This document shows positions 1 to 64,000 of a stretch of 64,000 bases of DNA, piece by piece; position 1 is the first letter of the stretch; every line of letters begins with the position of its first letter. The stretch lies in NCBI GenBank assembly GCA_049288955.1, contig JBAQIS010000021.1, positions 22,364 to 86,363 on the forward strand, in the 5' to 3' direction. Both the position numbers and the translations under genes were made by a program. The notes beneath the pieces were generated by a model. That model saw only the letters and a list, made by a program, of their open reading frames with translations. It had not been told where the DNA came from and ran no database searches. This stretch comes from Candidatus Saccharimonas aalborgensis (lineage in GTDB: Bacteria > Patescibacteriota > Saccharimonadia > Saccharimonadales > Saccharimonadaceae).

Positions 1-1
1 G

Positions 2-193
2 TTGGTGTTCCCCGGACGAAAAGAGATTCACGAGTCAGACATCGTTTTTTATCGCACTCTTGCTCCCTACAACCCCGCGCTTCTATTGGTACGAGAAATA
101 CGCGACGGTCACATTTATCAGGCAGATAGTGATGCCCGCAGCGGCTGGCGTGTCGCGACGAAGTTTGCCTATCGGCGCATCAAGACAAGCTAG
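2..193 (+). CDS. 3' end of an unidentified CDS that begins upstream of the window
   Basis: Frame open from the window edge to a stop at 191-193; no motif recognised. Confidence 0.3.
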   Translation: MVFPGRKEIHESDIVFYRTLAPYNPALLLVREIRDGHIYQADSDARSGWRVATKFAYRRIKTS

Positions 194-205
194 AGTTTCC
201 GTGCC

Positions 206-1534
206 CTATACGGTATTGAATTGCAGAGAAGTGTCACGCAAATCAAGCACAACTAGATGTTCGATGTGTGGCGTACGCGGAAAGAAGTTATACCCTTGAT
301 GATGCGCAATACCATACGCTGTCGCTAATAGCGCAACATCACGTGCTTGAGTAGAGGGATTGCAACTGAGATAGATAATTCTTTGTGGTCTTACAGAGAG
401 CAGCCTGGTGATGACGTCTCGGTGGAGTCCTGCGCGGGGTGGATCTACGATAACGGTTGTGTACGGCTTAATGTAGTCGAGCGATTTTTCGCTCGGCGCA
501 AGGACAGCTTTGGCATTGCTCTCTAGGCGTTTAATGTTTCGTTTCATTTCTCTAACGGCATTTTCATCAATCTCGATCAATGTACACTCGTCGCCACCTA
601 TCGTAAGCCCGATGGTACCGACCCCACTATAGAGATCGATGGTCTGTGTGTCAGCAACGACCCATCGCTTTAGGTCATGGAGCACTTGTTCGTAAACAGG
701 AAGATTTATTTGGAAAAAACTCTCTGCGGCGTAATTAAATGGAACACCAAGGAGAATATCTGAGAGAGCTATCTCTCCGTATTGAGCTAACCGTTTGGTA
801 ATACGACTGGCGGGGCTTTTAGGGTCGCTATAGATAAGCTCTCCGCCCTGAGCTGTTAGGTTTGAAGCTTCTTTGGTGGTGATAAGATCTGGATTGACTT
901 CTTTTAGATAAAGCTGCCAGACACACTGGCCTGACTTATCGCAACGAATAAGGAGAGTTTTGAGCTGACGTGCTGTTACTTTCTTGGCACGTAAAAGATC
1001 GCGAATTTCTTTTGCAAGTTTCATCATTGAGTCGGGCAATAGCGAGCACGCGTCGATCGTAATTTTACCTTTTGAGCCGCGCCGAAAAAACGCCAGATCG
1101 AGTGTTTCGCCTCCGTTTTTGTCAGCGTCACTGTACCAGCTAAACTCGACTTTGTTGCGATAGTGATCGATATGTCCATCACTATACATTTCGATAGGAT
1201 TTGGGAGGACTATATCGTGTAGTTCAAACGCTTCTTCAATTAGTGCAGCTTTGTAATGTTGCTCGGCCGAGAATTTCATGAATTGCCATGGACTAGTACT
1301 AAGATAACTATCGGGGTCCGCTGGCGAAATACGTTCAGTCGAGGACGTCTTTAGCTCTGAGACAACTCCTTCGACAAAATGAGATTTCTTTTTTGTGACC
1401 CGAAACGCAACAGTTTCACCAGGCAGCCCGCCCCAGACGAGTGCTTTGCGCCCATCATCGAGCGTGCCAAGGGCCTGTCCCCCACCGATGATAGTATCGA
1501 GCAGGACGGTGTGGCTGAGAGCAGGTTTTGTCAT
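206..1534 (-). CDS. SAM-dependent RNA (uracil-5)-methyltransferase, RumA/RlmD/TrmA family, N-terminal TRAM-like domain
   Basis: 442 aa; family motifs VIVDPPRAGL and IIYLSCNPSTQARD near the C-terminus; N-terminal segment GETVAFRVTKKKSHFVEGVV looks TRAM-like. Confidence 0.85.
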   Translation of the reverse strand: MTKPALSHTVLLDTIIGGGQALGTLDDGRKALVWGGLPGETVAFRVTKKKSHFVEGVVSELKTSSTERISPADPDSYLSTSPWQFMKFSAEQHYKAALIEEAFELHDIVLPNPIEMYSDGHIDHYRNKVEFSWYSDADKNGGETLDLAFFRRGSKGKITIDACSLLPDSMMKLAKEIRDLLRAKKVTARQLKTLLIRCDKSGQCVWQLYLKEVNPDLITTKEASNLTAQGGELIYSDPKSPASRITKRLAQYGEIALSDILLGVPFNYAAESFFQINLPVYEQVLHDLKRWVVADTQTIDLYSGVGTIGLTIGGDECTLIEIDENAVREMKRNIKRLESNAKAVLAPSEKSLDYIKPYTTVIVDPPRAGLHRDVITRLLSVRPQRIIYLSCNPSTQARDVALLATAYGIAHHQGYNFFPRTPHIEHLVVLDLRDTSLQFNTV

Positions 1535-1543
1535 CTGTTTATT

Positions 1544-2932
1544 TTAGCGCGGAATCAGCGAATAAAACAGCACTAGACTGGCGGCAGCCATGAGTATGAA
1601 CGCGGCAAATACGCCCGTGTTGCTCCAGCGAGAGTTTTTGTATTCTCCCATAATGTCGGGGTTGTTACCGACGCGCCATATCATATACAGAAGCGGAACT
1701 GATGCAACCGCATTGAATACGGCGGTAAAGATCAACGCTTGGATAGGATCGATGCCGATGATATTTATGAGCAGTCCTGCAAGTGTGGCCAGAGCGATAA
1801 TGCCATAAAAACCGTGCGCTTTTTTGAATTTACGGTACAAGCCTTCTTTGATACCCAGTGCCTCACTAATAGCATAGCTTGATGATCCAGCCAGGACGGG
1901 TACAGCGAGCAGGCCAATGCCGATGATACCGACGCTAAAGAGCAGTTTGGCGACAAGGCCGGCGTTGGGGAAGCCCTGCACGAGTGGCTCAAGTGCCGCC
2001 GCAGCATCCTGGGCATTATTGATCTGACTGATATGTCCATGCAGCGCCGCAGCGCAGGCGATGACGATAAACCAAGCGGAAATGCTAGCCAGACTCATAC
2101 CTGCGATGTTGTCGAGGCGTATCTTGCGAATAAAGCGTTTGCTGATATGCGGTTTGGCGCCTGTCGACAGATTACTAATACGATGAGTTTCAACCTCATC
2201 CTCGACGACCTCTCCAGTGTTCCAAAAGAAGAGATAGGGGCTAATAGTTGTCCCTAATATACCAACGATGATATAAATTGTGTCTTTGTCCATCGTGACA
2301 TTGGGGATGAAGGTGCTATGGAACACCTCTCCCCAGTTCTGGACAACCATAAATGAGGTAATGGGATAGGCAAACAGCGCGATAGCGAGCCATTTGAGGA
2401 TTTTTGCGTACTGGCGGTACGGTACAAGGATTTGCAGGAGCACACAAAGCAGCGCAAAAAAGACAGCGAGACCGATGAATGGTATCTCTGGGAAAAAGAG
2501 TTGCAGTGTGGCTGACATAGCGGCTAGGTCACTCCCGATGTTGACAGTGTTCGCAATAACAACCAAGAAGACTGCAGTATAGAGTACTTTTCGGCTGTAA
2601 TATTTCTTGAGGAGTGCTGCTAGCCCGTCACCCGTGACGGCTCCAATACGAGCACAACTTTCTTGGACGGCCAAAAGAAGCGGGTACATAATCGGGAATA
2701 GCCAAAGCAGTCCATATTTGTAGATGGTGCCAGCTTGACTATACGTGGCAATACCGCTCGGATCATCGTCGGCTGCGCCGGTCACTACCCCTGGCCCGAG
2801 CACTCGCACGAATCGGCTGAAGCGATTGTAATGATGGTGGGCACGTTTGAGATTTTCTTCGCGAGCGTTTGAGGCGGCGTGTTGGTCGTGATTGCCGACA
2901 AGGTCATGAATCCAGGTATAGAGATTTGCCAT
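1544..2932 (-). CDS. NRAMP-family divalent metal cation transporter
   Basis: 462 aa polytopic membrane protein; N-terminal GPGVVTGAADDDPSGIATYSQAG resembles the Nramp signature region. Confidence 0.8.
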   Translation of the reverse strand: MANLYTWIHDLVGNHDQHAASNAREENLKRAHHHYNRFSRFVRVLGPGVVTGAADDDPSGIATYSQAGTIYKYGLLWLFPIMYPLLLAVQESCARIGAVTGDGLAALLKKYYSRKVLYTAVFLVVIANTVNIGSDLAAMSATLQLFFPEIPFIGLAVFFALLCVLLQILVPYRQYAKILKWLAIALFAYPITSFMVVQNWGEVFHSTFIPNVTMDKDTIYIIVGILGTTISPYLFFWNTGEVVEDEVETHRISNLSTGAKPHISKRFIRKIRLDNIAGMSLASISAWFIVIACAAALHGHISQINNAQDAAAALEPLVQGFPNAGLVAKLLFSVGIIGIGLLAVPVLAGSSSYAISEALGIKEGLYRKFKKAHGFYGIIALATLAGLLINIIGIDPIQALIFTAVFNAVASVPLLYMIWRVGNNPDIMGEYKNSRWSNTGVFAAFILMAAASLVLFYSLIPR

Positions 2933-2991
2933 TTTGTTACGCGTTATACATTAAGTTGGTTATGCTCATTGTAGCACAGGCTATAGTGAGA

Positions 2992-4257
2992 CTATAGGTA
3001 TTTTTTTAAGTTGTTTGCATGGGCAATGAGTTGGCTATTGGCAGATTTCTTTGCGTACTGGCTCATATGGTGGATAGTTTTTGAGTGGCGCGCGATCGTC
3101 TTTGTATCGAGATGCGTTCCAAGTTTGCTCTGCTCTGCAAAGAAAAGTGCCTCATAGCATCGACGAATTAGAGGCTCTGAACCCGCATGTTTATACGCAT
3201 CGATCGCTGCTTGATAACGGTGGGCATTGTAATGATAGGTTCCTTCAGAGATATAACTTTCCTTCACCAGCTCACTGCGTTTTGGAGCAAACTCAGCAAA
3301 GCGTCGCGCGGCCTTGAAGTCGTGATGCTGCATATAATAAATCGCACCATTATTCCCCACCACTCCGCGTAGGTGAATGTCGCGGCTTTGTTTGGCATAT
3401 TCCAGTGCGGGCATAAATCGCTCACGCTTCATAAGTATGGTGATAAGCGAGCTATAGGCAGCTTCGAGGTTGTGTTGTGCGAGGTGGCGCTCGTGACTGA
3501 GAAGGTGCGCAAATCGGGCTGCTTGCAAGAACTCTTTTGGTGAAACTTCATGCGTGGTGAGGTAGAGATCACTGGTATCAAGTAGGTTGACGCTGACAAT
3601 TTCCTCAACAGGGAGCAACCGAGCTTCTTTAGTATGCTGATAATTCGTAACGGTGCCATTGGTTGCTTCAATGTCAATACCGCCGTAGTGAAGTGCAACA
3701 TGACCCGGGAACAATCGTACCTGAAGGTCGCTTACATCGAAGTATCGCGAGTAAAGGTAGATATAAAGCGTAACGATCTGGTTGCAGTCGCCGACGAGAG
3801 TGTCCTTGGATGGGTTTTGCAGAAGACGACCGAATGAACTGGACGCTTGATACACGTACAGTCCCCTTTCCGGGGAGAAATAATCGAGTAGCTGTTGGAT
3901 GATGTTGAGACGCTCGGGGTCTGCTTTGCTATGAGGTACCGAAGCGATAGTGTGATGAGCGAGTGAACTACTACCTGGATGAGCCTGACGGAACCTCTCG
4001 AAGTCTGCTGCTATGAGGTCGAGATTTGCATAGAGTTCACGGCGCTTTGATTTTTTGAGATAGCGATAGCCTTTGTAGGCATATTCAGTCCATAGATTGA
4101 GGGCAGCGATGTCGCGCTGGAGGAGTGACTTGAGACGAGCTCTTGTTTGGGCTTGATTATTATGTTCGGTCAGTGTTCCAAAAAATTGTCCGACCGACCG
4201 CTCGTGCTCGTTGGCGTAAGAACTGAAGAAAAAATAGATGCTGCGCACAAGGCTCAT
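2992..4257 (-). CDS. Hypothetical protein, possible transglutaminase-like Cys/His core plus helical-repeat C-terminus
   Basis: 421 aa; LVGDCNQIVTLYIYLY then FPGHVALHYGGIDIEATNG (Cys...His...acid spacing like the transglutaminase/papain-like fold); start overlaps the ackA stop by 4 nt. Confidence 0.55.
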   Translation of the reverse strand: MSLVRSIYFFFSSYANEHERSVGQFFGTLTEHNNQAQTRARLKSLLQRDIAALNLWTEYAYKGYRYLKKSKRRELYANLDLIAADFERFRQAHPGSSSLAHHTIASVPHSKADPERLNIIQQLLDYFSPERGLYVYQASSSFGRLLQNPSKDTLVGDCNQIVTLYIYLYSRYFDVSDLQVRLFPGHVALHYGGIDIEATNGTVTNYQHTKEARLLPVEEIVSVNLLDTSDLYLTTHEVSPKEFLQAARFAHLLSHERHLAQHNLEAAYSSLITILMKRERFMPALEYAKQSRDIHLRGVVGNNGAIYYMQHHDFKAARRFAEFAPKRSELVKESYISEGTYHYNAHRYQAAIDAYKHAGSEPLIRRCYEALFFAEQSKLGTHLDTKTIARHSKTIHHMSQYAKKSANSQLIAHANNLKKYL

Positions 4258-5438
4258 AGCGCTACTGTACGCGTCAGTGTCTGCGCATGTTTTGCGATTT
4301 CAAGCGATTCGTTGGCGGGAATAACAATGATGGGACGCGACTTTGCGGCTTGGCTAACACTTGTTAGTTTTTCGGGCGAGGTACAAGCATCATTGAGATC
4401 GCCGTCGAGGATAAAATCGATAAACTCAAGGTGCGCGACGATTCGTTTACGTATGACGGCCGAACGCTCCCCCACTGTGCCCGTAAACACCAGCAGGTCA
4501 CAGCCATTAAGAGCGACAATCATACTTCCTATCGCCTTATGTAGACTATGGATCAACGTATCAAGTGCGAGGTGAGCCATGTGGTTGCCATCGGCCTCAC
4601 GCGAGATCAGCTCGCGAATATCGTTACTCCCAGAAAGCCCGAGGAGCCCTGCCTGTCTATTGAGGTATTCCTCAATTTCGTCGTCATTCATTTGCAAGTT
4701 TTTTTTGAGAGCTTTGACCGCTCCAAAATCAATCGAGCCACTGCGTGAGGCCATGATGACACCTTCGAGCGGGGAGTACCCCATTGATGTGTCGATACTA
4801 CGACCGTGAAACACCCCTGTCACCGACGAGCCGCTACCTAGATGACAGACGACGACTTTCGGTGGTAGCTTGCCACGATCCCAGAGTGCATCGATTGCCG
4901 CGGCTACTGATAGTCCGTGGTAGCCAAATCGTTTGATGTCAAATTGATCAGCATCATGAATGGCGATACCGTAGTTCCACGCATAATTTGGCTTGGTCGC
5001 ATGAAAGGCGCTATCGCTCACACCCACGATGGTAGCCTCGGGGTATGCTTCGCGCAAGCGACGGAGTTCCTCAAGAGACGCGTCGACATGGAGCGGTGCA
5101 TGTTCACGAACTTCCTGAAGTTTGGCGGCCACCTCGTCGTTGATAATGTGGTCACTCATAAAATAACTACTGGGCGCGACAATGCGGAGGCCAATTGTCG
5201 CAATCGTTTCATTTTCCTCGATACTATGGTGGTAGCGAAAGATGGTAGTGAGATGTGACGCCGACTCAGCTAGATCACTATACTCGAGAGGCACATCTGT
5301 TGTTGTTTGATGATGGTGCAATGTCGCGGTGAGGCGCTCACCGACCGTCTCGACATGAAGTTCCGCACGAAGCTGGAGGGTGTCGTCATAAAGAGCGTAT
5401 TTTCGACTTGAGCTGCCGGGATTAGCAACGATGATCAT
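4254..5438 (-). CDS. ackA: Acetate kinase
   Basis: 394 aa; N-terminal MIIVANPGSSSRKYALY, FGYHGLS motif, typical length; 14 nt downstream of the phosphoketolase gene. Confidence 0.9.
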   Translation of the reverse strand: MIIVANPGSSSRKYALYDDTLQLRAELHVETVGERLTATLHHHQTTTDVPLEYSDLAESASHLTTIFRYHHSIEENETIATIGLRIVAPSSYFMSDHIINDEVAAKLQEVREHAPLHVDASLEELRRLREAYPEATIVGVSDSAFHATKPNYAWNYGIAIHDADQFDIKRFGYHGLSVAAAIDALWDRGKLPPKVVVCHLGSGSSVTGVFHGRSIDTSMGYSPLEGVIMASRSGSIDFGAVKALKKNLQMNDDEIEEYLNRQAGLLGLSGSNDIRELISREADGNHMAHLALDTLIHSLHKAIGSMIVALNGCDLLVFTGTVGERSAVIRKRIVAHLEFIDFILDGDLNDACTSPEKLTSVSQAAKSRPIIVIPANESLEIAKHAQTLTRTVAL

Positions 5439-5452
5439 AGAGTGTCCGCCCT

Positions 5453-7855
5453 CTAGTTAGTTTGACCATGCCAGGCTTCTTCCTCTGTCTTGACGAGTCC
5501 GCGTGCTGCGGGCCACACCCACGCATCAAGTTCCGGTAGATCGATACCATTGGCTTTGATGTATTCAGTATTTTCGTCGATCTTTGCCTTGTATTTTGCG
5601 GCGAGATGCTCAGCTTCTTCAAATGGCATTACACCATCGTGGCCTAATTGTTTGAAAGCAGCAATCACCAAGTCGTAGCGACTGGTCTCATTTCGGACGT
5701 GCATGTCAAATGGCGTAGTTGTACTGCCAATCTCTTTGTAGCCGCGGACATCAAACCGCGTCGAATCGACTGCGTAGTTAAAGAGTACCGACTTGACAGT
5801 TTGAGGATAGCCATGGAAGTTGAAGATAACTGGTTTGTCCTCTGTAAAGATATGATCAAACAGTTTTTGGTCGGCGGTGTTGTTGAGTGTCCCAAATCCC
5901 ATGGTGGTGAGACTACTGACATTGACACAGCGCAGACGCACTTCGGGGCGTTCAGTCTTGATGATATCAATGGCGGCCATAATCTCTTTCGTTGGGTAAT
6001 CACCTGCTGCAGCCATGATGAGATCGGGATTATCGTCTGACGCAAAGTCCCACACCAGCACTCCTTGATCGATTTGTTCGCGAGCTTTATTTACATCCAG
6101 CCAACGTGGTTCGACAGTTTTGCCGGCGACAATGGCATTGATTTGACGTACGCTCGTCAGCATTTTCTCGAGAACAACCAGTGAACAGTTACCATCTGCC
6201 GGGAAATAGACATCGCTAAAGTTGCTTTGGCGACGAAGCAGGTCGTCGATAAAGCCAGGGTTTTGGTGGCTAAAACCGTTGTGATCCTGGCGCCATCCAC
6301 TACTTGTGAGGATGTAGTTGATGCTCGGAATTGTCCCTCGCCAGGAAACACCGCGGCTTTGCGTCAAAAACTTGGCATACTGATCGACCATGCTGCTGAC
6401 TACTTGCAGAAATGCTTCGTAACTGGCAAACATGGCATGACGACCAGTCAACACATAGCCCTGCATGAGTCCTTGCATGTTGTGTTCGGAGAGCATTTCC
6501 ATGACTCGACCATCTTGGGAGAGGTCTTTGTCCCACTCGCGTAGCGGCCATTGCCAGCTACGAGAAGTTGCTTTGAATATATCGTCAAGCTTATTGCTAT
6601 ACGTTTCGTCTGGAGACATAAATCGAAAGTTCTTCGTCTCGGCGTTGAGACGGAATACCTCTTCGAGATAGAGGCCGGTGCGGCGCATCGAGCTGCTGCC
6701 CATCGTACCTGGTACGGTGGCGTCTTCGGCAAATTGCTCGACGCTAGGAAGCCGGAGCGGTGTGTACACACTGTCGCCGCCATGAGCATGTCGGCTTCTT
6801 CCCATACGCTTTTCAGGATTTTCTGGCAAAATATCACCGACAAAGCTACCAAAGCCCTGCTCTTCGCTAAATAGCTCACCAAACCTGTAGCCACCTAACC
6901 ATTCATTGAGCATAGCCAACTGATGTTCGTCAGTTTTTGCCTCAGTTAGAACCACCTGGTGCGCCAGGCAGTTTCCCTCGATCTTGTCGCCGTCAAGTTC
7001 TTTTGGTCCTGTCCAGCCCTTGAGGGTACGCATGATAAGCATTGGCAGACGGGGACAAACGGTGTCTTGAGAGATTTTTAGCTCCTCGATAGTTGTATGA
7101 GCCCAATCAAGGGCTTCCGCCATACGATCATGGGCTTCATTTTCGTCGCAGTCAGTGGTATCGACAATCCGCGGCTCGTAGCCATAGCCACTAAAGAGTG
7201 TCATCAATTCGTAATTGCTCATGCGGCCATAGATGGTTGGTTGAGAAATCTTATAGCCATTGAGATGAAGAATCGGCAAGACCACGCCATCCTTGCGTGG
7301 GTTGACGAGTTTATTGAGGTGCCATGCTCCGGCAGTTGGGCCCGTTTCGGCTTCGCCGTCTCCGACAAGACAGGCCACGATCAGGCCAGGATTATCGAGG
7401 ATAGCGCCAAAGCTGGTACTTAGGCTATATCCCAGCTCACCTCCTTCGAGAATTACCCCAGGAGTTTCGGGATTTGAGTGACTTGGGTAGCCATACGGCC
7501 AACTAAACTCACGGCACAGACGACGGATGCCGTCGAGATTGACTGGAAGCGAGGGGTCAACATGAGTTAGCGTCCCCTCGAGGAAGAGATTTGCCTGAAG
7601 CGCAGGGAATCCATGCCCTGGACCGAGGACAAACATCATGTCTTGGTCGTATTTTTTTGCAAAACGACTAAGGTGCGCATAAGCAAAGTTGATGCCTGGC
7701 CCACTGCCCCAGTGTCCAAGAAGTCGGCTCTTGACGTCATCAAACGTTATCTCACGCTTCATGAGGTGGTTGTCTGCTAAAAAGATTTGAGCGACTGTCA
7801 AATAGTTGACAGCACGCAAATATTGGCCCATCGAGTGTTTTTCGTGATTATTCAT
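5453..7855 (-). CDS. xfp: Xylulose-5-phosphate/fructose-6-phosphate phosphoketolase
   Basis: About 800 aa from MNNHEKHSMGQYLRAVNYL; LLGHWGSGPG and GDGEAETG (ThDP-binding) motifs. The ORF-track start at 7981 adds an implausible hydrophobic extension, so the start was moved to the ATG at 7855. Confidence 0.9.
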   Translation of the reverse strand: MNNHEKHSMGQYLRAVNYLTVAQIFLADNHLMKREITFDDVKSRLLGHWGSGPGINFAYAHLSRFAKKYDQDMMFVLGPGHGFPALQANLFLEGTLTHVDPSLPVNLDGIRRLCREFSWPYGYPSHSNPETPGVILEGGELGYSLSTSFGAILDNPGLIVACLVGDGEAETGPTAGAWHLNKLVNPRKDGVVLPILHLNGYKISQPTIYGRMSNYELMTLFSGYGYEPRIVDTTDCDENEAHDRMAEALDWAHTTIEELKISQDTVCPRLPMLIMRTLKGWTGPKELDGDKIEGNCLAHQVVLTEAKTDEHQLAMLNEWLGGYRFGELFSEEQGFGSFVGDILPENPEKRMGRSRHAHGGDSVYTPLRLPSVEQFAEDATVPGTMGSSSMRRTGLYLEEVFRLNAETKNFRFMSPDETYSNKLDDIFKATSRSWQWPLREWDKDLSQDGRVMEMLSEHNMQGLMQGYVLTGRHAMFASYEAFLQVVSSMVDQYAKFLTQSRGVSWRGTIPSINYILTSSGWRQDHNGFSHQNPGFIDDLLRRQSNFSDVYFPADGNCSLVVLEKMLTSVRQINAIVAGKTVEPRWLDVNKAREQIDQGVLVWDFASDDNPDLIMAAAGDYPTKEIMAAIDIIKTERPEVRLRCVNVSSLTTMGFGTLNNTADQKLFDHIFTEDKPVIFNFHGYPQTVKSVLFNYAVDSTRFDVRGYKEIGSTTTPFDMHVRNETSRYDLVIAAFKQLGHDGVMPFEEAEHLAAKYKAKIDENTEYIKANGIDLPELDAWVWPAARGLVKTEEEAWHGQTN

Positions 7856-7949
7856 GCTAATGCTTAGTATACACCGTATCGTCAGTAGTTGAAAATACAT
7901 AAAAAAGCGTATACTAAATACATAGCAGCGATACGTGAGGAGGTAGTGT

Positions 7950-8354
7950 ATGGTAAGCATCAAGTCTATCGAGGGAATCAAACCGGCGTATCAGGAAAAA
8001 CTCTTGTCGATCGGTATACGTACCACAGATCAATTACTTGAAGTCGGTGCCACTTCTACTGGCCGTATGCGTATTGCCGATGAGACCCACCTCTCTGAAA
8101 CACAGGTAAAAGAATGGGTTCATCGGGCTGATCTCCTGCGCATTCACGGCATTAGCCATGAAGTCGCTGATCTTTTAGCGCGTGTTGGCGCTTGTACTGT
8201 TCCCAAACTTGCCTACCGTCAAGCGGTGTCGCTGCACGATGATTTAGTTAGCTACAATGCTGCGCATCACGTTGTCAAACACGTTCCGACAGTTGGTGAG
8301 GTTGAGGCTATTTTGAAGGCAGCGAAGCGGTTGCCAAAGATGATTCACCATTGA
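7950..8354 (+). CDS. DUF4332-like helix-hairpin-helix protein
   Basis: 134 aa; two HhH-like segments (IEGIKPAYQEKLLSIGIRT, IHGISHEVADLLARVG). Confidence 0.55.
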   Translation: MVSIKSIEGIKPAYQEKLLSIGIRTTDQLLEVGATSTGRMRIADETHLSETQVKEWVHRADLLRIHGISHEVADLLARVGACTVPKLAYRQAVSLHDDLVSYNAAHHVVKHVPTVGEVEAILKAAKRLPKMIHH

Positions 8355-8381
8355 GAAGTAAATGAAACCTAGAGGAGGAAT

Positions 8382-8963
8382 ATGGATTTACAAGCGCGTA
8401 TCACGGACCTTATTAAAGGAAATATCAGCGATTCTATCGGCCGATCAACGGGGGTAAGCCAGTCAGATGTTGAGCACGTTATCACTGCTGGGTTACCGAT
8501 GATCATTGGACAAATGGGCAATAATGTCAGTTCACCTGACGGCGCGACTGCCCTTGACGCTGCAATCGGCAAGGATCATGCTGGTGGTTCACTCCTCGAT
8601 AGCCTCGGTTCTCTCTTTGAGATGCCAACAACGCAACAAGATGGGAGCAAGATCCTCGACCATGTATTGGGAGCAAATAGTACTGTAGTCACAAATCGAT
8701 TGTCGAAGCAAACAGGGGTAGACCCGGCAGCCGTGATGAAGATATTGGCCTTCGCGGCACCGCTTATCATGGCATTTCTAGGGCGCGAGAAACAATCACA
8801 AAACCTCGATGCCGGCGGCATAGCGGACATCTTGAAGGGTCAGCGAACACCAAATGGTAGTCTTCTAACCGAGCTTGCTTCGACCGTGCTGACTGCTTCA
8901 GGATCAAAAAAATCCGGCGGTTTGCTCGGATCGTTATTGAGCGGCTTATTTGGTCGGCGATAG
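8382..8963 (+). CDS. DUF937-like protein
   Basis: 193 aa; RBS GGAGGA upstream; repeated Gly/Leu-rich pattern resembling DUF937; assignment is weak. Confidence 0.5.
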   Translation: MDLQARITDLIKGNISDSIGRSTGVSQSDVEHVITAGLPMIIGQMGNNVSSPDGATALDAAIGKDHAGGSLLDSLGSLFEMPTTQQDGSKILDHVLGANSTVVTNRLSKQTGVDPAAVMKILAFAAPLIMAFLGREKQSQNLDAGGIADILKGQRTPNGSLLTELASTVLTASGSKKSGGLLGSLLSGLFGRR

Positions 8964-9242
8964 CGTATCGCGACTACTGTTTATCTGCTGGAGATGGTTC
9001 ACAGAAAGTTTCAACTGCGGCAAATGCAATATGACCAAGCGGTAGACCGCCGCGTGTTTGCTCAACCTCGCTTGTACTCACTCTTGGATAAATAAACACA
9101 TCTGGTGAACCCTCACACTGAACCGGTGGTCGTGTGTGGTCGATAGGATCGCCATGAGTTGATTTTGGGGTGTGCACTTCAGACATAAGTATAGACATCA
9201 TACACTAAATTGTCGATACTGTCAATGCTCTCTAACCTGAAT

Positions 9243-9815
9243 CTACGGTTGGCGACCAATTTCGTAAGAACAAATATGAAAATTATTTGTGGCGGTCGTA
9301 CTGGTGACGATGGCGTACCCACCTATCGTACTGGGGCATGTACCCTTATCGCTAATGACCATATCGATCCGGACACTTTTGCTATCTGATCCACCCGTAG
9401 GGTTAAAATAAGCGCCCCGATACCAATCATTTGGACTACTTACGATGGCGGTTTGCATAGCTGGGGTGGGTTCACTACTCATGTATGGGCTCAGTGCCGC
9501 GCTAAATGTACTATCGCTAACAATTCCAGTGCTAGCTGATGATTGCCGACACTGGTAGCCGGACGCATCAGCCTCATTTACGCCATATTTATAGTTAGTT
9601 CCAAGGCAGCTCGCCATTGAGGGGAAACTGTTATTTCGGGCTTTGTACATCTGGATAGCTTTTGCCCACTGGTTGACAGCAGTAGTTGTTTGACTGTCGC
9701 GCGCTCTTGCCGAGGCAGTGCTGTATGACACGATACCAATAGTCGCAAGAATGACAATGATCACGATCACGATGACGAGTTCGACAATGGTAAATCCGCT
9801 TTTGCTTTTTGCCAT
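9243..9815 (-). CDS. Type IV pilin (prepilin-type N-terminal cleavage/methylation domain)
   Basis: Start moved to MAKSKSGFTIVELVIVIVIIVILATIGIVSY (G/F cleavage site, Glu5, hydrophobic helix); 190 aa with C-terminal Cys pairs. Confidence 0.85.
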   Translation of the reverse strand: MAKSKSGFTIVELVIVIVIIVILATIGIVSYSTASARARDSQTTTAVNQWAKAIQMYKARNNSFPSMASCLGTNYKYGVNEADASGYQCRQSSASTGIVSDSTFSAALSPYMSSEPTPAMQTAIVSSPNDWYRGAYFNPTGGSDSKSVRIDMVISDKGTCPSTIGGYAIVTSTTATNNFHICSYEIGRQP

Positions 9816-9851
9816 AGCATCAGTATAGACGGTAAGCGGTATAATAAAAGG

Positions 9852-10565
9852 GTGAAACGTCTTGTAAAGAGTCATCAGCAACACTTTTTGAAGCATACGC
9901 GTCTCATCGCTGAGCTTATTGGTCATAGCACTATCCGTCCTCGTGATATGGTTGTTGATATTGGTGCGGGCAGCGGGGCGATTACTGCAGTCTTGGCACG
10001 TCGAGTGTGTCAAGTTATCGCTTATGAGAACGAACCTGCAGCGGCAAAAAAACTTCGAAACAATATGCGGCAATTTAAAAATGTTGAGGTTATCGAGGAA
10101 GATTTTTTGAAAAGCCCTCTCCCAACTGTGCCCTATAAGGTATTCGCAAATATTCCATTTTCCCAAAGCTCAGCCATTGTGCGTCGGCTCACCGAGGCGG
10201 AGGTGGCTCCACGCGCAATTTATTTGATTGTCCAAAAACAATTTGCGCGCAAACTCCTTGTCGAGAGTGACTATTTTCATGGCGCACTTGGTGTCTGTAT
10301 CGCGCCGTGGTGGCAAGCGCGGATTCGACGGCCCCTACGACGCACCGATTTTACGCCACCACCAGCAGTTGATACGGTGTTGCTCGAACTAAAACCACGA
10401 GAATCCGCTCTGTTGGCTCCGGAGCAACGCACTCTATTTGGTTCATTTGTATCGCGCTGCTATGCTGATCCGCAGTTCTATGCAACATGTCATGCGCCCC
10501 AAGACAAAAAGCCGTCACAGTTGCAACTGAGTGACTGGATTACCCTATTCTCTCGGATACGATAA
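9852..10565 (+). CDS. rRNA adenine N6-methyltransferase family protein (Erm/KsgA-like; Erm-like length)
   Basis: 237 aa; SAM motif VVDIGAGSGAIT, catalytic-region YKVFANIPF, N-terminal QQHFL (compare QNFL). Confidence 0.7.
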   Translation: MKRLVKSHQQHFLKHTRLIAELIGHSTIRPRDMVVDIGAGSGAITAVLARRVCQVIAYENEPAAAKKLRNNMRQFKNVEVIEEDFLKSPLPTVPYKVFANIPFSQSSAIVRRLTEAEVAPRAIYLIVQKQFARKLLVESDYFHGALGVCIAPWWQARIRRPLRRTDFTPPPAVDTVLLELKPRESALLAPEQRTLFGSFVSRCYADPQFYATCHAPQDKKPSQLQLSDWITLFSRIR

Positions 10566-10618
10566 TATGTAATCTTTGCCAGAAAATAGCTGAGAAACGT
10601 GTTTCGGATTCTATAGCG

Positions 10619-11899
10619 ATGTATAATTATGGGTATATGTCAAATAATCGAGTATCGGTGGTCTCCCACGGTGATTTCCTACAATCTTTTGCAAAGAATG
10701 TTGGTGATTCGTCCTCTGCGCGGTTATTTGCAATGCAGCTTGAGGTAACACCTGATGATAATGAAACAAGCTCGCTTGTCGTTGCCCTCAACTCTCTACT
10801 TAGTGCGCGAGAAGCAGGTGTGGATGCACGCATTGCTCTAGATATGCGCTATGCGCAGAGTGTAACGCGCGTAAACAACAGAGATTTTCCAAACTGGTGG
10901 CCGCTACTTACCAGAGAAGAGAAAATAATACGTCGGGAGAACGCATCAATTACATCAAAATGGCTGGAAAGACTCATGCGGGCAGATGCAATCGATGACC
11001 TAAGTCCACGTAGGCAGTCTGCGACTCACGCAACGAGAGCTCGCATTATCGCAAGCGGTCATATTGCTCAACACTGGGCAGCGGTACATCAGAAAGGTGG
11101 GATTTTATTAGGTGAAACGCCAGACGAATCTATTACTACACTAACGACTGGCAACCTAACAACTTCTGATGTAGAGACAATGAATAATCTTGCTGTAGAA
11201 TTTAAGGGACTAAGGGCACACAATATGGGTAGGTTTGTCACCGGACTGATAGCTCCTGGTGCACAACTAAGAAACGCTGGTGGCCATGTCTGGCGGAATA
11301 CATCTGAGGATTGGATAACGTTGATACATGATTACAACAATGTCGGTGATCCTGCTCGACTGCCTTTCATTCACACCGCAGCCGAAAAGCTCATTGATCC
11401 TGGGCGTAACGAAGTTGTTATTGATGGAGAGCTCGCTGTGCCAGAACCAGTGGTAGTTGTATATATTTCACAGTATTCTCCTGATGGTAAACTCGCCTTA
11501 ATGCTCGATAGGGCCCAATCCAAGGGTGCAACGGTCGTTATACCGCAACAACCGAAAGGAGACTATCGAAAAACAGCATTTCCTTATAACATTCAAGCAG
11601 CTCTCTCGCATATTAATCAAGTAGACTCTGGGCTATATTTACCGAATAGAGAAAAGCCATCGCATTTGAAAAGTCTGGTCGTAAAGTATGATGACGGTAC
11701 GGCCGCGATCCTATTTGGAAGTGACAATTATCTTACGCATATCCAAAAGTTTGTGCGCAATGAAGAGCTTGCGGTAGTGATGCAGATTGCACCTACTTCG
11801 AACGAAGAGCTTTTCGCGTATTCCCAGTTTATTCAAGAGCTGTTACGAGCGGGTGAGATAGATAACGCCGTATTTGATATGCTAAGAATCGTCGCTTAG
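10619..11899 (+). CDS. Phospholipase D-like (HKD motif) domain protein
   Basis: 426 aa; C-terminal SHLKSLVVKYDDGTAAILFGSDNY fits HxK(x)4D(x)6GSxN; degenerate first copy VHQKGGILLG...TTGNL. Confidence 0.55.
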   Translation: MYNYGYMSNNRVSVVSHGDFLQSFAKNVGDSSSARLFAMQLEVTPDDNETSSLVVALNSLLSAREAGVDARIALDMRYAQSVTRVNNRDFPNWWPLLTREEKIIRRENASITSKWLERLMRADAIDDLSPRRQSATHATRARIIASGHIAQHWAAVHQKGGILLGETPDESITTLTTGNLTTSDVETMNNLAVEFKGLRAHNMGRFVTGLIAPGAQLRNAGGHVWRNTSEDWITLIHDYNNVGDPARLPFIHTAAEKLIDPGRNEVVIDGELAVPEPVVVVYISQYSPDGKLALMLDRAQSKGATVVIPQQPKGDYRKTAFPYNIQAALSHINQVDSGLYLPNREKPSHLKSLVVKYDDGTAAILFGSDNYLTHIQKFVRNEELAVVMQIAPTSNEELFAYSQFIQELLRAGEIDNAVFDMLRIVA

Positions 11900-12035
11900 T
11901 AGGTTTAGCAGAAAACATTTTACAATTTTGTAGTAATGGTCATTAAGCCAAACCCGCAAGGGGGTAATTCACCAAAAGCACCGGGCCATATTAACCTAAC
12001 CAAGTAACAGGTCCGGGCTTCATTGTAAAAACGAG

Positions 12036-12077
12036 CCAATAAAATTCATAGATCGTGTGATCTATGAATTTTATTGG
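12036..12077. terminator. Perfect 19-bp stem / 4-nt loop hairpin
   Basis: CCAATAAAATTCATAGATC-gtgt-GATCTATGAATTTTATTGG; abuts the tRNA-Gln 3' fragment. Confidence 0.5.
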
Positions 12078-12096
12078 CTGGGGTGGAGGGATTCGA
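12075..12096 (-). repeat. Exact 22-nt duplicate of the tRNA-Gln 3' end (T-loop to CCA), att-like
   Basis: tggctggggtggagggattcga is identical to 12284-12305. Confidence 0.8.
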
Positions 12097-12206
12097 CTCA
12101 CCTCTGGCGAGCCCGGAACTGCGCGTGACGAGCATGGCTCGTCCGGCAGATTCCCTTGCGAAATGCCACTGGCATTTCTCACCCCGAATGTGCTCGACGG
12201 CGTCGA

Positions 12207-12235
12207 GGCATTCGTGAGTTCGAATCGCCACCTCA
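12207..12235 (+). repeat. Degenerate tRNA-Gln 3'-half copy in inverted orientation
   Basis: GGCATTCGTGAGTTCGAATCGCCACCTCA versus tRNA TGCATTCGGGGGTTCGAATCCCTCCACCCCA. Confidence 0.6.
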
Positions 12236-12283
12236 ATACAATAGAAAATTCTCGTAGATCAGAAGACCTACGAGAAGTTTCTA

Positions 12284-12358
12284 TGGCTGGGGTGGAGGGA
12301 TTCGAACCCCCGAATGCATGGACCAAAACCATGTGCCTTACCACTTGGCCACACCCCA
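12284..12358 (-). tRNA. tRNA-Gln (anticodon UUG), CCA encoded
   Basis: Hand-folded cloverleaf: acceptor TGGGGTG/CACCCCA, anticodon stem CATGG/CCATG with loop TTTTGGT, T-arm GGGGG-TTCGAAT-CCCTC, discriminator G, CCA. Confidence 0.9.
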
Positions 12359-12388
12359 ATAGTTTGCGAAATGCCATGCGGTTGAGTT

Positions 12389-12418
12389 GTCGCCAAGAAA
12401 TAAGGTTTTGTTCCATGG
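12389..12418 (+). repeat. Degenerate tRNA-Gln 5'-half-like fragment, inverted
   Basis: GTCGCCAAGAAATAAGGTTTTGTTCCATGG versus tRNA GTGGCCAAGTGGTAAGGCACATGGTTTTGGTCCATG. Confidence 0.5.
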
Positions 12419-12455
12419 ACTCTTTTATTTGACTCGCGCATTGGCGCTCAAACAG

Positions 12456-12485
12456 CCATGCACCTTACCACTTGGCGACACCCCA
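12456..12485 (-). pseudogene. tRNA-Gln 5'-half pseudogene fragment
   Basis: Minus strand TGGGGTGTCGCCAAGTGGTAAGGTGCATGG matches tRNA positions 1-30, but no anticodon-stem partner, T-arm or acceptor 3' strand follows. Confidence 0.7.
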
Positions 12486-12587
12486 TTATCGCAACAGCAA
12501 ATTGCTTCAGCAGTATACCACGAGAGGCGTTACTATTGCTATCCCCCGCTTCTTAGCATATGCTATAGCTATAAACGAGGAGGATGT

Positions 12588-12803
12588 ATGGTAAAAAAAT
12601 ATATGCACGAGAGGCCTGTCCAAAAATCAGGTAATTTTCTGAGAACCTTGTTGATCTGGCTTGGTATCTTGATCGGTATAGTGACATTTGTCATTGAATA
12701 CGTTTGGCCTGGCAATGAAAAGATAGTTCTCTACCTATTCGCTGTGTTGGCAGTAGTATATGGTGTGGTGTTGCTTGATTTCGATGTTGATGACGATGAT
12801 TAG
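12588..12803 (+). CDS. Small membrane protein with acidic tail
   Basis: 71 aa from MVKKYMHERP; strong RBS GAGGAGGA 6 nt upstream; two predicted TM helices; ends DFDVDDDD. Confidence 0.6.
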   Translation: MVKKYMHERPVQKSGNFLRTLLIWLGILIGIVTFVIEYVWPGNEKIVLYLFAVLAVVYGVVLLDFDVDDDD

Positions 12804-12897
12804 TTAACTACCTATAGTGTTCGTTGTGACCTGCTTTTGCTTTTGATCTGCACGTCTGACGTGTACAATAATGACAATAGCGAGAGGAGCGTTGCGA

Positions 12898-14445
12898 ATG
12901 ACCAAAGAAACCTTTAGGGAGCCAAATTGGGATGTTATTCAGGGTGGCATGGGGGTAGTTGTCTCTGGCTATGGGCTGGCACGAGCTACTGGACGCAGTG
13001 CGGTTGGCATTTTCTCGGGTACGGCGATTGCCGAGGTACTTTCGCGGCGCTTACAAGATGGTGACCCCACCGGCGAGATGCGCGAGGCTTTGGCGACATT
13101 CCCCAATCAAGCGATTGCTGATCGCGCGATTAGGTTGTTTTTCCAGGAGCAGGGAGAACGACCATACGGCCAATCACTCCGGTATCGACAATTACCGATG
13201 TTCAATCACAACACACGTGAGGCCAGCATTACAGTCGATATGACGGTGCTAGGAGCATACGTCGAGGCCTATCTGGCGCGTATCGGTGCTGGCCCCAATG
13301 GCAAGACTGGGCTCAATCTCCTAACGAAACTTGATCGACCAAATATGCACGTGCTCGCTGGCGCAATGATGGGTGGTATCGATGTGGCCATCATGGGTGC
13401 CGGCATACCCGATCAGATACCAGAGCTGATTCATAAGATCAAACACAATCAAGGCGAGCCGATTTTGCATGGTATTCATACGCAGGGTCAGGGGCCGAGT
13501 CGGTTTGCGATGCCGCTCGATCTCGGTCGGTACGCGCCCGACCTTGATACAATGAATCATCCAGCATTTCTCGCGATCATTACTCATCATGATCTGGCGC
13601 GTCGCATGAGTGAGCAAGAATTTGCTCCCGATGGCTATGTCATCGAGGCGCCAACAGCGGGTGGTCACAATGCGCCGCCGCGCGGCAGTGCCAAAAACGA
13701 ACGTGGCGAACCGGTTTATACCGAGCAAGATCTCGCCGACCTCAGTCAGATGCTCGAAATGGGATTAACGTTTTGGCTAGCAGGTCAGCGCGGAACCCAC
13801 GAAGATTATGAAGATGCACTTCTGTCTGGTGCGCGCGGTGTGCAGGTGGGTACCGCCTTTGCGCTCGCTCAGGAGTCGGGCTGGGATCCTGAGCTGAAAC
13901 GGCGAATTATCGATGAAATTGCGAGTGAAAGCGGCCTTGATGTCTACACTGATCCCAACGCTTCGCCGTCTGGTTTCCCTATCAAAGTCGGGCGAGTACC
14001 AGGAACAGTGAGTGATGCCGACGTATATGCTGCTCGCCAGCGGATTTGCGATATCGGACACCTCCGTACCGCGCATCATGGAGTTGATGCTCACGGAAAG
14101 CCGACTATCGGGTATCAGTGTACTGCCGAACCCATGGAAGATTATCTACGGAAAGTCGGTGCCGCTGAGTTGCCGCCAGAGCATCCCAAGCGTCGTGTGG
14201 CGATGATGCGGACTGATGGCAGCGTATGTCTCTGTAATGCGCTTCTCGCCGCGGCAGGCTTTCCGCAGGTACGTGACGGGGTAGCGGAGCCCTCCATGGT
14301 GACCATCGGCGATGATGCAAATCGCTTCCTGCACCTCATCAATACTGATGAATCGGGCCACTTCGACCCCTATAAGCCCGTCACGGCTGAGCGCGTGCTG
14401 CACTTTATTCGTACTGGCGAAAAAGATCTTGATTACGGTATTTGA
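12898..14445 (+). CDS. Nitronate monooxygenase / FMN-dependent TIM-barrel oxidoreductase family protein
   Basis: About 515 aa; IEAPTAGGHNAP and GVQVGTAFA motifs; start placed at the ATG after the GAGGAG RBS. Confidence 0.7.
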   Translation: MTKETFREPNWDVIQGGMGVVVSGYGLARATGRSAVGIFSGTAIAEVLSRRLQDGDPTGEMREALATFPNQAIADRAIRLFFQEQGERPYGQSLRYRQLPMFNHNTREASITVDMTVLGAYVEAYLARIGAGPNGKTGLNLLTKLDRPNMHVLAGAMMGGIDVAIMGAGIPDQIPELIHKIKHNQGEPILHGIHTQGQGPSRFAMPLDLGRYAPDLDTMNHPAFLAIITHHDLARRMSEQEFAPDGYVIEAPTAGGHNAPPRGSAKNERGEPVYTEQDLADLSQMLEMGLTFWLAGQRGTHEDYEDALLSGARGVQVGTAFALAQESGWDPELKRRIIDEIASESGLDVYTDPNASPSGFPIKVGRVPGTVSDADVYAARQRICDIGHLRTAHHGVDAHGKPTIGYQCTAEPMEDYLRKVGAAELPPEHPKRRVAMMRTDGSVCLCNALLAAAGFPQVRDGVAEPSMVTIGDDANRFLHLINTDESGHFDPYKPVTAERVLHFIRTGEKDLDYGI

Positions 14446-14478
14446 CAGAGGTAGTATTACGGCGTAAGCTAAAGCTAT

Positions 14479-16533
14479 ATGTCACGATTCTTTTTGCCTA
14501 GTTTTGAAGGCTATAAGAGGCGGTATGTCAAATCTGACTTACTGGCGGCACTTGTCGTCACTGCCATCGCGGTACCTGAATCATTAGGATTCGCTGCGAT
14601 TGTTGGGCTTCCGCCCCAGGCTGGACTCTATAGTGCGCTTTTTGCCCCCATCGTCTTTGCTATTTTCGCCCACACCAGACGTCTTGTGGTCGGGGCCGAC
14701 TCAGCAACGGCGGCGCTTGTGGCGTCGGGTGCCGGTCTGGTGGCTGCCGCCGGAAGCCCCGACTATACCAATGCGATTGTCCTCCTGGGGTTATTGACAG
14801 CGGTCTTGCTGATACTGATGGGTGTCAGCAAACTCGGTTTTTTGGCAGATTTGATCTCGCGCCCTGTGCTGGTGGGCTTTTTGGCTGGTGTTGGTGTGCA
14901 ATTGATACTCGGTAAATTGCCGGAAATGCTCGGTATTGAGCAGTCTGGCAATTTACTGCAAAAAATAACAGGAATCATCGCTCACGCGGGAGCGATCAAT
15001 ACTATGACAGTAACCATATCGGTGCTTGTGGTAGGACTTATTCTCATCCTTAGGCATACGCGCTACCCAGCAGAGTTGTTGGCCTTGGTTGCGGCAACGA
15101 TACTCAGCAGTAGTTTTGCTGTCACTGCCTACGGCGTCAAACTTGTCGGTGCGTTGCCGGCTGGCTTGCCGACGCTGACAGTTCCTCAATTTACACCAGG
15201 ACTCGTCATGACACTGTTTCCGGCAGCACTGGCCATTGCGCTGGTTATTTTGGCGCAAAGTTCGGCAGTCATCCGTTCGCAGGCTGCTGAGCATGATGAC
15301 AAAATACGGCTTAACACCGATCTCGTTAGTCTTGGATTTGCTAACGCAGTCTCGGCACTCACGCGCGGATTCGCTATCAACGGTAGCCCACCGCGTTCTC
15401 AAGCTGCCGATATGGCGGGTGGCAAAACGCAGCTGGTCAATGTTTACATGAGTATCATGATCGGACTTCTCTTGCTCTTTGGATCGACACTCTTTGTACA
15501 TATGCCGGTTGCTGCTCTGGCTTCAGTTGTTTGCATGGTCGGTTTCCATCTGATTCGCGTGCAAGAGCTGGTCTATATCTGGCGAGCACATCGCACCGAG
15601 TTTTTCATCGCAATGATTGCGCTTGTCGGTGTGGCGCTTCTAGGGGTACAGCAAGGCGTGTTGATTGCGGTGATTGTATCATTGATGGAACGCCTCAGCC
15701 GTCAGTATCGACCGAAGGACGATATTTTGCTTCGTGATGGCAAATTGTCAGACTGGGCCCAACAACGAATTGATTCTCACCATCGCTTTCGGTCAAGCCC
15801 TGATGGCCTGCTTGTTTATAGTTTTGATGGTTCGCTCTTTTTTGAGAATATCAGCTATTTCGTATCGCGTCTCAAGGCGGCCATCAGGACCGCAAAAGAG
15901 CCTGTCCGCCAAGTAATTGTTGATGCGGGTGCGATTGAGAGTATTGATTATACTGCTGTCGAGGCCATGAAACAGCTTCATCGCCACCTGGGTATCGATA
16001 ATATAACGCTCGGTTTTGCCCACGTTTCGCCGCAGCTCCGAACGCAGTTTGATGAGTATGGAATGACAAATCTGCTTGGTAAAGAACAGATATTTCCGAC
16101 CCTCAATGCGGCTATTGAAGCGCATCCAGGAGCAACGAGGTCAGTGGTCGAAATGGTCAAACGGCTCGAACTCAACTCCGATCACTACGTCGTGATTGGT
16201 GGTGGCGTCATGGAAGTGCTGGGGTTGCGCACAACCCGTGATACCGATCTTGTCGTGAACGACGATATATATCGATTTTACCGTGACGAAAAAGGATGGA
16301 AGGAATACGTCCAGGATAATGGCAAAAAGATCCTTTCACATAACGGCTACAATCTCATGCGGTCGTGGATGGGGCGCGACCTAAAAGCACTTAGGAAGGA
16401 TGCATTCCAAAAGGATGACGTATCGTTTATGAGCGTCAAACAATTGATCGAATGTAAGCATCACCTTGGCCGCAAAAAAGACTTTGCCGATATTGAACTA
16501 CTCAATTCATCTCACCATGGGCGTGAACGATAG
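14479..16533 (+). CDS. SulP-family anion transporter with STAS domain, fused to a C-terminal nucleotidyltransferase-fold domain
   Basis: 684 aa; polytopic SulP core, STAS (LLVYSFDGSLFFENISYF...), then about 130 aa with YVVIGGGVMEVLGLRTTRDTDLVV and GRKKDFADIELL. Confidence 0.8.
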   Translation: MSRFFLPSFEGYKRRYVKSDLLAALVVTAIAVPESLGFAAIVGLPPQAGLYSALFAPIVFAIFAHTRRLVVGADSATAALVASGAGLVAAAGSPDYTNAIVLLGLLTAVLLILMGVSKLGFLADLISRPVLVGFLAGVGVQLILGKLPEMLGIEQSGNLLQKITGIIAHAGAINTMTVTISVLVVGLILILRHTRYPAELLALVAATILSSSFAVTAYGVKLVGALPAGLPTLTVPQFTPGLVMTLFPAALAIALVILAQSSAVIRSQAAEHDDKIRLNTDLVSLGFANAVSALTRGFAINGSPPRSQAADMAGGKTQLVNVYMSIMIGLLLLFGSTLFVHMPVAALASVVCMVGFHLIRVQELVYIWRAHRTEFFIAMIALVGVALLGVQQGVLIAVIVSLMERLSRQYRPKDDILLRDGKLSDWAQQRIDSHHRFRSSPDGLLVYSFDGSLFFENISYFVSRLKAAIRTAKEPVRQVIVDAGAIESIDYTAVEAMKQLHRHLGIDNITLGFAHVSPQLRTQFDEYGMTNLLGKEQIFPTLNAAIEAHPGATRSVVEMVKRLELNSDHYVVIGGGVMEVLGLRTTRDTDLVVNDDIYRFYRDEKGWKEYVQDNGKKILSHNGYNLMRSWMGRDLKALRKDAFQKDDVSFMSVKQLIECKHHLGRKKDFADIELLNSSHHGRER

Positions 16534-17318
16534 CGACTAAGCATGTCGATAATTGGTGGCAGAGGATGGTGCTCAACCAGTGTTGTCGGGTCAGTCGTCT
16601 TATATACGGCATCGTAAGCTGATTTCGTACATTCTGATAGCACGGTGGTCTCTCTTGGTGGCAGGTGGCGACTGAATCGATCGGCCTCTTTTGTAGAGGG
16701 CAATAACCCTACCGCGTGAGCAACGCCAGATACAAATGCATGAGTGTCCCGCGAAATATACTGTATCGAGATTCCTTGCTGTTTGGCATGAGCCAGTGAC
16801 TTGTGAATTGAGGGATATGGTACGACATCACCTAGGACGAGTCCCAAAAACTCTGCTTGATGAACTGATGCTGTAGCGAGGTCGGCAGTGTGTGTTAGGC
16901 GAGCTACTGCCTCAATATGACTACCTCGGACATGATGTTGGCGGGCGGTCAACATAACGCGCTCGCGTTCGTTTTCTGTGAGTGATGTCGCTAAGAGGAT
17001 GGCATCAACATCGCCAAAAAGGATACTCGCAAACGTATCTCCGTCGTGCCGGGTGTAGACGGAAATACTGCCATGACGACTCACGATGATAGAGGAATCC
17101 TTTGTACTTTCCCACTGCTTACGTTTGCTGAATGCCTGTCGAATTGCATCAAGCTGTTGGGGGTGAATAGTCCAAAAAGAGGGCTCAGATAGGTTTATCG
17201 TAACAAGGTTTTTGGTATCGACAATGATTGTGGCGATGCTTTTCACCTGCTTTTTTCGCGCGCTCCTACCACCTATGTGAGGAGGAAAGTAATACTCAAA
17301 TAGTTCGGCACTAGTCAT
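16512..17318 (-). CDS. Stand-alone P-type ATPase cytoplasmic (P/N) domain-like protein with degenerate motifs
   Basis: 268 aa, no TM segments; IIVDTKNLVT (compare DKTGTLT) and FLGLVLGDVVPYPSIHKSLAHAKQQGISIQYISRDTHAFVSGVAHAVGL (compare the hinge region ending TGD). Confidence 0.5.
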   Translation of the reverse strand: MTSAELFEYYFPPHIGGRSARKKQVKSIATIIVDTKNLVTINLSEPSFWTIHPQQLDAIRQAFSKRKQWESTKDSSIIVSRHGSISVYTRHDGDTFASILFGDVDAILLATSLTENERERVMLTARQHHVRGSHIEAVARLTHTADLATASVHQAEFLGLVLGDVVPYPSIHKSLAHAKQQGISIQYISRDTHAFVSGVAHAVGLLPSTKEADRFSRHLPPRETTVLSECTKSAYDAVYKTTDPTTLVEHHPLPPIIDMLSRYRSRPW

Positions 17319-17376
17319 AGAGGTAGTATAGCATAAGCAGGTTGCACTGATTTGGTCGGTAGTCTACACTTAGGTC

Positions 17377-17577
17377 ATGGCTACAAAATCAACCTCAAAG
17401 AAATCCACCCCTTCAAGGAAAGTATCAGCAGCCAAGAAGGCGCCCCAGAAAAAGCCTGTTTCGCGCCCAGTTGTTTCTGACAAGGTTGACTATTATCCCA
17501 ATCGCATGACGGTAGCTATCTCCATGCTGGCCGGCAGCCTCCTCGTACTATTGGCGCTGATTGCCGTATTGACGTAG
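17377..17577 (+). CDS. Small Lys-rich protein with C-terminal TM anchor
   Basis: 66 aa; basic N-terminus, hydrophobic C-terminus AISMLAGSLLVLLALIAVL. Confidence 0.5.
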   Translation: MATKSTSKKSTPSRKVSAAKKAPQKKPVSRPVVSDKVDYYPNRMTVAISMLAGSLLVLLALIAVLT

Positions 17578-17635
17578 TCCAGCAATAATTAAGAGTTATT
17601 CGCATCTCACTACCAACGGTGGTATAATCATAGGC

Positions 17636-18769
17636 ATGAAAGTTCGTATTGAGATTGACACAAAAACATTTGTACGGTTTTGGCTCGTAGTAATTGGGTT
17701 TGCATTTGCCATCCTCGCTCTCTATAGCGCTCGCATGCCGCTATTTATTATCGGAACAGCTCTATTTTTGGCGTTGGCACTAAATGGCCCGGTCTCATGG
17801 ATGGCGCGCCGCTTGCCTGATCGGAGTCGAACACTTAGCACAGCGATAGCTTTTATGGCGGTGATCGGCGTGCTAGCAGCAGTCGTGTTTTTGGTGGTGC
17901 CACCTATCGTCCAACAGACAGCAAAGTTCATTGATTCGGCACCAACACTAGTCAGAGAGATGTCAAATCAATGGCGCGGGCTTGGTAATTTGATCGAAAA
18001 ATACCATATTCAGCCTCAAATTGATCAGGCCGTTGCGGCGATTCAAGCAGATGCAGGACGTTTTGCGAGAGATCTCGGCGGCAATTTTATATCAGGCATT
18101 GGTTCGGCATTTGGCTGGATGATGGCGGCTACTCTCACGCTCGTCTTGACGTTTTTGATGTTGATCGAAGGCCCAACGTGGCTGAACCGATTGTGGTCAG
18201 TTTATAAGGATGACAAAAAAATCACTTCGCATAAGCGTCTTCTTGGTAAAATGCACGCGGTCGTGGAAGGCTACGTAGGTGGACAGTTGACGGTATCTGG
18301 CATTGACGGATTGTTCGCGGGACTGACAGTGTTTATTTTGAGCCAGTTTTTTCCTGAAGTACCTTCAAATCTAGCGCTGCCGACTGTTGCGATGCTTTTT
18401 ACGCTTTCACTTATTCCCCTCTTTGGTGCGCCGATTGGAGCGATGGTTATCACCCTGCTTCTTCTCATCAATAGCGTGCCAGCGGCGGTTATCTTTGCTA
18501 TTTACTTCCTCATTTACTCACAGATAGAGGGAAACTTCATCGCACCTACCATCCAATCGCGGCGGATTGAGCTTTCGCCGCTGGCGATTTTGGCCGCCGT
18601 TACTATCGGTATTTATGTCTTTGGCATTACTGGAGCGATTATCTCTATCCCCGTGGCGGGCTGTATCAAAGTACTCGTTGAAGATTATTTGGAGCGTTCA
18701 CGAGATCACCAAAAGCAGCAGCAAAAACCACTCGTCAAATTGGCAAAAAAGCTCAGTGGCGAGGATTAG
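17636..18769 (+). CDS. AI-2E family transporter (PerM/YhhT-like)
   Basis: 377 aa; about 8 TM helices with the central soluble insertion typical of this family. Confidence 0.7.
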   Translation: MKVRIEIDTKTFVRFWLVVIGFAFAILALYSARMPLFIIGTALFLALALNGPVSWMARRLPDRSRTLSTAIAFMAVIGVLAAVVFLVVPPIVQQTAKFIDSAPTLVREMSNQWRGLGNLIEKYHIQPQIDQAVAAIQADAGRFARDLGGNFISGIGSAFGWMMAATLTLVLTFLMLIEGPTWLNRLWSVYKDDKKITSHKRLLGKMHAVVEGYVGGQLTVSGIDGLFAGLTVFILSQFFPEVPSNLALPTVAMLFTLSLIPLFGAPIGAMVITLLLLINSVPAAVIFAIYFLIYSQIEGNFIAPTIQSRRIELSPLAILAAVTIGIYVFGITGAIISIPVAGCIKVLVEDYLERSRDHQKQQQKPLVKLAKKLSGED

Positions 18770-19935
18770 CTACTCGGCGACGAACGCCACACTAGCTTGT
18801 ATCCTATAAGGCTCATGAGTACAACGACCGTGATGAGCCACGACATAGCCACATTTGCCTGTGTGATACCCTGGCCGAGAGAAATACTATTGAACCACCA
18901 AATAAGCGGAATGGCTGCAGCATTGGCTGCGAAACTGACTGTCGAAAAGACACTGGCGCGTACCTTGCTGGGGGTGTGGTGTTGGATTGCGGCGTCGGCA
19001 ATTGTTTCTAAGAGACCAGTAATTGCATAGATAACGACAAATAGGCCGATACCAACCCATGACTGTATGAGGGCAAAGGCAACCAAAAAGATAATGAATA
19101 CGAACGAGACGTGCGCAATACGGTTTTCGACCCAGTGCGATGTAAACTGCGCCAGACCTGAGATGAGCGCCGTGAGTGCCCAAAGTAACCCGAGTACAGC
19201 GGCACTGACCCCAAAGGAAAGAATGTACACCTGGCCAAATTCGCCGACCGTCAACCAAAACGCGTTGGCTGCAAAAAATATCAATCCAAGAACCCAAATA
19301 ATTGGACGTGATGCAATCACGGTGATGATATCTTTTGCGTGAGCACGCCAGCCACTGAGCTCGCTCTCCTTGTGACGTGACGGTTCGCGTAGTGTCATGA
19401 TGGTCGCAAGTGCGACAAGAGCTGGCAAAATCGACAGTAGATACGGCACACGGAGGTTTGAGTATTCGGCGATGATACCACTGAGTGCATTAGCAACACC
19501 TGCTCCCAGTAGAAAGAGCGCGCTGGCTTGGCCCATATAGCGTGCATAACGTCGTTCACGACCCTCTGACAACAAGTGATCATACAAAAAGGCCTGGAAG
19601 GCCCCGTTTTGAAATGCCGTGTAGAGTGCATAGAATGCCGCGCCGATACCATAGACTAGGAGTGAAGGACTGATTGCCAGGATGCAGAGTGATAAAAGTT
19701 GAAAGAGGCTGGCGGTGATGAGAGCGCGTTTGCGTCCGATGCGATCGGCGATAATACCGCTCGGGATATCAGATAAGAGAAACGTTACAGCCCATACGGT
19801 GGTGACAACGGCGCGAGCCGACGGGTCCTGGAGGATGTTGTCAAGGAATAGCTGCTCGATTCCATACCAAAACATCAGCCCAAAACAAAAGTAGATAAGT
19901 CGCAGGCGACCTAGTGTTCCTAGGCCCATTGCCAT
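18766..19935 (-). CDS. MFS transporter
   Basis: 389 aa; 12-TM pattern; motif A-like SDIPSGIIADRIGRKRAL. Confidence 0.8.
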   Translation of the reverse strand: MAMGLGTLGRLRLIYFCFGLMFWYGIEQLFLDNILQDPSARAVVTTVWAVTFLLSDIPSGIIADRIGRKRALITASLFQLLSLCILAISPSLLVYGIGAAFYALYTAFQNGAFQAFLYDHLLSEGRERRYARYMGQASALFLLGAGVANALSGIIAEYSNLRVPYLLSILPALVALATIMTLREPSRHKESELSGWRAHAKDIITVIASRPIIWVLGLIFFAANAFWLTVGEFGQVYILSFGVSAAVLGLLWALTALISGLAQFTSHWVENRIAHVSFVFIIFLVAFALIQSWVGIGLFVVIYAITGLLETIADAAIQHHTPSKVRASVFSTVSFAANAAAIPLIWWFNSISLGQGITQANVAMSWLITVVVLMSLIGYKLVWRSSPSS

Positions 19936-21389
19936 CTACTACCGTGAGGTGTGTCGTTGATAAGAATCTTCTTTTTGGCTAATTGGTCGCGCAACCTGTC
20001 GGACGCTTGCCAGTCTTTTGCATCACGGGCACGTTGTCGTTCAATGATCAGTCGCTTTGCGTCGTCGTCGATATCTGGCGTAGACTGCTCCAGCTGCAGG
20101 CCGAGTAGCTCATCGATGGCTCGAATGAACTCGATTAATCCATGGTGGTAAATATCATCAAGACGACAACTATCAAGTGAACTAAAAGCTTGGTCGATAA
20201 CCCGCAACGCTTCGGGCGTGTTTAGGTTGTCCTGCAGTGCTTCGCGCAGTGCTCCGCTGGCCGCTAACAGCGAGATTGAGCCGCGCTCAGCGTCGTTTTT
20301 TTGATTGTCATCGTCAAGTCGATCGTGCGTTTGATGCCGCAATACCGCATAGGAACGCCATTTTTCGAGACGATTTTTGGCCGAAGCAAGGTTATCGAAG
20401 GTAAAGTTGCCTTCGTTTTGAAATTGACCCTGTAGCACAAAAAGCCGCAGGTCCATGGCAGAATAGCCGTTCTCTTGTAGTTGCTGTAATGTGTAGGTGT
20501 TGCCAAGGCTTTTGCTGACTTTTGTACCATCAATTTTCAGGTGATTATTGTGCAACCAAACAGTTGCAAAGCGCTGACCGCTCGCGGCTTCACTCTGCGC
20601 AATCTCATTGGTGTGATGCACTGGTATGTGGTCGATGCCCCCAGTGTGAATGTCAATCGTTGGACCCAGGATACTCATGGCCATTGCTGAGCACTCCAGA
20701 TGCCAGCCAGGAAAGCCCATTATCTCGGCGGAGCCAGTTGGTAATTCAAACAAATCGTCTGGTGTCGGCCACTGCATATCACGGTTTTCGCCCGCCGGAG
20801 TAAATTTCCATAGTGCGAAGTCCCAAGGCTGGCGTTTTTGGGTGTTTTGTTCTACCCGAGCGCCGGCTTTTTGCGCCGCGAGGTCGAGGTGCGCAAACTC
20901 AGCATAGCTCGGAAACTTTGCGGTATCAAAGTAGATACCGTCGGTTGTTTGGTAAGTAACACCCTTATCTTTGAGAATACGCACAAGATCGAGCTGTTGA
21001 TCAATAAACTCTGTTGCTTTGACGAGATGTTCGGGAGGGAGTAGCCCAAGTTTTTCCATACCCGCCACGAAATCTTCAGCGTAAAACTCGGCAATCTCCC
21101 AGGCTGTTTTGCCTTCGCGCCGAGCACCCTTTTCAAGTTTATCCTCACCTTCGTCTGCATCGCTGACAAGATGGCCGACATCGGTAATGTTCATCACTCG
21201 CTCGACTCGGTAGCCGCTAGCAATAAGCGTACGGACCAGAGTATCCCAGTAGATATAGGCAGTCCAGTTACCGACGTGCAGATAATCATAAACTGTTGGG
21301 CCGCAGGTGTACAGCGTCACCTTTTCGCTATTTAGCGGCTCAAATACTTCGACCTGCTGTGTGCGAGTATTATGAAGTCTGAGTGTCAT
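19920..21389 (-). CDS. cysS: Cysteine--tRNA ligase
   Basis: 489 aa; GPTVYDYLHVGN (HIGH) and KVSKSLGN (KMSKS) motifs. Confidence 0.92.
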   Translation of the reverse strand: MTLRLHNTRTQQVEVFEPLNSEKVTLYTCGPTVYDYLHVGNWTAYIYWDTLVRTLIASGYRVERVMNITDVGHLVSDADEGEDKLEKGARREGKTAWEIAEFYAEDFVAGMEKLGLLPPEHLVKATEFIDQQLDLVRILKDKGVTYQTTDGIYFDTAKFPSYAEFAHLDLAAQKAGARVEQNTQKRQPWDFALWKFTPAGENRDMQWPTPDDLFELPTGSAEIMGFPGWHLECSAMAMSILGPTIDIHTGGIDHIPVHHTNEIAQSEAASGQRFATVWLHNNHLKIDGTKVSKSLGNTYTLQQLQENGYSAMDLRLFVLQGQFQNEGNFTFDNLASAKNRLEKWRSYAVLRHQTHDRLDDDNQKNDAERGSISLLAASGALREALQDNLNTPEALRVIDQAFSSLDSCRLDDIYHHGLIEFIRAIDELLGLQLEQSTPDIDDDAKRLIIERQRARDAKDWQASDRLRDQLAKKKILINDTPHGSRWQWA

Positions 21390-22386
21390 GGTATTCCCTT
21401 AGCGCTTTGTCGGTTGCCGTGAGTAGCTCGTGCAGCGTGGCATCGTAGGCGTCGTGTATCTTGTAGCCAGCAGCATAGCTATGTCCGCCGCCGCCGAAAT
21501 AACCAGCGATCATATTGGCAACGGGTGTGTTGCACCGCAGCTTGCCCGTTAGTTTGCCATCGGGATAGGTTTTTATAGCGCAGGCTACTTCGACGCCCTC
21601 GACCAGACGCATCTCGTCAAGCACGAGAACACTTGGGTTGTAGCGGTCGCTGTATTCGGCAATATCTTCCCACGGAATGTGGACGGTGGCCAGCTTGCCA
21701 TCCAAATGGTACTCAATGCGTTCGATGAGTTGTGCCTTGTAGGCGAGGATATCGGCGGGTTTTTTCATATACTCACGACGACGCAACTCGATCTCAGCAG
21801 GAATGGCGCCCGCCTTGACCAAATCGGCGACAGCTTGAAACGTTGCAGCAGTTGCCGACTGAGTCGTCATGCCGAGCGTGTCTGCCGCGACGGAGATATA
21901 GAGGTATTCGGCTGCTGAGGGAGTGAGCTGCCACGAGGCTTCTCTGGCAAGTTCATAGATGAGTTCACCAGTCGAAGCCGCCGAGGACGACATGACGAAT
22001 TCGTGGCTAAAGGAAAGATCATTGAGGCTTTCGTCCTCATCATTTTCACCATGGTGGTCGAGCACAATCACCGGATGTGTCTCGAGATAGTGTCGCGCCC
22101 CTGGTACGGCCAGACATTTTTCGAGTAAGGCTTCGGCGGCGGTGTCAACGACGATAGCCAGGTCGGCATCAAAAGGAAACTCATTGACCACTCTATCCCA
22201 GCCTCTGATATATCGGAGGTACTTTGGCATATCGATCGCGCAGTACATCGTAACACGCTTGCCTTGTTCGCCGAGTAGTTCCTCGAGAGCAAGCGAACTA
22301 CCCAAGCTATCACCATCAGGATTTTCGCCTTGAATGATGACGATCGAGGCTGCATCTTGGATGCGGGGAAGGATTTTGTCGAACAT
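21370..22386 (-). CDS. DHH/DHHA1 phosphoesterase (NrnA-like nanoRNase/pAp phosphatase)
   Basis: 338 aa from MFDKILPRI; VIVLDHHGEN and GGGGHSYAAG motifs. Confidence 0.8.
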   Translation of the reverse strand: MFDKILPRIQDAASIVIIQGENPDGDSLGSSLALEELLGEQGKRVTMYCAIDMPKYLRYIRGWDRVVNEFPFDADLAIVVDTAAEALLEKCLAVPGARHYLETHPVIVLDHHGENDEDESLNDLSFSHEFVMSSSAASTGELIYELAREASWQLTPSAAEYLYISVAADTLGMTTQSATAATFQAVADLVKAGAIPAEIELRRREYMKKPADILAYKAQLIERIEYHLDGKLATVHIPWEDIAEYSDRYNPSVLVLDEMRLVEGVEVACAIKTYPDGKLTGKLRCNTPVANMIAGYFGGGGHSYAAGYKIHDAYDATLHELLTATDKALREYHDTQTS

Positions 22387-22856
22387 TGTCTTTATTGTAG
22401 CAGATTTGAGTGCTGGCGTGGATGGTCGGGTTGGAAAATAACGTTCCTTTTTTAAAGGACCAAACAACCTGCTTTTAGCGCAAAAGTAGGGCAAAACAGT
22501 TCTTTGTTACCCGGCAAAGAACCAAACATGACCAGGGATATCCACTCATCACCTGAAAGGTCTGAGTGCGTTAATCGGTTGCTATGGAACTCCCTTCTGT
22601 CGGTCATTGTATAATCAATAGTTATGGATGAAATGACAAGTCACACCCCGCGACCCCGAAGGTCAGTCACACATGAGCATAGCCTATGTGTGACATTTCC
22701 TTGCGAAGTGACCACGGTCACTTTTCGTTCAGACTGCAACTAGCCAAGCCGCTATGGCCGCAATTTTCTCTCGCGTCGTGAGATGGGATTGCGATGCAAT
22801 CGCATAACCAGCTGGGAGGGTGTATTTGCGGTGGTAGTAATAGCATTAGCACTGCA

Positions 22857-23507
22857 CTAATGCTCGAACCCACTTCTCTGTCCAGGGATTCGAGCATAGT
22901 AGCTGCCTGGCTGTTTTTGTCTTAAGGAGTTGTAATACTCTCTCTCGATATTGATTTGCTGAGTGGGCGTTATGATATCTTTTCCCCTTATAAGCTTAAA
23001 TACTGATTCAATCGTGCGCAGATCTTTATCTCGACCAACTATGGAGATCCATTCAAGAATTATATGGAGTTTCAGTACGCGTATACCTGCAATTTGTTCG
23101 GAAAGGTCGACAGCTTCATCGTACGAGATACTATACTGAGTGTCGAATTCTTTGTGCGCGCTGAATGGTACTATACCGCGCCGAGCTGCATGCGCAGTGG
23201 GTATAATGTCGATCGAGACATATGCAGACCCCATGTCACGCATTTCTTGTTTTGGATGCCTAATTTGAAACTTATAGCACTCTGGTAAATTAAACGCTTG
23301 CTCGTAAAGCTTCCTACAGAAAGCTTCTGATGCAATTACATCAACATCGTGAACCGCTGTAGTCGCTAATCCATAATTTGCAAGATGCAGTGTGATGGCT
23401 GCCCCGCCGACCAAAATTGATTCGTGATTGGGGTCACGTAGCGCAAGCGTGTCAAAAATTACTTGAACATTTCCGTCGGTATACCTAAGGGTTGTTTTGT
23501 CTATCAT
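22857..23507 (-). CDS. Nucleotidyltransferase-fold protein (MNT/AbiEii-like), paralogous to the SulP C-terminal domain
   Basis: 216 aa; ILVGGAAITLHLANYGLATTAVHDVDVI and GRDKDLRTIESV; start overlaps the recR stop by 4 nt. Confidence 0.55.
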   Translation of the reverse strand: MIDKTTLRYTDGNVQVIFDTLALRDPNHESILVGGAAITLHLANYGLATTAVHDVDVIASEAFCRKLYEQAFNLPECYKFQIRHPKQEMRDMGSAYVSIDIIPTAHAARRGIVPFSAHKEFDTQYSISYDEAVDLSEQIAGIRVLKLHIILEWISIVGRDKDLRTIESVFKLIRGKDIITPTQQINIEREYYNSLRQKQPGSYYARIPGQRSGFEH

Positions 23508-24121
23508 AGTACCCGTCTGCCCTCAAGCGCATGGCTGAGGGTGATTTGGTCGGCATACTCGAGGTCGACACCGACAGGAATGCCGCGGGCGAGCCGTGTC
23601 AGTTTGGTATCTAGCTTCGCCTCTTGGATTTGACGCTGAATGAACAGAGCGGTCGATTCGCCCTCTACACTGGCATTGGTGGCAATGATAACTTCTTCAA
23701 CGTCATCAGTTTTGATACGCTTGAGGAGCTCGGGGATATGCAGTTGCTCGGGCCCAACGCCATCAATTGGTGAAATTGCGCCTCCTAGGACATGGTAGGT
23801 CCCCTTGAATTGTCCTGTCCGCTCTAGGGCAACAATATCAAGCGGTTCCTCGACGACTGCGATGAGTTTTTTGTTGCGTTCTCGTCCGTCGTAGAGTGGC
23901 GATACTTCTTGGTTCGCATCGATAAGAGCAAACGTTACTGGACATGTCTTGACGCCGCTGTGAAGCGCTGCAATGGATGTTGCCAGGCTGTCGGCTGTCC
24001 GCGTGTCGGCACGAAGCAAGAAATAGGCATACCGTTCGGCAGTACGGGCACCCACTCCAGGGAGCCGTCCGAGTTCATCGATAACACGCAGCAGCGCCTC
24101 GGGCAATAGTTGCGCGCTCAT
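23504..24121 (-). CDS. recR: Recombination protein RecR
   Basis: 205 aa; HhH LPGVGARTAERYAYFLL, C4 zinc region, Toprim domain. Confidence 0.92.
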   Translation of the reverse strand: MSAQLLPEALLRVIDELGRLPGVGARTAERYAYFLLRADTRTADSLATSIAALHSGVKTCPVTFALIDANQEVSPLYDGRERNKKLIAVVEEPLDIVALERTGQFKGTYHVLGGAISPIDGVGPEQLHIPELLKRIKTDDVEEVIIATNASVEGESTALFIQRQIQEAKLDTKLTRLARGIPVGVDLEYADQITLSHALEGRRVL

Positions 24122-24126
24122 GCGGG

Positions 24127-24417
24127 TTACAGACCGAGATTTCCGAGGCCGCCCATGAGTGGTTTCATGCGTTCTGCAGCAACTTCTTGAGCTTTTGCCA
24201 TACCATCGCGAATAGCAATTTCGATCCAGTGCTCGAGTTCGCTGATATCGTCGAGATCGACGTATGCTGGATCAATCTTGACGCTTTTTACTTTGAGCTC
24301 ACCCGTAATTTGTACGACGACTGCTCCATCACCTGCCTCTACTTCGATAATTTCTTTGGCTAGGTCTTTTTGGGCTTTGCGTAAATCGTTGAGCATCTTT
24401 ACTTGGTTAAATGCCAT
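24127..24417 (-). CDS. ybaB: Nucleoid-associated protein YbaB/EbfC
   Basis: 96 aa from MAFNQVKMLNDLRKAQKDL; GGAGG RBS spacing favours this ATG; classic position upstream of recR. Confidence 0.85.
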   Translation of the reverse strand: MAFNQVKMLNDLRKAQKDLAKEIIEVEAGDGAVVVQITGELKVKSVKIDPAYVDLDDISELEHWIEIAIRDGMAKAQEVAAERMKPLMGGLGNLGL

Positions 24418-24459
24418 AGTTCTCATTCCTCCCCGTGGATTAACATGTCTTAGTATACG

Positions 24460-25929
24460 TTATTTTGATGGTGTTTGATAGATATAGAAGCGGTTGCCGT
24501 CGGTCGCTCGCGAGTTGGTGACGATTTCTTTTAGTTCGGCGCGGGGCGGTATATGAGTACGAGCGTCGTGTGCAACGATGACGATTTGATTTGAGGCAGT
24601 AAATGAGCGGTCAACGCTAAAACGCTTATCATAGTGCGCTACCAAGGTATAAAATGCAGTCTCAGACGGACCAGCATACAGTATTGTGTTGGAGCTGGTT
24701 GACTTGAGATTGGTAAGTTGCCGTTGGAGCAGCGTCAGATCTTTCGAATAAAACGATAATATGCTTGAGTTGTACTGATAGTTTCCGATATAGCGCAGCA
24801 CGCTCAATGACATAATGCCGATGATAACAATTGTCAGCGGTATAAGTCCCGCAACTCTGGCGTAGGGATTACGCGGAAAGAGCTTGTACCAGTCAGAGAT
24901 GAGAGTGGCGATGCCGAGTGACATCAACAGCGCAGCGAGAGGAAATGTTTCGGTAACGCGTTCGGGGTTGAGGATGATGAGCGGAATGAGTAGCGCGCCC
25001 CACACCATCGTGATGTAGCTCCGCGCCGTATATTTGTAGGTAATCAGTTTGTAAAGTCCGATACCAGCTAATAGCACGATACTAAGTGAATAGAGTGGTC
25101 GAACGAGAGCGCTCGTTGACTGCGAGGCGAAGCCGGCGATATCTGTACCGACTTGCGTCGTATTGCGCCAGAAATCGATCGAGTGATCTGGTATGCCCAG
25201 TAAGGTGCGAGCAACGCCCGGGTCGAGGATAGAAGCATAGATAAGAGGAGTAATAGCGATACAACCGAGAACGATCGCGAGAATAAATCGAAGACGTGAA
25301 AATCGCTTGATAATATGGCGGATATGCGGATGAAAGAGCGACGTGGTCAGGATGGCTAATACCAAATAGCTGCCGAGCGGTAAGTAAAGTGCAGTACCGA
25401 TGAGTACAAGTGTGATGACTTTCCAGAGTGTTCCAAAGAGTTTTTGGCGCGTGACATAGGTGGCTGCAAACAATAACCAGACGGCGACAAATGTGTGCAT
25501 GATTCCTGGAGTGCCGTCTTGTACCAAAAAGAGAAATTGTGTCGAGGTAACAGCGATCATCGTTCCAAACACGGCGACATTTCGGCGGAACCAGGTGCTT
25601 AGCAGTAAAAAGAGGCCCAATACCGTTCCAACACCGAGGATCAGCGAGGGTAGTTTGATCGCGAAGGTCGACACACCAAAGATATTGAAGATGACGCGCT
25701 GCAATACATGATATGGAAGATCGATAACCATCGACGGAGACAGAGACTTGATAGAGAGCGAGCCGCTCTGAACACTCGAGGTAAGTTCGGCTTCACGCAG
25801 TTCACCAGGTACATAAAAGCTTGCGATGAACAGTACAACTCCGACGCAGACGATCAAGAAACCGTAGCTGACAATATATCGCCAGCGGTAAATCAAAAAA
25901 TCGGTGACGCGAACTCGCATAGATATCAC
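24460..25929 (-). CDS. Polytopic membrane protein, ArnT/PMT-like GT-C glycosyltransferase (putative)
   Basis: 489 aa; about 11 N-terminal TM helices plus a C-terminal soluble domain; family assignment from topology only. Confidence 0.45.
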   Translation of the reverse strand: MISMRVRVTDFLIYRWRYIVSYGFLIVCVGVVLFIASFYVPGELREAELTSSVQSGSLSIKSLSPSMVIDLPYHVLQRVIFNIFGVSTFAIKLPSLILGVGTVLGLFLLLSTWFRRNVAVFGTMIAVTSTQFLFLVQDGTPGIMHTFVAVWLLFAATYVTRQKLFGTLWKVITLVLIGTALYLPLGSYLVLAILTTSLFHPHIRHIIKRFSRLRFILAIVLGCIAITPLIYASILDPGVARTLLGIPDHSIDFWRNTTQVGTDIAGFASQSTSALVRPLYSLSIVLLAGIGLYKLITYKYTARSYITMVWGALLIPLIILNPERVTETFPLAALLMSLGIATLISDWYKLFPRNPYARVAGLIPLTIVIIGIMSLSVLRYIGNYQYNSSILSFYSKDLTLLQRQLTNLKSTSSNTILYAGPSETAFYTLVAHYDKRFSVDRSFTASNQIVIVAHDARTHIPPRAELKEIVTNSRATDGNRFYIYQTPSK

Positions 25930-25964
25930 CAGTATATCACGAATACCAAATGGGCTTAAGCGGC

Positions 25965-27314
25965 TTAGTCCCGACGTTTGTCGAGTGACATAAAGCGTAG
26001 CCGCTCTGGGTGGAAGTAGAGCTGGATCTTACCAACTGGTCCGTTTCGATGTTTGGCGATAATCAGATCGGTGATATTTTGGACGTCGACATTGTCCGGC
26101 TCATAATACCCAGGACGATAGATAAATGACACGATATCGGCATCTTGCTCGATGGAACCCGACTCGCGCAGGTCGCTAAGCTGCGGAATGGGCGGATTAC
26201 GGCTTTCGACCGAACGGCTCAACTGGCTAATTGCGATGAGCGGGACATTGAGCTCACGAGCAATGAGCTTGAGCCCACGGCTAATTTCACTCACCTCCTG
26301 TACTCGGTTACCGGCATAGTTGCCATTTGTCTGCATCAACTGAAGATAGTCGACGATGATGAGCCCGAGTGGCTGATCATGGGCGGCGCGGCGAGCTTTG
26401 GTGCGCATCTCGAGCACCGAAAGTCCAGGCGTGTCATCGATAAAGATGGGTGCTTCCGCCATCTCCCCCATTGCTTCGCTGATTTTGCTAAAATCTTCGT
26501 CACTCAGGTTGCCGGTGCGAATATTCCAGCTATCAACCCCACTAGCGTCGGCGAGCATACGGTCGATGAGCTGCTCTTTACTCATCTCGAGACTAAAGAA
26601 AAGTACCGGAAGCTTTGCAATGGTCGCCACATTATAGGCAAGATTGGTGACCAATGTCGTTTTTCCCATAGCTGGTCGAGCGGCAATAATAACGAGATCA
26701 CTGCGTTGCAACCCGGCTGTCATGTTGTCGAGATCGCGATAGCCGGTGCGAATGCCGCGAAGCTGACCTTTGTTGCGGTGAAGCTCTTCGATACGGTCAA
26801 AACTTTCGGTCAAAATACTCTCGATACTCACCAGGTCTTGCTTGAGTGATTGATCGCTGACGCTAAATAACTCGGCTTCAGCTTTTTCGAGCAGCTCCTC
26901 GGTGGTCGTTTCTTCGTCGTAGCCAAGTTCGGATATGTCTGCGCTGGCCTTTATGAGGCGTCGACGGACGGCTTTTTGGGCGACGAGTTCGGCGTAGGCG
27001 GCGGCGTGTGCAGCAGTTGGGACGTAGTTTGTGAGTTCAGAAAGATAGGCAGAGCCGCCAACTGCTTCGAGCTGGTCTTTTTTGCGTAGTTCCTCAGTGA
27101 GTGTCAGTAGGTCAACGGGTTTGTGCCGTTCATAGAGTCGCATCATTGCTCCAAAGATAGTGGCGTGACGCTTGTCATAGAAATCCTTTGGGGTAACGTG
27201 CTCAGAAATATCGGCCAGAACTTCTTCGTCAATCAAGACGGCGCCAATCAAACTCATCTCCGCATCGAGATTTTGCGGGGGGACTTTTCCGGCAGTGACC
27301 TCTTTTTTAGCCAT
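25965..27314 (-). CDS. dnaB: Replicative DNA helicase
   Basis: 449 aa; PPQNLDAEMSLIGAVL N-terminus; Walker A ARPAMGKTT; overlaps the dnaX stop by 8 nt. Confidence 0.93.
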   Translation of the reverse strand: MAKKEVTAGKVPPQNLDAEMSLIGAVLIDEEVLADISEHVTPKDFYDKRHATIFGAMMRLYERHKPVDLLTLTEELRKKDQLEAVGGSAYLSELTNYVPTAAHAAAYAELVAQKAVRRRLIKASADISELGYDEETTTEELLEKAEAELFSVSDQSLKQDLVSIESILTESFDRIEELHRNKGQLRGIRTGYRDLDNMTAGLQRSDLVIIAARPAMGKTTLVTNLAYNVATIAKLPVLFFSLEMSKEQLIDRMLADASGVDSWNIRTGNLSDEDFSKISEAMGEMAEAPIFIDDTPGLSVLEMRTKARRAAHDQPLGLIIVDYLQLMQTNGNYAGNRVQEVSEISRGLKLIARELNVPLIAISQLSRSVESRNPPIPQLSDLRESGSIEQDADIVSFIYRPGYYEPDNVDVQNITDLIIAKHRNGPVGKIQLYFHPERLRFMSLDKRRD

Positions 27315-28701
27315 CGACTGATACCTCTTCTCCTCCCCCCATCATAGCAACAATAGCTGCGGTCTGGCCATCTTTGGGGGGTTTTGCGGTGGGGCTAATG
27401 ACAATGTCGTGATCAGAAAGCTTCATTTGTTCGAGGATTTCCGCAAAAACCGGCAGTGATTTTTCGAGTTGTTTTTTGTTGAATTCGCGGCCCGCGTAGA
27501 GGGTGAATGTATTTGCCGAGAGATCATACCCAGCTTTGCCGAGAAGGCTGTATGCCCCAGGAGCCTTATCTTTTACTCGCTCGAGAAATGAATTCCACTG
27601 GAACGACGGCGAACTGGTTGGTGGTTCTTGCTTCGCGAGCGACTTTGAGGTCTCTTTTTTGGCTGGTTGAGCTATATCAACAGGGGGCAACTCCCCTAAC
27701 GTTGATGAGTGTGATGGTGCCGGTAATGTCGTAACTTTGGGACTGCTTTTCGAGGGTTGGTTACTCATATCAGCCGTTAGCGCGGTAAGGAGTTTTATGT
27801 ACGGCCAGGCACTTCGTCGCACTTCCAACAGACGATCTAGTAGAGGAAGGAGTGACGGTTGATTGATAATACGCTGACGGAGGGCAGCGATGAGCTGATC
27901 TGCCAAGATGACTGCGGGAGTACCGTAGGCCTCAGTGTGATCGACAAGTGCAACAATTTGCCCGAGGTCATCCTCGGCGTAGGCATTGAGTAATTGAGCC
28001 ACGATATCGCTGTCAGCGAGACCGAGCACCTGCTCGACAATCTCGCGGCTAATACTGTCATCACTTGCGTGACGCAGTTGGTCAAGCAGACTGACACTAT
28101 TGCGAAAACTACCATCACTCCGCTCGGCAATAAGGCTCAAGGCATCGTCATCGATAGCAATACCCTCGGCGTCCGCAATCGTCCGCAGGTGCTTTGCATT
28201 GTCAGCAGGAATCGCCGCCCGAAAGTTGAAGCGCTGGACACGACTCAGTATGGTGGCCGGCAGTTTGTCAACATCGGTCGTTGCCAAGATAAAAACGACA
28301 TGCTCAGGGGGTTCCTCGAGCGTCTTGAGCAGGGCATTAAATGCCGACTTACTGAGCATATGAACTTCGTCAATGATATAAATCTTTTTTTCGGCACTAC
28401 TCGGGGCTATTTGGACTCGCTCGCGTAGGTCACGGATATCCTCGACACTGTTGTTGCTGGCGGCATCAATTTCGACAATATCGAGGTGCGAAGATTCGTC
28501 GCTATAGGGCAATTTGTTGATTTCGTGTGCCAGGATACGCGCGATTGAGGTCTTGCCAACTCCCTTTGGTCCGGTGAGCAGGTAAGCGTGTGCGATGCGG
28601 TTTGCATCAATAGCCCGCTTCAAAATAGTGGTGATATGCGATTGCCCGACAATTTCATCGAGCGATCGTGAACGGTATTTACGATATAACGCCTGCCCCA
28701 T
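27307..28701 (-). CDS. dnaX: DNA polymerase III subunit gamma/tau
   Basis: LLTGPKGVGKTSIARILA (Walker A), YIIDEVHMLS (Walker B); start uncertain (ATG at 28701 or GTG at 28731). Confidence 0.9.
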   Translation of the reverse strand: MGQALYRKYRSRSLDEIVGQSHITTILKRAIDANRIAHAYLLTGPKGVGKTSIARILAHEINKLPYSDESSHLDIVEIDAASNNSVEDIRDLRERVQIAPSSAEKKIYIIDEVHMLSKSAFNALLKTLEEPPEHVVFILATTDVDKLPATILSRVQRFNFRAAIPADNAKHLRTIADAEGIAIDDDALSLIAERSDGSFRNSVSLLDQLRHASDDSISREIVEQVLGLADSDIVAQLLNAYAEDDLGQIVALVDHTEAYGTPAVILADQLIAALRQRIINQPSLLPLLDRLLEVRRSAWPYIKLLTALTADMSNQPSKSSPKVTTLPAPSHSSTLGELPPVDIAQPAKKETSKSLAKQEPPTSSPSFQWNSFLERVKDKAPGAYSLLGKAGYDLSANTFTLYAGREFNKKQLEKSLPVFAEILEQMKLSDHDIVISPTAKPPKDGQTAAIVAMMGGGEEVSVDG

Positions 28702-28752
28702 CAAGTCTATTTTAGCGTGAATTGTCACCAAAAGCTGTTGTAGTTTTCTATG

Positions 28753-29388
28753 CTAATTGGTTTCTTCGAGATAATGGGATCGACAGAGGGCAGAATAAGT
28801 GGCATCGATTCCGTCGATGGCTTTTTGTGGACCCTCAGTGGTCACGACGCCGTTTACTAACCGCGCGTTGACCACGGCAACTTGCCCACAGCCGCCGCGC
28901 TCACAGGCAGAGGCGATCTGTATTTTGCGATCAGCCCATTTCAACAGTGCGGCACTGCCAGGAAACAGCTCGCCGCGGAAATCGTTGAGAAGACCATAGG
29001 CCTCGATCGTGGCAATATCGGCATCAACGACCCCTGTTGCCAATTGCTTCACTTGCTCTGGTGAGAGAAACTGAGCCTCATCGACGTAGATGAGCCACGG
29101 GTGCTCCCAGACAGCTCTGGCACCCAGGCGATTTGCGATTTCGCGTCGCAAAAATTCACCGGCGTCACCTTTCTCGGGGATTAGGAGTGCCGGTGCTTCC
29201 ATGCCGCCAGCAATGCGGGATTGGATACGAGTTCCGGCTTTACTATCTCCCTCTGGTTTCGCGATGATGGTATTCCAACCGCTATCACGTTTGCGATATT
29301 CATCGAGCAATATTTCGGCAGTTTTGCCCCCTGCCATGGTGCTAAAGTGAAAATTTAATTCATGATGTCGACTTGGTCGTCCCGGCAT
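28753..29388 (-). CDS. tdk: Thymidine kinase
   Basis: 211 aa; P-loop STMAGGKTAEIL, YVDEAQFL, C-terminal Cys zinc motifs. Confidence 0.85.
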   Translation of the reverse strand: MPGRPSRHHELNFHFSTMAGGKTAEILLDEYRKRDSGWNTIIAKPEGDSKAGTRIQSRIAGGMEAPALLIPEKGDAGEFLRREIANRLGARAVWEHPWLIYVDEAQFLSPEQVKQLATGVVDADIATIEAYGLLNDFRGELFPGSAALLKWADRKIQIASACERGGCGQVAVVNARLVNGVVTTEGPQKAIDGIDATYSALCRSHYLEETN

Positions 29389-29559
29389 AACACCTCTCCC
29401 TACTCTCTTTGTCTATAACTTGTTTTAGTATAGCGTACCCGCATGCTTCGCTTCGGCGTAGATTTTACAATACGAAAAAGGCCACCGAAATGGCTCAGGC
29501 TGAGATGCTCATACTTAAGCTATCTCGGCGAACCTTTTTCGGTGGCTCTATTATTTTTG

Positions 29560-30075
29560 TTACAGTGCCGCTTCAACCGCCGCCCAGGTTGCGTCGGGAT
29601 TATCCTCGGGGATGATGATAGTTACTTGGTCGCCGATATTGATGCGGAAGTACGTCACGCTAGCGAGCAAGATACGGTATTCTCTGGCCTGAGCCTCGAC
29701 ATAGTAGGCGCCATCGTGCTGTGTCAGTGTGCCAATGATTTGTTTACGAGGGATCGGGCCGATTTGTTTGTAGATAAAACCGCCATCGTCTGCGATGGTA
29801 AGTTTTAGGATGTCACCTTCAACGAGCTTTGATTTGCTTGCATAGTTTGCTGGCACGGGGTAGCTCTTGCCGTCGGGGCCAATCATAACCTGTCCATCAA
29901 AGACACCTTCGACTACTTTACCGCTCACCTCTTCGCGGCTATTGGTCGGTGTGACGACATTGCCGTCATCACCGATGATGCTGATGAGGAGCTCTTTGGC
30001 AGCGGCAAGGTTTGTCTCCGCCTCTGTAATAAGCGACTTTAGTCGCTTGACTTGTTTTTCTGGTAACTCAGACAT
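29560..30075 (-). CDS. Hypothetical protein
   Basis: 171 aa; N-terminal coiled-coil then beta-rich region; no motif recognised. Confidence 0.55.
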   Translation of the reverse strand: MSELPEKQVKRLKSLITEAETNLAAAKELLISIIGDDGNVVTPTNSREEVSGKVVEGVFDGQVMIGPDGKSYPVPANYASKSKLVEGDILKLTIADDGGFIYKQIGPIPRKQIIGTLTQHDGAYYVEAQAREYRILLASVTYFRINIGDQVTIIIPEDNPDATWAAVEAAL

Positions 30076-30287
30076 ATTAGTTCTCGCAATCCTTGTCTGT
30101 TTTGGGTAGTAATACCCTCATTATATACTGCGTGGCGCGCGTAGTGTCAAGACTTTTTCTTTCCACAGGCCACTGAGAGGTCGTGATAATTTCGTTGTAA
30201 GAAAAACAAATATAAAAATATTGATACGAAAGAACCGCCACCGATGAACAACCGAGGGCGGTTCTTTCAAGGGCAGCGGCGAGTGAC

Positions 30288-30536
30288 CTAGGGCAGCATA
30301 TGCTCGTATCGCTGCTCTAGCCAGTAGATGCCAGACGCGACGCTATTGCCGGCGACAAGGCCGGTCGCAACTCCGATGAGGAGCGCGATAAGCCAGTTAC
30401 CGACACAGTCAATGCGGCAGACGAGCTGGTAGCCGATAGCGATTGCTGCCACTAGGGCGGTTCCGTCGACAATCCAGTCGTCTCGCCACAGCAGCCATCG
30501 GACAAATCGATGATGCATGACGTGCACACTCCTCAC
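30288..30536 (-). CDS. Small membrane protein
   Basis: 82 aa; two TM helices; followed by the 12-bp stem hairpin GAAAGAACCGCC...GGCGGTTCTTTC. Confidence 0.45.
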   Translation of the reverse strand: MRSVHVMHHRFVRWLLWRDDWIVDGTALVAAIAIGYQLVCRIDCVGNWLIALLIGVATGLVAGNSVASGIYWLEQRYEHMLP

Positions 30537-30586
30537 CTTCTTCTGGGCGATCGAACAGATATACTTACTATATCATGAAATAGTCA

Positions 30587-31582
30587 CTACACAATGTCGC
30601 TTATAGGAGCATTTTGACCGGTTCCTAGGACTACTACATTGGTGTATTCGGCCGCCAACTGGCCCAGGCCAGCGACAGCGACGAGCGTTGTTGGTTCAAA
30701 GTTAGGTGTGTTTTGGCGCAGAAGATCTTGTCTGCTCTGCTCATAGAGCTCTGCTACTCCAAATACCGCCTGATCTGGAACAGTATAGACCGTCAGGTTT
30801 TCGGCCCGTCGACAGAGGTCAAGCGCATACGTGCCGACGTGGGTAACAGCCGATCCGCCATAGCGCTTATTTGGTGCGGTAGCCTCGACGACATGTCCGG
30901 TAGCCAGACTCCGGCTCAAACTATCACTGCCAGCTGCTTGCATGGCGTGCACTTTGACAGTCCCTTTTCCTAATTCTGTCAGCCGCGATACAACTCCGGC
31001 GGTAAGACCAGCACCACCGACGGGTAACACGATATGTTCGACCGATGGTTTTAATTGCAACAAATCATCGACAATAGTGCCCTGTCCCGCAATGACCGAG
31101 GGGTCATCGTAAGGGTGTAGTAGATCACCGCTAAAAGAATCAACATACGGCAATGTATCGTCAAAGTGCCGCCCCCTCGCATAGACACGTAGCAGTGTAC
31201 TATCCCAGAGTCCTCGAAGCCCCTGTTGCTTGAGTTCGGGCGCGGTAGTGGGAACGATAACGGTGGTGGGAAGCCCAAATAGTTCCCCGGCGAGTATGGC
31301 ACCTCGGGCATGATTGCCGGCAGATGGTGCGATAAGCCCGGGTGTTCCCTGGCGTCTCAGGTGATCGGCACCGGCAAGCGCACCGCGCCACTTGAAGGTA
31401 CCAGCGCGGTTTGCGCTTAAATCAAATAGTGTCACACCCTGTAGGCCTAACTCATGCGTCAGATACGGAAACTCATGGGCAAGCGGTTCAACGCTGGGGA
31501 CATCAGCCATGTGCGATCGGTAGCGGCGAATGAGCTCGAGGGCCTCGTTTCCGGTTGTTGCGGGATGGTATTCGTGAACCAA
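30587..31582 (-). CDS. PLP-dependent threonine/serine dehydratase family enzyme (no ACT regulatory domain)
   Basis: 331 aa; PLP-lysine motif AGTFKWRGA; TTG start 7 nt after the AAAGGAGG RBS. Confidence 0.8.
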   Translation of the reverse strand: MVHEYHPATTGNEALELIRRYRSHMADVPSVEPLAHEFPYLTHELGLQGVTLFDLSANRAGTFKWRGALAGADHLRRQGTPGLIAPSAGNHARGAILAGELFGLPTTVIVPTTAPELKQQGLRGLWDSTLLRVYARGRHFDDTLPYVDSFSGDLLHPYDDPSVIAGQGTIVDDLLQLKPSVEHIVLPVGGAGLTAGVVSRLTELGKGTVKVHAMQAAGSDSLSRSLATGHVVEATAPNKRYGGSAVTHVGTYALDLCRRAENLTVYTVPDQAVFGVAELYEQSRQDLLRQNTPNFEPTTLVAVAGLGQLAAEYTNVVVLGTGQNAPISDIV

Positions 31583-31610
31583 GATGATCCTCCTTTCGTT
31601 GCCAAAACAG

Positions 31611-31637
31611 AGAAAAAACCTCGGTCGAGGACCGAGG
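31611..31637 (-). terminator. Intrinsic terminator/attenuator immediately upstream of the dehydratase RBS
   Basis: Minus strand CCTCGGTC-CTC-GACCGAGG followed by TTTTTTCTCTGTTTT. Confidence 0.7.
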
Positions 31638-31667
31638 CTCTGATTTGTCTTTTGTTGATGGTACTAG

Positions 31668-31736
31668 TTATGAGCCAACAGTCCCGAGGGGCGGGTTGAT
31701 GAGAATAATGCTAATCACTACGCTCGAATAACTCAT
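31668..31736 (-). promoter_or_regulatory. Candidate 22-aa Ile/Val/Leu-rich leader peptide ORF
   Basis: ATG...TAA encodes MSYSSVVISIILINPPLGTVGS; lies between the rplL terminator and the attenuator-like terminator; the SD is weak. Confidence 0.35.
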
Positions 31737-31771
31737 GCCTTTAAGCATAGCAAACGAATGCCATATACACA

Positions 31772-31798
31772 AACTACCCCGCATAGTGCGGGGTAGTT
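31772..31798 (-). terminator. rplL terminator hairpin
   Basis: AACTACCCCGC-actat-GCGGGGTAGTT followed by TTTGTGT on the minus strand, 35 nt after the rplL stop. Confidence 0.7.
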
Positions 31799-31832
31799 GA
31801 GAACAAAACAATGATGGTCGAATACGTGTGAC

Positions 31833-32216
31833 TTAGGCGAGCTCGACAGTAGCGCCGGCTTCTTCGAGGGCTTTTTTAGCTGTCTCAGCTTCGTCTTTGC
31901 TTACTTTTTCTTTGATGGGGCTTGGTGCGTTGTCGACAAGTGCTTTCGCCTCGCCAAGTCCAAGACCAGTGATTTCTTTGACTGCCTTGATGACGGCAAC
32001 TTTTTGAGCACCAGCATCCTTGAGGGTTACGGTGAATTCAGTTTTTTCGTCAGTAGCGGCACCTGCATCACCACCGGCAACTGGGCCAGCGGCAACGGCA
32101 ACTGCAGCAGCAGCTGGCTCAATGCCATAGTCGTCTTTGAGGATGTTTTTGAGTTCGTTTACTTCGAGGACCGTGAGCTTTGTCAGCTCCTCGGCCAATT
32201 TCTTTACATCTGCCAT
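31833..32216 (-). CDS. rplL: 50S ribosomal protein L7/L12
   Basis: 127 aa; Ala-rich hinge, C-terminal [16 protein letters not shown]. Confidence 0.95.
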
Positions 32217-32267
32217 AACAGAGTTCTCCTTATCGTTTTATTCTGGTAATTCGTTTGGTAAGTGAAT

Positions 32268-32792
32268 CTACGCGGTCGCTTTTGCCTCAACACCATCGAG
32301 AAGCGCATGCAGGTTGCCTGAAAGCGCGTTGGTAACATCGTGTACCGGAGAAAGTAGCTGAGCTACGACTTCGGCAATCAACTGATGTTTGCTTGGTAGG
32401 CTTGCGAGTGCAGTAACATCAGCACTGCTCTGGGCAATACCCTCGCCACTGAAACCGGCGACTAATTCAAGAGCCGGATGAGTTTTTGCAAACTCGTGCA
32501 ATACCTTTGCAGGCATGACTTCGTCGTCAGTGCTAAATGCATAGAGCAGTTGACCAACAAGCGCACTAGTATCGGTGTCTTTGTAGATGTCCTGTGAGCC
32601 CATTGCGACACGGACGAGGCGGTTTTTGACAACCTTGATGGTAACGCCTGCTTCGCGAGCAGCACGCCGCAAGTCTTGGAGGTCTGCGACACTGATGCTT
32701 TGGTACTTGGCGACAGCCGTCCCCTTCGCGTTTGCAAAAAGCTGACTCATTTCACTTACCAAAGCTTGTTTCTTGTCTTTAGAAATTGCCAT
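32268..32792 (-). CDS. rplJ: 50S ribosomal protein L10
   Basis: 174 aa from MAISKDKKQALVSEMS; directly upstream of rplL. Confidence 0.92.
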   Translation of the reverse strand: MAISKDKKQALVSEMSQLFANAKGTAVAKYQSISVADLQDLRRAAREAGVTIKVVKNRLVRVAMGSQDIYKDTDTSALVGQLLYAFSTDDEVMPAKVLHEFAKTHPALELVAGFSGEGIAQSSADVTALASLPSKHQLIAEVVAQLLSPVHDVTNALSGNLHALLDGVEAKATA

Positions 32793-32909
32793 GTGAGTGG
32801 TCAATCCTTTCAGAAGTAAGATCAAATCAGTGATTGGTTAGTGAGCAATTATGACGAGATCCTACGTATTAGCTTTGATATTTTTCGACCATATTGTTAA
32901 GTGACGACA

Positions 32910-33033
32910 ACCTAAGTCTCATTAATTCTCCACTCCAGACAACCGGCCCGCCGCTCACTGATTAGCCTTCGCCTTGGCGGGCCTTGGCCCATCAGGGCCA
33001 ACTGTCTGTCGGAGGAACTGTTGAGATTTAGGT
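32910..33033 (+). repeat. Structured GC-rich repeat, copy A (about 124 nt)
   Basis: Outer stem ACCTAAGTCTCA/TGAGATTTAGGT; core CCACTCCAGACAACCGGCCCGCC...GGCGGGCCTTGGCCCATCAGGGCCAACTGTCTGTCGGAGG shared with copies B and C. Confidence 0.85.
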
Positions 33034-33202
33034 ACGACATTCAGGTAATGAACTAAAAAAGCTTTGGTTCATTACCAAAGACTTGCGGAAAAAGATGAAT
33101 TTCCCCTCGGTAGCGAATTAAGCAATTTCTTGCAGCTACTGTCTTTAGGTAATGTCTAGTCGCTAGTATAGCATGGACGGAGCTACTTTTCAAGTTGCAA
33201 AA

Positions 33203-33329
33203 ACCCGAGTCTCATCCCCTCCCCACTCCAGACAACCGGCCCGCCGCTAACTGAATCAGCCTTCGCTCTTGGCGGGCCTTGGCCCATCAGGGCCAACTGT
33301 CTGTCGGAGGAGGGGTTTGAGGCTTGGGT
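33203..33329 (+). repeat. Structured GC-rich repeat, copy B (about 127 nt)
   Basis: Outer stem ACCCGAGTCTCA/TGAGGCTTGGGT (two G-U pairs on the plus strand only); core 96% identical to copy C. Confidence 0.85.
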
Positions 33330-33356
33330 GTAATATGTGCTATACTACACTTAGAA

Positions 33357-34289
33357 ATGAGCGCTCGTCGGCTAAGCTCCCCAAAGGAGCCACTTCCTCG
33401 TTTTTTTCCGAATTCTGCTCCGGAGACGATAAAAGATGTCATGCGTTCCCCCCTGGTGCTTGATAAACCACCCTTTACGTATCACCCCCTTTCACCAACG
33501 CCACTTGATCCGCATCTCCTCCATATTAAGGGTGGACCACGTTATAACGAGCATGCGCTTAGCTATATGGTTGACGCATCGCGCCAGGTCAGTATGGGTC
33601 GGTTTGCCTCAAATGAGCAGGTGGCAGACTGGATAGGGCATCGACTTGCTACCGTGCCAAATGGTCACGTCAATAGTCTTGGAACAGAGGTGGTAGATAG
33701 CACCTGGATATCGGTTCTCTCGGAGATTATGGCTCAACATGAGCTGAAGCAACATCGTAATGATGCAGCAGTGCGGCTGCTTTTTGATGATACGACCCCT
33801 ATTACTCGAGATGAAGCCGAAGAACTGATGCAGATCAGGGCCGGTATTGCCTCGCCAGAAGTAATCCTCAGGTTTTTTGCCCGGCACCCCGAACTTGGCG
33901 GCGTGGAACTGATGAAAGCAACCCGTGCCTTGCAACCGGAACAAATACGGCAGGCAAGAGATGAGTTTTTGGGTATGCTGGCCACATCATCGGAGGCGCT
34001 CGACATTGAGTTTCTCGATGAGCCTCCCTATCGTCGTATCCAGATTGAAGACCCAAGAATTATCGTGCTCAAGACTCGACTGGCGACCGTGGCGCATAAC
34101 GGTATACTGATGGAAGTCGTGATGCGCGATAGCGGCGTGATTCTTGATCAAGCTCAAGATGACCTTACTACCTCCTACATGACAGGCCGAGACGAGGAGC
34201 GGCGTTCTCTCGTGTATGTTGCGCCCATCGCCATCACTGCTTACGCAAGGATGGCGGCGGTACAGGGTCAGGATGAAGCGAGTAGTTGA
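33357..34289 (+). CDS. Hypothetical protein
   Basis: About 310 aa; the ORF-track start at 33324 lies inside repeat copy B, so the start was moved to the ATG at 33357 (TTGAGG-18-TATACT promoter-like sequence just upstream); start remains uncertain. Confidence 0.5.
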   Translation: MSARRLSSPKEPLPRFFPNSAPETIKDVMRSPLVLDKPPFTYHPLSPTPLDPHLLHIKGGPRYNEHALSYMVDASRQVSMGRFASNEQVADWIGHRLATVPNGHVNSLGTEVVDSTWISVLSEIMAQHELKQHRNDAAVRLLFDDTTPITRDEAEELMQIRAGIASPEVILRFFARHPELGGVELMKATRALQPEQIRQARDEFLGMLATSSEALDIEFLDEPPYRRIQIEDPRIIVLKTRLATVAHNGILMEVVMRDSGVILDQAQDDLTTSYMTGRDEERRSLVYVAPIAITAYARMAAVQGQDEASS

Positions 34290-34912
34290 GATTTTTCTAA
34301 ACGACCGACGATATCGCTGTGAATAGCCTCGATGGAACGGCTAGCGTCGAGTAGAGGAATCTCAAACTCTTTGGCAATTTGTCGATACCCCTCTTGGACA
34401 CGTGTCTGAAAATCCGCCGTTTTTGATTCAAAGGTATCTGGTTTTGCGAGTTTGCCCCGGCTTGCGATACGTTTTTGGCGTGCGGCAATGTCATCAAATG
34501 CTAACACAACACTGAAATCGGGCGACATGTACTGCTTATCGGTGAACGTTGCAGTGATAGCCGAAATAATTGATAGGTCCATGCCCTCTCCGTAGCCTTG
34601 AAATGCCAACGTTGACCAGTAGTTACGGGTGCAAATTACCCATGTGCCGCGTTTGAGCGCAGGTTGGATAACTGCATGCCATAGCTCATGACGATTTGCA
34701 GTGAAGAGCAAAGTATTTGTCATAGGAGTGCGCGGCAACGTTGCATCTAAGATCACACCCCGAATGGCTTCGGCAACTGGTGAGCCGCCTGGTTCCTTGA
34801 TATGGATTGTATCTATGCCGCGTGAATGGAGATAGGTGGCAAGTAGATCGGCCTGTGTCGTTTTGCCAGTGCCATCTTGACCTTCGATCACAATGTAACG
34901 TCCTGCTTTCAC
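34268..34912 (-). CDS. tmk: Thymidylate (dTMP) kinase
   Basis: 214 aa; P-loop IVIEGQDGTGKTTQ; EPGGSPVAEAIR. Confidence 0.9.
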   Translation of the reverse strand: MKAGRYIVIEGQDGTGKTTQADLLATYLHSRGIDTIHIKEPGGSPVAEAIRGVILDATLPRTPMTNTLLFTANRHELWHAVIQPALKRGTWVICTRNYWSTLAFQGYGEGMDLSIISAITATFTDKQYMSPDFSVVLAFDDIAARQKRIASRGKLAKPDTFESKTADFQTRVQEGYRQIAKEFEIPLLDASRSIEAIHSDIVGRLEKSQLLASS

Positions 34913-35631
34913 TAGTTCACTCCCTTTGGCAGCCCCTTGATAGGAGTAGGCATGACACGTGAATCTTTGTAAGCGCGAGGCAGCATATCCTCGGGTTTCC
35001 AGTTTGCAATCAGCTCGTCTAGATTGTCGGTGGATTGATATTTCCCACTCATCCCCTTTCGCCCATCGGCATAGCTTCCAGCGACTGGGCCGGTTTTGAT
35101 GAATACCAACTGACCCATTCGCTCACCGACCGGTAGCACGACGGCCTCATGCTTGTTGAGATTGTAGATTTCGAGGGTAATGCGATTGATGTAGCCGGGG
35201 TCTACCCAGCCGGCATCAAAACAGACGGCCACGCCGTTTCTTCCCCAGGTACTACGGCTACGCACTTCGCAGGCACCACCATGTGCACGGATGCCGACAA
35301 ACTCGTGGGTATGTGCAAGGATGCGTTCACCGGGGCGCAACACGATGATGGGATGGTCGAGGGGGATATTTTTGAGTGGCGTATAGCCATACTGCTTGCA
35401 CCATTCACCGTGTGGCATGGCTTCGAGTGGACCCTTGAAATAGCGAGCAACATCATCTTTGTCGAAGGGATTGTAGACTGAAACGCTCTCATCTACTTCT
35501 TGTTTGTAAAAATAATGCCCCAAGGTAAAATCAAGACTGGCCTCACTGACGTGGTTTTTGTCAAATGGCACGCAGACGATTGTCCCGTCATTGATTGCCT
35601 CAAAAATCTCTGTGTTGCTATACACACTCAT
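34912..35631 (-). CDS. dcd: dCTP deaminase family protein (dUTPase-like fold) with C-terminal extension
   Basis: ASLDFTLG and GWVDPGYINRITLEIYN motifs; start at the second ATG (GGGGAG RBS spacing). Confidence 0.8.
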   Translation of the reverse strand: MSVYSNTEIFEAINDGTIVCVPFDKNHVSEASLDFTLGHYFYKQEVDESVSVYNPFDKDDVARYFKGPLEAMPHGEWCKQYGYTPLKNIPLDHPIIVLRPGERILAHTHEFVGIRAHGGACEVRSRSTWGRNGVAVCFDAGWVDPGYINRITLEIYNLNKHEAVVLPVGERMGQLVFIKTGPVAGSYADGRKGMSGKYQSTDNLDELIANWKPEDMLPRAYKDSRVMPTPIKGLPKGVN

Positions 35632-35650
35632 ACACATACTCCCCTGTCTT

Positions 35651-36454
35651 TTATCTTATTGTAACATGTGTTTTAAGGACGACGATCGAGTGGACTGGTG
35701 ATGGGGTGTGGAACTTCAGCTCCCTCACGAATGCGCTTGATAATGGTGCTCGTTTTCCAATTATCACCAGTTTGGGGATGAGAACGTAGGGGTCGACCCC
35801 ATCGGCGATTAGTACTGGGTTGAGACCGCGATCTCGCGCTTCTTGGACAACTGCGGGTTGTTCGTCAAAGACGACCAGTGTATCGAGCAGCCCGTGACGT
35901 GCCAAAAACTCTGCGAGGATAAGGGATGATTCGAGGCAGGTTTCTTGATGAACCGGATCACCCTCAACGGTGACTAGGTCGATTACGGGAAGAAGTCCAA
36001 TGGTGCTATCAAAGCTATAGCCTGCGACTCGGTTGGCGCGTGTTTCCCATGGATAAATCGGACGCGGTACGCCTCCTTTTGCTTCGACACCACCCTTTTT
36101 TGCTGCAACTTTGTAGTCAGCGTCGACGGTGACGGCAAGTGAAAGTGCGGGTTGCGCAACAGCAGCCTGTAAACTTTCGACCGTGACAGGGTGATTGTGC
36201 GCCTGCAAAAAAGCCCGTGCACCGAGCAAGCGGACGTGCCGTAAATACCATTCATGATTATCGTGCGGGACATCAAAAGCACCATCAACCAGCGTAATAT
36301 GGCTATGACGTATCTCGCGAAGGTGTCGAAATGCGGCAAGCACTACTGCATCCGTATACTCGGGTTCTGGGTAGAGCAGACGCTCGGGCGCACGCAGGGT
36401 CGGCCCAAATACTTCAAATACATCTGGATTTCTATCACCTAACTCACGCGCCAT
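35651..36454 (-). CDS. Cytidylyl/adenylyltransferase-like protein (HldC/TagD-like fold), paralog 1
   Basis: 267 aa; VDGAFDVPHDNHEWYL (compare GxFDxxHxGH), VTVDADYKVAAKKG...RPIYPWETRANRVAGY. Confidence 0.6.
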   Translation of the reverse strand: MARELGDRNPDVFEVFGPTLRAPERLLYPEPEYTDAVVLAAFRHLREIRHSHITLVDGAFDVPHDNHEWYLRHVRLLGARAFLQAHNHPVTVESLQAAVAQPALSLAVTVDADYKVAAKKGGVEAKGGVPRPIYPWETRANRVAGYSFDSTIGLLPVIDLVTVEGDPVHQETCLESSLILAEFLARHGLLDTLVVFDEQPAVVQEARDRGLNPVLIADGVDPYVLIPKLVIIGKRAPLSSAFVRELKFHTPSPVHSIVVLKTHVTIR

Positions 36455-36509
36455 AGCAGTCTCCTCCAGTCACTCTATCGATAGTGCTATGGTACAGATG
36501 ATTTATCGT

Positions 36510-37292
36510 TTAATCAAGGGGGCTGGTGATGGGATGTGGTACGGGTTCACCTTGAGCACGACGAATAAGATCACTACTGCTCCAGGGCCTATCGGTTTGT
36601 GGATTGAGCCCAAATGGTATGTCGTCAGGGTTGATAACGATGGGGTTGAGTCCTGCTTCGGTGGCTTGGGTCAGAGCGGCCGAATGTTCTTTATTGATGA
36701 CAACATTGTCGAGGAGGTCTCTCTCAGCGAGAAATATAGCGAGAGACACAAATGACTCGAGCGCAGTGCCTCGGTGAACGTGATCGCCCTCTACCGTTAC
36801 TAGGTCAGTGGTGGGTACGTAAAGCCCCGATGCTGGCGCAGTTTCAAACGTATAGCCAGCTACCCGATCCGCACGTGCCTGCCATGGATAAATGGGGCGC
36901 TGAACGCCTCCTTTTTCGGCAAATCCACTCTTTACATGGGCGACTTTATGATCTGCGTCGACGGTGATTGCAGTGATAACGTCAGGAGAAATAAGCATAT
37001 TGCGCACCATATCGGGAGTTGGCTCAATGCCTCGTGCTATGAGTGATGCAGCAGCGCCAAGGGCTCGCGTATGGCGAACCATCCATTCGTGGCCGTCGTG
37101 TGGTACGTCAAAAGCTCCATCCGCAAGAGTGATATTGGTATGATCACTGCGTCGACGGAGTGAAGAAAAAACAGCCGTAACAGCTTGGTCGGTCTCTTCT
37201 GGTCTTGGATAGAGTAAACGATCTGGCGAACGAAGGGTTGCGCCAAATACCTGAAATACGTCCCGCTTGTCAGGGGTACCACCAAATGCCAT
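36510..37292 (-). CDS. Cytidylyl/adenylyltransferase-like protein, paralog 2
   Basis: 260 aa; ADGAFDVPHDGHEWMV, ITVDADHKVAHVKSG...RPIYPWQARADRVAGY, C-terminal RPWSSSDLIRRA (compare RxxGxSTTxIIxRI). Confidence 0.6.
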   Translation of the reverse strand: MAFGGTPDKRDVFQVFGATLRSPDRLLYPRPEETDQAVTAVFSSLRRRSDHTNITLADGAFDVPHDGHEWMVRHTRALGAAASLIARGIEPTPDMVRNMLISPDVITAITVDADHKVAHVKSGFAEKGGVQRPIYPWQARADRVAGYTFETAPASGLYVPTTDLVTVEGDHVHRGTALESFVSLAIFLAERDLLDNVVINKEHSAALTQATEAGLNPIVINPDDIPFGLNPQTDRPWSSSDLIRRAQGEPVPHPITSPLD

Positions 37293-37300
37293 AACTACTC

Positions 37301-37756
37301 CTACCGGCTCATCAATATGTGAGGTTTGCGTAAGTATAATACCATATCTATCCGCTTTTTGTCAAGTTTTAACAGATGCGTATGGAGATGTGGCACGGAT
37401 TTTGTAATATTGTCTGGCGAGCGAGTATACAGCGAGTACCCCTCTGACTCATAGGCACATATGAGGTCGATGTATTCGGCGCGCTCGTCATGGTTCATCT
37501 CGTCCATCGAGAGCAGATGGCGCTTGGGCACAATCATGTATTGTTCTCGTACTTTGCATCCCTCCCAGATGTCGTAGCCAAATTGATTATGAGCGAGGCG
37601 AAAATGCTCAAATTCTTTGACTACCTGGGGACTTTCTGAGTTGAATCCACAAAATGCACAGGAGTTGGATTTGACGGTTTTTTTGTATGCCTGGTAAACG
37701 GCTTCATTTTTTGGCTTGCGCGTCATGGGACCGGCCTGGAGAAATCTTCGTTTCAT
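37301..37756 (-). CDS. HIT-family (histidine triad) protein, paralog 1
   Basis: CAFCGF zinc-like motif and VPHLHTHLL triad; start aligned to paralog 2 (MKRRFLQAGP versus MVRPKLQSGP). Confidence 0.75.
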   Translation of the reverse strand: MKRRFLQAGPMTRKPKNEAVYQAYKKTVKSNSCAFCGFNSESPQVVKEFEHFRLAHNQFGYDIWEGCKVREQYMIVPKRHLLSMDEMNHDERAEYIDLICAYESEGYSLYTRSPDNITKSVPHLHTHLLKLDKKRIDMVLYLRKPHILMSR

Positions 37757-37796
37757 TGGCTCCATTGTAGCACTTTTGGTACACTAAAGAGCGACT

Positions 37797-38285
37797 ATGA
37801 AAGAACTCATTGTGGCTTACGATCAAAAACGCGGCATTGGTGCCGACGGTGATTTGTTGTGGCAGCGTGATTTGCCAGGAGATTTAGCCCATTTCAAACA
37901 AATGACGATGGGGAGCTCACTCGTCATGGGTCGTACTACTTATGAGTCAATCGGTCGGCCACTGCCTGGACGAGAAATGATCGTCGTGACGCATCGTCCT
38001 CTCGATGACGAAGGAATTATTGCGGTTCATAGCCTTGCCGAGGCATATACGAAGGCTTCTAGGGAGCGAACGGTGGTGATAGGTGGAGGTCAAATCTATG
38101 AGCAAGCGCTTCGAGAAGGCAGCATTGAGCGTATCCACGCCACCGAGGTCGCGGCAACGTTCCCCGGGGCGACGGTATTTTTCCCAGTACTTGACGCAAT
38201 GTGGCATGAAACGACTCGCGAACATCACGGGTCGAACGAACATGACCGCTATAGTTACGATTTTGTTACCTACGAGCGATCCTAG
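37797..38285 (+). CDS. folA: Dihydrofolate reductase
   Basis: 162 aa; GIGADGDLLW, MGRTTYESIG, VIGGGQIYEQ. Confidence 0.9.
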   Translation: MKELIVAYDQKRGIGADGDLLWQRDLPGDLAHFKQMTMGSSLVMGRTTYESIGRPLPGREMIVVTHRPLDDEGIIAVHSLAEAYTKASRERTVVIGGGQIYEQALREGSIERIHATEVAATFPGATVFFPVLDAMWHETTREHHGSNEHDRYSYDFVTYERS

Positions 38286-39256
38286 ATCGCTACTTGACCC
38301 TTGATCGCAGGATGGTGTTTGTACCCAACAATTTTGAAATCACCAGCTTCAAAGTCGCCGATATCAGTAACGCGTGGGTTTATTTCTAACTTGGGTGCCT
38401 CGTAGAGTTCACCTTCACGGGCCAGTTGCGCTCTCACCTGTTCCTCGTGGTTTTTGTAGATATGGGCACTCCCAAAGGTATGATAAAAATAGCGTGGGGT
38501 GCGGCCAGTAACATGCGCCATGGCCGAGAGTAGCATCGCATACTGCACCATGTTAAATGGTACGCCCAGAAACCAATCAGCGCTCCTCTGGTATAACTTC
38601 ATATCCAAATATTTTTTACCCGTCGTTGGGTCGGTTTTATTTGATGCGTTAAATTGAAATAGCGTATGGCACGGCGGCAATCCGGCTTTGTTCATTTCTT
38701 CGAGATTGCCGACATTCCAGGCACTGACGATCAGGCGACGTCCCATACTACGGTCGTTGGTGCGCAGTGCTTCTTGCACCTGACGCAATTGGTCGATCGG
38801 CTGCCCGTGATAGCCTTCCCAGGCGCGCCACTGATGGCCATAGACCGGCCCTAGATCGCCATACTTATCAGCAAATGTTTTGTCGGTTAGTATTCGCTTC
38901 AAATAGGTGTCTCTCTCTTGTTTCCACTCGTCTGAGCCTTGCTCCGGTACCTCGATGCCTTCACTGCGTAGATACGACACAAACGGCCACTCGTCCCAGA
39001 TGTGATTGTCCTGCTCCGCGAGATAGCGGAGGTTGGTATCGCCGCGTAGCATCCAAGCTAGTTCACTGCGCACAAGTCGGTGCGCGACAAGCTTTGATGT
39101 CAGCAGGGGGAATTCCTCGCGTAAATCGACCCGCATCTGCGGTTCACCGAAGAGGTCGATGGTGCCGACCCCTGTACGATCATCAGTTGGCTCTCCTTCG
39201 TCCAAAATTTTTTTTGCCCAGTGAAGATATTGCAGTTCGGCTCGTGGTTTTTTCAT
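38282..39256 (-). CDS. thyA: Thymidylate synthase (ThyA, long form with about 45-aa insertion)
   Basis: 324 aa; DRTGVGT, LGPVYGHQWR, RRLIVSAWN, PPCHTLFQF (catalytic Cys), YQRSADWFLGVPFN; its stop overlaps the folA stop in CTAG. Confidence 0.9.
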   Translation of the reverse strand: MKKPRAELQYLHWAKKILDEGEPTDDRTGVGTIDLFGEPQMRVDLREEFPLLTSKLVAHRLVRSELAWMLRGDTNLRYLAEQDNHIWDEWPFVSYLRSEGIEVPEQGSDEWKQERDTYLKRILTDKTFADKYGDLGPVYGHQWRAWEGYHGQPIDQLRQVQEALRTNDRSMGRRLIVSAWNVGNLEEMNKAGLPPCHTLFQFNASNKTDPTTGKKYLDMKLYQRSADWFLGVPFNMVQYAMLLSAMAHVTGRTPRYFYHTFGSAHIYKNHEEQVRAQLAREGELYEAPKLEINPRVTDIGDFEAGDFKIVGYKHHPAIKGQVAI

Positions 39257-39435
39257 GTTTCTCCCCTATTTCTATTCATTATAACAATTGTGAGATAGCC
39301 AATCTAGGGGAGTAGAGTCAAGAATTACTTGAAGAATGCCACCATTATTGTATAATAGCTTATGTACAAGAGTACGTCAGGTACCCAGAACGGGTGGTAG
39401 CCATCACTCGTTATACAATCTGAGGAGGAATTGAG

Positions 39436-39957
39436 GTGGATAGATCGCTCCCCCGCGCCTTCGTGGTCCTCGGCGACGTTGGTCGTGTCCATTGCGATGC
39501 GCTCATTACTGCGGTGATGGCGTTTGAGCCGTGGAATAGTCTCACTGATGAAGTCATCTACCGCACGCGCGGTCAAGACTTCCATCGCATCTTGCGGCAG
39601 CATCTGCGCACGAGCCGATTTGCCGACACCGTGGTGGTCTCGGTCAGACGGCAAGCTGGATGGTCATGGTCGACGATCGTGTTTGTCGTCGACCAGCGAG
39701 ACGACCACTCGGGTATGTCGCTCCAGCTCCGCCGCGGACTCGTCAGGGCGAGTGACCATGGTCTGACGCGCGTGGTGGTCCCCGTGATGGGAGCCAACTA
39801 CTGCGACATGTCGGACTCCTCTCTGGTAGAAGCGCTCGGCGACATCGCCGGTCCCATCGTCAGAGAGTGCAACGATGCCCGTTCGCGGCTCCGTGAGATC
39901 GTCGTCGTGACAGACGACACACGGGTTGCGTTGGAACTTGGGCAATTGTTGCGCTAA
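39436..39957 (+). CDS. Divergent macro-domain-like protein (about 60% GC ORF)
   Basis: 173 aa; GTG start 7 nt after the GAGGAGG RBS; VVLGDVGRVHCDALITAV (compare GDITxxxxDAIVNAAN) and RVVVPVMGAN (compare IAFPxISTG); no NAAN/GGG motifs. Confidence 0.45.
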   Translation: MDRSLPRAFVVLGDVGRVHCDALITAVMAFEPWNSLTDEVIYRTRGQDFHRILRQHLRTSRFADTVVVSVRRQAGWSWSTIVFVVDQRDDHSGMSLQLRRGLVRASDHGLTRVVVPVMGANYCDMSDSSLVEALGDIAGPIVRECNDARSRLREIVVVTDDTRVALELGQLLR

Positions 39958-40045
39958 TCCTTCATACCTATCTAGTCCCCGTACCCCCATGTCGAAGGCA
40001 CTCCGCCTCCGTGAGGTGTGCGGGGTGTTTTCGTTTTTACTACGC

Positions 40046-40498
40046 TTATTTGAACCAAAGAACGTGAGGGAGATAGTTGTAGTACAGTGTCTTGATCTTT
40101 TTGTTGTCAATCCGAATGAAATGACTATGTTGGTGAGGGACGGACTTGGCGGCCGAGTTGGCGGGACGCGCATAGACAGCATAGCCTTCGTCTTCCATGC
40201 CACTAATGATCTGGACGTACTCGGTGCTTTCTTGAGGTGTTAGCTCGCTCAGGGATTCGATATGTCGTTTCGGAGATAGCAGCAAGTGTTCAGTAACGCG
40301 GCATCCATCCCAGAGCGCATACGGAAAGATGTTTTCGACAAGCCAGAAATGATCATATTCGCGTCGGGTTTGGGATGACTTGAGTGAAAAATGACAGAAA
40401 TCACAATGATCGCCGCGCACACCGCGATGACTTACGTAATGACGTTCCATTTTGCGCGTACGTACGAGCGGTCCGGACTGTAGTTTTGGTCGTACCAT
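40046..40498 (-). CDS. HIT-family protein, paralog 2
   Basis: 150 aa; CDFCHF and VPHQHSHFI. Confidence 0.75.
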   Translation of the reverse strand: MVRPKLQSGPLVRTRKMERHYVSHRGVRGDHCDFCHFSLKSSQTRREYDHFWLVENIFPYALWDGCRVTEHLLLSPKRHIESLSELTPQESTEYVQIISGMEDEGYAVYARPANSAAKSVPHQHSHFIRIDNKKIKTLYYNYLPHVLWFK

Positions 40499-40524
40499 GA
40501 GTCTATAATAGCAAAAAACGTTTC

Positions 40525-41427
40525 TTATCGACTGGTGAGGCGGGCTGCCGTATAGACGCCGTGGGCTGCGGTATTAAAGACTGAATGCCAGCCAGGGAGA
40601 TGGCTCATATATGAACCCAGGAGAGCATCTCTGCCGAGCGGAATGACTGCGCGGCGCTCACGAGGGTCTTGGGCGATATCATAAATAGCTTCAGCAATAG
40701 TTTCTACAGGGGTCCCAAAGTGTGTTCGCCACCACTCATTGACTGCTTGTACGGCACGTGCGGTATCGGGATCACTTCCATCGATCCATTCACCTCCATC
40801 GATGTCGGTTTGGGTATTACCCGGCTGAACGTCAATAAGACGTATTGAGGGCGGTAGTTTTGTATGCTGAATCGCCATCGCTTCAGAGAAACGAGCTTTT
40901 GCGAGCATATACTCTTTGCGGTACGGGTCGGGAAAGTCGGCTTTAGAGGATGAAATTCCGATGACACACCCACCCTTTTCTTGTACTGACAGTGCGCCAA
41001 CAGCCTGCGAGACAAAGTGAATGGCGGCTTGCCCATTAACTTCGCGCAGGCGCCTGACTTGCTGCCTTGCGGTTTCAGTCGGGTAGTCCCGGATATGACG
41101 ATGATAGTCGGTACCAGCAACAATATGACCAGCGGCGTGAACGACCGCATCGAGTGGTTGCGGGGCTGCTACTACCTCACTAAATAGCTCTTTTACCCCG
41201 TCTGTATCACAAATGTCGAGCTGAACCGGCCAAAAGTTCCGCCCCTGTCGTTCGGGAAACTGTTCCACAATATCGGGGTGATTGTCGACACCGATCACAG
41301 CAGTGTTGTATGACTGGAGGAAACGATCTGCGACCGCGCGACCGATGCCGCGACGTGCACCCGAAATAACGACAAGGTTCCTGTATGACGGATCGATATG
41401 CGATATAAGCTCTGAGTTTGCCCCCAT
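40525..41427 (-). CDS. Short-chain dehydrogenase/reductase (SDR)
   Basis: 300 aa; VISGARRGIGRAV (TGxxxGIG), SSS...YMLAK (YxxxK). Confidence 0.8.
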   Translation of the reverse strand: MGANSELISHIDPSYRNLVVISGARRGIGRAVADRFLQSYNTAVIGVDNHPDIVEQFPERQGRNFWPVQLDICDTDGVKELFSEVVAAPQPLDAVVHAAGHIVAGTDYHRHIRDYPTETARQQVRRLREVNGQAAIHFVSQAVGALSVQEKGGCVIGISSSKADFPDPYRKEYMLAKARFSEAMAIQHTKLPPSIRLIDVQPGNTQTDIDGGEWIDGSDPDTARAVQAVNEWWRTHFGTPVETIAEAIYDIAQDPRERRAVIPLGRDALLGSYMSHLPGWHSVFNTAAHGVYTAARLTSR

Positions 41428-41447
41428 ACGGACGCACCTATCTATCG

Positions 41448-42446
41448 TTAATTTACTTGATTTTCGACTTTGATGCCTGGCCCCATAGTAGTGGCGATGG
41501 CAGTTGATTTCACATAGATACCCTTGAGGCTCGATGGTTTTTGGCTCTGTAAGCTGCCAAAGAACGCTCGGGCGTTTTCCTCGAGTTTGTTGGCGCCAAA
41601 TGATACCTTGCCAATACTGAGGTGGATTGTTGCTTGTTTGTCGACTCGGTATTCTACTTTTCCGGCCTTTGCTTCGGTCACTGCCTTTGCAACATCAGCG
41701 GCAACCGTGCCGCTCTTTGGATTTGGCATGAGGCCTTTTGGCCCGAGGAGACGGGCGTATTTGCCCAGTCGTGGCATATAGGCAGGGGTAGATACGAGAG
41801 TATCAAAGGCTATTTCACCCTTATCGAGCTGCTTCAGGAATGTTTCGTCACCGACGACATCGGCACCGGCTTTTTTGGCAGCGTCGTGTTCGGTTTCGGG
41901 AGCAAACACAGCCACGCGCACTGTTTTACCGGTGCCGTTTGGCAGTGTCACGGTTGCGCGAATGTTTTGATCAGCCTGGCGAGGATCAACACCAAGGCGT
42001 ACGTGCACTTCGACGCTGGCATCAAATTTACTTGGGTTTGTCTTGGTGGCAAGCTCCAATGCTTCGCCTAGGGTATACACTTTTGCGGCTTCGACGAGTT
42101 TGGCGACTGCTTGAAACTTTTTGCCACGGCGTTCGATGAGTGGTCGAACCTTTGGCGCAGGGCCTTTCTTTTCGTGAGCTACCGCGTCTCCTTGAGCAGT
42201 GGTGTCGTGTGCTTCTTTGCGCGCTTCTTTTGCGGCTTTTTCTTCAGCCTCTTCGAGCGCCTTTTCGCTGCGCTTACCGGCTTTGGCAACGTCAGCTTTG
42301 CGTTCAGCAACCACTTCTTTATCTACGGCTGGCTTCTTTGTCTTTGCGCCTGCGATTAGACTCTCGAGATCAGCGATGGTCGCCTTTGCGGGCACCTCGA
42401 TCTTTAGTTTTGCTGCTTCTTCAATAAGTTCGGCTTTTTTTGCCAT
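41448..42446 (-). CDS. rplA: 50S ribosomal protein L1 with about 100-aa Lys/Ala/Glu-rich N-terminal extension
   Basis: 332 aa from MAKKAELIEEAAKLKIEVPAKATIADLESLI (AGGAGA RBS); the C-terminal about 225 aa is canonical L1. Confidence 0.9.
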   Translation of the reverse strand: MAKKAELIEEAAKLKIEVPAKATIADLESLIAGAKTKKPAVDKEVVAERKADVAKAGKRSEKALEEAEEKAAKEARKEAHDTTAQGDAVAHEKKGPAPKVRPLIERRGKKFQAVAKLVEAAKVYTLGEALELATKTNPSKFDASVEVHVRLGVDPRQADQNIRATVTLPNGTGKTVRVAVFAPETEHDAAKKAGADVVGDETFLKQLDKGEIAFDTLVSTPAYMPRLGKYARLLGPKGLMPNPKSGTVAADVAKAVTEAKAGKVEYRVDKQATIHLSIGKVSFGANKLEENARAFFGSLQSQKPSSLKGIYVKSTAIATTMGPGIKVENQVN

Positions 42447-42517
42447 ATCAGTATCTCCTGCGGTAGTAGCGGTGATTCGATCACCTCCCGACATTACAGT
42501 TGTATGATGCTAGTATA

Positions 42518-43414
42518 TCACATTGCTGGAGTATTGTCAGTACCCACGCCAGCTCTCGCTCGCTCGTGTGTGAGCAACTGCTCGAGGCAATGTACGCCAG
42601 TGGTGACTACTCGTATATGCTCATCTATTTCGGCACTATGTGGTGCACGGTTACGGTTGTGATGAGTAAAGAAGTGAGGTGCGATCATCGTTTTGCCGGC
42701 GGTAAAGGCGTGTTGTTCGACCTCGCTTGCTGCGGCTTTCCTCAACTCATTATAGGCGCGGGCATCTACCCACCCAAACTCTTTCATGTTATCCATGGCA
42801 CCTAGGAGCGTCGATCGGTGCAAAAATTCTCGTCCGATCTCTCTGGCTCGCCCAAGCTGTTGTTCGGTAGTTTGTGACATTGCCGGGTCAGCCATGAGTA
42901 TGTCGCCGACTGATCTCTCATCGATACCCTTGGGGCGTCCCTCTGGGTGAGCCAAGCGTAGATTCCAGCCGTAGTACGCATAGGGGAACATCTCGATTGC
43001 TTCTTGTTCAAGGAGTTTGTCGCGCAATACCTCTGCCTGCATAGCTCCATCAATTAGCTCTAAATCATCGGGTGTTTCATAGACACTACGGACAAAGACT
43101 TCATCATCGGAAATTGGTCCATAGTAAGCAGGTGCTCCTGAGGAGACGTAGTGGTTTTGAATATAGTAGTTTGCAAAGTCAAATGTCCGTGGTAGCACAA
43201 CTGAGTATGCGGCAGCATGTTTAAATCCTTCGCCCCGTGGTCTATATGTAGTACCACCCTGGCTGTACTGTGTTAGCTCTGCTCCTCGAGGTCCTACGGT
43301 TGCTGAGGCTAATTCAATCCCCACCCACTGAGGACTTGTGGGCCTCACGTCGACCCACGCCACGCGTTTGCCGGCATCTTCTTCGCCATAACTCCTTAAA
43401 ACTCGTTCGGCCAT
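42518..43414 (-). CDS. Hypothetical protein
   Basis: 298 aa; no motif recognised. Confidence 0.55.
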   Translation of the reverse strand: MAERVLRSYGEEDAGKRVAWVDVRPTSPQWVGIELASATVGPRGAELTQYSQGGTTYRPRGEGFKHAAAYSVVLPRTFDFANYYIQNHYVSSGAPAYYGPISDDEVFVRSVYETPDDLELIDGAMQAEVLRDKLLEQEAIEMFPYAYYGWNLRLAHPEGRPKGIDERSVGDILMADPAMSQTTEQQLGRAREIGREFLHRSTLLGAMDNMKEFGWVDARAYNELRKAAASEVEQHAFTAGKTMIAPHFFTHHNRNRAPHSAEIDEHIRVVTTGVHCLEQLLTHERARAGVGTDNTPAM

Positions 43415-43492
43415 ATCAATAGTACTCCTTATCTGTGCTATATAATTGATTGTTATTCTACCATAATGCCCACAGAAGTCAATGACACTATA

Positions 43493-43521
43493 TTGACAAA
43501 TACGCTCAAAAATGCTATTGT
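43493..43521 (+). promoter_or_regulatory. Sigma70-like promoter for the high-GC gene at 43572
   Basis: TTGACA-17 nt-TATTGT with TGC extended -10. Confidence 0.5.
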
Positions 43522-43571
43522 GATAATAACGTCTACAGTCCTAGATGCACCTCTCACGAAAGGAAAGCTCG

Positions 43572-44285
43572 ATGAACATCTCTCGTCGCAAGATCAACTG
43601 GGCAATCATCGCGGGCCTCTTGGTGGCTGCCATCGCGATCAGTGCGCTTTGGGTGTTGATGGATCCCCTGCGTGGGGCCAACACCCAGAAGCCGCCGCTC
43701 GGCTCGGCCACGGTCACGCAGACCATGGCTCCGACCACCGGGGTTTCCACTCCGGTGGCGTCCTCGACCGCCCCAGTGAGTACCTCGCCGACCACCGTCA
43801 CCGCGACGCCGTCGCGGACGACGGTTGCTCCGACGACGTCCGCCCCCTCGCGGACAACGCCGGTCAACACCACTCCGGTGGTGTCGCGGGTATTCAACCG
43901 CTACACCATCCAGTTGCCGCCCGGCACGACGATCGTCGGCAGCCAGACCGGCAGGTTCGGCGAGGTGCGAACCACCTACAAGACCTCGGCCGGCGAGCAG
44001 CTCATGACCATCGCTTTCTCGCCAGATTTCAGGTGGCGGGACTACAGCGAGGAGCTGACGGCCAAGTGCCCAAGTGCCACCGAGGGCCCGCAGACCCCCA
44101 TCAACTGGGGCGGTTCCTATAGGGGCGGCTACACCGCCTGGGACCGCTCCAAGTGTGACCAGGGCCCACTGGTGACGTTCACCACCTTCTCGGAGGTGGA
44201 GAACGTGGCGGTGGTGCAGTTCAGGGTGGCCAAGCCGGCCCCCTGGCTGGTCAAGGCCATCGAGAAGGCGAACTGGAAGGAGTAA
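43572..44285 (+). CDS. Membrane-anchored/secreted protein with Thr/Pro/Ser-rich linker (about 70% GC)
   Basis: 237 aa from MNISRRKINWAIIAGLLVAAIAISALWVL; AAGGAAAG RBS; low-complexity TTVTATPSRTTVAPTTSAPSRTTPVNTTP; globular Cys-containing C-terminus. Confidence 0.65.
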   Translation: MNISRRKINWAIIAGLLVAAIAISALWVLMDPLRGANTQKPPLGSATVTQTMAPTTGVSTPVASSTAPVSTSPTTVTATPSRTTVAPTTSAPSRTTPVNTTPVVSRVFNRYTIQLPPGTTIVGSQTGRFGEVRTTYKTSAGEQLMTIAFSPDFRWRDYSEELTAKCPSATEGPQTPINWGGSYRGGYTAWDRSKCDQGPLVTFTTFSEVENVAVVQFRVAKPAPWLVKAIEKANWKE

Positions 44286-44323
44286 CGTCCTTTCCAGGAC
44301 GCGCTTCATCACTTCCTTCCACT

Positions 44324-44353
44324 CACCCCTCGTCCGTGTACTCGGACGAGGGG
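44324..44353. terminator. 12-bp GC-rich hairpin between convergent high-GC genes
   Basis: ACCCCTCGTCCG-tgtact-CGGACGAGGGGT. Confidence 0.55.
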
Positions 44354-44463
44354 TCTTCTCGTATGATGGGTATATAAAGTGACTATAACGAAGAAACCCG
44401 TCGAGAGACGGAGCGAGCCGATGGTTCGGCGGGCTTCTTCGTCCTTCGACGGGTTGTAGGGAG

Positions 44464-44613
44464 TCAGCGGCGGCGGTTGCTCCAGCGGCGATGCCACTGG
44501 GTGTTTACAAACCGTCTGACCCATTTCGGGCCGTACTCCATCGCGATGAAAGCAATGAAGACGATCAGAAATGTCATCACGATCGCTCCAGCGATGATGT
44601 GCAGCCAACTCAT
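44464..44613 (-). CDS. 49-aa membrane protein (not in the ORF track)
   Basis: My translation: MSWLHIIAGAIVMTFLIVFIAFIAMEYGPKWVRRFVNTQWHRRWSNRRR; ATGA overlap with the upstream gene stop. Confidence 0.5.
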   Translation of the reverse strand: MSWLHIIAGAIVMTFLIVFIAFIAMEYGPKWVRRFVNTQWHRRWSNRRR

Positions 44614-44801
44614 GGTGTCGTCTTGTCCTCAAGGCCTTCGGCGCTCCCCCACGTTTTCTCAAGCAGGCGGAGGTTACGCTCGATGGCGCCCTCCCTCTGC
44701 TTCGAGAAGCGGGAGTACCGCCGACGCAACAGGATGGCGGTGCCAGCCGCGACGGCGGCACCGGTGCTGACACCGATGATGACCTTGGTACGCTTGCTCA
44801 T
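44610..44801 (-). CDS. 63-aa membrane-anchored protein (YtxH-like N-terminus)
   Basis: MSKRTKVIIGVSTGAAVAAGTAILL then a charged helix; high GC. Confidence 0.5.
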   Translation of the reverse strand: MSKRTKVIIGVSTGAAVAAGTAILLRRRYSRFSKQREGAIERNLRLLEKTWGSAEGLEDKTTP

Positions 44802-44934
44802 GAGGTGTTCCTCATCTCTCTAATCGGGAGAACTGACAAAATATATTGTAGAATAAAAAAGTTATATTGTAAATACTTATACGAAAAACGCCTCCGAAAC
44901 CTATCGGGGGCTTTTTCGTCCTCACTATCTCGAG

Positions 44935-45171
44935 CTAGCACACGCTGAGAAGGGTCCAACCACTTCCCTGAGCTCGCAGACAAAAGTTTTGGCTGCCGTC
45001 ACTCATGGTGACTGTACTCCAGATACGTTCACCGCGACGGATAGTGGTGCGGATACCCCTATCGATAAAACAATAGGTGCGACCTCGCCATTCCATGCGT
45101 GTGGGGTAGGTGCTCATACCGGGCCCAAACCCTACTGCGGTGATAGAAACAGGACTGTTAATTGTTCTCAT
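44935..45171 (-). CDS. Small hypothetical protein (78 aa)
   Basis: AGGAGAG RBS 6 nt upstream; contains PTRMEWRGRTYCF...ERIWSTV...GSGWTLL; terminator-like hairpin at 44889-44920. Confidence 0.45.
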   Translation of the reverse strand: MRTINSPVSITAVGFGPGMSTYPTRMEWRGRTYCFIDRGIRTTIRRGERIWSTVTMSDGSQNFCLRAQGSGWTLLSVC

Positions 45172-45189
45172 AGCATACTCTCCTATGGA

Positions 45190-45366
45190 TTAGTGTTTGA
45201 CAAGTGGTGGAGTATGAACGACAAGGCCTTTTGTCCGCCCCACTGTGTAGCGGTACAATCGTCTGCCTGAAGTCGTGAGTTTGTGGAGGTTCACCCGCGT
45301 GGATGAGCCTGGTGCGATAGACGGTTTGGCTGTGGAAACGCTCTCACCGAGAACGAGTACAACCAT
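45190..45366 (-). CDS. Small hypothetical protein (58 aa, not in the ORF track)
   Basis: My translation: MVVLVLGESVSTAKPSIAPGSSTRVNLHKLTTSGRRLYRYTVGRTKGLVVHTPPLVKH; 18 nt upstream of the next ORF; weak RBS. Confidence 0.3.
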   Translation of the reverse strand: MVVLVLGESVSTAKPSIAPGSSTRVNLHKLTTSGRRLYRYTVGRTKGLVVHTPPLVKH

Positions 45367-45455
45367 AACCTATATATAGTATAGCGCGGTGATTGGGTGC
45401 GTCGTCAACACTAGTAATTTATGGGTTTTGTGGTGAAAACAGATCGTGAAAATAC

Positions 45456-46310
45456 TTAGGAATAATCGCCACCTGTGATGTCGTAATATGCCTCGAGGGT
45501 TTTGAGGTTTTTGGCTTTCATATCAAGAGCAACGGTGCGGCCAACATATCGCCAATGCCACGGTTCGGGTGAATAGCCAGTGATTGGGGTCATGCCCTGT
45601 TGATATCGTTCAATGAACCCATACTCAGCAGCGTGAGCTTGCAGCCAGGTATACGCTGGGGTGCTGGCAAAACACTCCAGCGCGCAATTTCCCGCCTTGA
45701 CATCTATCGCCAGCCCCGTTTGGTGCTCGCTATAGCCAGGGCGCGCGCGTGTACTATCGGCCAAGGCCGTAGTTCCGGTGATATTAACACCTTCATTGTA
45801 GGTCGCTATCTGGTTGTCATAAGAGCGAAACGCACTGGTGAGCGAGATAGTTGCGCCAGTTGACCTGATAGTAGAAAGAAGTGACGTAAGTTGCTCGGCC
45901 ATCTCTTGGCGAACGAAGAAACCTTCGACAAGTGTAAGGTTTTGTGGTGTCCAGGACTGTGGCTCTATACAGTGCTTTTTGTTTACTACCACCGTGAGTG
46001 TCGCCGGTGATGAGATATCACAGGGAGTTTCGGTCGGCACTGGATCATGTGCGACGAACTGTTGGGGTTGGACGCTCGCTTGTTCCTCGCGTGACTGGGC
46101 TTTGGCGAGTTTTTGCTGCAAAAAAGTTTTTATATTTGCATCGATGAGGGCGAAGTCTCGTTGCTGAGCTTCATGACGCTGTGCATCTCGTGCACGTTCC
46201 CATAGATCGAAACAAAAAAGTCCACCAAGCAGAAGTGCGGTGAACAGTACGAGCGCTATCGGAAGCCGTGGGATACGGTGAGAGGTGGTAGATTTCTTCT
46301 TCGTTGGCAT
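45456..46310 (-). CDS. D-alanyl-D-alanine carboxypeptidase, VanY/M15 family, N-terminal membrane anchor
   Basis: YSEHQTGLAIDV and EPWHWRYVG zinc-site motifs; start at MPTKKKSTTS. Confidence 0.8.
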   Translation of the reverse strand: MPTKKKSTTSHRIPRLPIALVLFTALLLGGLFCFDLWERARDAQRHEAQQRDFALIDANIKTFLQQKLAKAQSREEQASVQPQQFVAHDPVPTETPCDISSPATLTVVVNKKHCIEPQSWTPQNLTLVEGFFVRQEMAEQLTSLLSTIRSTGATISLTSAFRSYDNQIATYNEGVNITGTTALADSTRARPGYSEHQTGLAIDVKAGNCALECFASTPAYTWLQAHAAEYGFIERYQQGMTPITGYSPEPWHWRYVGRTVALDMKAKNLKTLEAYYDITGGDYS

Positions 46311-46391
46311 TGTTTCTAGTATACAGCTTTTGGCAGACACAAATCAGTACTCATAGTGGTGAGTTATGTGATAATGCCGTTGCTAAGATTT

Positions 46392-48185
46392 CTAGTAAAC
46401 ATACTGATTATTTAAAGGGTGCAGAAAGATCGCGTCTCTTGGCTGCCGCACTGTGCCCGGCGTGGTGCTACCAATACCAATTTGTCCATCACTATTTGCA
46501 CCCCAACAATAGCTAATATTGTTCGCGATAGCGCATATGCGCATCGCGCCACCTGTGAGGCCGTATATCCTATTGTTTGCGAACACACTGGGAGTATAGG
46601 TATCAGTGACAGCGACCGGCACAGCCGTACGAACCGATGCCCCATCGCCACGCGTGGATGACGCGCCCCAGCAGTAGGCTCGACTGGTGTTTATGTCGCC
46701 GCCCGTATAGGCGGTGACGCAACCACCTCCCGCCGACGTACCAAGCTCCACGGGCGTTCTGCCCGACAGCACACCCGATGTTGATACTGCTTGGGGTGCG
46801 ATGTATAACCACGCAGGAAACGTATTGCCGCTGAGGCCCATAGTGCCGTTGTTTCCCAGGCCGCCGTCTAGATTGCTGCCCCAGCAGTAGGCGCGGGCAT
46901 CGGCAGTGGTTGTCGTGTAGGCGATCGCACAAGTGTGTGCGTTGCCTTGTGCAATACCTCCGTTCACCCCGGGTTCATAGTAAGCATTGCCATCGCCAGT
47001 GATGGCAATGACTTTTTTACCCGACAACGCCCCTCCGGTGTAGACAGCAGTGGGGACGATAGCCTTGTTGGTGGCATTAGTTCCTGTAGGCATCACATTT
47101 ATTCCGAGCTCACCGTCTTGGTTGCTCCCCCAGCAGTAGGCCACGAATGAGGCGATGGCACAGATGTGGTTGTTGAAAGCTCCTGAGGGTGATACGTACG
47201 AGATAGTTTTGTTGGCAAGGGCACCATAACCTCCCGAGGGGCCGCCGATGAGCACAGGAGTTAGCACCGAAACATTTGAGGATTTATTATTGCCCACCTG
47301 ACCGCTAGAGTTGCTCCCCCAACAATAGAGCTCTCCGCCGTCAGTGAGCGCACACGCTGCGTTGCCGGTTACCCCTAATTTAAGGACATTTTTGCCCACT
47401 AGACCACCAACTTTTACTGGCACTGAACTATCGGTTGTTGAATTGTTACCCAGCTGACCCTGGTTGTTCCTTCCCCAGCAGTATGCCTCGCCAGTTTCAA
47501 TAACAACACAGTTGAAATAGCCTCCCGATGCCATCTGTGTGACTTTGTAGGCGCCAATGCCGCTTGGATACGGATCGCGCTTCACTTTGACAGGAATTAG
47601 GCTGTCAGTTGTTGTGCCATTGCCAAGCTGGCCATACTGGTTCCTCCCCCAGCAATATGTACTGTAGGAGAGCACGCCGCAGGTGCGCAGCGTGCCACTC
47701 GTAGACTGTTGGCTCGAAAGCGTTGGATCCCAGGTGAGAGTTTTTTTGACAAGGCTCGTATATGTCTTTGTGCTCCCGCCCGTGCCAACGGTTGCAGTTC
47801 CGGTTGCAGATATTTGCACACTGTTACCAAGGCTGGCATCGAGGTCACCTACGCTATATGTGGTGGTGAGGCCTGTCCGTGTGTACACAGACGATGGATA
47901 GCCTCCGATCGTTGCCCCGCTACAGTCAGTTTGTGGTGTTAGGTTGGGTTTGCTTGCGGCTGGGCCCCATGTTTGCACATGCCCAGATGCTTCGAGGCAA
48001 CTAGCGGCGTACGACGTACCCGCTTCAGCGGCTTGCTCAGCGAGCCGCATATAGTATCGGCTCTGAGTGATCGTGAGAAGAGTTGAGCTGTTTTGTAGCA
48101 ATGATAACAAAATTGTGAGTACGACAATCGACAACACAAGCATAGCTGGCAGAGAAAAGCCCTCCTGAGATCGTACAGTCCTCAT
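46392..48185 (-). CDS. PilX-like pseudopilin N-terminus fused to an RCC1-repeat beta-propeller
   Basis: 597 aa; N-terminal EGFSLPAMLVLSIVVLTILLSL; at least 7 repeats of YCWG(S/R)N..GQLGN. Confidence 0.8.
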   Translation of the reverse strand: MRTVRSQEGFSLPAMLVLSIVVLTILLSLLQNSSTLLTITQSRYYMRLAEQAAEAGTSYAASCLEASGHVQTWGPAASKPNLTPQTDCSGATIGGYPSSVYTRTGLTTTYSVGDLDASLGNSVQISATGTATVGTGGSTKTYTSLVKKTLTWDPTLSSQQSTSGTLRTCGVLSYSTYCWGRNQYGQLGNGTTTDSLIPVKVKRDPYPSGIGAYKVTQMASGGYFNCVVIETGEAYCWGRNNQGQLGNNSTTDSSVPVKVGGLVGKNVLKLGVTGNAACALTDGGELYCWGSNSSGQVGNNKSSNVSVLTPVLIGGPSGGYGALANKTISYVSPSGAFNNHICAIASFVAYCWGSNQDGELGINVMPTGTNATNKAIVPTAVYTGGALSGKKVIAITGDGNAYYEPGVNGGIAQGNAHTCAIAYTTTTADARAYCWGSNLDGGLGNNGTMGLSGNTFPAWLYIAPQAVSTSGVLSGRTPVELGTSAGGGCVTAYTGGDINTSRAYCWGASSTRGDGASVRTAVPVAVTDTYTPSVFANNRIYGLTGGAMRICAIANNISYCWGANSDGQIGIGSTTPGTVRQPRDAIFLHPLNNQYVY

Positions 48186-48964
48186 GGATGGTTCACCCGC
48201 GTGATACGCATTGTTGTCGTACTTGCTATCGGGGAGCTGCCCTGAGTTGCTAGTGTGAGTGTGATGCCAACGCTGTCCATCGTATCAAGGACCGCTGGGT
48301 CGCTTGACGAATAGACATCTGTAGGTGACGTGTCTGTGCCAGAGTAGTAATCGATGGCAAAGCCGGATACGTTTTCCGCGATCACCTCATCGGCAGCTTT
48401 GCATATGGCATTCCAGGGACTGACACTCGGAGGGCATGATTGTTTTTGGTATTGCGGTGGATTGCAGGTTGCCGTTGTTGAGTCGGTAATCGTGCGCCGA
48501 AACAGGGAGTTGTTACGTACAAAATATACAATAAGGTACGGTAACTTTGGGTTATCGTACAAGTTGGTTGCGCAGCTAAATGCCCCTTGCTTATAGACGG
48601 CCTGGCGCGTGTTGCCGAGGGCGTTAGTGGTTGTCGCGTACTGACTGAGCAAAAGTGATCGCGTAGTCGATGATGTGCCGCTATAGGTGACGGGGGTGCC
48701 GCCATTATCTCTGCCATATGGATCACTAAAACCTGCGGGCATGCTTGTAGAAAATGCAAAACTATAGCGCACATCATGTTCCAGCACCGACATCCCAAGC
48801 TGTGCTGTTGCATCGAGCGAAGCTTGAGTGACCATTCGGCTTGATTGGCGGTAGTTATCAATATATATCGTAAATATTGCAGAGGATAAGATTGCAAGTA
48901 CGGTCATGGTGACGACGAGCTCAACAAGTGTAAAGCCTGGACTGGAATGCTTAGTATGCTTCAT
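48182..48964 (-). CDS. Minor pilin (PilW-like), prepilin-type N-terminus
   Basis: SPGFTLVELVVTMTVLAIL; 4-nt overlap with the downstream gene. Confidence 0.75.
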   Translation of the reverse strand: MKHTKHSSPGFTLVELVVTMTVLAILSSAIFTIYIDNYRQSSRMVTQASLDATAQLGMSVLEHDVRYSFAFSTSMPAGFSDPYGRDNGGTPVTYSGTSSTTRSLLLSQYATTTNALGNTRQAVYKQGAFSCATNLYDNPKLPYLIVYFVRNNSLFRRTITDSTTATCNPPQYQKQSCPPSVSPWNAICKAADEVIAENVSGFAIDYYSGTDTSPTDVYSSSDPAVLDTMDSVGITLTLATQGSSPIASTTTMRITRVNHP

Positions 48965-49352
48965 AGCCTGCATAGACAAACTCCGTGTTATTTGCTCCAT
49001 ATGTCACTTTCGACGTCACTGCTATTACACCAGGGCATCCGTATGGCGCCGAAGCGGTTACTAGCTGTGTGACCGGAGATGGTAACCCGCTGATGCCTGC
49101 AGTACTATTGAGGAGGGTGGCGGTACTACCAGCGTTACAGTTAAACCAGTTGCGCGCGCCGCTGCCATTCACATATTGACGCAAGTTGGCGTAGGATAGG
49201 TTGTCTGCTGTTGTTCGACGTGATGTACTGACCGAAATGGTTAGCGAGGAAATGCCCAGTCCCAGTATGCCGAACAGGAATATACTTGAAGCAATGATCG
49301 TGACGATGACCTCTACCAGGGTAAACCCTGACTGCCCGCTGCGAGCGATCAT
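48951..49352 (-). CDS. Minor pilin (PilV-like), prepilin-type N-terminus
   Basis: QSGFTLVEVIVTIIASSIF; 133 aa; ATGA overlap with the upstream gene. Confidence 0.75.
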   Translation of the reverse strand: MIARSGQSGFTLVEVIVTIIASSIFLFGILGLGISSLTISVSTSRRTTADNLSYANLRQYVNGSGARNWFNCNAGSTATLLNSTAGISGLPSPVTQLVTASAPYGCPGVIAVTSKVTYGANNTEFVYAGYEAY

Positions 49353-49819
49353 TGTTGCCTCATACTTTCCCTGACCATAGTGCTACCAGTTGCCTCGCTG
49401 TAATAATAGAGACGGTATCTGACACAGGGTGCGGTGCTACAGAGGGTGCCGGTTGCCGTAAATGGCTGGTAGATATAGGTATTTTGGGTGGCGGTTGCCG
49501 GCGAGGTTGATGAGGCGTTTACTAGGCTATATGAGGACTGTTTTGGTGCGATAAATATATCTTTACCATATGTTGCGGCAATACTGTCAAGCGAGCTACT
49601 AATATCGCTGGTTGTGGGGTAGCCGGGACCACTTGTTGAAGCATTGAGTCGGTAGTAGTCTTCAAACGCACGCCCAATCGATGCAATATCGTTTTGTCGC
49701 TCAATATCTCTGGAACGATTTAGTAGTAAGGGGTCGGCGGCTATGGCAATAGCTGCCAATATCGTGACAATAGTTACAACCACAACGACTTCTACTACGG
49801 TATACCCACGCTCTATCAT
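49349..49819 (-). CDS. Pilin-like protein (FimU/GspH-like position), prepilin-type N-terminus
   Basis: MIERGYTVVEVVVVVTIVTILAAIAIA with Glu at +5. Confidence 0.7.
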   Translation of the reverse strand: MIERGYTVVEVVVVVTIVTILAAIAIAADPLLLNRSRDIERQNDIASIGRAFEDYYRLNASTSGPGYPTTSDISSSLDSIAATYGKDIFIAPKQSSYSLVNASSTSPATATQNTYIYQPFTATGTLCSTAPCVRYRLYYYSEATGSTMVRESMRQQ

Positions 49820-49918
49820 AGTTATATACCTATTGTATGCGAAAAACCAGAAACAGCAACCATGTAGTTACTATGTTTAGGCAGTGCTCCTCTAATAAGT
49901 GCTTCATTTGGGCGGTGT

Positions 49919-49955
49919 GCGCAGGAAGGGAGTTAAAGTACCTCCCCTCCTGCGC
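49919..49955 (-). terminator. GC-rich hairpin at the boundary of the high-GC module and the pilin operon
   Basis: GCGCAGGAAGGGAG-9 nt-CTCCCCTCCTGCGC (13 of 14 pairs). Confidence 0.45.
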
Positions 49956-49973
49956 GAGAACAACCACGTGGGA

Positions 49974-50393
49974 CTACATCATCTTCAGTCGGTTCTCCAT
50001 GATGCCGATCGCCTTTCGAACCGCCTGGATGTAGTCCAGGTAGGACTGAATGGACAGAGTGACGCTCCGAAGAGCAGCGAGTGCGTCCATCTCGCTGTGA
50101 GCGCGCAGACACAGCTCGGTGCCCATGGAGGCAAGCTGTGCAACGATCTCGTCGACGATAGTGCTTGCGGTCGCTGGGAGGTCACCGACCTTGATGCGGT
50201 AGGCGCAGGCTCGCAGCAGATCGCGTGCTTGTGTCATCACCCCGTGGAGGTTGGTGAAGTAGCCGATGATGGCCGCGTCGCGCTGCGTATCACGCGCCTG
50301 GGCGATGCGGTCGAGCGTCGGTGACATGGTGTCGGCTGCTGCAAGCAGCGTTTCTCGTTGCCTTGCGTTGATCATGACCTGCACGGACATCAT
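49974..50393 (-). CDS. All-helical hypothetical protein (139 aa, high GC)
   Basis: AAGGGG RBS; own promoter; the opposite-strand ORF 49899-50324 looks like a GC shadow. Confidence 0.55.
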   Translation of the reverse strand: MMSVQVMINARQRETLLAAADTMSPTLDRIAQARDTQRDAAIIGYFTNLHGVMTQARDLLRACAYRIKVGDLPATASTIVDEIVAQLASMGTELCLRAHSEMDALAALRSVTLSIQSYLDYIQAVRKAIGIMENRLKMM

Positions 50394-50452
50394 CCCCTTT
50401 CAGGACGAGTCGATGGGTGGTTGCTCCGTCTCAGGAAGAGACGGCTAAAGAT

Positions 50453-50481
50453 ACTATAGAATATAACAAAATGTAAAGCAA
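50453..50481 (-). promoter_or_regulatory. Sigma70-like promoter for the gene at 49974-50393
   Basis: Minus strand TTGCTT-17 nt-TATAGT. Confidence 0.45.
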
Positions 50482-50552
50482 ATATTTCTCATTATGATGC
50501 GTGGTCGGTGCAGTTCCCCACTTGGGAGAACTACACCGACCACATGCTCGTC

Positions 50553-50882
50553 TCAGCCGGCGTCGGGCGCCTTGGCGACCACGAGCGGTTCGTTGACACT
50601 GTCGATGAAGGCAGTGATCCGCGCCCCGATCGTCGACAGGAGCGTCCGGCGCTCCTCGGGCGTGGCGTGCGTTGCCCGCGCAGCAGCATCCATCACCTCA
50701 GTCTCGAGGTCATCGACTGCCTGACGGAGGGTGGTGATGACGTCACGGAAGGCATCCAAGACGTCATCCACATGCTGACGCGCCGTGCCAGCTTGAGCCT
50801 CAGCGGTGCCGAGGTCATTGATTGCAAGGACCACCTCATCTGCTGCTGCCTGCACGGACTTGCGTGAGGGCATGGTTGTCAA
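50553..50882 (-). CDS. All-helical hypothetical protein (109 aa, high GC)
   Basis: TTG start 5 nt after GGGAG; Ala/Asp/Val-rich helical-hairpin-like sequence. Confidence 0.5.
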   Translation of the reverse strand: MTTMPSRKSVQAAADEVVLAINDLGTAEAQAGTARQHVDDVLDAFRDVITTLRQAVDDLETEVMDAAARATHATPEERRTLLSTIGARITAFIDSVNEPLVVAKAPDAG

Positions 50883-50970
50883 GTGAACTCCCTTCGTTTG
50901 GTGCCACGGACCGTTCCGTAGCGAGCAGGGGTAACTATATCAGATTAGACGTACTACGTCAAACAATAAT

Positions 50971-51047
50971 TGGTCGGGGTGACTGGATTTGAACCGGCGA
51001 CCTCACCGTCCCGAACGGTGCGCGCTACCAAACTGCGCCACACCCCG
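50971..51047 (-). tRNA. tRNA-Pro (anticodon CGG), CCA encoded; T-stem has a C-A mismatch
   Basis: Hand fold: acceptor CGGGGTG/CACCCCG, D-arm GCGC-AGTTTGGTA-GCGC, anticodon arm CACCG-TTCGGGA-CGGTG, T-arm GCCGG-TTCAAAT-CCAGT (one mismatch, one G-U). Confidence 0.8.
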
Positions 51048-51174
51048 ATACCATACCCAGTATACACTGATGGTGCGGGAGGCAATAATACTTAACATTT
51101 TATGACATATATGATATAGTTCGTCCAGCTCTTCTACAATTTATTCCTTCTCTCACGGATTGAGGTGAAATCTC

Positions 51175-52014
51175 ATGAACAAGATGCAGAAGCCAAAGCT
51201 CAGCGGCTTCCGCAAGAAGGCGGCCGAGGGGTTCCTGCTCGGCGCCGTCGTGATCTCCCTCTTTCCGTGGGCGATTACGCGCTGGGTAGTGATTCCAGCT
51301 GTCTGGCTCCTTCTCGTGCTGGAGTTGATCAACGTCTCATCTTGGCACAACAAGCTCTGGGACAGGCTGCCGTGGCGGATGCGGCTCCTGATGGATCGAC
51401 CCCAGTGGCCTGGTGCATCAAGCAGGATCCTGCCGCTGTTTGTCGTCATGACGACGGGGCTGGCGGCGTCGATGCTGTGGCTCTACTCCTCATGGCAGCT
51501 CCTCCTTGTACTGCTGGTCAACGCCGTCTTTACCGATGTGTGGGCCCAGGTGGGTGGCATGTTGGCCAAGAAGCGTGCCATTCGCCAGGGTCGCGCAGCT
51601 CCGAAGCAATTCTCTCCTGACTCGCCCAACAAGACATGGGTAGGTGTGGTGAGTGGTCTTATCGGTGGCGCGCTCAGCGGGTTCGTTGCCGCGTGGGTGC
51701 TGGTGACGTTCTGCGGGCTGGGAATCCCGTGGTTTGTCTACGCACTCATGCTGGGAGGCCCGATCGTGGTGGTCCTGGGCGACCTCTTTGAGAGCCGCCT
51801 CAAGCGCGAGGTAGAAATCAAGGACCTGAGTCGGTTCTTTGGCTCTCACGGTGGGGCCTGTGACCGGCTTGACGGTCTGGCTTCCTACCTCGCGACCGTG
51901 GCTTTGACTATCTACGCGCTGGCGTGCTGGCCGTGGTGGATCTGGCTGCTCGTCGCTGCCTGGGATGCAATCGTCATTCGCGAGCTCATGCGCCCGCGGC
52001 GCCGCACGACCTGA
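51175..52014 (+). CDS. Phosphatidate cytidylyltransferase (CdsA) family membrane protein (about 63% GC)
   Basis: 279 aa; SPDSPNKTWVG (compare SPxKTxEG) and ESRLKREVEIKDLSRFFGSHGGACDRLDGL (compare the CdsA signature); GAGGTGA RBS. Confidence 0.65.
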   Translation: MNKMQKPKLSGFRKKAAEGFLLGAVVISLFPWAITRWVVIPAVWLLLVLELINVSSWHNKLWDRLPWRMRLLMDRPQWPGASSRILPLFVVMTTGLAASMLWLYSSWQLLLVLLVNAVFTDVWAQVGGMLAKKRAIRQGRAAPKQFSPDSPNKTWVGVVSGLIGGALSGFVAAWVLVTFCGLGIPWFVYALMLGGPIVVVLGDLFESRLKREVEIKDLSRFFGSHGGACDRLDGLASYLATVALTIYALACWPWWIWLLVAAWDAIVIRELMRPRRRTT

Positions 52015-52034
52015 GGAGGAAACAAGAAAGAGCA

Positions 52035-52058
52035 ACTCGGGTGTCCCAGCACCCGAGT
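52035..52058 (+). terminator. Hairpin after the CdsA-family gene
   Basis: ACTCGGGTG-tcccag-CACCCGAGT followed by CTTTCTTTATCT. Confidence 0.5.
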
Positions 52059-52071
52059 CTTTCTTTATCTG

Positions 52072-52186
52072 TGCCTCCCCCCTCCCCACTCCAGACAACC
52101 GGCCCGTCGCTAACTACATCAGCCTTCGCTCTTGACGGGCCTTGGCCCATCAGGGCCAACTGTCTGTCGGAGGAGGGGTTGAGGCA
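52072..52186 (+). repeat. Structured GC-rich repeat, copy C (about 115 nt)
   Basis: Core matches copy B with 4 substitutions in 100 nt, two of them a compensatory pair in the 8-bp stem (GCC/GGC to GTC/GAC). Confidence 0.85.
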
Positions 52187-52268
52187 TAGCCTCTATATAA
52201 TTGACAAAACAATTATAAAAGTATACTATATATTATACCTAACCCCGAGTAGAATAAGAGGACTCCTT

Positions 52269-52796
52269 ATGGGACGTTTTGAGGCTCCGAATGGGCACGA
52301 CTTCTGGCTCGTCCAGGAGATCTGCAACAACCCACACAATCCCGCGACGTGGAACTTCATGGACACGCTATCGGTCTCGCCGATGCCTGCCACCGAGTTC
52401 CAGGGTGGCCGACTCGAGCAAGAGCTGGCCAGCCTGCGCGTTGAGCACCCCGGTGAGTTTATCACCATGGGGGCTGTTATCAGCGTTGCTGATGTCAGCC
52501 GGACCGTGTTCCTCGTCTGCCCTATCCGGGCCCTGCATGGGCTCGTGGACGATTTCGAGCAGTGGTTCAGGGATCCGACGGAGGTCATCCACCGGACCAA
52601 GGTCCCGACCCGGTTCGGACACGCGTTCCTCAATAAGCAGCACCTCCATGGTGTCAACGCGGCCGACAGCGGATCGTACAATGGTCGCATCGTCGCCTGG
52701 TGGTCGCTCGAGGACCAGGTGTTCTGGACGCTGGATGCCATGATCGCGCGCCACATCTGTTCGTGGCTGAACGGAGAGGAGTTCACCGAGGGGTAA
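52269..52796 (+). CDS. Hypothetical protein (175 aa, about 60% GC)
   Basis: AAGAGGA RBS 6 nt before the ATG; TTGACA...TATACT promoter-like sequence at 52203-52230; no motif recognised. Confidence 0.55.
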   Translation: MGRFEAPNGHDFWLVQEICNNPHNPATWNFMDTLSVSPMPATEFQGGRLEQELASLRVEHPGEFITMGAVISVADVSRTVFLVCPIRALHGLVDDFEQWFRDPTEVIHRTKVPTRFGHAFLNKQHLHGVNAADSGSYNGRIVAWWSLEDQVFWTLDAMIARHICSWLNGEEFTEG

Positions 52797-52824
52797 GCAA
52801 ACCCCGCACTGCATTCACAAGCTC

Positions 52825-52861
52825 ATGATGAGACCCCGGATGCGCTGCGGGGTCTCATCAT
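52825..52861 (+). terminator. 14-bp stem hairpin after the 175-aa ORF
   Basis: ATGATGAGACCCCG-9 nt-CGGGGTCTCATCAT. Confidence 0.5.
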
Positions 52862-52874
52862 GCCCAATATCAAA

Positions 52875-52910
52875 ACTACCTCTCTGGTATAGAGAGGTAG
52901 TCCTTTTTTT
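52875..52910. terminator. Bidirectional intrinsic terminator (serves rplK on the minus strand)
   Basis: ACTACCTCTCT-ggtat-AGAGAGGTAGT flanked by an A-run and a T-run. Confidence 0.7.
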
Positions 52911-52923
52911 GAAAACGAACTGA

Positions 52924-53349
52924 TTAGTCGGTGACTTCGACGCCCATACTGCGTGCAGTACCAGCGATGACCTTGACCGCACCATCCATGTCGATGGCAT
53001 TGAGCTGTTTCATCTTGGTTTCGGCGATTTCTTCGAGTTGCTTGCGAGAGATTTTGCCGACTTTCTCTGTGTGTGGTTTGCCGCTGCCTTTTTTGATGCC
53101 GATCTTTTCGCGGATCATGTCGTCAACGGGTTGGCCGAGACTTTTCCACGCAAAGGTGCGATCTTCGAACACCTGAATGTGAACGATGACGTCCTTGCCT
53201 ATCATATCTTTGGTTGCTTCGTTGAATGGATTGATAAAATCCATCATGTTGAGGCCCCACTGACCGAGCGTGCTTCCGACTGGAGGACCAGCGGTGGCGC
53301 GACCTGCGGGGATGCGGAGCTTCAAGTTACCGATAACTTGTTTTGCCAT
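52924..53349 (-). CDS. rplK: 50S ribosomal protein L11
   Basis: 141 aa; PAGRATAGPPVGSTLGQWGLNMMDF. Confidence 0.95.
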   Translation of the reverse strand: MAKQVIGNLKLRIPAGRATAGPPVGSTLGQWGLNMMDFINPFNEATKDMIGKDVIVHIQVFEDRTFAWKSLGQPVDDMIREKIGIKKGSGKPHTEKVGKISRKQLEEIAETKMKQLNAIDMDGAVKVIAGTARSMGVEVTD

Positions 53350-53415
53350 AGTTTGATTAACTTTCCTTGATTACTAAATATAATGTGAAGCAAATATTTA
53401 GTGCGTAACAGATGA

Positions 53416-53444
53416 ATTATACCTGATCGGGGTTATTTTTGCAA
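53416..53444 (-). promoter_or_regulatory. Near-consensus promoter for rplK
   Basis: Minus strand TTGCAA-17 nt-TATAAT, about 65 nt upstream of the rplK ATG; overlaps the 3' end of the upstream CDS. Confidence 0.55.
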
Positions 53445-54509
53445 GCGTGACTGGGAGATGGCTCGTTCGGCGGTTTGTCCCAATACAAGGCAACTCCGAT
53501 CGCGCGGAAGTGCTTCGAGCGCTTTGTCCATCGGCCAAAATGAGGGACTGCTCTGACCGAGGGTGGTGTTTTCGAAGCAGCCAAGCTCAGCAGCAATCCG
53601 AACCGGTCCCGCGATGCCATGTGTTTTTGCCGCTAGCTGGTCGTAGCGTGCGATGAGACGCTGGAGGAGAGGTACAACAATGCTACCGCCATAGTGCCCC
53701 ACTGCCGATAGATCATTGCGATCAATTTCGGGGTATGGCAACTCGATGCGAAACTTTTGGCCATCGCCATTGCCGAGTTCCATACTTTGTCCGCCGACAC
53801 GCGCGACTTCTTCGTCAAAGACGGCGCGAATTTGATCGAGAAAATCGCGCAATAGCGGATAATCTTTTGCCGCTGCTTCGGTCGAATGGCTCATATCCCA
53901 CATCAATATGTAGGCATTTGGTGTGGTAGGTACGTCTAGCAAGAGCTTGTCGGCGAGCGAGTAGTAACCCTGCCCGAGGGTATCGAGTTGCGCAGTGGAT
54001 GCCTGAATTGCTTGGTGGTATTGCTGCCACAACTGGCGAAGCTGTAGCTCGCTCGGAAGCTTGCCATGCTCGGGCGAAAAAGCAAATTGAAAGACAGCCT
54101 CACCCTCACGTTCTAGCGCGAGCGGCATGCCAAAAACGATATGTTGCTCTGGGTTCATGAGACTCGGCGCAAACTCAGATCGACCAGTACGAAATGTCTC
54201 ACCGACCCGAGAGGCAACGAGGTCGACGCGTCGACCATTGATATTCGTTCGCTGGAAGTCAAGTCGTGCATCATCGATCGCAGGTGCATTGATGGCGGTA
54301 ATCGCCGCAGCCGAGTCACTATACCAGCGGTCACGCATAAATAGCACAACACCGTCAAATGCAGCGCATTGCCCGAGAGAGCGCACCACAGGATCAACGG
54401 CAGTGTAGATATCGCCGATCGCCTGGACGAGATCGGGTCGCTCTGCCCGTAAGTACTGTTCGTGACGGTTCGCCCGCTCCGGATTATTGGTGTCTGCTGA
54501 CCAAATCAT
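53433..54509 (-). CDS. Class III nucleotidyl-cyclase-like protein with N-terminal sensor-like domain
   Basis: 358 aa; YILMWDMSHSTEAA (compare FxDxxGFT), ELGNGDGQKFRIE (compare KxxGDA), PVRIAAELGCF (compare RIGIHxG); Asn/Arg transition-state residues not evident. Confidence 0.5.
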   Translation of the reverse strand: MIWSADTNNPERANRHEQYLRAERPDLVQAIGDIYTAVDPVVRSLGQCAAFDGVVLFMRDRWYSDSAAAITAINAPAIDDARLDFQRTNINGRRVDLVASRVGETFRTGRSEFAPSLMNPEQHIVFGMPLALEREGEAVFQFAFSPEHGKLPSELQLRQLWQQYHQAIQASTAQLDTLGQGYYSLADKLLLDVPTTPNAYILMWDMSHSTEAAAKDYPLLRDFLDQIRAVFDEEVARVGGQSMELGNGDGQKFRIELPYPEIDRNDLSAVGHYGGSIVVPLLQRLIARYDQLAAKTHGIAGPVRIAAELGCFENTTLGQSSPSFWPMDKALEALPRDRSCLVLGQTAERAISQSRLQK

Positions 54510-54546
54510 AATACAAACTATATCCTAAAAACGGGTATTTTGCAAG

Positions 54547-55320
54547 CTAGCGGCGTTTAACGCGGTCAGCAATAATCGACCCTGCCGCTATCCCAACTGC
54601 AATGGTAATGGCTTGTCCAGCTGCTTTCCCGAGACTGATCAAGGCATCTTTGGCTCGCTCACGTCGTAGTTCAGCAGCTTTCTTACCCTCAGCGTCCTCT
54701 AGATCTGGAGCGCAATCAAAGATTTGTTCAAAAAGTTCATTGAGTTCAGCCATTTGGCCTTCAACAAGCACGTCAACAATTGCTGAGGCACTCCTCGGCG
54801 TCGATTCATGCAGATAGATGTCGAGCAAATCTTCGACAAATGATTTGATTTTTTCTTTTGTGATCAACTCGGTTGAATCATACTTGTCCGAAAGCGCCGC
54901 AAAATACTCATTGATATCTGAGAGATTGTTGTAGAGAATTGTTGTGAGCTCCTGGAGCAAGGTTTCGGTACTCTCGGATTGTAATACGACTTCAGCAATT
55001 AGTTTCGAAAGGGCGACATGGTATTGCTTTTTCATAGCAACGGCACGTCTTTCGAGTTCATCGATGTGCTGCATGTCCGGATAGGCAAATCGGTCGCACA
55101 CTACTTCGCAAACGGTAGCTCTCGCCTCATCAAGTTCTGCCAAATACTGCGCATACCGAGACACTTCCTCGTCAGTGATAGGAAGCTCGATCGGATCCTC
55201 AAGACCAGCGATAGCTTCATGGATTCCCGCAAGCGGGCCCGACGTAATATTGACCGGCTCTTTACGAGTTATCGGCTCCTCTGGTTTATCGGCTGAAGGG
55301 GGCATTTCTGCAACCGTCAT
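54547..55320 (-). CDS. Acidic all-helical protein with a single C-terminal TM anchor
   Basis: 257 aa from MTVAEMPPS (AAGGAG RBS); C-terminus AITIAVGIAAGSIIADRVKRR. Confidence 0.55.
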   Translation of the reverse strand: MTVAEMPPSADKPEEPITRKEPVNITSGPLAGIHEAIAGLEDPIELPITDEEVSRYAQYLAELDEARATVCEVVCDRFAYPDMQHIDELERRAVAMKKQYHVALSKLIAEVVLQSESTETLLQELTTILYNNLSDINEYFAALSDKYDSTELITKEKIKSFVEDLLDIYLHESTPRSASAIVDVLVEGQMAELNELFEQIFDCAPDLEDAEGKKAAELRRERAKDALISLGKAAGQAITIAVGIAAGSIIADRVKRR

Positions 55321-55376
55321 GGTGGAACTCCTTTTGCTCCACGATACCATAAACAGGCTTATTTATCCACAGCCAC

Positions 55377-55405
55377 TTGACAAAATGGCAAAAGTGTGCT
55401 AGCAT
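55377..55405 (+). promoter_or_regulatory. Promoter about 540 nt upstream of the ABC exporter start
   Basis: TTGACA-17 nt-TAGCAT with TGC extended -10. Confidence 0.45.
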
Positions 55406-55946
55406 GGATCCAGCGTTACATCTTGCAAATCAACACGTGTAGTTTAATTTGAGCAATCAGGCGACCCCCGCCCCTGTTTCTTGGCCCTCGGCCAAGACGT
55501 TCATTGACGTATGCCGATAATAAAAAGTCAAAGGCACGAATGAATCGTCACTGACAGACTCTTGGTGGGTTTTCCTGATACTCATATAGCTACGCGAGAT
55601 GAACGCAACATCACACCAAAAAGTTGACTGACCGCATGTCGGCTTGCACCTCAACAAAACTGCAAGGTGTAATGACAATAACGTTAATGGAAAGGATTTA
55701 AGTCGGATGTTAATTATTACATTTATGTCAGCGGGCGAGTAAGTCATCATTTGTGAGGTAATCTCAATCTTGCAAATGTACTTCGCCTGCTATCACCATA
55801 GAGGCCTATCACGTTTTCGAAATTGATAGTAGCTCCAAAACCCCTGTGGTTCCCTGCCCTTTGAGTGCTGGCGTTTTTTTGGCAGCCGAATTCGGCAGGC
55901 AATCACCCTGACAATGAACCAAACAACAAAACAGAAAGGAGGAGGT

Positions 55947-57737
55947 ATGCTTATCGCAGACCTGAAAGCGATTTTGGCGGAAATGCGTCAAGATCCGACC
56001 GTTGCTCCTGAACTACCTGTGGTAGCACGTGCGATTCGACGTACGTTTGCCTGGGAGGTTCTCAGCGAGCTGCTCCAAGTCCTTCAGTCCGTACCAGTGA
56101 TGTTTTTTACGAATGAACTGGTTCGCCCGGGGCCGGAGAGCCCTCGAAACATCGCGCTTGTCGCACTCAGTTTCGCTGTTCTTTATAAAGTAAATCAGCT
56201 TGTCGCCAATCGTATGGGCCTGCATCGTAATGATGTGTTTTGGGGCTCATGGCGCGTTTGGTGGGGCTATGGCAATCGTCGACTGCTCCGCCAGAGTACC
56301 GACTGGCACACAGCTCACAGTACTGGTGAGAAAGATTCGTTGATCGGCAAAAATATCGGACGGTTCCAAGAATTGTTTGATGAAGCGCTGTTCAATACGA
56401 TCCCAGTACTGCTGCGTATCAGTCTGACGACGGCGTTTATGTTTGTGCTTGGCTGGCAATTCGGTCTCGTGGCTATCGTGACGATGGTGCTCTATGGCTA
56501 TGTCCTGACACGGACAGAGCGAACCATGCACCCTCACCGCGAAGAGTTTCAGACACGCATGAAGCAAGTCGAGGACAATGGCAGTGAATTGACGCGCAAT
56601 TGGCGGACAATTCGGACGCTTGGTCTCGAGGAACACTTCAGTGATCGCAACGAAGTACTGTTGCGCGACTTTTGGCACGATGAGTACCCTCGTCACCAGA
56701 CCTGGGCTCGTTGTATCTCGCGTCAGGACGATATCTTGATAGTGAGTCGAGCGTCACTCTATCTTGTGCTGGGCCTTGTTGCTTTACGTTCAGGCAGCAG
56801 TGAAGCCATCGGTTCGCTGATCCTGGCAACGACATGGATGGAGCGTGCCTATAGCAATTACTGGCGTCTGAGTGACTTCCAGCGATTGCTCGGACGCGGA
56901 CAAGAGGCGCTCAGAGAGCTAGTCGCGTTTTTGGCGCTCAAGCCGAGTGTCACCAACACTGATCAACCACGCTGGCCGCGCCGCGTACGCGGAACCGTCA
57001 GTTTCCGAAATGTGTCGTTTGCCTATCCAGGTGATTCGAGAGAATCGACTATTTCACAGTTCGATCTGCGCGTTCCTGCACACACCTCGCTGGCTTTTGT
57101 TGGCGAGAGTGGCAGCGGCAAATCGACGCTGATGCGTTTGCTCGCACGTGAGTACGACCCCTGTGTCGGCAGCATTACCGTCGATGGTATTGACCTACGT
57201 GATATCGACTATCGGCGCTATCGTCATGAGTTGATTGCTGTCGTGAGCCAGACGATCGAGCTATTTGATCGCACCATCGCAGACAATATTCGTATTGCTC
57301 GGCCTGACGCGACGATGGACGAAGTCATCGAGTCGGCGAAGGCTGCCGGTGCGCATGAGTTCATCATGGCGACAGATCACGGATACGACAGTCGGATCGG
57401 TGAAGATGGTCTGACACTTTCGGGTGGTCAACGCCAGCGACTCGCGATTGCTCGCGCGTTGCTGATGAAGCCAGCGATCTTGATTTTGGACGAAGCAACC
57501 TCGGCACTCGATGCAATGAGTCAGGCAGAAGTCCAGGCCACTATCGACGGGCTGATACAGCAACGAGTGTGCACGGTGTTCATCATCGCCCATCGTCTTA
57601 GCACTATTCGCGATGCCGATCGCATCGTGGTGATGCACAAGGGGCAGATGGCTGCCAGCGGGACTCACAAAGAGTTACTCTCGCACAGCGCCATCTATCG
57701 TCGGATGAATGGTCTCGAGAACGGTTCTCACTCCTAA
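55947..57737 (+). CDS. ABC transporter, fused permease/ATPase (MsbA-like exporter)
   Basis: Start moved to the ATG after AAAGGAGGAGG; Walker A GESGSGKSTL, signature LSGGQRQR, Walker B ILILDEATS. Confidence 0.9.
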   Translation: MLIADLKAILAEMRQDPTVAPELPVVARAIRRTFAWEVLSELLQVLQSVPVMFFTNELVRPGPESPRNIALVALSFAVLYKVNQLVANRMGLHRNDVFWGSWRVWWGYGNRRLLRQSTDWHTAHSTGEKDSLIGKNIGRFQELFDEALFNTIPVLLRISLTTAFMFVLGWQFGLVAIVTMVLYGYVLTRTERTMHPHREEFQTRMKQVEDNGSELTRNWRTIRTLGLEEHFSDRNEVLLRDFWHDEYPRHQTWARCISRQDDILIVSRASLYLVLGLVALRSGSSEAIGSLILATTWMERAYSNYWRLSDFQRLLGRGQEALRELVAFLALKPSVTNTDQPRWPRRVRGTVSFRNVSFAYPGDSRESTISQFDLRVPAHTSLAFVGESGSGKSTLMRLLAREYDPCVGSITVDGIDLRDIDYRRYRHELIAVVSQTIELFDRTIADNIRIARPDATMDEVIESAKAAGAHEFIMATDHGYDSRIGEDGLTLSGGQRQRLAIARALLMKPAILILDEATSALDAMSQAEVQATIDGLIQQRVCTVFIIAHRLSTIRDADRIVVMHKGQMAASGTHKELLSHSAIYRRMNGLENGSHS

Positions 57738-57897
57738 AGTCTAGTGTGGTTCGTGTCAGATAATCGAAGAGAGGAGCCTGCAAGATGCCTCCGTGGACTG
57801 AGTTCCACGGAGGCTATTGCTTGGGTAAATAAAGTGGTAACGATATGAAGTACACCGCCTTCCAAAGAGGCGGTGTACTGATATCTTGATACTTGTG

Positions 57898-58446
57898 TTA
57901 GACTTTTTTGACTTGCAGCGCGTCGAGCTCGACGGGCGTGTCGCGGCCAAACATGCTGACCATGACCTTGAGCTTACCCTTTGCAGTGTCGATTTCACTT
58001 ACGGCGCCATCAAAGCCCTTGAATGGTCCATCGGTGATGTTGACCACTTCTCCCGGCTGGAAGTCGATCTGATGCTTGGGGTCCTCGACACCCATACGTT
58101 TTTTGATCTTTGAGATCTCTGCGTCTGAAACAGGCGTTGGCTCAGTACCACTACCGACAAACCCAGTCACGCCAGGTGTATTACGGACAATGTACCATGT
58201 CTCATCGGTTAGTTTCATCTCGACGAGTACATAGCCTTGGAATATCTTGGCCTCAACGACTTTTCGTTTGCCGTTTTTGATCTGAATCTGCTTTTCCTTT
58301 GGCACCATAGCGTCAAAGATCTTGTCTGCCATATCGACAGCCTGAATACGCTGTTTGATTGCATCGGCGACTTTTTCTTCGTAGCCGCTATAGGTGTGGA
58401 TTGCGTACCATTGACGAGTACCATCATATCGATTCTTGTGTGCCAT
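57898..58446 (-). CDS. nusG: Transcription termination/antitermination factor NusG
   Basis: 182 aa; WYAIHTYSGYEEKV NGN domain, KOW GEVVNITDGPFKGFDG. Confidence 0.95.
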   Translation of the reverse strand: MAHKNRYDGTRQWYAIHTYSGYEEKVADAIKQRIQAVDMADKIFDAMVPKEKQIQIKNGKRKVVEAKIFQGYVLVEMKLTDETWYIVRNTPGVTGFVGSGTEPTPVSDAEISKIKKRMGVEDPKHQIDFQPGEVVNITDGPFKGFDGAVSEIDTAKGKLKVMVSMFGRDTPVELDALQVKKV

Positions 58447-58447
58447 G

Positions 58448-58789
58448 TTATTTCCTCAAAATAATGTTAAACAAATATTGAAAACCTGCGTCGAGTAGCA
58501 AAATAACGACGACAAAAAACGCAGTAAAGAGCAGCAGCGCGCCCGTCATCGCCCAGGTGGTGCGCCGGTCTGGCCAGCGAACTTGACGGAGCTCATACCA
58601 TGAACCCTTTAGGTACCGCCAGATAGCGAAAAATGGATTGCGAGTACGTCGTACTAGCTTGTCGCCATCGTCACTCACTACCTTCCGTGTCCTTTTGGGC
58701 GCTACTGGTTTTTTTGATTTTTTTGAACCACTATCATTTGCTTTAATGCGCGTGATCTTGGGTGTTGATGATTTTGCTGGTGTCGCCAC
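58448..58789 (-). CDS. secE: Preprotein translocase subunit SecE (basic N-terminal extension)
   Basis: LRQVRWPDRRTTW followed by a single TM helix; start uncertain (GTG at 58789 or TTG at 58843). Confidence 0.8.
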   Translation of the reverse strand: MATPAKSSTPKITRIKANDSGSKKSKKPVAPKRTRKVVSDDGDKLVRRTRNPFFAIWRYLKGSWYELRQVRWPDRRTTWAMTGALLLFTAFFVVVILLLDAGFQYLFNIILRK

Positions 58790-58935
58790 GATAGATTTCC
58801 TGCTCTCCCAATTAAATAAGTCTGCTTTCTGGCAGACTGTCAAGAGTAGTATATGTCACCTCGAGAACTTTGTCAATAACAAACGGATGGTTCTTATGGT
58901 TGCATGTCCTGAATTTTGTGATGTACACTAGCCGC

Positions 58936-59721
58936 ATGACAAAGAAAACCCACGAGACACTAGCAAATGGAATTGATTTTGAGCAGCGCGACAAGGCGAT
59001 TGCTCGGTTGCGTGCATTTTTACGTCTTGAGACCGACGAACTCCTTCAGTGTCCGTTGACCGACGACGAGAAAGTAATGCTCGAGAAATGCAACGTGTGG
59101 CGCACAATGGTAGAAACAAGAGATACGCCAAATCGCCGTCTCGCGCTGGCAATGCTTGGGCTTGAAGGGGCCGTACGCGTTCTTTATGAGCAGGCGGGGT
59201 GTGATGTAACTCGGGAGAGTGTAGCGATCAATAGGGATGGTGAAGAAGTACCATATCGTTTTTCTGCATCACAAGCTGGCTCTGATTTTGGGATGGCTCT
59301 CAACTGTCGATTTACCCAGCCGAAGCAGCTTGATGCGTACGGTAGGCCACACGACAGTATGCTCCACGTATTGCTCCCTACTGACGGATACCTTTACGAA
59401 ACGCTTGCGCACGGTAATCCTCCTGAGAGACAATTTTTCGCCTCAGAGCCAGACATTTACTCTGCGGAGTGGTCAGAGGATGAAAGAGAGTGGTTGCCAA
59501 ATGGCGGTGTTACCTATCGAGAGATCAGTATGAACCGTGCTTTATACGATGAGAGCGGTGCGTACATATCAGATCAAGCAGACCGGCGCCGTGATGTGTA
59601 TCATCGTGATCGAGTACATTATCGACCACTCTACACAGAAGGTGCCCCAGGTATCGAACGGTATGTGTATATCACTCAAACTCTTGTAGCTCAGTACCTT
59701 GAGGCCATTGAGATAAAGTAA
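58936..59721 (+). CDS. Hypothetical protein
   Basis: 261 aa from MTKKTHETLANG; no motif recognised. Confidence 0.5.
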   Translation: MTKKTHETLANGIDFEQRDKAIARLRAFLRLETDELLQCPLTDDEKVMLEKCNVWRTMVETRDTPNRRLALAMLGLEGAVRVLYEQAGCDVTRESVAINRDGEEVPYRFSASQAGSDFGMALNCRFTQPKQLDAYGRPHDSMLHVLLPTDGYLYETLAHGNPPERQFFASEPDIYSAEWSEDEREWLPNGGVTYREISMNRALYDESGAYISDQADRRRDVYHRDRVHYRPLYTEGAPGIERYVYITQTLVAQYLEAIEIK

Positions 59722-59733
59722 ACGGTCATCGTC

Positions 59734-61347
59734 CTAGCGACGTGACATACTAAACCCAAATGTCGACCCATGGTTGAGTCGAGAGGTCATTTCGATAGTA
59801 ACCCCGAGTTTCTTAGCTAGTTTCCTTGCGACGTACAAACCAAGACCCGTACCGCCCGTCTCCCTAGTACGGTAATCTTCACTCCGCCAGAACTTCTCGA
59901 ATACATGTTTTTGATCTGATTTGCTCATGCCAATGCCGGTGTCCTGGACAGAAAACTTGAGTGTAGTATCGACTGCCTTGACCGATACAAGCACACTGCC
60001 CTCTTTGGTGTATTTGATTGCATTGGTAACAAAGTTTTGGAGCAGTTCCTTGAGGTAGAGACGGCTGGCTACCACTTCACCGAGGCCAGGATCAAGGTCA
60101 AGATTAAACTTGAGGCCTTTTGTCTCGGCTTGAGGCGCGTATTCATTGTAGAGATCGTGGATGAGATCGCTCACATTGATAGACTCGGGCGCATCCGCGA
60201 CACCACGTTCGGCACGGCTGAGGGTACTGAGGTCATTGACCATTTTTGCGAGAAAGAGTACCTGATCATGGGCAATGGTGACATTGGTTGCAAGCGTGGC
60301 TTTTGGAATGTCCTCCCTGGTCATCATGAGCTGAACATTGCTCAGAGTACCCTCGGCGATGGTGATAGGCGTACGTAGCTCATGGCTCACTACCGAGATA
60401 AACTCGTCTCGCTCTTCCTCGAGACTTTTTTGTTTTGTTATGTCGCGTAGGATAACGATATAGCCGTCGGTTTCATTGCCGCTGTCGGTTCCTCTGATAG
60501 GCGAGAAAATAACTGATAGGTGGAGTGTTTCCTCTGATATGGTGGCACTGAGGTCATCTCTGGATATGACTCCGCGTGCAGATCGAAATGCACTCGAAAA
60601 CTTGAAGCGTTTGTTGTCCTTGTCGAGCAAGCGGATTACATCATCAATGTGTTTGCCGTTAAGACTTGTGTTGGTATCGAGCAAATTGAGTGTCGCGGCG
60701 TTGAATACCTGGATAACACCGTGATTGTCGGTGCTCAATATACCGTCTGCAAGATTATTGACGAGGGTCATGATACGATCACGTTGGTGAGATTCCTCAG
60801 ATTGACTACGCGCTAATTCGTCTCGGTCTACACGTTGGATCGACATAATTGTCGCTGCAACGTAGCCAACTAGAAGCGTACCGAGAAAGTACATGATATC
60901 GCGCGCTATGTACTCGGTCTGGTCCATAGTGAGCAAAATATCGGCGAGCATAGTGGCAAAGAGCGCTAGGATGCTCAGGTTGAGCCCATCTCTGCCCCAA
61001 AAGGTAAATGATGCAAGGAGCAGTACTACCCAGGTTGCCATAAATGGCATATCGAGTCCTGATACAAACAGGATATAGGCAACTGAGAGCGTATGGTACA
61101 GCACAAGCCGCACGGCAGTATCAAGCCGTGTTTTTGCTCGGACGAGAAACTGGTACACACTCAATATAGCCCAGCCAACAGAGATATACGCAAATGCTGT
61201 GAGATTAAACGGATGCTCGTTTTTGACGGCGCCCATCATGAGAAGCAGCCCATAAAACATCAAAATAACAGGCACCAGAAACCCAGCAAATCGGATCAGT
61301 TGCTCGGTACGCGCGTTGACATTTGGCAGGCCACCCTCGCTCATCAT
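59734..61347 (-). CDS. Membrane sensor histidine kinase (PAS-like, HisKA, HATPase_c)
   Basis: 537 aa; about 6 TM helices; H-box SHELRTPIT; DTGIGMS; GGTGLGLYVA; no response regulator adjacent. Confidence 0.88.
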   Translation of the reverse strand: MMSEGGLPNVNARTEQLIRFAGFLVPVILMFYGLLLMMGAVKNEHPFNLTAFAYISVGWAILSVYQFLVRAKTRLDTAVRLVLYHTLSVAYILFVSGLDMPFMATWVVLLLASFTFWGRDGLNLSILALFATMLADILLTMDQTEYIARDIMYFLGTLLVGYVAATIMSIQRVDRDELARSQSEESHQRDRIMTLVNNLADGILSTDNHGVIQVFNAATLNLLDTNTSLNGKHIDDVIRLLDKDNKRFKFSSAFRSARGVISRDDLSATISEETLHLSVIFSPIRGTDSGNETDGYIVILRDITKQKSLEEERDEFISVVSHELRTPITIAEGTLSNVQLMMTREDIPKATLATNVTIAHDQVLFLAKMVNDLSTLSRAERGVADAPESINVSDLIHDLYNEYAPQAETKGLKFNLDLDPGLGEVVASRLYLKELLQNFVTNAIKYTKEGSVLVSVKAVDTTLKFSVQDTGIGMSKSDQKHVFEKFWRSEDYRTRETGGTGLGLYVARKLAKKLGVTIEMTSRLNHGSTFGFSMSRR

Positions 61348-61383
61348 CCTTTAGTATAGCCATAAGCGAGACAAATGAAAAGC

Positions 61384-62082
61384 TTATACTGAAGGTGTCT
61401 CGCGGGCGATCTGTCGTCGATGCAATTTGTAGTGCGGATCGTGCTGGCCGACAAGCTGCCAAAATGCCTTTGAGTGGTTCATATGTCTCGTATGGCAGAG
61501 TTCGTGGATGATGACATAGTCGATGAGCTCGTCTTTTAGCTTCATCAGGGCGATATTGAGGCTTATTGTGCCCGTTGAGCTGCAGCTACCCCAGCGAGTA
61601 CCAGCATAAGAAAAGCGAATCCGCTCGTAGCTACATCCAAGGTGTGCTCCAAGCGTTGCTAAGCGTATAGTCAAGTATTGTTTTGCTTCTTTACGCAGTA
61701 CTGTCACGACGGAGTCACGAATTAACTGCTGAACGGCTCTCGATTCGAGTGTATGACCAGGGGGTAGATAGACAAGCAGCTTCTTGCGCTCGATCTTTAC
61801 TTTCGGGTGATCTACCATTCCTGTTTTGATGACAGCAATGGTGTGAGCCTTTCCGATGGCTGTGCCGTCCAGATACATTATTTTTTTTGGCTGCTTATCC
61901 AAAAGTTCGCGTAAGTCGCCGCGTGATGATGCCACAACGCCTCTTAGGTAGACGAGCGGCGTCATGAGGGGTGCTTTGATTGAGAGCTTGCCTGAGGTAT
62001 CGACATGAATACGGACACTACGCATGCGTGACGCACGGGTCACGGTGATGTCCCCAAACTCTTTATCATGAAGTAGCGCCAT
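61384..62082 (-). CDS. YgjP-like (DUF45) zinc metallopeptidase
   Basis: 232 aa; IIHELCHTRHMNHS (HExxH). Confidence 0.75.
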   Translation of the reverse strand: MALLHDKEFGDITVTRASRMRSVRIHVDTSGKLSIKAPLMTPLVYLRGVVASSRGDLRELLDKQPKKIMYLDGTAIGKAHTIAVIKTGMVDHPKVKIERKKLLVYLPPGHTLESRAVQQLIRDSVVTVLRKEAKQYLTIRLATLGAHLGCSYERIRFSYAGTRWGSCSSTGTISLNIALMKLKDELIDYVIIHELCHTRHMNHSKAFWQLVGQHDPHYKLHRRQIARETPSV

Positions 62083-62091
62083 AAAAAGTAG

Positions 62092-62646
62092 CTACCGCTT
62101 CTGGCTAATAGATGCGGGTGCGGGTTCGTCGCGAACAGCGATGACCCTTGAAGCACGTTCTTTTGTCAATCGACTAAGCACGGCTTTGACTTGCGTCGCG
62201 TAGGTGTGTTTACCACTGATGACAACAGGTGTTTCAGACGGATGCGGCGGGCTAAACTTTCGCGCAATTTCGTCGTAGTCACCTGGCGTCATATCGTATG
62301 CCTTGAGAGTACGATCTTGGGCTGTTTCGCTGTCAACCTGCACCCATACGATGACAGGCTTGTAGCCATGCTTTCGCACCCATTTGCAAAACTCGGTGCG
62401 GACAGTCCTCGAATCGGTGAATCCCTCATACACAAAACTCTGACCAGTTTTGACGATTTCGTTGGCAACGATTGCAGTGATTGCCTGTAAGGATGGCGTA
62501 TCTTTGGTAAAAGAAGCAAAGGCGCGACTATCGATACACGGCATATGAAACGTCTCAGCAAACTGTTTGGCAAAAAAGCTTTTTCCACTCCCAGGAAGCC
62601 CTACCATCATGATCGCATGAGGATCAGTAAGATGTAATGATTTCAT
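62092..62646 (-). CDS. P-loop kinase (AAA_33/polynucleotide-kinase-like)
   Basis: 184 aa; MVGLPGSGKSFFA Walker A. Confidence 0.65.
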   Translation of the reverse strand: MKSLHLTDPHAIMMVGLPGSGKSFFAKQFAETFHMPCIDSRAFASFTKDTPSLQAITAIVANEIVKTGQSFVYEGFTDSRTVRTEFCKWVRKHGYKPVIVWVQVDSETAQDRTLKAYDMTPGDYDEIARKFSPPHPSETPVVISGKHTYATQVKAVLSRLTKERASRVIAVRDEPAPASISQKR

Positions 62647-62774
62647 ACGATTTAGTATAGCAGATTTCTCTCAGGTGTAAGCATGAGCGATATAGTTATT
62701 ATATATAGTTGACTGTACTCAAAGAAAGTGAGAAAATGATAGTGATATCTGTACATGATAGCGAGGAGGCGTGT

Positions 62775-64000
62775 ATGAAACTAGCAAGAGCAATTATTAT
62801 TGGAGGCATCGTAGCGTTGTTGTCGCTCGTTGCACTCGGACATCTTGAGGGTGATAATGCCCTAGCACTCAACCCAAGTGCGAGAGACTGTGACAACAAT
62901 TCAATTATCTATTGCGGTGCTATTACGCCCGGTGAGCTAGCCACGAAATATGCCCAAAATAAAACCGGCGATTTGCCCGCTCTGTACAGCCACTATGGGA
63001 TTAGTGGAGCAATGATCAACGCAAAGTCTCAAAAACAAGGCTATGTTACAAAAGCCGGCGATGTCTACTATAACGGCAAGGTTGTTGCAAAAAAAGCCAT
63101 CAGCGTGGGCCGGCAGTACAATACCGGTAGTTGGGCGGTCGGTATCGGCGGTCACACCTACTATGAGCGCTATACTGGCACACATTACGCTGCTGGAGTT
63201 GATGCGATCGCCGTTCATATTTGGTTCGATGCAAATGGCAAGTTTGTCGCCGCGATTATGTACTCATGTGGCAATGCGCTTATCGCAACGCCTGTCGAAG
63301 TACCGACCGTCGCCTGTGACACGCTCACTGTTGAAAAGATCAGCCGTACACAATACCGTTTGACTGGCAAAGCACACGCAACTGGGGGTGCTAGCATCAA
63401 CGCGATTCACTATTATGCATTTGACTCAGCTAGCAAGCCAGTGGTGGGAGTAGCAGGTCCCGATGGACAGTCGACAAGCACTGTGACAATGACCATCCCT
63501 AATCCCGGAACCTATAAGCTTCAAGCGACTGCTCTGACGAGTATGGGCAATACGTCGAGCGATGGGTGTACCAAATCTGTCGTTGTCGATCAAGAACCCT
63601 GCCCTATTCCGGGCAAAGAGAATTTGCCAAAGAACAGTCCGCAATGTGTTGAGGACAAGCCCGGTGTTTCGATCACAAAGATAGTCAACAATGCCGAGCA
63701 TCAAACGGTCCTTGTTGGTAGTATCTATGAGTATGAGATTTCAGTAAAAAATACCGGTAATGTGCCCCTCAAAGATGTTGTTGTGACCGATACGGCGCCG
63801 GCGGGGGTCGCCTTTATTTCAGCCAGTAGTGGTGAGATAAAGGGCGGCACGTGGCGCAACACGCTACCTACACTCGCTGTTGGCGAGTCACGCAGTTTCA
63901 CCATTGCGGCAAAGATCGCCGCGTACAAGGCTGGTGTCATCAAGAACATAGCTTGTGTTGAAACGCCGACTGTACCTGGCGGCAATCCGGATGATTGTGA
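62775..64000 (+). CDS. Secreted/surface protein with DUF11-type repeat domain, 5' partial (runs off the window)
   Basis: Not in the ORF track (no stop in the window). My translation starts MKLARAIIIGGIVALLSLVALG after the GAGGAGG RBS and later reads ITKIVNNAEHQTVLVGSIYEYEISVKNTGNVPLKDVVVTDTAPAGVAF. Confidence 0.7.
   Translation, partial: MKLARAIIIGGIVALLSLVALGHLEGDNALALNPSARDCDNNSIIYCGAITPGELATKYAQNKTGDLPALYSHYGISGAMINAKSQKQGYVTKAGDVYYNGKVVAKKAISVGRQYNTGSWAVGIGGHTYYERYTGTHYAAGVDAIAVHIWFDANGKFVAAIMYSCGNALIATPVEVPTVACDTLTVEKISRTQYRLTGKAHATGGASINAIHYYAFDSASKPVVGVAGPDGQSTSTVTMTIPNPGTYKLQATALTSMGNTSSDGCTKSVVVDQEPCPIPGKENLPKNSPQCVEDKPGVSITKIVNNAEHQTVLVGSIYEYEISVKNTGNVPLKDVVVTDTAPAGVAFISASSGEIKGGTWRNTLPTLAVGESRSFTIAAKIAAYKAGVIKNIACVETPTVPGGNPDDC

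Follow-up and report, generated by a model that had tools for sequence, protein, structure and literature searches.

The six genes secE, nusG, rplK, rplA, rplJ and rplL form one block in most bacteria, and the question raised by the 64,000-nt stretch of Candidatus Saccharimonas aalborgensis DNA analysed here (the window) is whether they were driven apart by recently acquired DNA or have long been separate. An earlier note on this DNA had placed them, in canonical order on the minus strand, in four pieces. Pfam agrees with this layout: secE (58448-58789, SecE, 3.2e-14, GTG start at 58789) and nusG (57898-58446, NusG, 1.1e-30), then rplK (52924-53349, L11), rplA (41448-42446, L1, 4.3e-58), and finally rplJ (32268-32792) with rplL (31833-32216). 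The start codons of the earlier note are plausible because longer reading frames would begin 5-14 nt past predicted -10 boxes, and that of rplA also because L1 homologues are about 333 aa long. The pieces are parted by spacer A between nusG and rplK (53350..57897, 4548 nt), spacer B between rplK and rplA (42447..52923, 10477 nt) and spacer C between rplA and rplJ (32793..41447, 8655 nt).

Contiguity as the rule was borne out at about 60 loci of bacteria other than Saccharibacteria, where at most 307 nt lie between rplK and rplA and gaps above 400 nt occur between nusG and rplK in 2 loci and between rplA and rplJ in 3. A rplK-rplA gap above 310 nt is found at 18 of 24 Saccharibacteria loci versus none of about 59 outgroup loci. 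The four-piece layout is no chance arrangement. In the literature, only a separation of rplKA from rplJL has been noted, in Bradyrhizobium and Actinomyces (bioRxiv 10.1101/2025.04.14.645983). Our assessment is that the secE-nusG-rplKAJL supercluster was quite probably dismantled anciently, in a manner typical of the lineage, and that three recent islands should be rejected.

The window is about 94-96% identical in nucleotide sequence to the complete genome of Ca. S. aalborgensis (CP005957) and has the same gene order. The four-piece layout is present in all the Saccharimonas-like relatives that were sampled (L1 identity 75-98%), and its order is shared by S. aalborgensis and four further lineages (L085, L088, L090 and L091, 75-81% L1 identity). 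Because lineages this distant have the order in common, and because spacer C holds a native, orthologous module, the split cannot be ascribed to three recent insertions. The accessory islands proposed in the earlier note are retained for sub-blocks of spacers A and B only; the same interleaved order with orthologous, native genes throughout the lineage, which it had named as the evidence against insertion, is largely what we found for the architecture and for spacer C.

Downstream of rplA, the 8.7-kb spacer C carries genes for an SDR protein (40525-41427) and a HIT protein (40046-40498), the GC-rich orf173 (39436-39957, plus), thyA (38282-39256), folA (37797-38285, plus), a second HIT gene (37301-37765), two paralogous HxGH nucleotidyltransferase-like genes (35651-37292, from weak NCBIfam hints), dcd (34912-35637), tmk (34268-34912) and hyp321 (33324-34289, plus). 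Pfam identified SDR, tmk, dcd, folA, thyA and both HIT proteins, in agreement with the nucleotide-metabolism module claimed before. Its core is a thymidylate/deoxypyrimidine module of native composition, made up of dcd, tmk and either thyA and folA or thyX. The module occupies the rplA-rplJ interval, with position and orientation unchanged, at L085, L088 (where thyX replaces thyA and folA), L090, L091 and the clade I loci. Clade I, which is basal among Saccharibacteria in a rough neighbour-joining tree of NusG, L11 and L1 from 25 Saccharibacteria loci, has the order rplA-dcd-tmk::thyX-...-rplJ, with dcd and a tmk::thyX fusion at L012 and L016-L018. Judged by parsimony, spacer C is largely ancestral: the rplA-rplJ junction would have been taken early by a module of dcd, tmk and thyX (later thyA and folA) together with HIT and nucleotidyltransferase genes, the module being inherited vertically while its genes were replaced in place. 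The module is missing from L002 and the gut/oral clade, in view of which it may instead have been gained twice.

Each of the four pieces appears to be a unit of its own, judged from promoters and terminators that are matches to consensus. A near-consensus promoter-like site (TTGACA-17-TATACT, 58876-58848, minus) precedes secE, and two hairpins (about 57840-57870 and 57787-57814) close the unit after nusG, before a convergent ABC transporter gene. For rplK, the promoter scan recovered the near-consensus TTGCAA-17-TATAAT of the earlier note as a promoter-like site (53444-53416, minus), followed by a leader of about 60 nt with GUUACGCAC and a hairpin, and a bidirectional terminator hairpin follows the gene (52901-52875). 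The genes on either side are convergent to or divergent from rplK, which is likely monocistronic (52875..53444, minus). The GUUACGCAC motif recurs in rplK leaders across Saccharibacteria, and both the promoter-like site and the motif are kept even at loci where rplK abuts nusG.

The rplA unit (41448..42540, minus) begins with a promoter-like site with extended TG (CTGACA-17-TATACT, 42540-42512, minus). The TATACT box of the earlier note is thus present, but the leader behind it is not simply AT-rich: alignment and covariation reveal a conserved, structured L1-type leader, UCGGGAG-hairpin-GCUACUACCGC (42491-42458, minus), abutting the GGAG Shine-Dalgarno sequence. It precedes rplA at all 22 aligned loci with compensatory changes (alignment A1: 99.2% paired, 27 compensatory cells, 0 of 500 shuffles in the covariation test), and no Rfam model matches it. 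Autoregulatory L1-interacting mRNA structures before rplA are known from Actinobacteria, Cyanobacteria and Chloroflexi, as a second site in Firmicutes, and from Methanococcus (Fu et al. 2013, PMC3616713). The window leader shares with them a short stem, a GA-containing internal loop and a further stem directly before rplA, as well as the invariant GGGAG core and covarying flanking helices, suggesting that L1 binds it. At its N-terminus the rplA product is extended by about 115 aa rich in K/A/E. Only 20 nt separate rplA from the SDR gene and the scan of the window placed no terminator between them; rplA is the only unit that runs terminator-free into downstream genes. SDR and HIT may be co-transcribed with it, and read-through into spacer genes is plausible only from rplA.

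The rplJ-rplL unit (31615..33320, minus) has a promoter-like site (33193-33165, minus) and an L10 leader (33167-33046, minus; Rfam RF00557, 49.7 bits versus a gathering score of 44), which was also found in six relatives and contains a terminator-like hairpin (33080-33062, minus); a strong terminator follows rplL (31641-31615, minus). The three structured-repeat copies that had been reported in the intervening DNA were confirmed: copy 1 is inserted in the rplJ 5' UTR (33025-32894), copy 2 lies upstream of rplJ (33320-33187) and copy 3 in spacer B (52079-52183). This repeat is about 105-130 nt long, with a high copy number and polymorphic sites. After rplL, a conserved 171-aa gene takes the place of rpoBC, and a strain-specific 1.6-kb block (30205..31763, minus; blastn against L081) carries a PLP-dependent enzyme gene (30587-31582, minus; Pfam PALP). 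S. aalborgensis and most relatives lack the PALP block at this place, having nothing of it between rplL and the 171-aa gene.

Spacer A contains an ABC transporter gene (55914-57737, plus; Pfam) and genes for a 267-aa protein without assigned function (54547-55350, minus) and an orphan protein (53433-54509, minus). The latter, called cyclase-like before, has no match in Pfam or NCBIfam, whereas its fold predicted with AF2 and compared with Foldseek agrees with that description (predicted GAF plus class III cyclase homology domain). At L085 the ABC transporter and a hyp358 homologue occupy the equivalent place, and other genes fill spacer A at L088, L090 and L091. In spacer B we find hyp290 (52272-52796, plus), a CdsA-like protein gene (51175-52014, plus; Pfam), a tRNA-Pro(CGG) placed by tRNA scan, as expected, in the intervening DNA (50971-51047, minus) and kept in spacer B of L081, L088 and L091, hyp109 and hyp139 (49974-50882, minus), a pilus operon, VanY (45456-46310, minus; Pfam), a PT-rich membrane protein gene (43545-44285, plus) and hyp298 (42518-43414, minus). 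Pfam corroborates the pilus operon, with three N_methyl pilins and an RCC1-repeat protein of 597 aa with a prepilin-like N-terminus (46392-49819). S. aalborgensis lacks the operon, the difference amounting to one clean insertion or deletion of 3575 nt (46334-49908, minus, from blastn breakpoints and junction sequences), and no direct repeats flank its junctions. It is present in several wastewater contigs (L093-L098) and not at the equivalent position in L085, L088, L090 and L091.

The earlier note had placed all four high-GC blocks in the intervening DNA. This holds for the main ones (39.4-40.0, 43.5-44.8 and 49.9-52.9 kb), and smaller ones lie at 14.0, 31.2 and 46.5 kb. Most spacer genes are native, with GC3 z-scores within about 1.5. 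Strong GC3 outliers are limited to six fast-diverging orphans that adjoin tRNA-Pro or lie close to it (dS 0.27-0.73 versus 0.05-0.17 for neighbouring genes).

An integration hotspot, in which three relatively recent, horizontally acquired islands entered a formerly contiguous cluster, is unlikely as an account of the whole locus, even though parts of it behave in this way. Spacer content varies among relatives, the pilus operon and PALP block differ in presence between genomes about 95% identical, and repeat and IS insertions are polymorphic in sister strains: an empty site near 44878 is filled by an IS plus repeat in L095 and L096, and a DDE (rve) transposase adjoins a repeat copy in sister strains. 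The tRNA-Pro stands among the GC3-rich, high-dS orphans, and for the CdsA-like protein the identity of relatives drops from 89% straight to about 40%, where the next-best matches are from Sphingomonadales. Against this reading, the four-piece architecture and anchor genes are common to the 75-81% L1-identity lineages, the spacer C core is orthologous, native and in the same place in the basal clade, the window's spacers contain no integrase, and a search for a duplicated tRNA-Pro 3' end of at least 14 nt was negative, as was that for repeats at the pilus indel. Structural variants occur elsewhere in the window too (6.3, 12.3, 20-21 and 26 kb), and these junctions may change no faster than the rest of the genome. 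The preferred landing site suggested earlier stays tenable for sub-blocks of spacers A and B, with their indels, IS, repeats and GC3 outliers, and not for the architecture or spacer C.

It is more doubtful still that selection kept accessory or metabolic genes here for read-through from strong ribosomal-protein promoters, coupled to growth rate. The terminator-free gaps of 20-26 nt from rplA into SDR and HIT would fit, as would the recurrence of a HIT gene after rplA in L088 and L091, the co-oriented rplA-DNMK-dcd-tmk::thyX genes of clade I (gaps of at most 63 nt in L012 and L016 and about 160 nt in L018) and an RNA-derived contig covering 40326-42179. But rplK has its own terminator and convergent or divergent neighbours, strong hairpins end secE-nusG and rplJL, and depth along the metatranscriptome contigs is flat over ribosomal and non-ribosomal genes, so that DNA carry-over is possible. 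Most spacer genes are indeed co-oriented, as the earlier note stated, and yet the proportion (about 19/26, given as 78%) equals the background (73%, 19/26 ORFs elsewhere in the window on the minus strand). That the order is an artefact of a chimeric metagenome-assembled contig is barely credible. In its favour, the high-copy repeat breaks contigs in all metagenomes, and in runs X4 and X8 a sister population shows no difference from the window up to 33.0 kb but a divergence of 2-5% past 33.3 kb. Against it, the order recurs in the closed genome CP005957, independent contigs agree with the window at 99.9% (including a 41.9-kb ENA contig matching 38392-52225 at 99.94%), and zero-mismatch contigs of run X1 have equal depth on either side of the repeat.

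The split cluster is a variant typical of its lineage but of a known kind, comparable to the canonical secE-nusG-rplKAJL(-rpoBC) locus of E. coli, Vibrio and Bacillus, with which it shares the six genes, their order and strand, and the L10 leader upstream of rplJ. It differs in its three spacers of 4.5-10.5 kb, in that rplK and rplA form no operon and no L1 site precedes rplK, and in the 171-aa gene that follows rplL instead of rpoBC. In Methanococcus vannielii, L1 regulates an rplA-rplJ-rplL operon to which rplK is not linked. The window likewise has rplK apart from rplA and an L1-type site at rplA, but its rplA is also apart from rplJL, and the L10 leader of bacteria is retained there; in contrast to other bacterial L1 leaders, that of the window belongs to an rplA which, as in archaea, has no physical link to rplK and which has a promoter-like site to itself. 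The tRNA-Pro among GC-rich, fast-diverging orphans recalls tRNA-associated islands, and the repeat resembles REP/MITE-type elements in size, copy number, site polymorphism and, in sister strains, the neighbouring transposase. Unlike such islands, however, the window's spacers contain neither an integrase nor att-like direct repeats, and because their backbone genes are old and native, they do not qualify as islands in their entirety.

Overall, the Saccharibacteria cluster falls into four separate units (secE-nusG, rplK, rplA and rplJ-rplL), each of which has a promoter-like site and three of which also have a conserved leader. Expansion in the Saccharimonas-like clade took place at the nusG-rplK and rplK-rplA junctions. 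Some old genes (ABC transporter, tRNA-Pro and VanY) persist there as anchors, and spacers A and B otherwise turned over through recent changes, namely pilus operon gain, GC3-rich orphans around tRNA-Pro, and mobile repeat and IS insertions. Gene-proximal regulation would have allowed the split rather than caused it, since Firmicutes have an L1 site before rplA and yet a contiguous cluster. With control placed at each gene and not at the head of rplKA, the three junctions could accumulate DNA while ribosomal-protein regulation stayed intact; separate regulation would thus make these junctions permissive.

The six genes of the cluster lie in canonical order on the minus strand, a claim of the earlier note that Pfam matches and coordinates bore out: secE (58448-58789), nusG (57898-58446), rplK (52924-53349), rplA (41448-42446), rplJ (32268-32792) and rplL (31833-32216). 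The starts that it had chosen for secE, rplA and rplJ are also a better choice than those of the longest ORFs (58448-58843, 41448-42494, in which the L1 domain takes up residues 151-339, and 32268-32825, respectively), because the longer ORFs would start only 5-14 nt past predicted -10 boxes, Shine-Dalgarno sequences precede the internal starts, and nearly all L1 homologues have a length of 321-336 aa. In place of the canonical gaps of tens to a few hundred nt, the window has spacers of 4548 nt (spacer A, nusG-rplK), 10477 nt (spacer B, rplK-rplA) and 8655 nt (spacer C, rplA-rplJ). This arrangement is real and not an assembly artefact, because the closed S. aalborgensis genome CP005957 (~94-96% nucleotide identity over window 31764-56152, gene order unchanged) and an independent 41.9-kb ENA contig (99.94% identical to window 38392-52225) agree with it. 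The window's L1 shares 98% identity with its counterpart in Candidatus Saccharimonas aalborgensis, whose genome is already public as assembly GCA_000392435.1. On a low-coverage ENA contig (L082, 5278-6267) with an L1 identical to the S. aalborgensis protein, an IS30-like (HTH_38) gene and truB-rpsO-Ham1 stand upstream of hyp298-rplA, which points to a rearranged strain or else to a chimeric contig. The rplA N-terminus (42102-42446) encodes a Lys/Ala/Glu-rich extension of L1 of ~115 aa, which is shorter in the gut/oral clade; total L1 length is kept at 321-336 aa among the 120 closest homologues. A 171-aa protein without a Pfam match (29560-30075) is encoded 3' of rplL in nearly all Saccharibacteria loci, with 66-94% identity, in the place that rpoB takes 3' of rplL in many bacteria.

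Conservation of secE-nusG-rplKAJL is well documented, with occasional separations of rplKA and rplJL (bioRxiv 10.1101/2025.04.14.645983). Species-representative genomes were scanned with L1 as the anchor, and gap sizes were measured by tblastn with the window's proteins across at least 19 Saccharibacteria loci and at least ~60 loci of Firmicutes, Fusobacteria and other bacteria. Among the matches listed, the rplK-rplA gap was always ≤307 nt in the ~60 outgroup loci, and outgroup gaps above 400 nt were seen at nusG-rplK in 2 loci and at rplA-rplJ in 3. Among the Saccharibacteria matches listed, the rplK-rplA gap exceeded 310 nt in 18 of 24 loci, and the rplA-rplJ junction was enlarged or rearranged in all except L002; rplK or rplJL is inverted in several. 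Saccharibacteria were the only CPR phylum among these matches, and it is for them that the split is described here. Four further lineages (L085, L088, L090 and L091), identified through their L1 homologues (75-81% identity), show the layout secE-nusG / rplK / rplA / rplJ-rplL followed by the conserved 171-aa gene. A neighbour-joining tree of NusG, L11 and L1 gave a basal clade I (L012, L014-L018), L002 on its own, a Saccharimonas-like clade III and a gut/oral clade IV. The split is thus old and common to the relatives of the window's strain, a property of the lineage that is strongest in the Saccharimonas-like clade. A description of such a split in Saccharibacteria or Patescibacteria was not found in the literature searched.

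Spacer C is made up of a module that is native and conserved. Throughout clade III, it contains genes of thymidylate and deoxypyrimidine metabolism, namely thyA+folA (thyX in L088), dcd, tmk and HIT protein genes, with NUDIX, dCMP-deaminase or nucleotidyltransferase genes as further members. The clade I order is rplA-(dNMP kinase)-dcd-tmk::thyX fusion-...-rplJ, with the module genes co-oriented and separated by ≤63 nt in L012 and L016. Because the same module is found in clades III and I, its core is ancestral or very old, and thyX was replaced in place by thyA+folA. This is a non-orthologous displacement: stand-alone thyX is present in L088 (12102-12992), at the position that thyA+folA occupy in the window and in S. 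aalborgensis. The core genes are native in composition (GC3 z within about 1.5) and near-identical to their S. aalborgensis orthologues (dS 0.05-0.25). The Tmk::ThyX fusion protein of basal Saccharibacteria, 764-804 aa long, is encoded 3' of dcd (L012 13138-15552, L016 7178-9532, L017 12247-14583 and L018 11705-13999). The window's spacer C also has two paralogue pairs, HxGH nucleotidyltransferase-like genes (35651-37292, 53% identical) and HIT-family genes (37301-37765 and 40046-40498, 40% identical).

In spacers A and B, old anchors stand next to mobile elements and to indels of recent origin. Spacer B, which is 2.3-6.8 kb long in other clade III lineages, is anchored by tRNA-Pro (L081, L088, L091), VanY (L085, L088, L091) and a CdsA-like gene (L088), and its other content varies from lineage to lineage. 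Spacer A ranges from 0.4 to 4.5 kb, and its ABC transporter and 358-aa protein are shared with L085 only. Relative to CP005957, the window has two extra blocks: a pilus operon of 3575 nt (46334-49908) between hyp139 and VanY, with a clean junction and no flanking repeats, and a 1.6-kb block with a PLP-dependent enzyme gene (30205-31763) directly after the rplL terminator. The GC-rich blocks of the window correspond to six spacer genes (orf173, the PT-rich hyp246, hyp139, hyp109, the CdsA-like gene and hyp290) with GC3 of 0.72-0.87 versus 0.50 ± 0.05 (z-scores > +4), all of which are real coding genes (dN/dS 0.17-0.31). Four of them (hyp246, hyp139, hyp109 and hyp290), along with the GC-normal hyp298 and hyp321, have dS of 0.27-0.73 versus 0.05-0.17 for their neighbours. 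Identity to relatives of the CdsA-like protein drops directly from 89% to ~40%, the next matches being CdsA of Sphingomonadales. Within the spacers, these GC3-rich or fast-diverging sub-blocks are the likeliest to have been acquired or recombined. The earlier note had read all three spacers as accessory islands, which holds for the recent indels and mobile elements of A and B but not for the old split as such or for the native module in C. The atypical composition and presence/absence seen in tRNA-linked islands were likewise found for sub-blocks only, most spacer genes being native and shared.

The spacers of the window gave no Pfam match to an integrase or recombinase, and tRNA-Pro was rejected as an att site, with no tRNA-derived duplication of ≥14-mer length within 44-52.5 kb. 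When DNA contigs from four wastewater runs were placed on window 1-60 kb, structural variants clustered at tRNA-Gln, tRNA-Pro and the structured repeat, but were present at 6.3, 20-21 and 26 kb as well, with no clear enrichment in the spacers. The tRNA-Gln site (12284-12488) has a 33-nt partial self-duplicate 127 nt downstream and shows several alternative junctions in metagenome contigs, which makes it the window's second structural-variation hotspot. At window 42529-43487, a contig of metatranscriptome run X26 has 23 nt in place of hyp298, so some strains are without the gene that adjoins rplA on its upstream side. For the uncharacterised spacer genes, matches in PADLOC and NCBIfam stayed at noise level, and a defence-system reading was rejected; a PDB sequence search with orf173 returned nothing significant. 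The 358-aa protein of spacer A (hyp358, 53433-54509) is an orphan restricted to the lineage: 5.8 billion sequences yielded only four homologue clusters, and the protein has no match to Pfam, NCBIfam or PDB sequences. Its AF2 model, built from a four-sequence alignment (pLDDT 74), resembles GAF-cyclase proteins in Foldseek (E 7e-5) and the cyclase homology domain of Rv1900c (TM 0.56-0.61). The "cyclase-like" label given to it earlier may thus stand for the predicted fold, a GAF plus a class III cyclase homology domain, but not for any sequence-profile match.

The structured repeat (~105-130 nt) occurs at window 32894-33025, 33187-33320 and 52079-52183, at L081 7616-7740 and, in a sister strain, at L095 5795-5901, and all loci in which it was found belong to the S. 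aalborgensis group. Its fold consists of a long stem and a three-way junction (z-scores -4.1 to -5.6), and it has no Rfam match, even at E up to 10. Its depth in wastewater DNA metagenomes was 200-350 versus ~9 for the flanks, with contigs exiting into many different flanks, which suggests ~25-35 copies per genome. Genomes that are 95% identical differ in which sites are occupied: the copy at 52079-52183 is absent from CP005957, and the site at 44878 is unoccupied in the window, is taken by a solo repeat in CP005957 and carries, in both sister-strain contigs (L095 and L096), a 1182-nt insertion consisting of a repeat copy and an rve (DDE) transposase gene. With its many copies, a stable fold with terminal inverted complementarity and polymorphic sites, the repeat has the features of MITE/REP-like elements. 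In runs X4 and X8, one strain matches the window exactly over ~2.5-33.0 kb and is 2-5% diverged from 33.3 kb onward, and a recombination or mosaic breakpoint is therefore placed at the repeat/L10-leader region (~32986-33288).

Each piece of the cluster has putative control signals of its own. A promoter-like site (TTGACA-17-TATACT, 58876-58848) precedes secE, and two hairpins 3' of secE-nusG are shared with the convergent ABC transporter gene. The gene rplA has a promoter-like CTGACA-17-TATACT with an extended TG, followed by a leader (42491-42458) of the form UCGGGAG-GUGAU-CGA-AUCAC-CGCUACUACCGC that ends 11 nt before the ATG. This motif lies upstream of rplA in all 22 aligned Saccharibacteria loci, where the six pairs tested show 99.2% pairing and 27 compensatory cells, a result reached by 0 of 500 shuffles; sliding the register cuts the pairing strongly. 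The leader has the form of L1-interacting RNAs, two stems separated by an internal loop that contains G-A and an unpaired A; it thus fits an L1-type leader and is a predicted target of L1. It has no Rfam match even at E up to 10. L1-interacting RNA directly before rplA is known from Actinobacteria, Cyanobacteria, Chloroflexi, many Firmicutes and Methanococcus (PMC3616713). Upstream of rplJ, a promoter-like site (33193-33165) is accompanied by an L10 leader (33046-33167; Rfam RF00557, 49.7 bits versus a gathering score of 44) with a terminator-like, possibly attenuating hairpin at its 3' end (33080-33062), and a strong terminator follows rplL. The L10 leader scores 47-67 bits in six relatives and lies 36-90 nt from rplJ there versus ~250 nt in the window, because the repeat copy at 32894-33025 is inserted in the rplJ 5' UTR. 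This insertion would be tolerable only if the L10 leader works by attenuation.

The gene rplK has a promoter-like TTGCAA-17-TATAAT (53444-53416) followed by a leader of ~60 nt, and its stop codon is directly followed by a 12-bp hairpin with a T-tract. The leader (53350-53409, minus strand) opens with GUUACGCAC and then a hairpin, the loop of which often contains GCUUCA, and is kept after the -10 box in nearly all Saccharibacteria loci (among them L002, L008, L013, L015, L016, L018 and L085-L091), also where rplK abuts nusG. Its stems vary by clade (ACUAAAUAU/AUAUUUAGU, ACUCG/CGAGU, ACUCC/GGAGU and ACGUUU/AAACGU), and the evidence of covariation comes from four or five stem types. It has neither an L1-type (GGGAG) site nor an Rfam match, even at E up to 10, and is a candidate for an undescribed cis-regulatory RNA. 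Co-transcription of rplK and rplA and their joint regulation by L1 are argued against, at the level of sequence, by the rplK terminator and the lack of a GGGAG site in the rplK leader, together with the separate promoter-like site and L1-type leader of rplA.

The earlier note had pointed to the co-orientation of island genes with the ribosomal genes. This is so for 25 of the 32 ORFs in the region, but it equals the window background (19 of 26), so that it reflects background strand bias and is ruled out as a sign of selection. Read-through expression of spacer genes is plausible downstream of rplA only, because rplA lacks a terminator and the SDR and HIT genes follow it with gaps of 20-26 nt; the operon-like clade I arrangement likewise points to read-through from rplA. 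By their predicted terminators, rplK and secE-nusG are insulated. Metatranscriptome contigs from runs X25, X26, X27 and X29 showed flat and low depth over ribosomal and neighbouring genes at 31-45 kb.

These signals suggest that the cluster became divisible through the relocation of autoregulation to the individual genes. With the L1 site at rplA and not ahead of rplK, control would act at each gene, and insertions at the junctions would therefore not break ribosomal-protein control. Slow-growing episymbionts under relaxed selection for operon compactness may then have exploited this divisibility. Gene-proximal regulation would be permissive and not sufficient, because Firmicutes also have the L1 site at rplA, yet their cluster stays contiguous. 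In archaea rplK and rplA are unlinked, as in the window. It is also conceivable, though in our judgement improbable, that control was rewired gene by gene in a further sense, with the rplK leader sensing L11 or another factor and dTTP supply being coupled to ribosome production. For the latter, dcd-tmk-thyX may ancestrally adjoin the 3' side of rplA, where L1 feedback and the rplA promoter would provide the coupling.

The locus presents no new type of mobile element and no new mechanism, and will concern mainly specialists in genome architecture and ribosomal leaders. Its practical leads are the candidate new rplK leader RNA and an L1-type leader missing from Rfam, and the mobile structured repeat is useful for strain typing of wastewater Saccharimonas. 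Since secE-nusG-rplKAJL is among the most conserved gene arrangements of bacteria, a phylum-level lineage that routinely splits it shows which linkages are dispensable. In this same lineage a thymidylate module became fixed between rplA and rplJ, and if the coupling to rplA were true, dTTP supply would be tied to ribosome production in the host-dependent Saccharibacteria.

Follow-up and report, generated by a model that had tools for sequence, protein, structure and literature searches.

A GC-rich hairpin repeat, best read as a new family of MITE-like elements restricted to one Saccharibacteria lineage

Results

A structured repeat at the rplJ locus

Within the 64,000-nt stretch of DNA analysed here (the window), the intergenic region between rplJ (start codon at 32793) and a divergent gene of 321 aa carries two copies, A and B, of a GC-rich repeat, spaced 169 nt apart, and a third copy, C, lies between a tRNA gene and rplK. 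Copy limits were fixed by curation against other copies of the element, and the features of the locus and of copy C are as follows.

32910–33033, plus strand: copy A, 124 nt; covariance-model score 134 bits; terminal inverted repeats ACCTAAGTCTCA / TGAGATTTAGGT
33046–33167, minus strand: L10 leader RF00557; Rfam match of 49.7 bits (gathering score 44)
33203–33329, plus strand: copy B, 127 nt; covariance-model score 151 bits; ends ACCCGAGTCTCA / TGAGGCTTGGGT
33317–33346, plus strand: promoter-like site TTGAGG-18-TATACT facing the divergent 321-aa gene; putative in function
52067–52191, plus strand: copy C, 125 nt; covariance-model score 136 bits; core the same as in A and B

Repeat finding, blastn, and HMM and covariance-model searches returned these three copies in the window and no more, which bears out the count given in an earlier note on this DNA. 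The stretch between A and B is no anonymous spacer: it contains a promoter-like site for rplJ (TTGAAA-17-TATACT) together with the L10 leader RF00557 and its terminator-like hairpin. Copy A occupies the rplJ 5′UTR, antisense to rplJ, with the L10-leader terminator on one side and the ribosome-binding site on the other, and copy B is separated by 9 nt from the −35 of the promoter-like site for rplJ, on its upstream side. The TTGAGG −35 hexamer of the site facing the 321-aa gene falls inside the right end of copy B. RF00557 shares the intergenic region of A and B and is a separate, known cis-regulator of which the repeat forms no part; the repeat recurs at 13 other loci unrelated to rplJ.

Minimum-free-energy (MFE) folding assigned A, B and C one common architecture of −61 to −75 kcal/mol (z = −6.4 to −8.1 relative to dinucleotide shuffles, with 0 of 200 shuffles as good). 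From the outside inward, the fold comprises a long outer stem, the helix CCCCTCC/GGAGGGG, and then CAGACA/TGTCTG, which closes a three-way junction; one junction arm is a 9-bp GC helix, GGCCCGCC(G)/(T)GGCGGGCC, with a loop of ~23 nt, and the other is the hairpin GGCCC-ATCA-GGGCC extended by two U-A pairs. The stems quoted from inspection of the letters were all located in the sequence and recovered by folding. A 12-bp outer stem, proposed as common to all three copies, applies to A and B; in C it is 9 bp of different sequence (CTGTGCCTC / GAGGCATAG) with the register shifted by one. Likewise, the contrast drawn between a GC-rich core and AT-rich surroundings is limited to the immediate intergenic flanks, the genome as a whole having a GC content of ~50%.

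Across the family, the element measures 124–128 nt and is bounded by imperfect 12-bp terminal inverted repeats with the consensus ACCYGARYCTCA ... TGAGRYTCRGGT, between which lies the GC-rich core. Two end types occur, ACCCGAGTCTCA/TGAGACTCGGGT and ACCTAAATCTCA/TGAGATTTAGGT, as do hybrids of the two with four mismatches in twelve positions (site S4), and the ends of copy A form a perfect palindrome in comparison contigs L026, L001 and L011.

The earlier note could match the repeat to no RNA family, and an Rfam search of both strands likewise gave no family for it even at E ≤ 10, returning only the neighbouring L10 leader and two chance-level matches. The translated element matched no called protein in a protein database search with an ORF running through it, by which further copies were sought by way of spurious ORF calls. 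Readings as a diversity-generating retroelement (DGR) template or variable repeat, as a retron non-coding RNA or as a tRNA derivative were dropped, there being no adjacent reverse transcriptase, no A-specific variation and no tRNA-like match.

Several further features of the window were recorded alongside the element. Copy C has a terminator-like hairpin on one side and a promoter-like site, TTGACA-17-TACTAT, on the other. The hairpin, ACTCGGGT-GTCCCAGC-ACCCGAGT at 52035–52060, lies immediately 5′ of the copy; its 3′ arm, extended by two bases (ACCCGAGTCT), is identical to the 10 nt that open the left end of copy B, and its 5′ arm to the 8 nt that close a perfect right end. The hairpin could be what is left of two ends joined to each other, or a solo end, or it could hint at the source of the inverted repeats. 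The surrounding ~1.9 kb (51050–52920, from the tRNA gene at 50974–51047 to rplK) hold two ORFs in addition to copy C and are GC-rich (0.59); this segment looks like a lineage-specific insertion, because the tRNA gene directly adjoins rplK in the relative L044. Elsewhere, five direct repeats of ~49 nt at 46848–47664 lie within a 597-aa ORF (46392–48185) and encode RCC1-like repeats (YCWGxNxxGQLG); they are coding and unrelated to the element. Two tandem paralogous genes at 35651–37292 (267 and 260 aa, no Pfam match on record) explain the repeat pair 36009–36137 / 36844–36972, which is 72% identical. The long ORFs at 43554–45270 and 49899–50867 are rich in Arg, Gly and Pro and have the appearance of artefacts, read in a wrong frame or on the wrong strand of GC-rich DNA.

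Occupied and empty alleles reveal an insertion unit

Exact matches to rplL were recovered on short metagenome and MAG contigs from ENA, NCBI and Logan. The region upstream of rplJ was aligned across ten independent assemblies. Copy B was present in all six assemblies that reach its position. Copy A was present in most related assemblies and absent from L006 (GCA_049291315.1). Where copy A is present, the alleles read ...GAATGTCGT / ACCTAAATCTCA...TGAGACTTAGGT / TGTCGTCAC, the slashes marking the element boundaries, and the empty allele of L006 reads ...CGATGTCGTAAC, with a single TGTCGT (ACGACA on the plus strand of the window) at the point where the occupied alleles carry two. A second pair of alleles shows the converse arrangement, the window being empty at a site that is occupied in contig L011. 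The corresponding features are:

32904–32909: left target-site duplication of copy A, ACGACA
33034–33039: right target-site duplication of copy A, ACGACA
44872–44883: empty target site in the window (junction 44877/44878), where L011:1394–1518 carries a 125-nt copy

At the second site, L011 shows a net gain of 128 nt over the window; substitutions close by, together with a TAC/GTA micro-repeat, obscure the duplication there. An empty counterpart of the copy C site was sought in the closest species, whose sequences are too divergent for the comparison.

Flanks were then compared at all sites, with ends set by alignment to the consensus and six bases taken from each side. The flanking 6-mers match at 6/6 positions at copy A, at 5/6 at sites S10 (AGAGTA/AGATTA) and S12 (CAAGTA/TAAGTA), and at 4/6 at three further sites; those of copy B match at 4/6 only (GCAAAA / GTAATA). 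A match of at least 5/6 was thus seen at 3 of the 14 sites, compared to 1.6% of mismatched left/right site pairings. Among flank lengths of 4–9, only 6 bp gave three sites at one mismatch or better, and the mean match fraction also peaked at 6 bp; roughly half of the sites have a decayed or unclear target duplication. What is inserted is a discrete unit that some strains carry and others lack, and its insertion is accompanied by a 6-bp target duplication.

The family is dispersed, intergenic and lineage-restricted

A 23-mer from the core was compared with JGI metagenome contigs and matched 17 stretches. Together, the metagenome scan and the strain contigs yielded 26 full copies at 14 distinct sites, all 14 of them intergenic, and a contig-end fragment at a 15th (L110). 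Furthermore, the short-read contigs L005, L007, L008, L010, L017 and L110 start or stop inside the element, as contigs commonly do at repeats present in many copies; short-read assemblies of these Saccharibacteria are broken up by it.

Relatives of the L11 protein were found solely in MAGs labelled Candidatus Saccharibacteria or Saccharimonadales, the best being 94% identical. The covariance-model scan of related genomes that had been proposed for the repeat was carried out, jointly with the HMM, on the surroundings of rplK in 80 further species of Saccharibacteria (1.25 Mb in all) and found no copy. No copy was found by blastn against phages and plasmids or in a scan of viral contigs, and an exact 25-mer scan of GTDB representative genomes gave 0 matches, the species representative either being without the element or being masked. 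Judged by these searches, the family appears confined to one uncultured Saccharimonadales lineage (Saccharibacteria, TM7, CPR).

Covariation lies in the inverted repeats and both strands fold alike

One explanation of the conserved fold is that the repeat is a multi-copy structured RNA, either a small RNA or a cis-acting one, made from the plus strand, for which the fold is functional and mobility secondary. In its favour are the structure itself, a very stable predicted fold that beats all shuffles, and the covariation seen in the curated alignment, where 92.4% of cells pair and 16 of 43 pairs show double-sided changes; 0 of 500 shuffles reached the observed values, and slid controls were far lower. 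Pairing-preserving substitutions had already been noted from the three window copies, and the covariation is real; as evidence for an RNA it falls short, since it is confined almost wholly to the inverted repeats. Thirteen of the 16 double-changed pairs belong to the outer arms, and the three core helices are 98–99.5% paired and almost invariant. A transposon needs its two ends to be recognised in the same way, so that covariation of the arms would be expected of it, and a signal located mainly in terminal inverted repeats therefore does not discriminate an RNA from a transposon. Two compensatory events do fall in the core: in C and S9 the C-G pair of columns 45/73 is replaced by U-A, and in L023:13866–13988 CAGACA/TGTCTG is replaced by CGAACA/TGTTCG.

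The earlier note had favoured a plus-strand RNA on the basis of G-U pairs. In a family-wide strand test, in which the left arm was aligned to the reverse complement of the right arm and per-site means were summed, arm mismatches comprised 15 that are G-U on the plus strand, 17.75 that are G-U on the minus strand, and 26 transversions, the commonest class, that pair on neither. The G-U excess noted in A and B is not a trait of the family: the argument for a plus-strand RNA fails because G-U-type and A-C-type mismatches are equally common, and the minus strand folds equally to the plus strand, as RNA and as DNA. The copies have no orientation preference relative to genes: over the 14 sites, five lie between convergent genes, three are co-directional in sense, three co-directional in antisense and three between divergent genes. 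Around A, B and C no promoter-like or terminator-like sites suited to an independent transcript of the element were found, and the sole promoter-like site overlapping an element faces outward from the right end of B. None of the marks of an independent small-RNA gene (its own promoter and terminator, a consistent orientation, a strand-specific fold) was therefore seen. These results, together with the presence or absence of copies between strains with a target duplication and the lack of the element at the sampled rplK-region loci of 80 related species, make the structured-RNA explanation decidedly unlikely, and a dedicated RNA gene is less likely than a MITE.

Divergence was partitioned among flanks, core and arms as follows.

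Same site, different strains: flanks 5.4%, core 5.3%, arms 10.3%
Different sites: flanks not applicable, core 6.5%, arms 35.6%

The core has a rate of change no higher than that of the flanks, which are mostly coding, a further point on the side of an RNA function, and cores at different loci are nearly as uniform as those of orthologous copies. Variation in the arms consists mainly of transitions at Y/R positions, as is the expectation for unconstrained GC-rich DNA. The ~23-nt loop exists as two haplotypes, CTG-ATTAGCCTTCGC-CTTGG and CTGAATCAGCCTTCGCTCTTGG, which swap between orthologous copies whose flanks are ~98–100% identical (window A versus A of L001 and L026); window A differs from L001:9180–9307 and L026:564–689 at eight positions, the loop haplotype switch included. 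These differences suggest that copies have converted one another or that short-read assembly has produced chimeras; the comparison sequences are mostly short-read metagenome assemblies, in which repeat interiors may be collapsed or chimeric. The low divergence of the core may reflect either selection, for mobilisation or for the host, or homogenisation by gene conversion.

Search for a transposase or other mobilising enzyme

The window and about 280 kb of contigs from the same lineage yielded neither a cognate transposase nor a full-length parent element with these ends, and no partial HMM matches pointed to a longer element sharing them. The Pfam screen drew on precomputed tables for about 60 kb around window genes, ten unannotated ORFs of the window and ten ORFs of copy-bearing contigs, and the remaining window ORFs were judged by eye; among the Pfam-annotated genes screened there was no transposase, integrase, RAYT, Y1/HUH or TnpB/IscB. 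What the screen did yield was housekeeping genes and one large serine recombinase (L022:10768–12504; Resolvase, Recombinase and Zn_ribbon_recom), ~10 kb from a copy of the element. This recombinase is probably part of an integrated element, and it is unlikely to be the mover of the repeat, because serine recombinase chemistry gives no 6-bp duplications. A link of the repeat to the IS982 family, which has 'AC' ends and 3–9-bp duplications, would be speculative.

The same data bear on the possibility that the repeat is a structure-recognised single-strand DNA element (REP/REPIN-, IS200/IS605-PATE- or attC-like), with an HUH/Y1 transposase (RAYT/TnpA) or an integrase reading the folded core and the arms needed only to pair. 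A conserved core between variable but complementary arms would fit recognition of this kind, stable hairpins are predicted from both DNA strands, many copies lie between convergent genes in the manner of REPs, and the termini of copies A and B bear a loose likeness to RYYYAAC/GTTRRRY. Such systems, however, make no target duplication, and a 6-bp duplication is found here; no Y1/RAYT, TnpB/IscB or integron integrase occurs among the Pfam-annotated genes; the copies are scattered singly and not in cassette arrays; and at about 125 nt the element exceeds a single REP (20–40 nt). The integron-like TTRRRY end that had been pointed out is a fair description of A and B and not of the family, in which it is kept at only 5 of 14 sites and the consensus end is TCAGGT. 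We consider the single-strand explanation as a whole quite improbable. Within it, the attC reading was rejected on the end consensus, the scattered context and the 6-bp duplication, and REP/REPIN-RAYT and IS200/IS605-derived PATE on the presence of inverted terminal repeats and a duplication and the absence of Y1_Tnp among annotated genes of what is an incomplete genome.

Placement of copies relative to host genes

The five copies located between convergent genes fill the whole gap and abut the stop codons on either side. Such placement, along with a core whose divergence among orthologous copies is half that of the arms and the −35-like hexamer offered by copy B, would be in keeping with a domesticated host element (for instance one that terminates transcription in both directions, stabilises mRNA as a hairpin or binds a protein) that is selected locus by locus and immobile. 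Against this, two sites are polymorphic for presence or absence between close strains, no consistent U-tract follows the hairpin, the contexts are mixed (5′UTR, upstream of promoters, 3′ ends), and gene conversion or assembly collapse explains the low core divergence equally well; we regard domestication as very improbable. Effects of single copies on their hosts are plausible: folding predicts that copy A adds a hairpin of −61 kcal/mol to the rplJ–rplL leader, and the right end of copy B may supply a −35-like hexamer to the neighbouring 321-aa gene.

Discussion

Taken together, we favour the interpretation that the repeat is a non-autonomous, MITE-like transposable element, to which we assign a probability of roughly 0.7, and that its copies are best read as a new family of such elements restricted to one Saccharibacteria lineage. 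The element is non-coding, shorter than ~300 bp, bounded by terminal inverted repeats, associated with a target duplication, and present in dispersed, polymorphic copies, as MITEs are. This interpretation is drawn from two pairs of occupied and empty alleles (copy A versus L006, and L011 versus the window), the target duplication, the dispersed intergenic copies, the contig breaks inside the element, the lack of orientation or strand bias, the lack of an Rfam match, and the lineage restriction. Of the three options left by the earlier note, namely a MITE, a small RNA or a recombination site, the first is thus the one sustained, by the 6-bp duplication, the two empty sites and the 14 dispersed intergenic sites, although no cognate transposase was found for it.

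Several observations count against a MITE. The search of the window and about 280 kb of contigs gave neither a cognate transposase nor a same-ended parent, half of the sites are without a recognisable duplication, and the 128-nt gain in L011 misfits a clean 6 bp. Furthermore, the arms are more divergent than the core, the reverse of a textbook MITE, so that constraint on the core or its homogenisation is needed; the comparison assemblies are mostly short-read and prone to collapse or chimerise repeats.

The mechanism that we propose for a MITE-like element would involve a DDE-type transposase, encoded elsewhere in the genome and acting in trans, which would bind two matching ends, make a staggered 6-bp cut in the target and join the element to it; gap repair would then yield the 6-bp duplication. 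After insertion the arms would decay, mostly by transitions, and the core would be kept near-identical, either as sequence needed for mobilisation, by gene conversion between copies, or both. It is conceivable, if unlikely, that the core rather than the inverted repeats is the functional module, such that some protein recognises a folded single strand, of DNA or of RNA, and the element moves or has been exapted by this route, with the arms needed only to pair and duplications still made, or that it is a mobile multi-copy RNA in a reduced CPR genome.

Hairpin-forming MITEs are known from other bacteria, including Correia/NEMIS in Neisseria, ERIC/IRU (127 bp) in enterobacteria and RUP in Streptococcus pneumoniae, and the duplication of Correia and RUP is TA, against 6 bp for the present element. 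MITEAba12 is a further hairpin-folding bacterial MITE, with a 9-bp duplication (PMC6382973). Like these four, the element is about 100–150 bp long and non-coding, has terminal inverted repeats and a target duplication, occurs in many intergenic copies whose presence varies from strain to strain, and could enter UTRs by co-transcription and donate promoter elements. It differs from known hairpin MITEs in a GC-rich three-way-junction interior that is better conserved than the inverted repeats, in having no parent IS found for it, the other defining features being present, and in its host, a reduced-genome CPR bacterium in which the literature searched describes no MITE. With REP, BIME and REPIN sequences (PMC3116915) it shares the character of a GC-rich extragenic palindrome in many copies, often between convergent genes, with stems that conserve structure more than sequence; REP units are 20–40 nt long (REPINs being pairs), make no duplication and have a RAYT gene alongside, none of which was seen for the element. 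Integron attC sites are likewise imperfect palindromes of similar length, and A and B have termini like RYYYAA / TTRRRY; unlike the element, attC sites flank cassettes in arrays near intI without a duplication, and they combine a variable centre with conserved ends, the opposite of the arrangement here, where the consensus end is TCAGGT.

Reduced Saccharibacteria genomes are usually thought poor in mobile DNA, and our literature searches found neither a MITE or REP-type repeat described in Saccharibacteria nor a paper containing the element's sequence. On the MITE reading, the family shows that a non-autonomous element transposes, or did so recently, in a host-dependent Saccharibacteria genome of roughly 1 Mb. 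Since insertions differ between close populations, they offer a ready strain marker. The rplJ leader exists naturally with the ~124-nt hairpin and, in L006, without it, and copy A, with the autoregulatory L10 leader on one side and the start codon of rplJ on the other, constitutes a natural experiment on how much extra structure is tolerated there. Finally, the invariant core flanked by drifting complementary arms is the one feature that may lead to new insight into recognition; if the core is indeed the functional module, the family would combine mobility that depends on structure with the making of target duplications.

Follow-up and report, generated by a model that had tools for sequence, protein, structure and literature searches.

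The Correia elements of Neisseria, the ERIC/IRU sequences of enterobacteria and the RUP elements of Streptococcus pneumoniae have inverted ends, duplicate their target, contain no open reading frame (ORF) and occur in tens to hundreds of copies. Correia elements duplicate the dinucleotide TA and have well-conserved ends; RUP and certain others have a known matching insertion sequence. REP/BIME repeats, with their RAYT transposases, and palindromic elements derived from IS200/IS605 are structure-rich and extragenic, are often located at 3′ ends between convergent genes, and preserve structure over sequence. In the Bacillus cereus group, the repeat bcr1 is MITE-like and variably placed, is flanked by short direct repeats, and adopts a cruciform-like fold that is kept by compensatory changes (PMC3184786).

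Here, we analysed a structured repeat in a 64-kb stretch of DNA from Candidatus Saccharimonas aalborgensis (64,000 nucleotides in full, hereafter the window), with particular attention to one of its copies, copy C. We estimate a probability of roughly 85% that copy C belongs to a family of non-autonomous DNA transposons (MITEs), 124–128 bp in length, in the Candidatus Saccharimonas aalborgensis lineage, as indicated by the combination of inverted ends, a 6-bp target duplication, small size, lack of an ORF, dispersed copies and polymorphism. The literature that we searched held nothing relevant on MITEs in Saccharibacteria or Patescibacteria.

Three copies of a structured repeat in the window

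A repeat search revealed exactly three copies in the window (A, B, and C), all on the + strand, and a covariance model built from 16 copies recovered the same three (Table 1). For the 20–25-mers shared by the three copies, the chance expectation is 0–0.01 occurrences. An initial annotation, made from the sequence of the window, had described a third copy of a structured repeat at 52072–52186; both searches confirmed this copy within slightly wider limits that enclose this interval, the ends of copy C being set by alignment together with empty and relic alleles. Copy lengths range from 124 to 128 nt among 18 aligned copies. Copies B and C are 96% identical over 102 core nucleotides, corresponding to four differences, the same number as the initial annotation had counted over about 100 positions. 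Two of these, GCC to GTC at 52107 and GGC to GAC at 52135, affect mutual partners in the 9-bp stem of hairpin 1, while the remaining two (CTGAATCAG to CTACATCAG) are located in the hairpin-1 loop, in agreement with the variable loop to which they had been assigned. The outer stems of copy C (CTGTGCCTC / GAGGCATAG) and copy B (GAGTCTCA / TGAGGCTT) differ in sequence, and both are paired. No ORF belongs to the repeat, and those crossing copy C are mechanical read-throughs only.

Table 1 Coordinates of the repeat copies, their structural parts and neighbouring features in the window
Feature	Position	Strand	Remarks
Copy A	32910-33033	+	124 nt; covariance-model score 138.9 bits
Copy B	33203-33329	+	127 nt; covariance-model score 155.2 bits
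Copy C	52067-52191	+	125 nt; covariance-model score 144.9 bits
Copy C, outer stem/terminal inverted repeat	52069-52077 with 52181-52189	+	fold
Copy C, C-rich stem	52079-52087 with 52169-52178	+	fold
Copy C, CAGACA/TGTCTG stem	52092-52097 with 52161-52166	+	fold
Copy C, hairpin 1	52101-52109 with 52133-52141	+	fold
Copy C, hairpin 2	52142-52148 with 52153-52159	+	fold
T of compensated pair	52107	+	partner A at 52135; C-G in most copies
A of compensated pair	52135	+	partner T at 52107
Hairpin-1 loops	C 52110-52132; B 33247-33269; A 32954-32974		
Candidate decayed target duplication of copy C	left TCTTT 52062-52066, right TCTAT 52192-52196	.	putative, read from the sequence; not exact
Empty target ATAATT	50966-50971	.	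adjoins tRNA-Pro 3′ end; single ATAATT in window
Empty site	44877-44879	.	copy present in L021, CP005957.1, CP065015.1 and two further genomes
Terminator-like hairpin of cdsA-like gene	52035-52058	+	just upstream of copy C; kept in element-free strains
Promoter-like site of 175-aa ORF	52201-52229	+	TTGACA-17-TACTAT; outside element; conserved in element-free relatives
175-aa ORF	52269-52796	+	downstream of copy C, not part of element; lineage-restricted
Promoter-like site of ORF with ATG at 33357	33317-33346	+	TTGAGG-18-TATACT, TG extension; promoter scan
L10 leader (Rfam RF00557)	33046-33167	-	49.7 bits (gathering score 44); lies between copies B and A

The fold is preserved by compensated base changes

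Every copy adopts a Y-shaped fold with a nearly invariant core; the fold is built from two hairpins and three stems, namely the outer, the C-rich/G-rich, and the CAGACA/TGTCTG stem. The folding energy of copy C is -67.4 kcal/mol (z = -6.6; equalled by 0 of 200 shuffles), and z-scores of the fold range from -5 to -7 when computed as RNA and from -6 to -10 when computed as DNA, on either strand. Standard pairs occupy 96.2% of the cells in the 18 aligned copies. Both sides had changed in 12 of 40 pairs, compared to 4.6 ± 1.4 pairs in column shuffles (0 of 500 reached 12) and one to four pairs in slid controls with the partner moved by 1–3 columns; this alignment was fitted to the covariance model and therefore favours structure, and a plain MAFFT alignment of 16 copies gave a similar result with nine such pairs. 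All four main helices showed covariation. In a diverged copy in locus L030 (WBZP01000338.1, ~95% identical to the window), 39 of 40 pairs are Watson-Crick and compensated changes likewise affect each helix: hairpin 2 changed from C-G to G-C, hairpin 1 from C-G to T-A at a different position, the CAGACA stem from A-T to G-C, and the C-rich stem from CCC/GGG to AAA/TTT.

The pair 52107/52135 was found in three states among the 18 copies, CG in 15, UA in two (copy C and the L023 copy), and C·A in one (copy A of L029). The L022 copy is the orthologue of the L023 copy, yet carries C-G at this pair, and in run X9 nearly all copies have C and G at the equivalent positions. These three states, together with the general compensation across the element, indicate that the double change in copy C is not an isolated coincidence, the outcome that the initial annotation had named as speaking against it. 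Its view that the double substitution is compensatory and leaves the stem of hairpin 1 intact was thus borne out, as was the more general proposal, drawn from the differing outer stems of copies B and C, that structure is kept rather than sequence. These analyses demonstrate that pairing across the whole element is maintained by compensated changes.

Copy number and distribution

The window and CP005957.1 (1,013,781 bp, GCA_000392435.1), which we take to be Candidatus Saccharimonas aalborgensis, encode identical NusG proteins. In run X9, the summed contig depth of the repeat core was ~1250–1560 compared to ~30–40 for single-copy flanks, with similar ratios in runs X15 and X1, and dozens of different sequences flanked the core in the DNA runs. 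This corresponds to roughly 25–45 copies per genome, contig depth being a crude measure to which related populations add. The 18 aligned copies, from the window and further loci, represent 11 independent sites. Nine contigs were recovered in a metagenome search with a core 20-mer; the runs that contain the repeat are from wastewater, activated sludge, and biofilm. At the rplK locus, several contigs break off within the repeat.

Scans of the GTDB species representatives with the 20-mer and with a gapped pattern returned nothing. Because the CP005957.1 copy fits the gapped pattern and was nevertheless unreported, this collection appears to miss or mask the species cluster; in addition, diverged copies resembling that of L030 would escape such scans, and absence of the repeat from other species is therefore weakly shown. 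No match to the repeat was found in viral contigs, phage records, or plasmid records.

Insertion with target duplication and subsequent loss

All copies end in imperfect terminal inverted repeats, 5′-A[C/T]C[T/C][G/A]AnTCTCA[C/T]CCCCTCCCC with the complement at the 3′ end, which correspond to the outer stems of the fold. In every copy, the outer 12 nt and the C-rich/G-rich stem are complementary between the two ends, for example ATCTGAGTCTCA...TGAGACTCAGGT.

An exact 6-bp duplication borders copy A on both sides (ACGACA, 32904-32909 and 33034-33039). A contig of run X26 joins 32902 to 33033 and represents the empty copy-A allele with a single 6-mer, in which 130 nt, i.e., the 124 nt of the copy plus 6, are skipped. 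The diverged L030 copy is inserted at the tRNA-Pro site and has ATAATT on both sides (ATAATT / AATTAT), the window providing the corresponding empty allele. When the left flank of each site was compared as a control with the right flanks of different sites, none of 110 pairings matched over more than 3 nt at offset 0, indicating that the two exact 6-mer duplications did not arise by chance. From such simple insertions, each with its 6-bp duplication and corresponding empty allele, it follows that the element itself is the mobile unit. Two observations count against a MITE in this respect: an exact duplication is present at only two of the 11 sites, older copies being decayed or ambiguous, and the insertion at site 44878, where filled and empty alleles occur together in run X9, replaced one base and left no clean duplication.

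A third allele was observed in run X9 at 44877, with at least 1.1 kb of unrelated sequence that begins ACCGTACTCATTCACCACCTTTGCAACCTA (ACCGTACTCATTCACCACC) and whose first bases loosely resemble the 5′ arm of the element. The inserted sequence may represent a distinct or larger mobile element.

Where the window has copy C, CTTTCTTT is directly followed by TGGTTGACA in L030 and L031, with no trace of the element, and L032, L033, and CP005957.1 hold a relic of ~17 nt, ATCTGGGTCTCAAAGTC, between two TCTTT repeats. This relic consists of the consensus 5′ arm and the last few bases. Two independent deletions begin directly after the 11-nt 5′ arm of copy C, namely the CP005957.1-like relic and a 721-nt deletion (52078-52798) in window-like strains, which takes out the inner part of copy C together with the promoter and the complete 175-aa ORF and carries a 14-nt filler, ACCAGGCGGTAGAA. 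The latter allele (joint 52077 to 52799), found in RNA runs X25, X26, and X29 and in DNA run X15, retains the copy-C-specific 5′ arm ATCTGTGCCTC and is therefore derived from an allele that already held the element. The element can be lost again, either completely or leaving an arm relic. Overall, four sites (A, C, 44878, and tRNA-Pro) are polymorphic between close strains. No empty alleles were seen at site B and at two L022 sites, copy B being present in all strains examined.

At an intergenic site upstream of the atpD 3′ end (L024:4993-5120), the strains of runs X9 and X1 carry an element of opposite orientation and with different arms beside a relic 3′ arm, GGTGAGGCTTAGAC, which suggests repeated insertion or replacement at one place.

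Shared loop variants

In orthologous copies from strains whose flanks diverge by 5.5%, divergence amounts to 10.6% in the hairpin-1 loop and 4.1% elsewhere in the element. The loop variants form a small shared set (CTG-ATTAG, CTGAATCAG, CTACATCAG, and CTAAATCAG), each of which goes with either the presence or the absence of a T farther along. Orthologues may differ in their loop variant while the site-specific outer stems stay the same, and at site A the copies of the window, L029, and L021 each have a different one. Judging from the aligned sequences, short-tract gene conversion between copies is the likely source of these variants. Such conversion among ~25–45 copies would shuffle the hairpin-1 loops and might also carry paired variants, for instance T-A in copy C, from one copy to another.

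Genes beside copy C occur without the element, and a link to islands is not supported

Copy C lies between the terminator-like hairpin of a cdsA-like gene and the promoter-like site of a 175-aa ORF. L030–L033 and CP005957.1 keep the order cdsA, terminator, promoter, 175-aa gene, rplK, and the 175-aa gene is present without the element in L030–L035 and L036–L039. Terminator and promoter on either side of copy C thus pre-exist the element. We considered and rejected a 175-aa gene that travels with the element, since gene and promoter are at the same place in element-free genomes. The 175-aa ORF gave no Pfam match, and its protein has only three homologues, with 99, 83, and 75% identity. Next to rplK, this ORF diverges fast, as the latter two values compare to ~90–96% identity of the flanking DNA.

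A promoter scan located the promoter-like sites and ORFs (33357 and 52269) that, according to the initial annotation, follow copies B and C in the same orientation. A weak segment MGRF...W, mentioned there as suggestive only, is a chance similarity of the two downstream proteins: the best BLASTP E-value was 0.5, the segments were not aligned, and the proteins are unrelated. The first hexamer (-35, TTGAGG) of the promoter-like site of the ORF at 33357 is supplied by the 3′ arm of copy B, while the 5′ side of this copy abuts the -35 of a promoter-like site of rplJ (TTGAAA-17-TATACT). Copy A is located in the rplJ 5′ UTR, between the terminator-like stem of the L10 leader and the ribosome-binding site, antisense to rplJ transcription, and adds a hairpin of ~-50 kcal/mol to this UTR (window 32794-33167; rplJ ATG at 32794). 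Such local effects of copies A and B, a promoter-like hexamer in a predicted promoter and a 5′ UTR hairpin, are typical of elements of this kind. At least one related strain (run X26) is without copy A, which provides natural rplJ leaders of both kinds.

At five further sites, six copies each adjoin one or more housekeeping genes (queA, tgt, Vut_1 transporter, dus, atpD, sortase, smpB). Some partner ORFs at these sites are uncharacterised, and there is neither a common downstream gene family nor a fixed orientation. The ribosomal-protein cluster of the window is split into secE-nusG, an ABC transporter with two ORFs, rplK, ~10 kb, rplA, ~8 kb (tmk, dcd, thyA, folA), the L10 leader, and rplJ-rplL, an arrangement that is common to relatives irrespective of copy C. 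The sole true block difference that we saw is a 3.6-kb block (46334-49908), which is missing from CP005957.1 and present in several MAGs; it encodes an RCC1-repeat protein (46392-48185) and three pilin-like ORFs (48182-49819), and the covariance model, run over the window, placed no repeat copy at its borders. The initial annotation had placed the copies at or near the edges of two islands and suggested that the element could be connected with the arrival of this DNA. Neither a link to islands nor one to gene families was supported by the copies examined, given the island without a border copy, the six copies among housekeeping genes, the lack of a shared downstream gene family, and the relatives that keep the genes beside copy C with a clean empty site or a relic.

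Two further features of the window were noted. The hypothetical genes at 35651-36454 and 36510-37292 (both on the - strand, no Pfam match) share 129 nt at 72% identity (36009-36137 and 36844-36972), which suggests a possible tandem duplication within 35651-37292. The L1 ORF at 41448-42494 encodes 348 aa, with the L1 domain confined to residues 151–339, so either the true start is further in or the protein has an unusual N-terminal extension.

Less likely readings: structured RNA, single-strand transposition, or cassette boundary

A multi-copy structured non-coding RNA or cis-regulatory motif, with selection acting on the RNA fold and the copies being genes or UTR modules, would fit the very stable fold, the covariation in four helices, the position of copy A within the rplJ 5′ UTR and of copy B next to promoters, and the metatranscriptome contigs that span the element and connect it with adjacent genes. 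We nonetheless consider it very improbable. The stem mismatches of the 18 copies, read on the + strand, comprise 13 G·U, 11 A·C, and 16 others; as an A·C on this strand is a G·U on the opposite strand, mismatches show no strand preference. The element has no promoter of its own, and its orientation relative to neighbouring genes is mixed: apart from the antisense copy A, the L030 copy follows a tRNA in sense direction and others lie between convergent or divergent genes in each direction. With G·U and A·C about equally frequent and orientation mixed, nothing points to a strand-specific RNA. The core-to-flank depth ratio in the metatranscriptomes, ~30 in undirected contigs from which the strand is not readable, equals the DNA copy ratio, as expected from read-through or DNA carry-over. 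Searches against Rfam returned no match at gathering thresholds and only meaningless microRNA and lncRNA matches at E <= 10, and assignment to an Rfam RNA family was rejected on this basis. Moreover, exact 6-bp duplications with matching empty alleles are the marks of DNA insertion events. We conclude that the pairing is a feature of the DNA itself, preserved either as a symmetric palindrome or as matched ends. Covariation without strand bias, in strands that fold equally well as DNA, would also be explained by a structure-reading enzyme, i.e., by a hairpin element (REP/RAYT-like or IS200/IS605-derived) that an HUH/Y1 transposase mobilises in single-stranded form, and the insertion at 44878 without clean duplication would suit such an enzyme. 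The IS200/IS605 and REP/RAYT mechanism, however, makes no target duplications, and two sites carry exact ones. In addition, no conserved 4–5-nt sequence precedes the insertions on their 5′ side, a length of 125 nt with long terminal inverted repeats is unlike the 20–40-nt REPs, and no Y1 transposase was found in the window. A REP/RAYT or IS200/IS605-derived element was rejected for these duplications, the unconserved left flanks, and the lack of such a transposase in the window, and we give single-strand transposition of this type very little credence.

Likewise hard to sustain, and in our view largely refuted, is a recombination site or cassette boundary (attC-like, or an island border) that marks foreign DNA including the downstream gene. 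Its appeal stems from related strains in which the interior of copy C and the 175-aa gene are missing together, from the opposite-orientation element at one site in other strains, and from the position of B and C within a ribosomal-protein cluster that is split by other genes. However, the joint 52077 to 52799 derives from an element-holding allele, the 175-aa gene and its promoter occur without the element in L030–L035 and CP005957.1, six other copies at five sites have housekeeping neighbours, the pilin/RCC1 island lacks copies at its edges, and the proteins downstream of B and C are unrelated. The copies are dispersed, form no array, and have no integrase nearby. An integron attC or cassette array was accordingly dismissed, as copies are dispersed in both orientations and the gene beside copy C has a promoter of its own and occurs in element-free genomes. 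More weight, albeit still limited, can be given to a fold that is functional beyond being a by-product of inverted repeats, either for mobilisation as a folded single strand by an enzyme so far unlinked to such elements, or as a host structural module, for instance in the rplJ leader. This unlikely reading draws on the compensation of all helices, the core being more conserved than the ends, and the lack of a visible transposase. Greater conservation of the core than of the termini between copies is the reverse of what is expected for transposase-binding ends, and the internal hairpins are compensated as well, though a transposase need not read them; both points speak against a MITE. If the functional fold were true, either route would be new for the reduced genomes of Saccharibacteria.

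Discussion

A MITE family remains our preferred reading. The element is far smaller than the ~400 bp that bound such elements, has no transposase ORF, and combines terminal inverted repeats and target duplications with a copy number and presence/absence differences that are best explained by mobility. It inserts into intergenic DNA, where it duplicates 6 bp of the target, and we propose that a DDE-type transposase, encoded at another place, mobilises it in trans. Mobilisation in trans is suggested by the anatomy of the element: no transposase was detected among ~50 ORFs of the window scanned against Pfam, and no longer element bracketed by orphan repeat ends was present in 15 sources (the window and 14 loci). 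Pairing may be kept because folded DNA or matched ends are needed for mobilisation; alternatively, mismatches between the arms could be corrected within the palindrome.

The repeat represents a new family of a known kind, with dozens of active or recently active copies that make up ~0.5% of the genome, and indicates that Saccharibacteria genomes of ~1 Mb still carry mobile DNA. It creates strain differences beside core genes (rplJ leader, tRNA-Pro, rplK neighbourhood) and breaks short-read assemblies, in which contigs end inside copies. For annotation, copies should be masked as repeats rather than called RNA genes or island borders. The family also illustrates, in a clean natural case, how a DNA palindrome evolves by compensated changes, and provides a ready strain marker for Ca. 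Saccharimonas in wastewater.

Like Correia, ERIC/IRU, and RUP elements, the Saccharimonas repeat is found near gene ends, with side effects on promoters and mRNA structure. It differs from Correia elements in its 6-bp duplication, in outermost 12 nt that are variable with covariation, and in an internal core that is the most conserved part, and from RUP in that no partner corresponding to the matching insertion sequence was found in the window and 14 loci. With REP/BIME and IS200/IS605-derived elements it shares richness in structure, an extragenic position, and the preservation of structure over sequence; those elements are shorter, lack such terminal inverted repeats, and make no duplication, whereas the Saccharimonas repeat has exact 6-bp duplications. 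The closest likeness in layout and fold is to bcr1 and the group-A repeats, which, like the Saccharimonas repeat, are ~125–155 bp long, dispersed, intergenic, and strain-variable, with direct-repeat flanks and a compensated branched fold (PMC3184786). Hosts differ, the Bacillus cereus group for bcr1 and a Saccharibacterium with a ~1 Mb genome here, and specific transcription has been shown for bcr1 (PMC3184786). The direct repeat is 5 bp in bcr1 and 6 bp in the Saccharimonas repeat, and the likeness between them is one of layout and fold, with no sequence similarity expected.

Follow-up and report, generated by a model that had tools for sequence, protein, structure and literature searches.

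A GAF-linked, very divergent class III cyclase homology protein between nusG and rplK in Saccharimonadia: a putative ligand-gated, non-canonical nucleotide cyclase

Saccharibacteria live as obligate episymbionts, and their genomes measure about 1 Mb. The described proteins closest to the one considered here are the bacterial class III cyclases CyaB of P. aeruginosa (3r5g), Rv1900c (1ybt, 1ybu) and Rv1625c (7yzi, 7yz9) of M. tuberculosis, and Ma1120 of M. avium (4wp8). In mammalian adenylyl cyclase the C1 domain carries the pair of metal-binding Asp residues, and a C2-type partner supplies the Lys, Asp, Asn and Arg residues; class III relatives that are inactive usually lose the metal ligands. 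A GAF domain joined by a helix to a palm-type cyclase domain occurs in the cyanobacterial CyaB2 (tandem GAF, 1ykd) and in Dcsbis (GAF-GGDEF, 4zmu). Among the cyclases of Pycsar defence, PaPycC is the structure 6yii, and Pycsar cyclases are active despite unusual specificity residues (PMC11224242). A CYTH (class IV) “adenylate cyclase” has been annotated in oral Saccharibacteria (PMC8386444; PMC9040727), and we found no other cyclase of the group in these two papers. By Pfam CYTH this enzyme, about 190 aa long, differs in fold and family from the protein described below.

We analysed a stretch of 64,000 nucleotides (the window) from Candidatus Saccharimonas aalborgensis. Between nusG (57898..58446, minus strand; Pfam NusG and KOW), the upstream flank, and rplK encoding L11 (52924..53349, minus strand; Pfam Ribosomal_L11 and L11_N), the downstream flank, the window carries a gene for a 358-aa protein with a GAF and a class III cyclase homology domain (CHD) (53433..54509, minus strand, stop codon included), a gene for an acidic, predicted helical protein of 257 aa with a hydrophobic anchor near its C-terminus (54547..55320, minus strand) and, divergently, a gene for a 607-aa MsbA-type ABC exporter (55914..57737, plus strand; NCBIfam and Pfam); secE is also among the flanking genes. 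The stop of the 257-aa gene is separated from the start of the 358-aa gene by 37 nt, the stop of the latter from the start of rplK by 83 nt, and the start of the 257-aa gene from the exporter gene by 593 nt. The first-pass annotation, which had read the two minus-strand genes as a possible Pycsar-like module, was correct in this layout (both ORFs, the 37-nt spacer, the position between nusG and rplK and the divergent exporter) according to the ORF list, Pfam and NCBIfam, and all five strings quoted in it (ILMWDMSHST, GNGDGQKF, VRIAAELG, FWPMDKALEAL and LFMRDRWYSDSAAA) are present in the 358-aa translation. The start of the membrane protein gene was chosen from the ORF list and the start-site evidence: the full ORF encodes 267 aa (54547..55350, minus strand), an internal ATG at 55320 gives the 257-aa form and has AAAGGAG seven bases upstream, and the sole homologous protein cluster is likewise 257 aa long.

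Both ORFs look like real genes when compared with the nearest relative (G021; 99% complete, one contig), which has the same locus: third codon positions account for 25 of the 36 substitutions in the 257-aa gene and 25 of the 32 in the 358-aa gene, and the synonymous codon changes outnumber the non-synonymous ones (23 vs 12 and 21 vs 8, respectively). RNA-library contigs from two studies span the 358-aa gene and both its junctions, which lends weak support to its expression; these are assembled contigs, and DNA carry-over is possible. A promoter-like site, TTGCAA-17-TATAGT, lies in the 37-nt spacer before the 358-aa gene (54517..54545, minus strand; 9/12 in a consensus scan, a pattern match only), and both its hexamers are identical in G021. 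Another, TTGCAA-17-TATAAT, lies at the end of the 358-aa gene before rplK (53416..53444, minus strand; 10/12, again a pattern match only).

The C-terminal half of the 358-aa protein (residues 190-358; 53436..53942, minus strand) has, in the AlphaFold (AF2) model (pLDDT 95, pTM 0.91), the class III cyclase homology fold in a very divergent form. Its family comprises 97 representatives; the profile and all residue counts below are taken from 89 members. When this profile was compared with PDB, the 11 best matches were all class III cyclases, the top one being 7yz9 (Rv1625c; E 3.1e-4), and in the alignment to Rv1625c the family's WD-x3-ST falls on D-I-V-G-F-T and its GDG on G-D. Judged by sequence, the motif resemblance is thus beyond chance, because the profile places WD-x3-ST and GDG on the metal-Asp motifs and the best 11 PDB matches are uniformly class III. 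Structural alignment of the domain with VIA-align gave Z 14.3 for CyaB 3r5g (154 residues aligned, rmsd 3.2) and Z 13.9 for both 1ybt and 7yzi. A Foldseek search with the model returned 50 PDB matches at E <= 0.001 (among the matches listed, nearly all are class III cyclases, with a few diguanylate cyclases), including 1ybu at E 1.3e-5 and 4wp8 at a target TM of 0.70 and rmsd of 2.6. The protein-language-model neighbours of the protein are PF00211 clusters (score 0.95; 25 of 30 matches), and Atlas clusters combining GAF and PF00211 score 0.93-0.94 against it. The earlier claim of class III motifs in this half therefore holds at the level of profile, AlphaFold model, Foldseek and VIA-align.

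Compared with the bacterial class III cyclases listed above, the protein shares the fold (Z 13.9-14.3, target TM 0.64-0.70), both metal-binding Asp residues in the same motifs and the Ser/Thr after the first Asp; it differs in being only 10-18% identical to them in sequence, under the Pfam PF00211 threshold. At E <= 1 it has no match to any Pfam family, PF00211 and GAF included, and NCBIfam and PADLOC give none either; across the whole genome of the window, PF00211 has no match at E <= 0.1. Mammalian C1 (1cs4 chain A) is the joint best structural match (Z 14.3, 157 residues aligned), and the likeness extends to an Asp pair without an evident Lys/Asp/Asn/Arg set. C1, however, needs its C2-type partner, and a search of the window's genome for a second family member or a PF00211 protein found none.

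The first-pass annotation stated that both metal-binding Asp residues are present and that the Asn/Arg transition-state pair is not evident; the family data agree with it on either point. The Asp residues are Asp205 in WDMSHST (codon 53895..53897, minus strand), aligned to the Asp of D-I-V-G-F-T in Rv1625c, and Asp249 in GDGQ (codon 53763..53765, minus strand), aligned to its G-D. Asp205 is retained in 85 of the 89 members and Asp249 in 87, with both in 85, so that the putative two-Asp metal site is conserved across the family. The counts for neighbouring positions are similar (S209 in 82, G248 in 82, G250 in 84 and N198 in 84 of 89); the Ser-Thr after the first Asp is kept family-wide, and Arg304 less strictly, the Arg of this strand presumably corresponding to that of R-x-G-x-x-x-G. 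The canonical remainder, the substrate-specifying Lys with its Asp/Glu/Cys partner and the Asn/Arg pair on helix alpha4, is not evident. Position 245, four residues before Asp249, is Leu in the window's protein and varies in the family (D in 14, S in 12, L in 9 and R in 8 of 89); in Rv1625c it is the Lys that specifies the substrate. Residues 320-340 contain no N-x3-R, and hhalign to a PycC-like cyclase opens a 5-residue deletion at the Asn of the latter and puts its Lys next to K329 (probability only 33%). A basic residue is found at position 329 in 32 of the 89 members and at position 332 in 58; within helix 324-333 the basic residue most often retained is Lys332 (53/89), for which the window's protein has Glu. 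Instead of the conserved Lys before the second Asp and the Asn-x3-Arg of the bacterial class III cyclases, the family has conserved residues of its own in most members: Asn198, Trp204, Gln251, Glu313 and Lys332, as well as T-P-N-A directly before strand 1.

The N-terminal half (residues 25-183; 53961..54437, minus strand) is, according to the model, a GAF-fold sensor domain: VIA-align gave Z 12.7 for 4mmn (rmsd 2.7, 133 residues aligned), 11.9 for 1ykd, 11.7 for 3o5y and 11.4 for 3eea over about residues 23-183, and Dcsbis (4zmu) was aligned over residues 34-344 of the model. A long helix (154-179) joins this domain to the CHD (about 190-358). By conservation counts the family signature of the domain is S116-x-M-N-P-x-x-H123 together with Q141. 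The arrangement thus resembles that of CyaB2 and Dcsbis; unlike these GAF-regulated cyclases, the window's protein has a single GAF domain, which the Pfam GAF models do not recognise and which carries the pocket-type S-x-M-N-P-x-x-H and Gln141 of its own. Of the two origins suggested earlier for this half, an internal duplication or a sensor domain, the second is favoured by the GAF fold (Z 11.7-12.7). We rejected the duplication: BLASTP of residues 1-185 against residues 186-358 gave no alignment at E <= 100, and the halves differ in fold.

We presume that the product of the 358-aa gene is a soluble signalling protein of two domains, a GAF sensor and a very divergent class III CHD, and that by analogy with other class III enzymes it probably forms a head-to-tail homodimer. 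A nucleoside triphosphate and two metal ions would probably be bound at the Asp205/Asp249 pair, and a small ligand on the GAF domain would probably cause the CHD to make from this nucleotide a messenger that is cyclic or modified in some other way. The protein is most likely a putative ligand-gated, non-canonical nucleotide cyclase. Doubt concerns its substrate, product and turnover, because neither the specificity Lys nor the Asn/Arg pair is evident and other residues are conserved instead; the chances of real catalysis appear about even, or a shade better. We consider it rather probable that the explanation holds as a whole, namely, that a GAF-CHD signalling protein is encoded here, that the 257-aa gene is its neighbour by chance, and that the two do not constitute a Pycsar module.

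The same residues bear on whether the domain may be a pseudo-cyclase, which would bind nucleotide and metal without turnover and act as a regulator sensing nucleotide or ligand through protein contacts. The apparent absence of the canonical specificity Lys and of the Asn/Arg pair, the replacement of Lys332 by Glu in the window's copy, the lack of a Pfam cyclase match and the lack of a co-distributed cNMP receptor all agree with it. However, 85 of the 89 members keep both Asp residues, the adjoining Gly and Ser/Thr are kept as well, and Pycsar cyclases are a precedent for activity with unusual specificity residues (PMC11224242); we regard the pseudo-cyclase as possible but less likely. It is also tempting to propose a GAF-gated palm enzyme specific to Saccharibacteria, in which the Asp pair is kept, Asn198, Trp204, Gln251 and Glu313 replace the canonical Lys, Asp, Asn and Arg, and the product is a messenger other than cAMP or cGMP, or the substrate is a different one; such a rebuilt active site seems to us rather unlikely. 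If it were real, these episymbiotic bacteria with reduced genomes would have a signalling pathway of their own, and the repeated occurrence of the gene by rplK and between tsf and frr, GAF-less forms included, might point to a connection with translation.

By its distribution the family is independent of its genomic neighbours. The family is present in 31 of the 105 genomes of the window's genus, with one copy per genome, and in 14 of the 301 sampled genomes of the class, where canonical class III cyclases are found in 2; it is confined to Saccharimonadia (Saccharibacteria), patchy and fast-diverging, and has no conserved gene partner. The GAF-less forms are 132-145 aa long, and a family-alignment search among proteins of 670-2000 aa found no fused or longer form, which is weak evidence. 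In-frame stops occur in three copies elsewhere; the gene is therefore dispensable. Among the 25 loci examined, 9 are in the gap between nusG and rplK (the 257-aa gene accompanies 2 of these and the ABC exporter 5), and the other 16 lie beside a MacB-type ABC operon, where the neighbours are 87-100% identical across loci. The nusG-rplK interval is a variable insertion site; it reaches at least 1 kb in 13 of 71 loci and contains many unrelated genes.

A role linked to translation, in which the CHD protein would work with L11 or translation factors, was considered in view of two contexts. Nine genomes of the genus and L075 have full-length or GAF-less copies upstream of rplK in the same orientation (directly, except for G014 with 1.7 kb between), and two other genera have the gene between or beside tsf and frr. 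However, the gap is a general insertion site, the tsf/frr copies are on the opposite strand in the loci checked, and the largest subfamily is located elsewhere; besides, housekeeping genes make up most of a genome of about 1 Mb, and such neighbours are therefore expected. We find this role hardly credible.

A functional pair with the divergent exporter, with the cyclase-like protein regulating it or a control region common to both, has the argument that an orthologue of the exporter is rare (6 of the 105 genomes of the genus) and adjoins the cyclase gene divergently in 5 of these 6; the second subfamily also adjoins an ABC system, the different, MacB-type one, in its 16 loci. The two genes can be separated, however: in G055 the gap contains the exporter but no cyclase gene (HMM, E <= 10), in G054 and L075 it contains the cyclase gene but no exporter, and in other genera no ABC gene adjoins the family's copies. 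Moreover, the five linked cases may represent one arrangement inherited by related species, and the 16 MacB cases are close kin (87-100% identity). This pair is, in our opinion, very unlikely.

Other candidate partners were also considered. The cNMP receptor domain PF00027 is not tied to the cyclase family in the genus (8 of the 31 genomes with the family vs 18 of the 74 without), and G021 has the locus and no Crp-type protein; we therefore rejected a Crp-type receptor as the partner. As a separate observation, PF00027 is present in 7 of the 9 genomes with the form in the nusG-rplK gap, whereas all 16 genomes examined for the MacB-context form lack it; the two groups probably represent clades, and this is a lead at most. 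A Nudix gene is near the cyclase gene in the MacB-context loci, in the genus g22 and in L121. Nudix as a partner was rejected as well: NUDIX has 14 matches in the 0.96 Mb genome, all of them on contigs other than the window's, and chance adjacency is plausible. The same genome encodes two CYTH proteins elsewhere, a candidate source of cAMP.

The 257-aa protein is as acidic as previously described (pI 4.55; 49 D+E vs 27 K+R), and its predicted membrane anchor at residues 233-251 (54568..54624, minus strand; best 19-residue Kyte-Doolittle window 1.74) is the sole hydrophobic stretch and is followed by DRVKRR. It is also predicted to be all-helical, as the same description had it, in a poor model (pLDDT 52) built on four sequences. 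An Atlas search gave one lead (0.75, under the useful range). The statement that the partner lacks a recognisable cNMP-binding domain stands: Pfam and PADLOC contain no match to a cNMP-binding, PycTM or other effector model at E <= 1, and for the 257/267-aa protein the only matches are the sub-threshold EAP30 (Pfam, E 0.068) and LmuC (PADLOC, E 0.0055). Within the genus, its family is limited to 2 of the 105 genomes (the window's species and its closest relative), both of which are among the 31 with the cyclase family. The single distant homologue (L033:13178-13882; 29% identity over 175 aa, E 4e-10) keeps the anchor and adjoins an unrelated 205-aa gene, with no cyclase there.

These data bear on the Pycsar-like or other cyclic-nucleotide defence pair, in which infection would lead to a cyclase signal acting on the 257-aa protein as a tail-anchored membrane effector. 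There are reasons to propose it. The two genes lie next to each other in the same orientation with a 37-nt spacer, and RNA-library contigs bridge their junction; the cyclase family is patchy and fast-evolving; and the CHD is about as similar to Pycsar-cyclase-like structures (6yii Z 13.4, 7r65 Z 12.4, 8jsz Z 11.7, 8jsf Z 11.3) as to other cyclases, although fold similarity in this range (Z 11.3-13.4) does not set PycC apart from other CHDs. The pairing, however, is not conserved: of the 31 genus genomes with the cyclase family, only 2 also have the 257-aa family, and the gene adjoins the cyclase gene in 2 of the 25 loci examined, so that the proposed linkage of homologues to a membrane partner is true of these two loci and fails in the remainder; the L033 homologue has a different neighbour. 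A promoter-like site lies between the two genes, the all-helical prediction (of low confidence) leaves no space for a beta-barrel cNMP-binding domain, and PADLOC finds no PycC match in the 358-aa protein at E <= 1. The same models do recognise a genuine Pycsar pair from this bacterial class, which served as a positive control (L114; PADLOC PycC 1.5e-51 and PycTM 2e-25, PF18967 9e-10).

Nor is there an enrichment of defence genes around the window's locus, which the first-pass annotation had proposed as a check: the flanks are rplK, nusG and secE, 14 of the 15 neighbouring ORFs have no PADLOC match at E <= 0.001, and the fifteenth, a histidine kinase, matches through a generic ATPase domain. 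The locus thus shares with Pycsar the similarity of the cyclase fold, a small membrane protein encoded beside the cyclase and unusual specificity residues; it differs in the N-terminal GAF domain, the housekeeping context, the neighbour without a cNMP-binding domain and the pairing, which is not conserved. We believe a defence pair to be extremely unlikely. In our reading the pair is not a Pycsar-type defence module, and the 257-aa protein is a separate, rare accessory gene product whose gene shares the insertion site by chance and is not the cyclase's partner.

A cyclase gene beside a gene for a small membrane protein is hence insufficient for a Pycsar call; the genuine pair from this class is the contrasting case. 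The cyclase family was previously unannotated. To our knowledge, little is known about how Saccharibacteria sense their hosts. Should the GAF-CHD protein prove active, it would represent a second-messenger enzyme peculiar to this lineage, its active site being non-standard, and would offer an entry point into signalling in this candidate-phylum group.

The interval between nusG and rplK holds two open reading frames on the reverse strand, one of 358 aa (53433..54509) and one of 267 aa (54547..55350). The latter is a longer form of the 257-aa protein, which starts at an internal ATG at 55320 with AAAGGAG seven bases upstream; its sole homologous protein cluster (a word-indexed search returned one cluster) is also 257 aa long. 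There are 37 nt between the 257-aa stop and the 358-aa start, 83 nt from the 358-aa stop to the rplK start, and 593 nt separating the 257-aa start from the divergent ABC exporter. Pfam confirmed rplK, nusG and secE, and NCBIfam with Pfam confirmed the exporter as MsbA-type (607 aa). The first-pass annotation described the two frames, their spacing and their surroundings correctly, as judged from ORFs, gaps and Pfam, and all the motifs it quoted are found in the translation. Compared with G021, the closest relative of the window genome, the 257-aa gene has 23 synonymous and 12 non-synonymous codon changes (25 of 36 substitutions at third positions) and the 358-aa gene 21 and 8 (25 of 32); by this comparison both genes are under purifying selection. 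Pattern matching found a promoter-like TTGCAA-17-TATAGT before the 358-aa gene, both hexamers being the same in G021, and one of the same type, TTGCAA-17-TATAAT, before rplK. Most of the stretch is represented among RNA-library contigs of wastewater and biofilm metatranscriptomes (two studies), with DNA carry-over possible. They span the 257/358 junction (e.g., 54022-54635), strand, ends and a single transcript not being readable from contigs, and the 358/rplK junction (e.g., 53235-53544), where DNA carry-over is again possible.

The 358-aa protein has no meaningful match in Pfam, NCBIfam or PADLOC, and a word-indexed search returned four proteins. When 1.84 billion representatives were searched exhaustively with phmmer, 97 relatives appeared at E <= 0.001 (72 at <= 1e-10 and 28 at <= 1e-30), most aligning across most of the query; they measure 323-382 aa, except for eight fragments (144-240 aa), which were dropped to leave a family alignment of 89. 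The best 11 PDB sequences for the resulting profile are all class III adenylate cyclases, from Rv1625c (7yz9, E 3.1e-4) down to E 0.067; the alignment to Rv1625c places WD-x3-ST on D-I-V-G-F-T, and GDG on the second metal-binding Asp. The AlphaFold2 model built from the family alignment (pLDDT 95.0, pTM 0.91) has 50 Foldseek matches in the PDB at E <= 0.001; class III cyclases make up nearly all of those listed, and a few are diguanylate cyclases. Among the matches are Rv1900c (1ybu, E 1.3e-5, target TM 0.64) and Ma1120 (4wp8, target TM 0.70, rmsd 2.6, 158 columns). VIA-align against 48,161 chains matched residues 190-358 to CyaB (3r5g, Z 14.3, 154 aligned, rmsd 3.2); 1cs4 chain A also scored Z 14.3, Rv1900c and Rv1625c 13.9 each, 6yii (PaPycC according to PMC11224242) 13.4, and GGDEF domains about 11-12.7. 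For residues 25-183 the structural matches are GAF domains (4mmn, Z 12.7; 1ykd, 11.9; 3o5y, 11.7). A protein language model places the protein beside PF00211 clusters (score 0.95, 25 of 30 matches) and also beside GAF+PF00211 clusters. These fold, profile and language-model matches point to a predicted architecture of a GAF domain, a long helix (154-179) and a cyclase homology domain. The cyclase fold proposed initially was right on the profile, model, Foldseek and VIA-align results; the N-terminal cyclase-like motif, taken for a hint of either an internal duplication or a sensor domain, belongs to the GAF fold, and the two halves lack sequence similarity.

The roles of the canonical class III Lys, Asn and Arg are textbook knowledge. 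Among the 89 family members, Asp205 is present in 85, Asp249 in 87 and both in 85; Ser209 and Gly248 are each found in 82, Gly250 in 84 and Arg304 in 52. Where Rv1625c has its Lys, four positions ahead of the second Asp, the family is variable and the window protein has Leu245. Inspection of the active site found no Asn-x3-Arg, and the profile alignment with a PycC-like cyclase of the same class (E 4.7e-4, probability only 33%) has a five-residue gap at the Asn of the latter. The family has conserved residues of its own: Pro194, Pro197 and Asn198 (84/89) immediately before strand 1, Trp204 (79/89), Gln251 (63/89) and Glu313 (67/89), with Lys332 in 53/89 (replaced by Glu in the window protein). 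A signature of its own marks the GAF half: Ser116 (85/89), Asn119 (69/89), His123 (60/89) and Gln141 (82/89). By residue conservation the metal site is kept, and the remainder of the active site appears non-canonical.

Neighbourhoods were covered for the window and 24 of the 30 other genus loci, the six omitted being on short contigs. Nine copies lie in the nusG-rplK gap: six full-length (the window genome G000 and genomes G021, G002, G023, G014 and G054) and three GAF-less forms of 132-145 aa (G043, G048 and G017), which retain WDM-x2-ST and GDGQ. GAF-less mini genes of 132-145 aa with both of these motifs stand directly upstream of rplK in three genomes of the genus, at L111:6953-7366, L112:6966-7403 and L113:6973-7371. 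The MsbA-type exporter adjoins five of the nine gap copies; the exporter orthologue of G023 (C4:33715-35514) has one in-frame TGA. At 16 loci a MacB-type ABC operon and a gene for a 315-aa protein adjoin the cyclase gene; these loci are close kin, since their neighbours are 87-100% identical. Eighty nusG-centred Saccharibacteria loci gave one further full-length copy between nusG and rplK (L075), a partial copy that follows nusG where the contig ends (L070), and two matches (L072, L027) identical to the G048 and G017 copies. In two other genera (L119, L122) a cyclase-like gene is found on the opposite strand between tsf and frr, the position occupied by pyrH in many bacteria; at L118 and L120 it adjoins tsf or frr, and at L123 the ORF lengths follow in the same order, the lengths alone being compared.

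The nusG-rplK gap has a median of 330 bp in the 71 loci with both genes; 13 gaps are at least 1 kb (maximum 4377 bp), and that of the window (53350-57897) is 4548 bp. Gaps of at least 1 kb carry unrelated genes (a histidine kinase, a transposase-like gene, secreted proteins, unknowns), and nusG-rplK is a site of repeated insertion in Saccharibacteria. Other small gap families encode proteins of 167-215 aa (L033, L020, L018) and of 126-138 aa starting M-x-x-x-T-Y-T (L018, L011), at L033:13178-14535, L018:10673-11790, L020:11234-11737 and L011:6142-6558; those in L033 and L011 have no Pfam match. On the other side of rplK, about 10 kb (42494-52924) separates it from rplA (41448-42494; L1, 348 aa, with a long N-terminal extension). 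In this interval lie three pilin-like genes with the N_methyl motif, genes for a 597-aa protein with RCC1 repeats and for a VanY-type peptidase, one CdsA-like gene, and genes for small helical proteins; G+C rises to 58-62% at 50000-52800, an island with reverse-strand genes for helical proteins of 139 aa (49974-50393) and 109 aa (50553-50882; sub-threshold DUF6507 match, E 0.014).

The first-pass annotation took the two genes for a Pycsar-like pair. Pycsar consists of the PycC cyclase together with a receptor for cyclic pyrimidines that has a TM or TIR domain (PMC11224242). A class-wide PF00211 search found a genuine pair in a different genome of this class (L114:862-2391; G210, contig C2), with a 329-aa cyclase (PADLOC PycC, 1.5e-51; BcPycC 7r65, E 4.5e-19) and an adjacent 177-aa protein (Pfam PF18967, 9e-10; PADLOC PycTM, 2e-25); therefore Saccharibacteria can carry Pycsar. 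With the same libraries the window pair gave no PycC or PycTM match at E <= 1; VIA-align scores of the 358-aa protein against Pycsar cyclases are Z 12.4 (7r65), 11.7 (8jsz) and 11.3 (8jsf). Fourteen of the 15 other window ORFs have no PADLOC match at E <= 0.001, and the remaining one is a histidine kinase matched via its ATPase domain. The 257-aa protein (pI 4.55; 49 D+E vs 27 K+R) has a single hydrophobic stretch (233-251) with a basic C-terminus just after it, is predicted all-helical by a poor model (pLDDT 52), and matches no cNMP-binding, PycTM or other effector model in Pfam or PADLOC. Its family profile is found in 2 of 105 genus genomes, and its gene accompanies the cyclase in only two of the nine gap loci (G000 and G021). 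The only distant homologue met (L033:13178-13882; 29% identity over 175 aa, E 4e-10, shared C-terminal anchor) lies in a nusG-rplK gap where its neighbour is an unrelated 205-aa gene and a cyclase is absent. The 257-aa protein is not a partner of the 358-aa protein, and the Pycsar-like reading is rejected, since a PycC/PycTM match is absent and the pairing is rare.

As to possible receptors and other cyclases, the window genome encodes one Crp-type regulator (cNMP_binding + HTH_Crp_2) on a separate contig and two CYTH proteins; GGDEF was not found in it. The 'adenylate cyclase' of oral Saccharibacteria is a CYTH protein, according to PMC9040727 and PMC8386444, and our narrow literature search found no report of the present family. 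PF00027 occurs in 8/31 genus genomes with the cyclase family vs 18/74 without it, and G021, whose locus is identical, lacks a Crp-type protein. PF00027 is present in 7/9 genomes with the gap form vs 0/16 examined with the MacB-context form; this split is probably a clade effect, to which G021 is a clear exception. The window genome has 14 NUDIX-domain matches in 0.96 Mb (contigs C4-C20), none on the contig of the window. At MacB-context loci the cyclase-like gene has a wHTH-Nudix gene nearby, in genus g22 such a gene is immediately beside it, and at L121 a Nudix gene is near it.

The window genome is an assembly of 0.96 Mb in 22 contigs, and its nearest nusG relatives among named assemblies are nearly all Saccharibacteria MAGs. 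The cyclase family is single-copy and occurs in 31/105 genus genomes (28/78 of the high-quality ones) and in 14 of 301 genomes sampled class-wide (6/160 genera); a first draw of 16 genomes from other families of the order contained none. A single in-frame stop interrupts each of the copies of G401, G383 and G322. The Pfam cyclase model matches two of the same 301 genomes. The best description of the 358-aa protein, a putative enzyme, is a lineage-restricted new variant of the GAF-regulated class III cyclase type.
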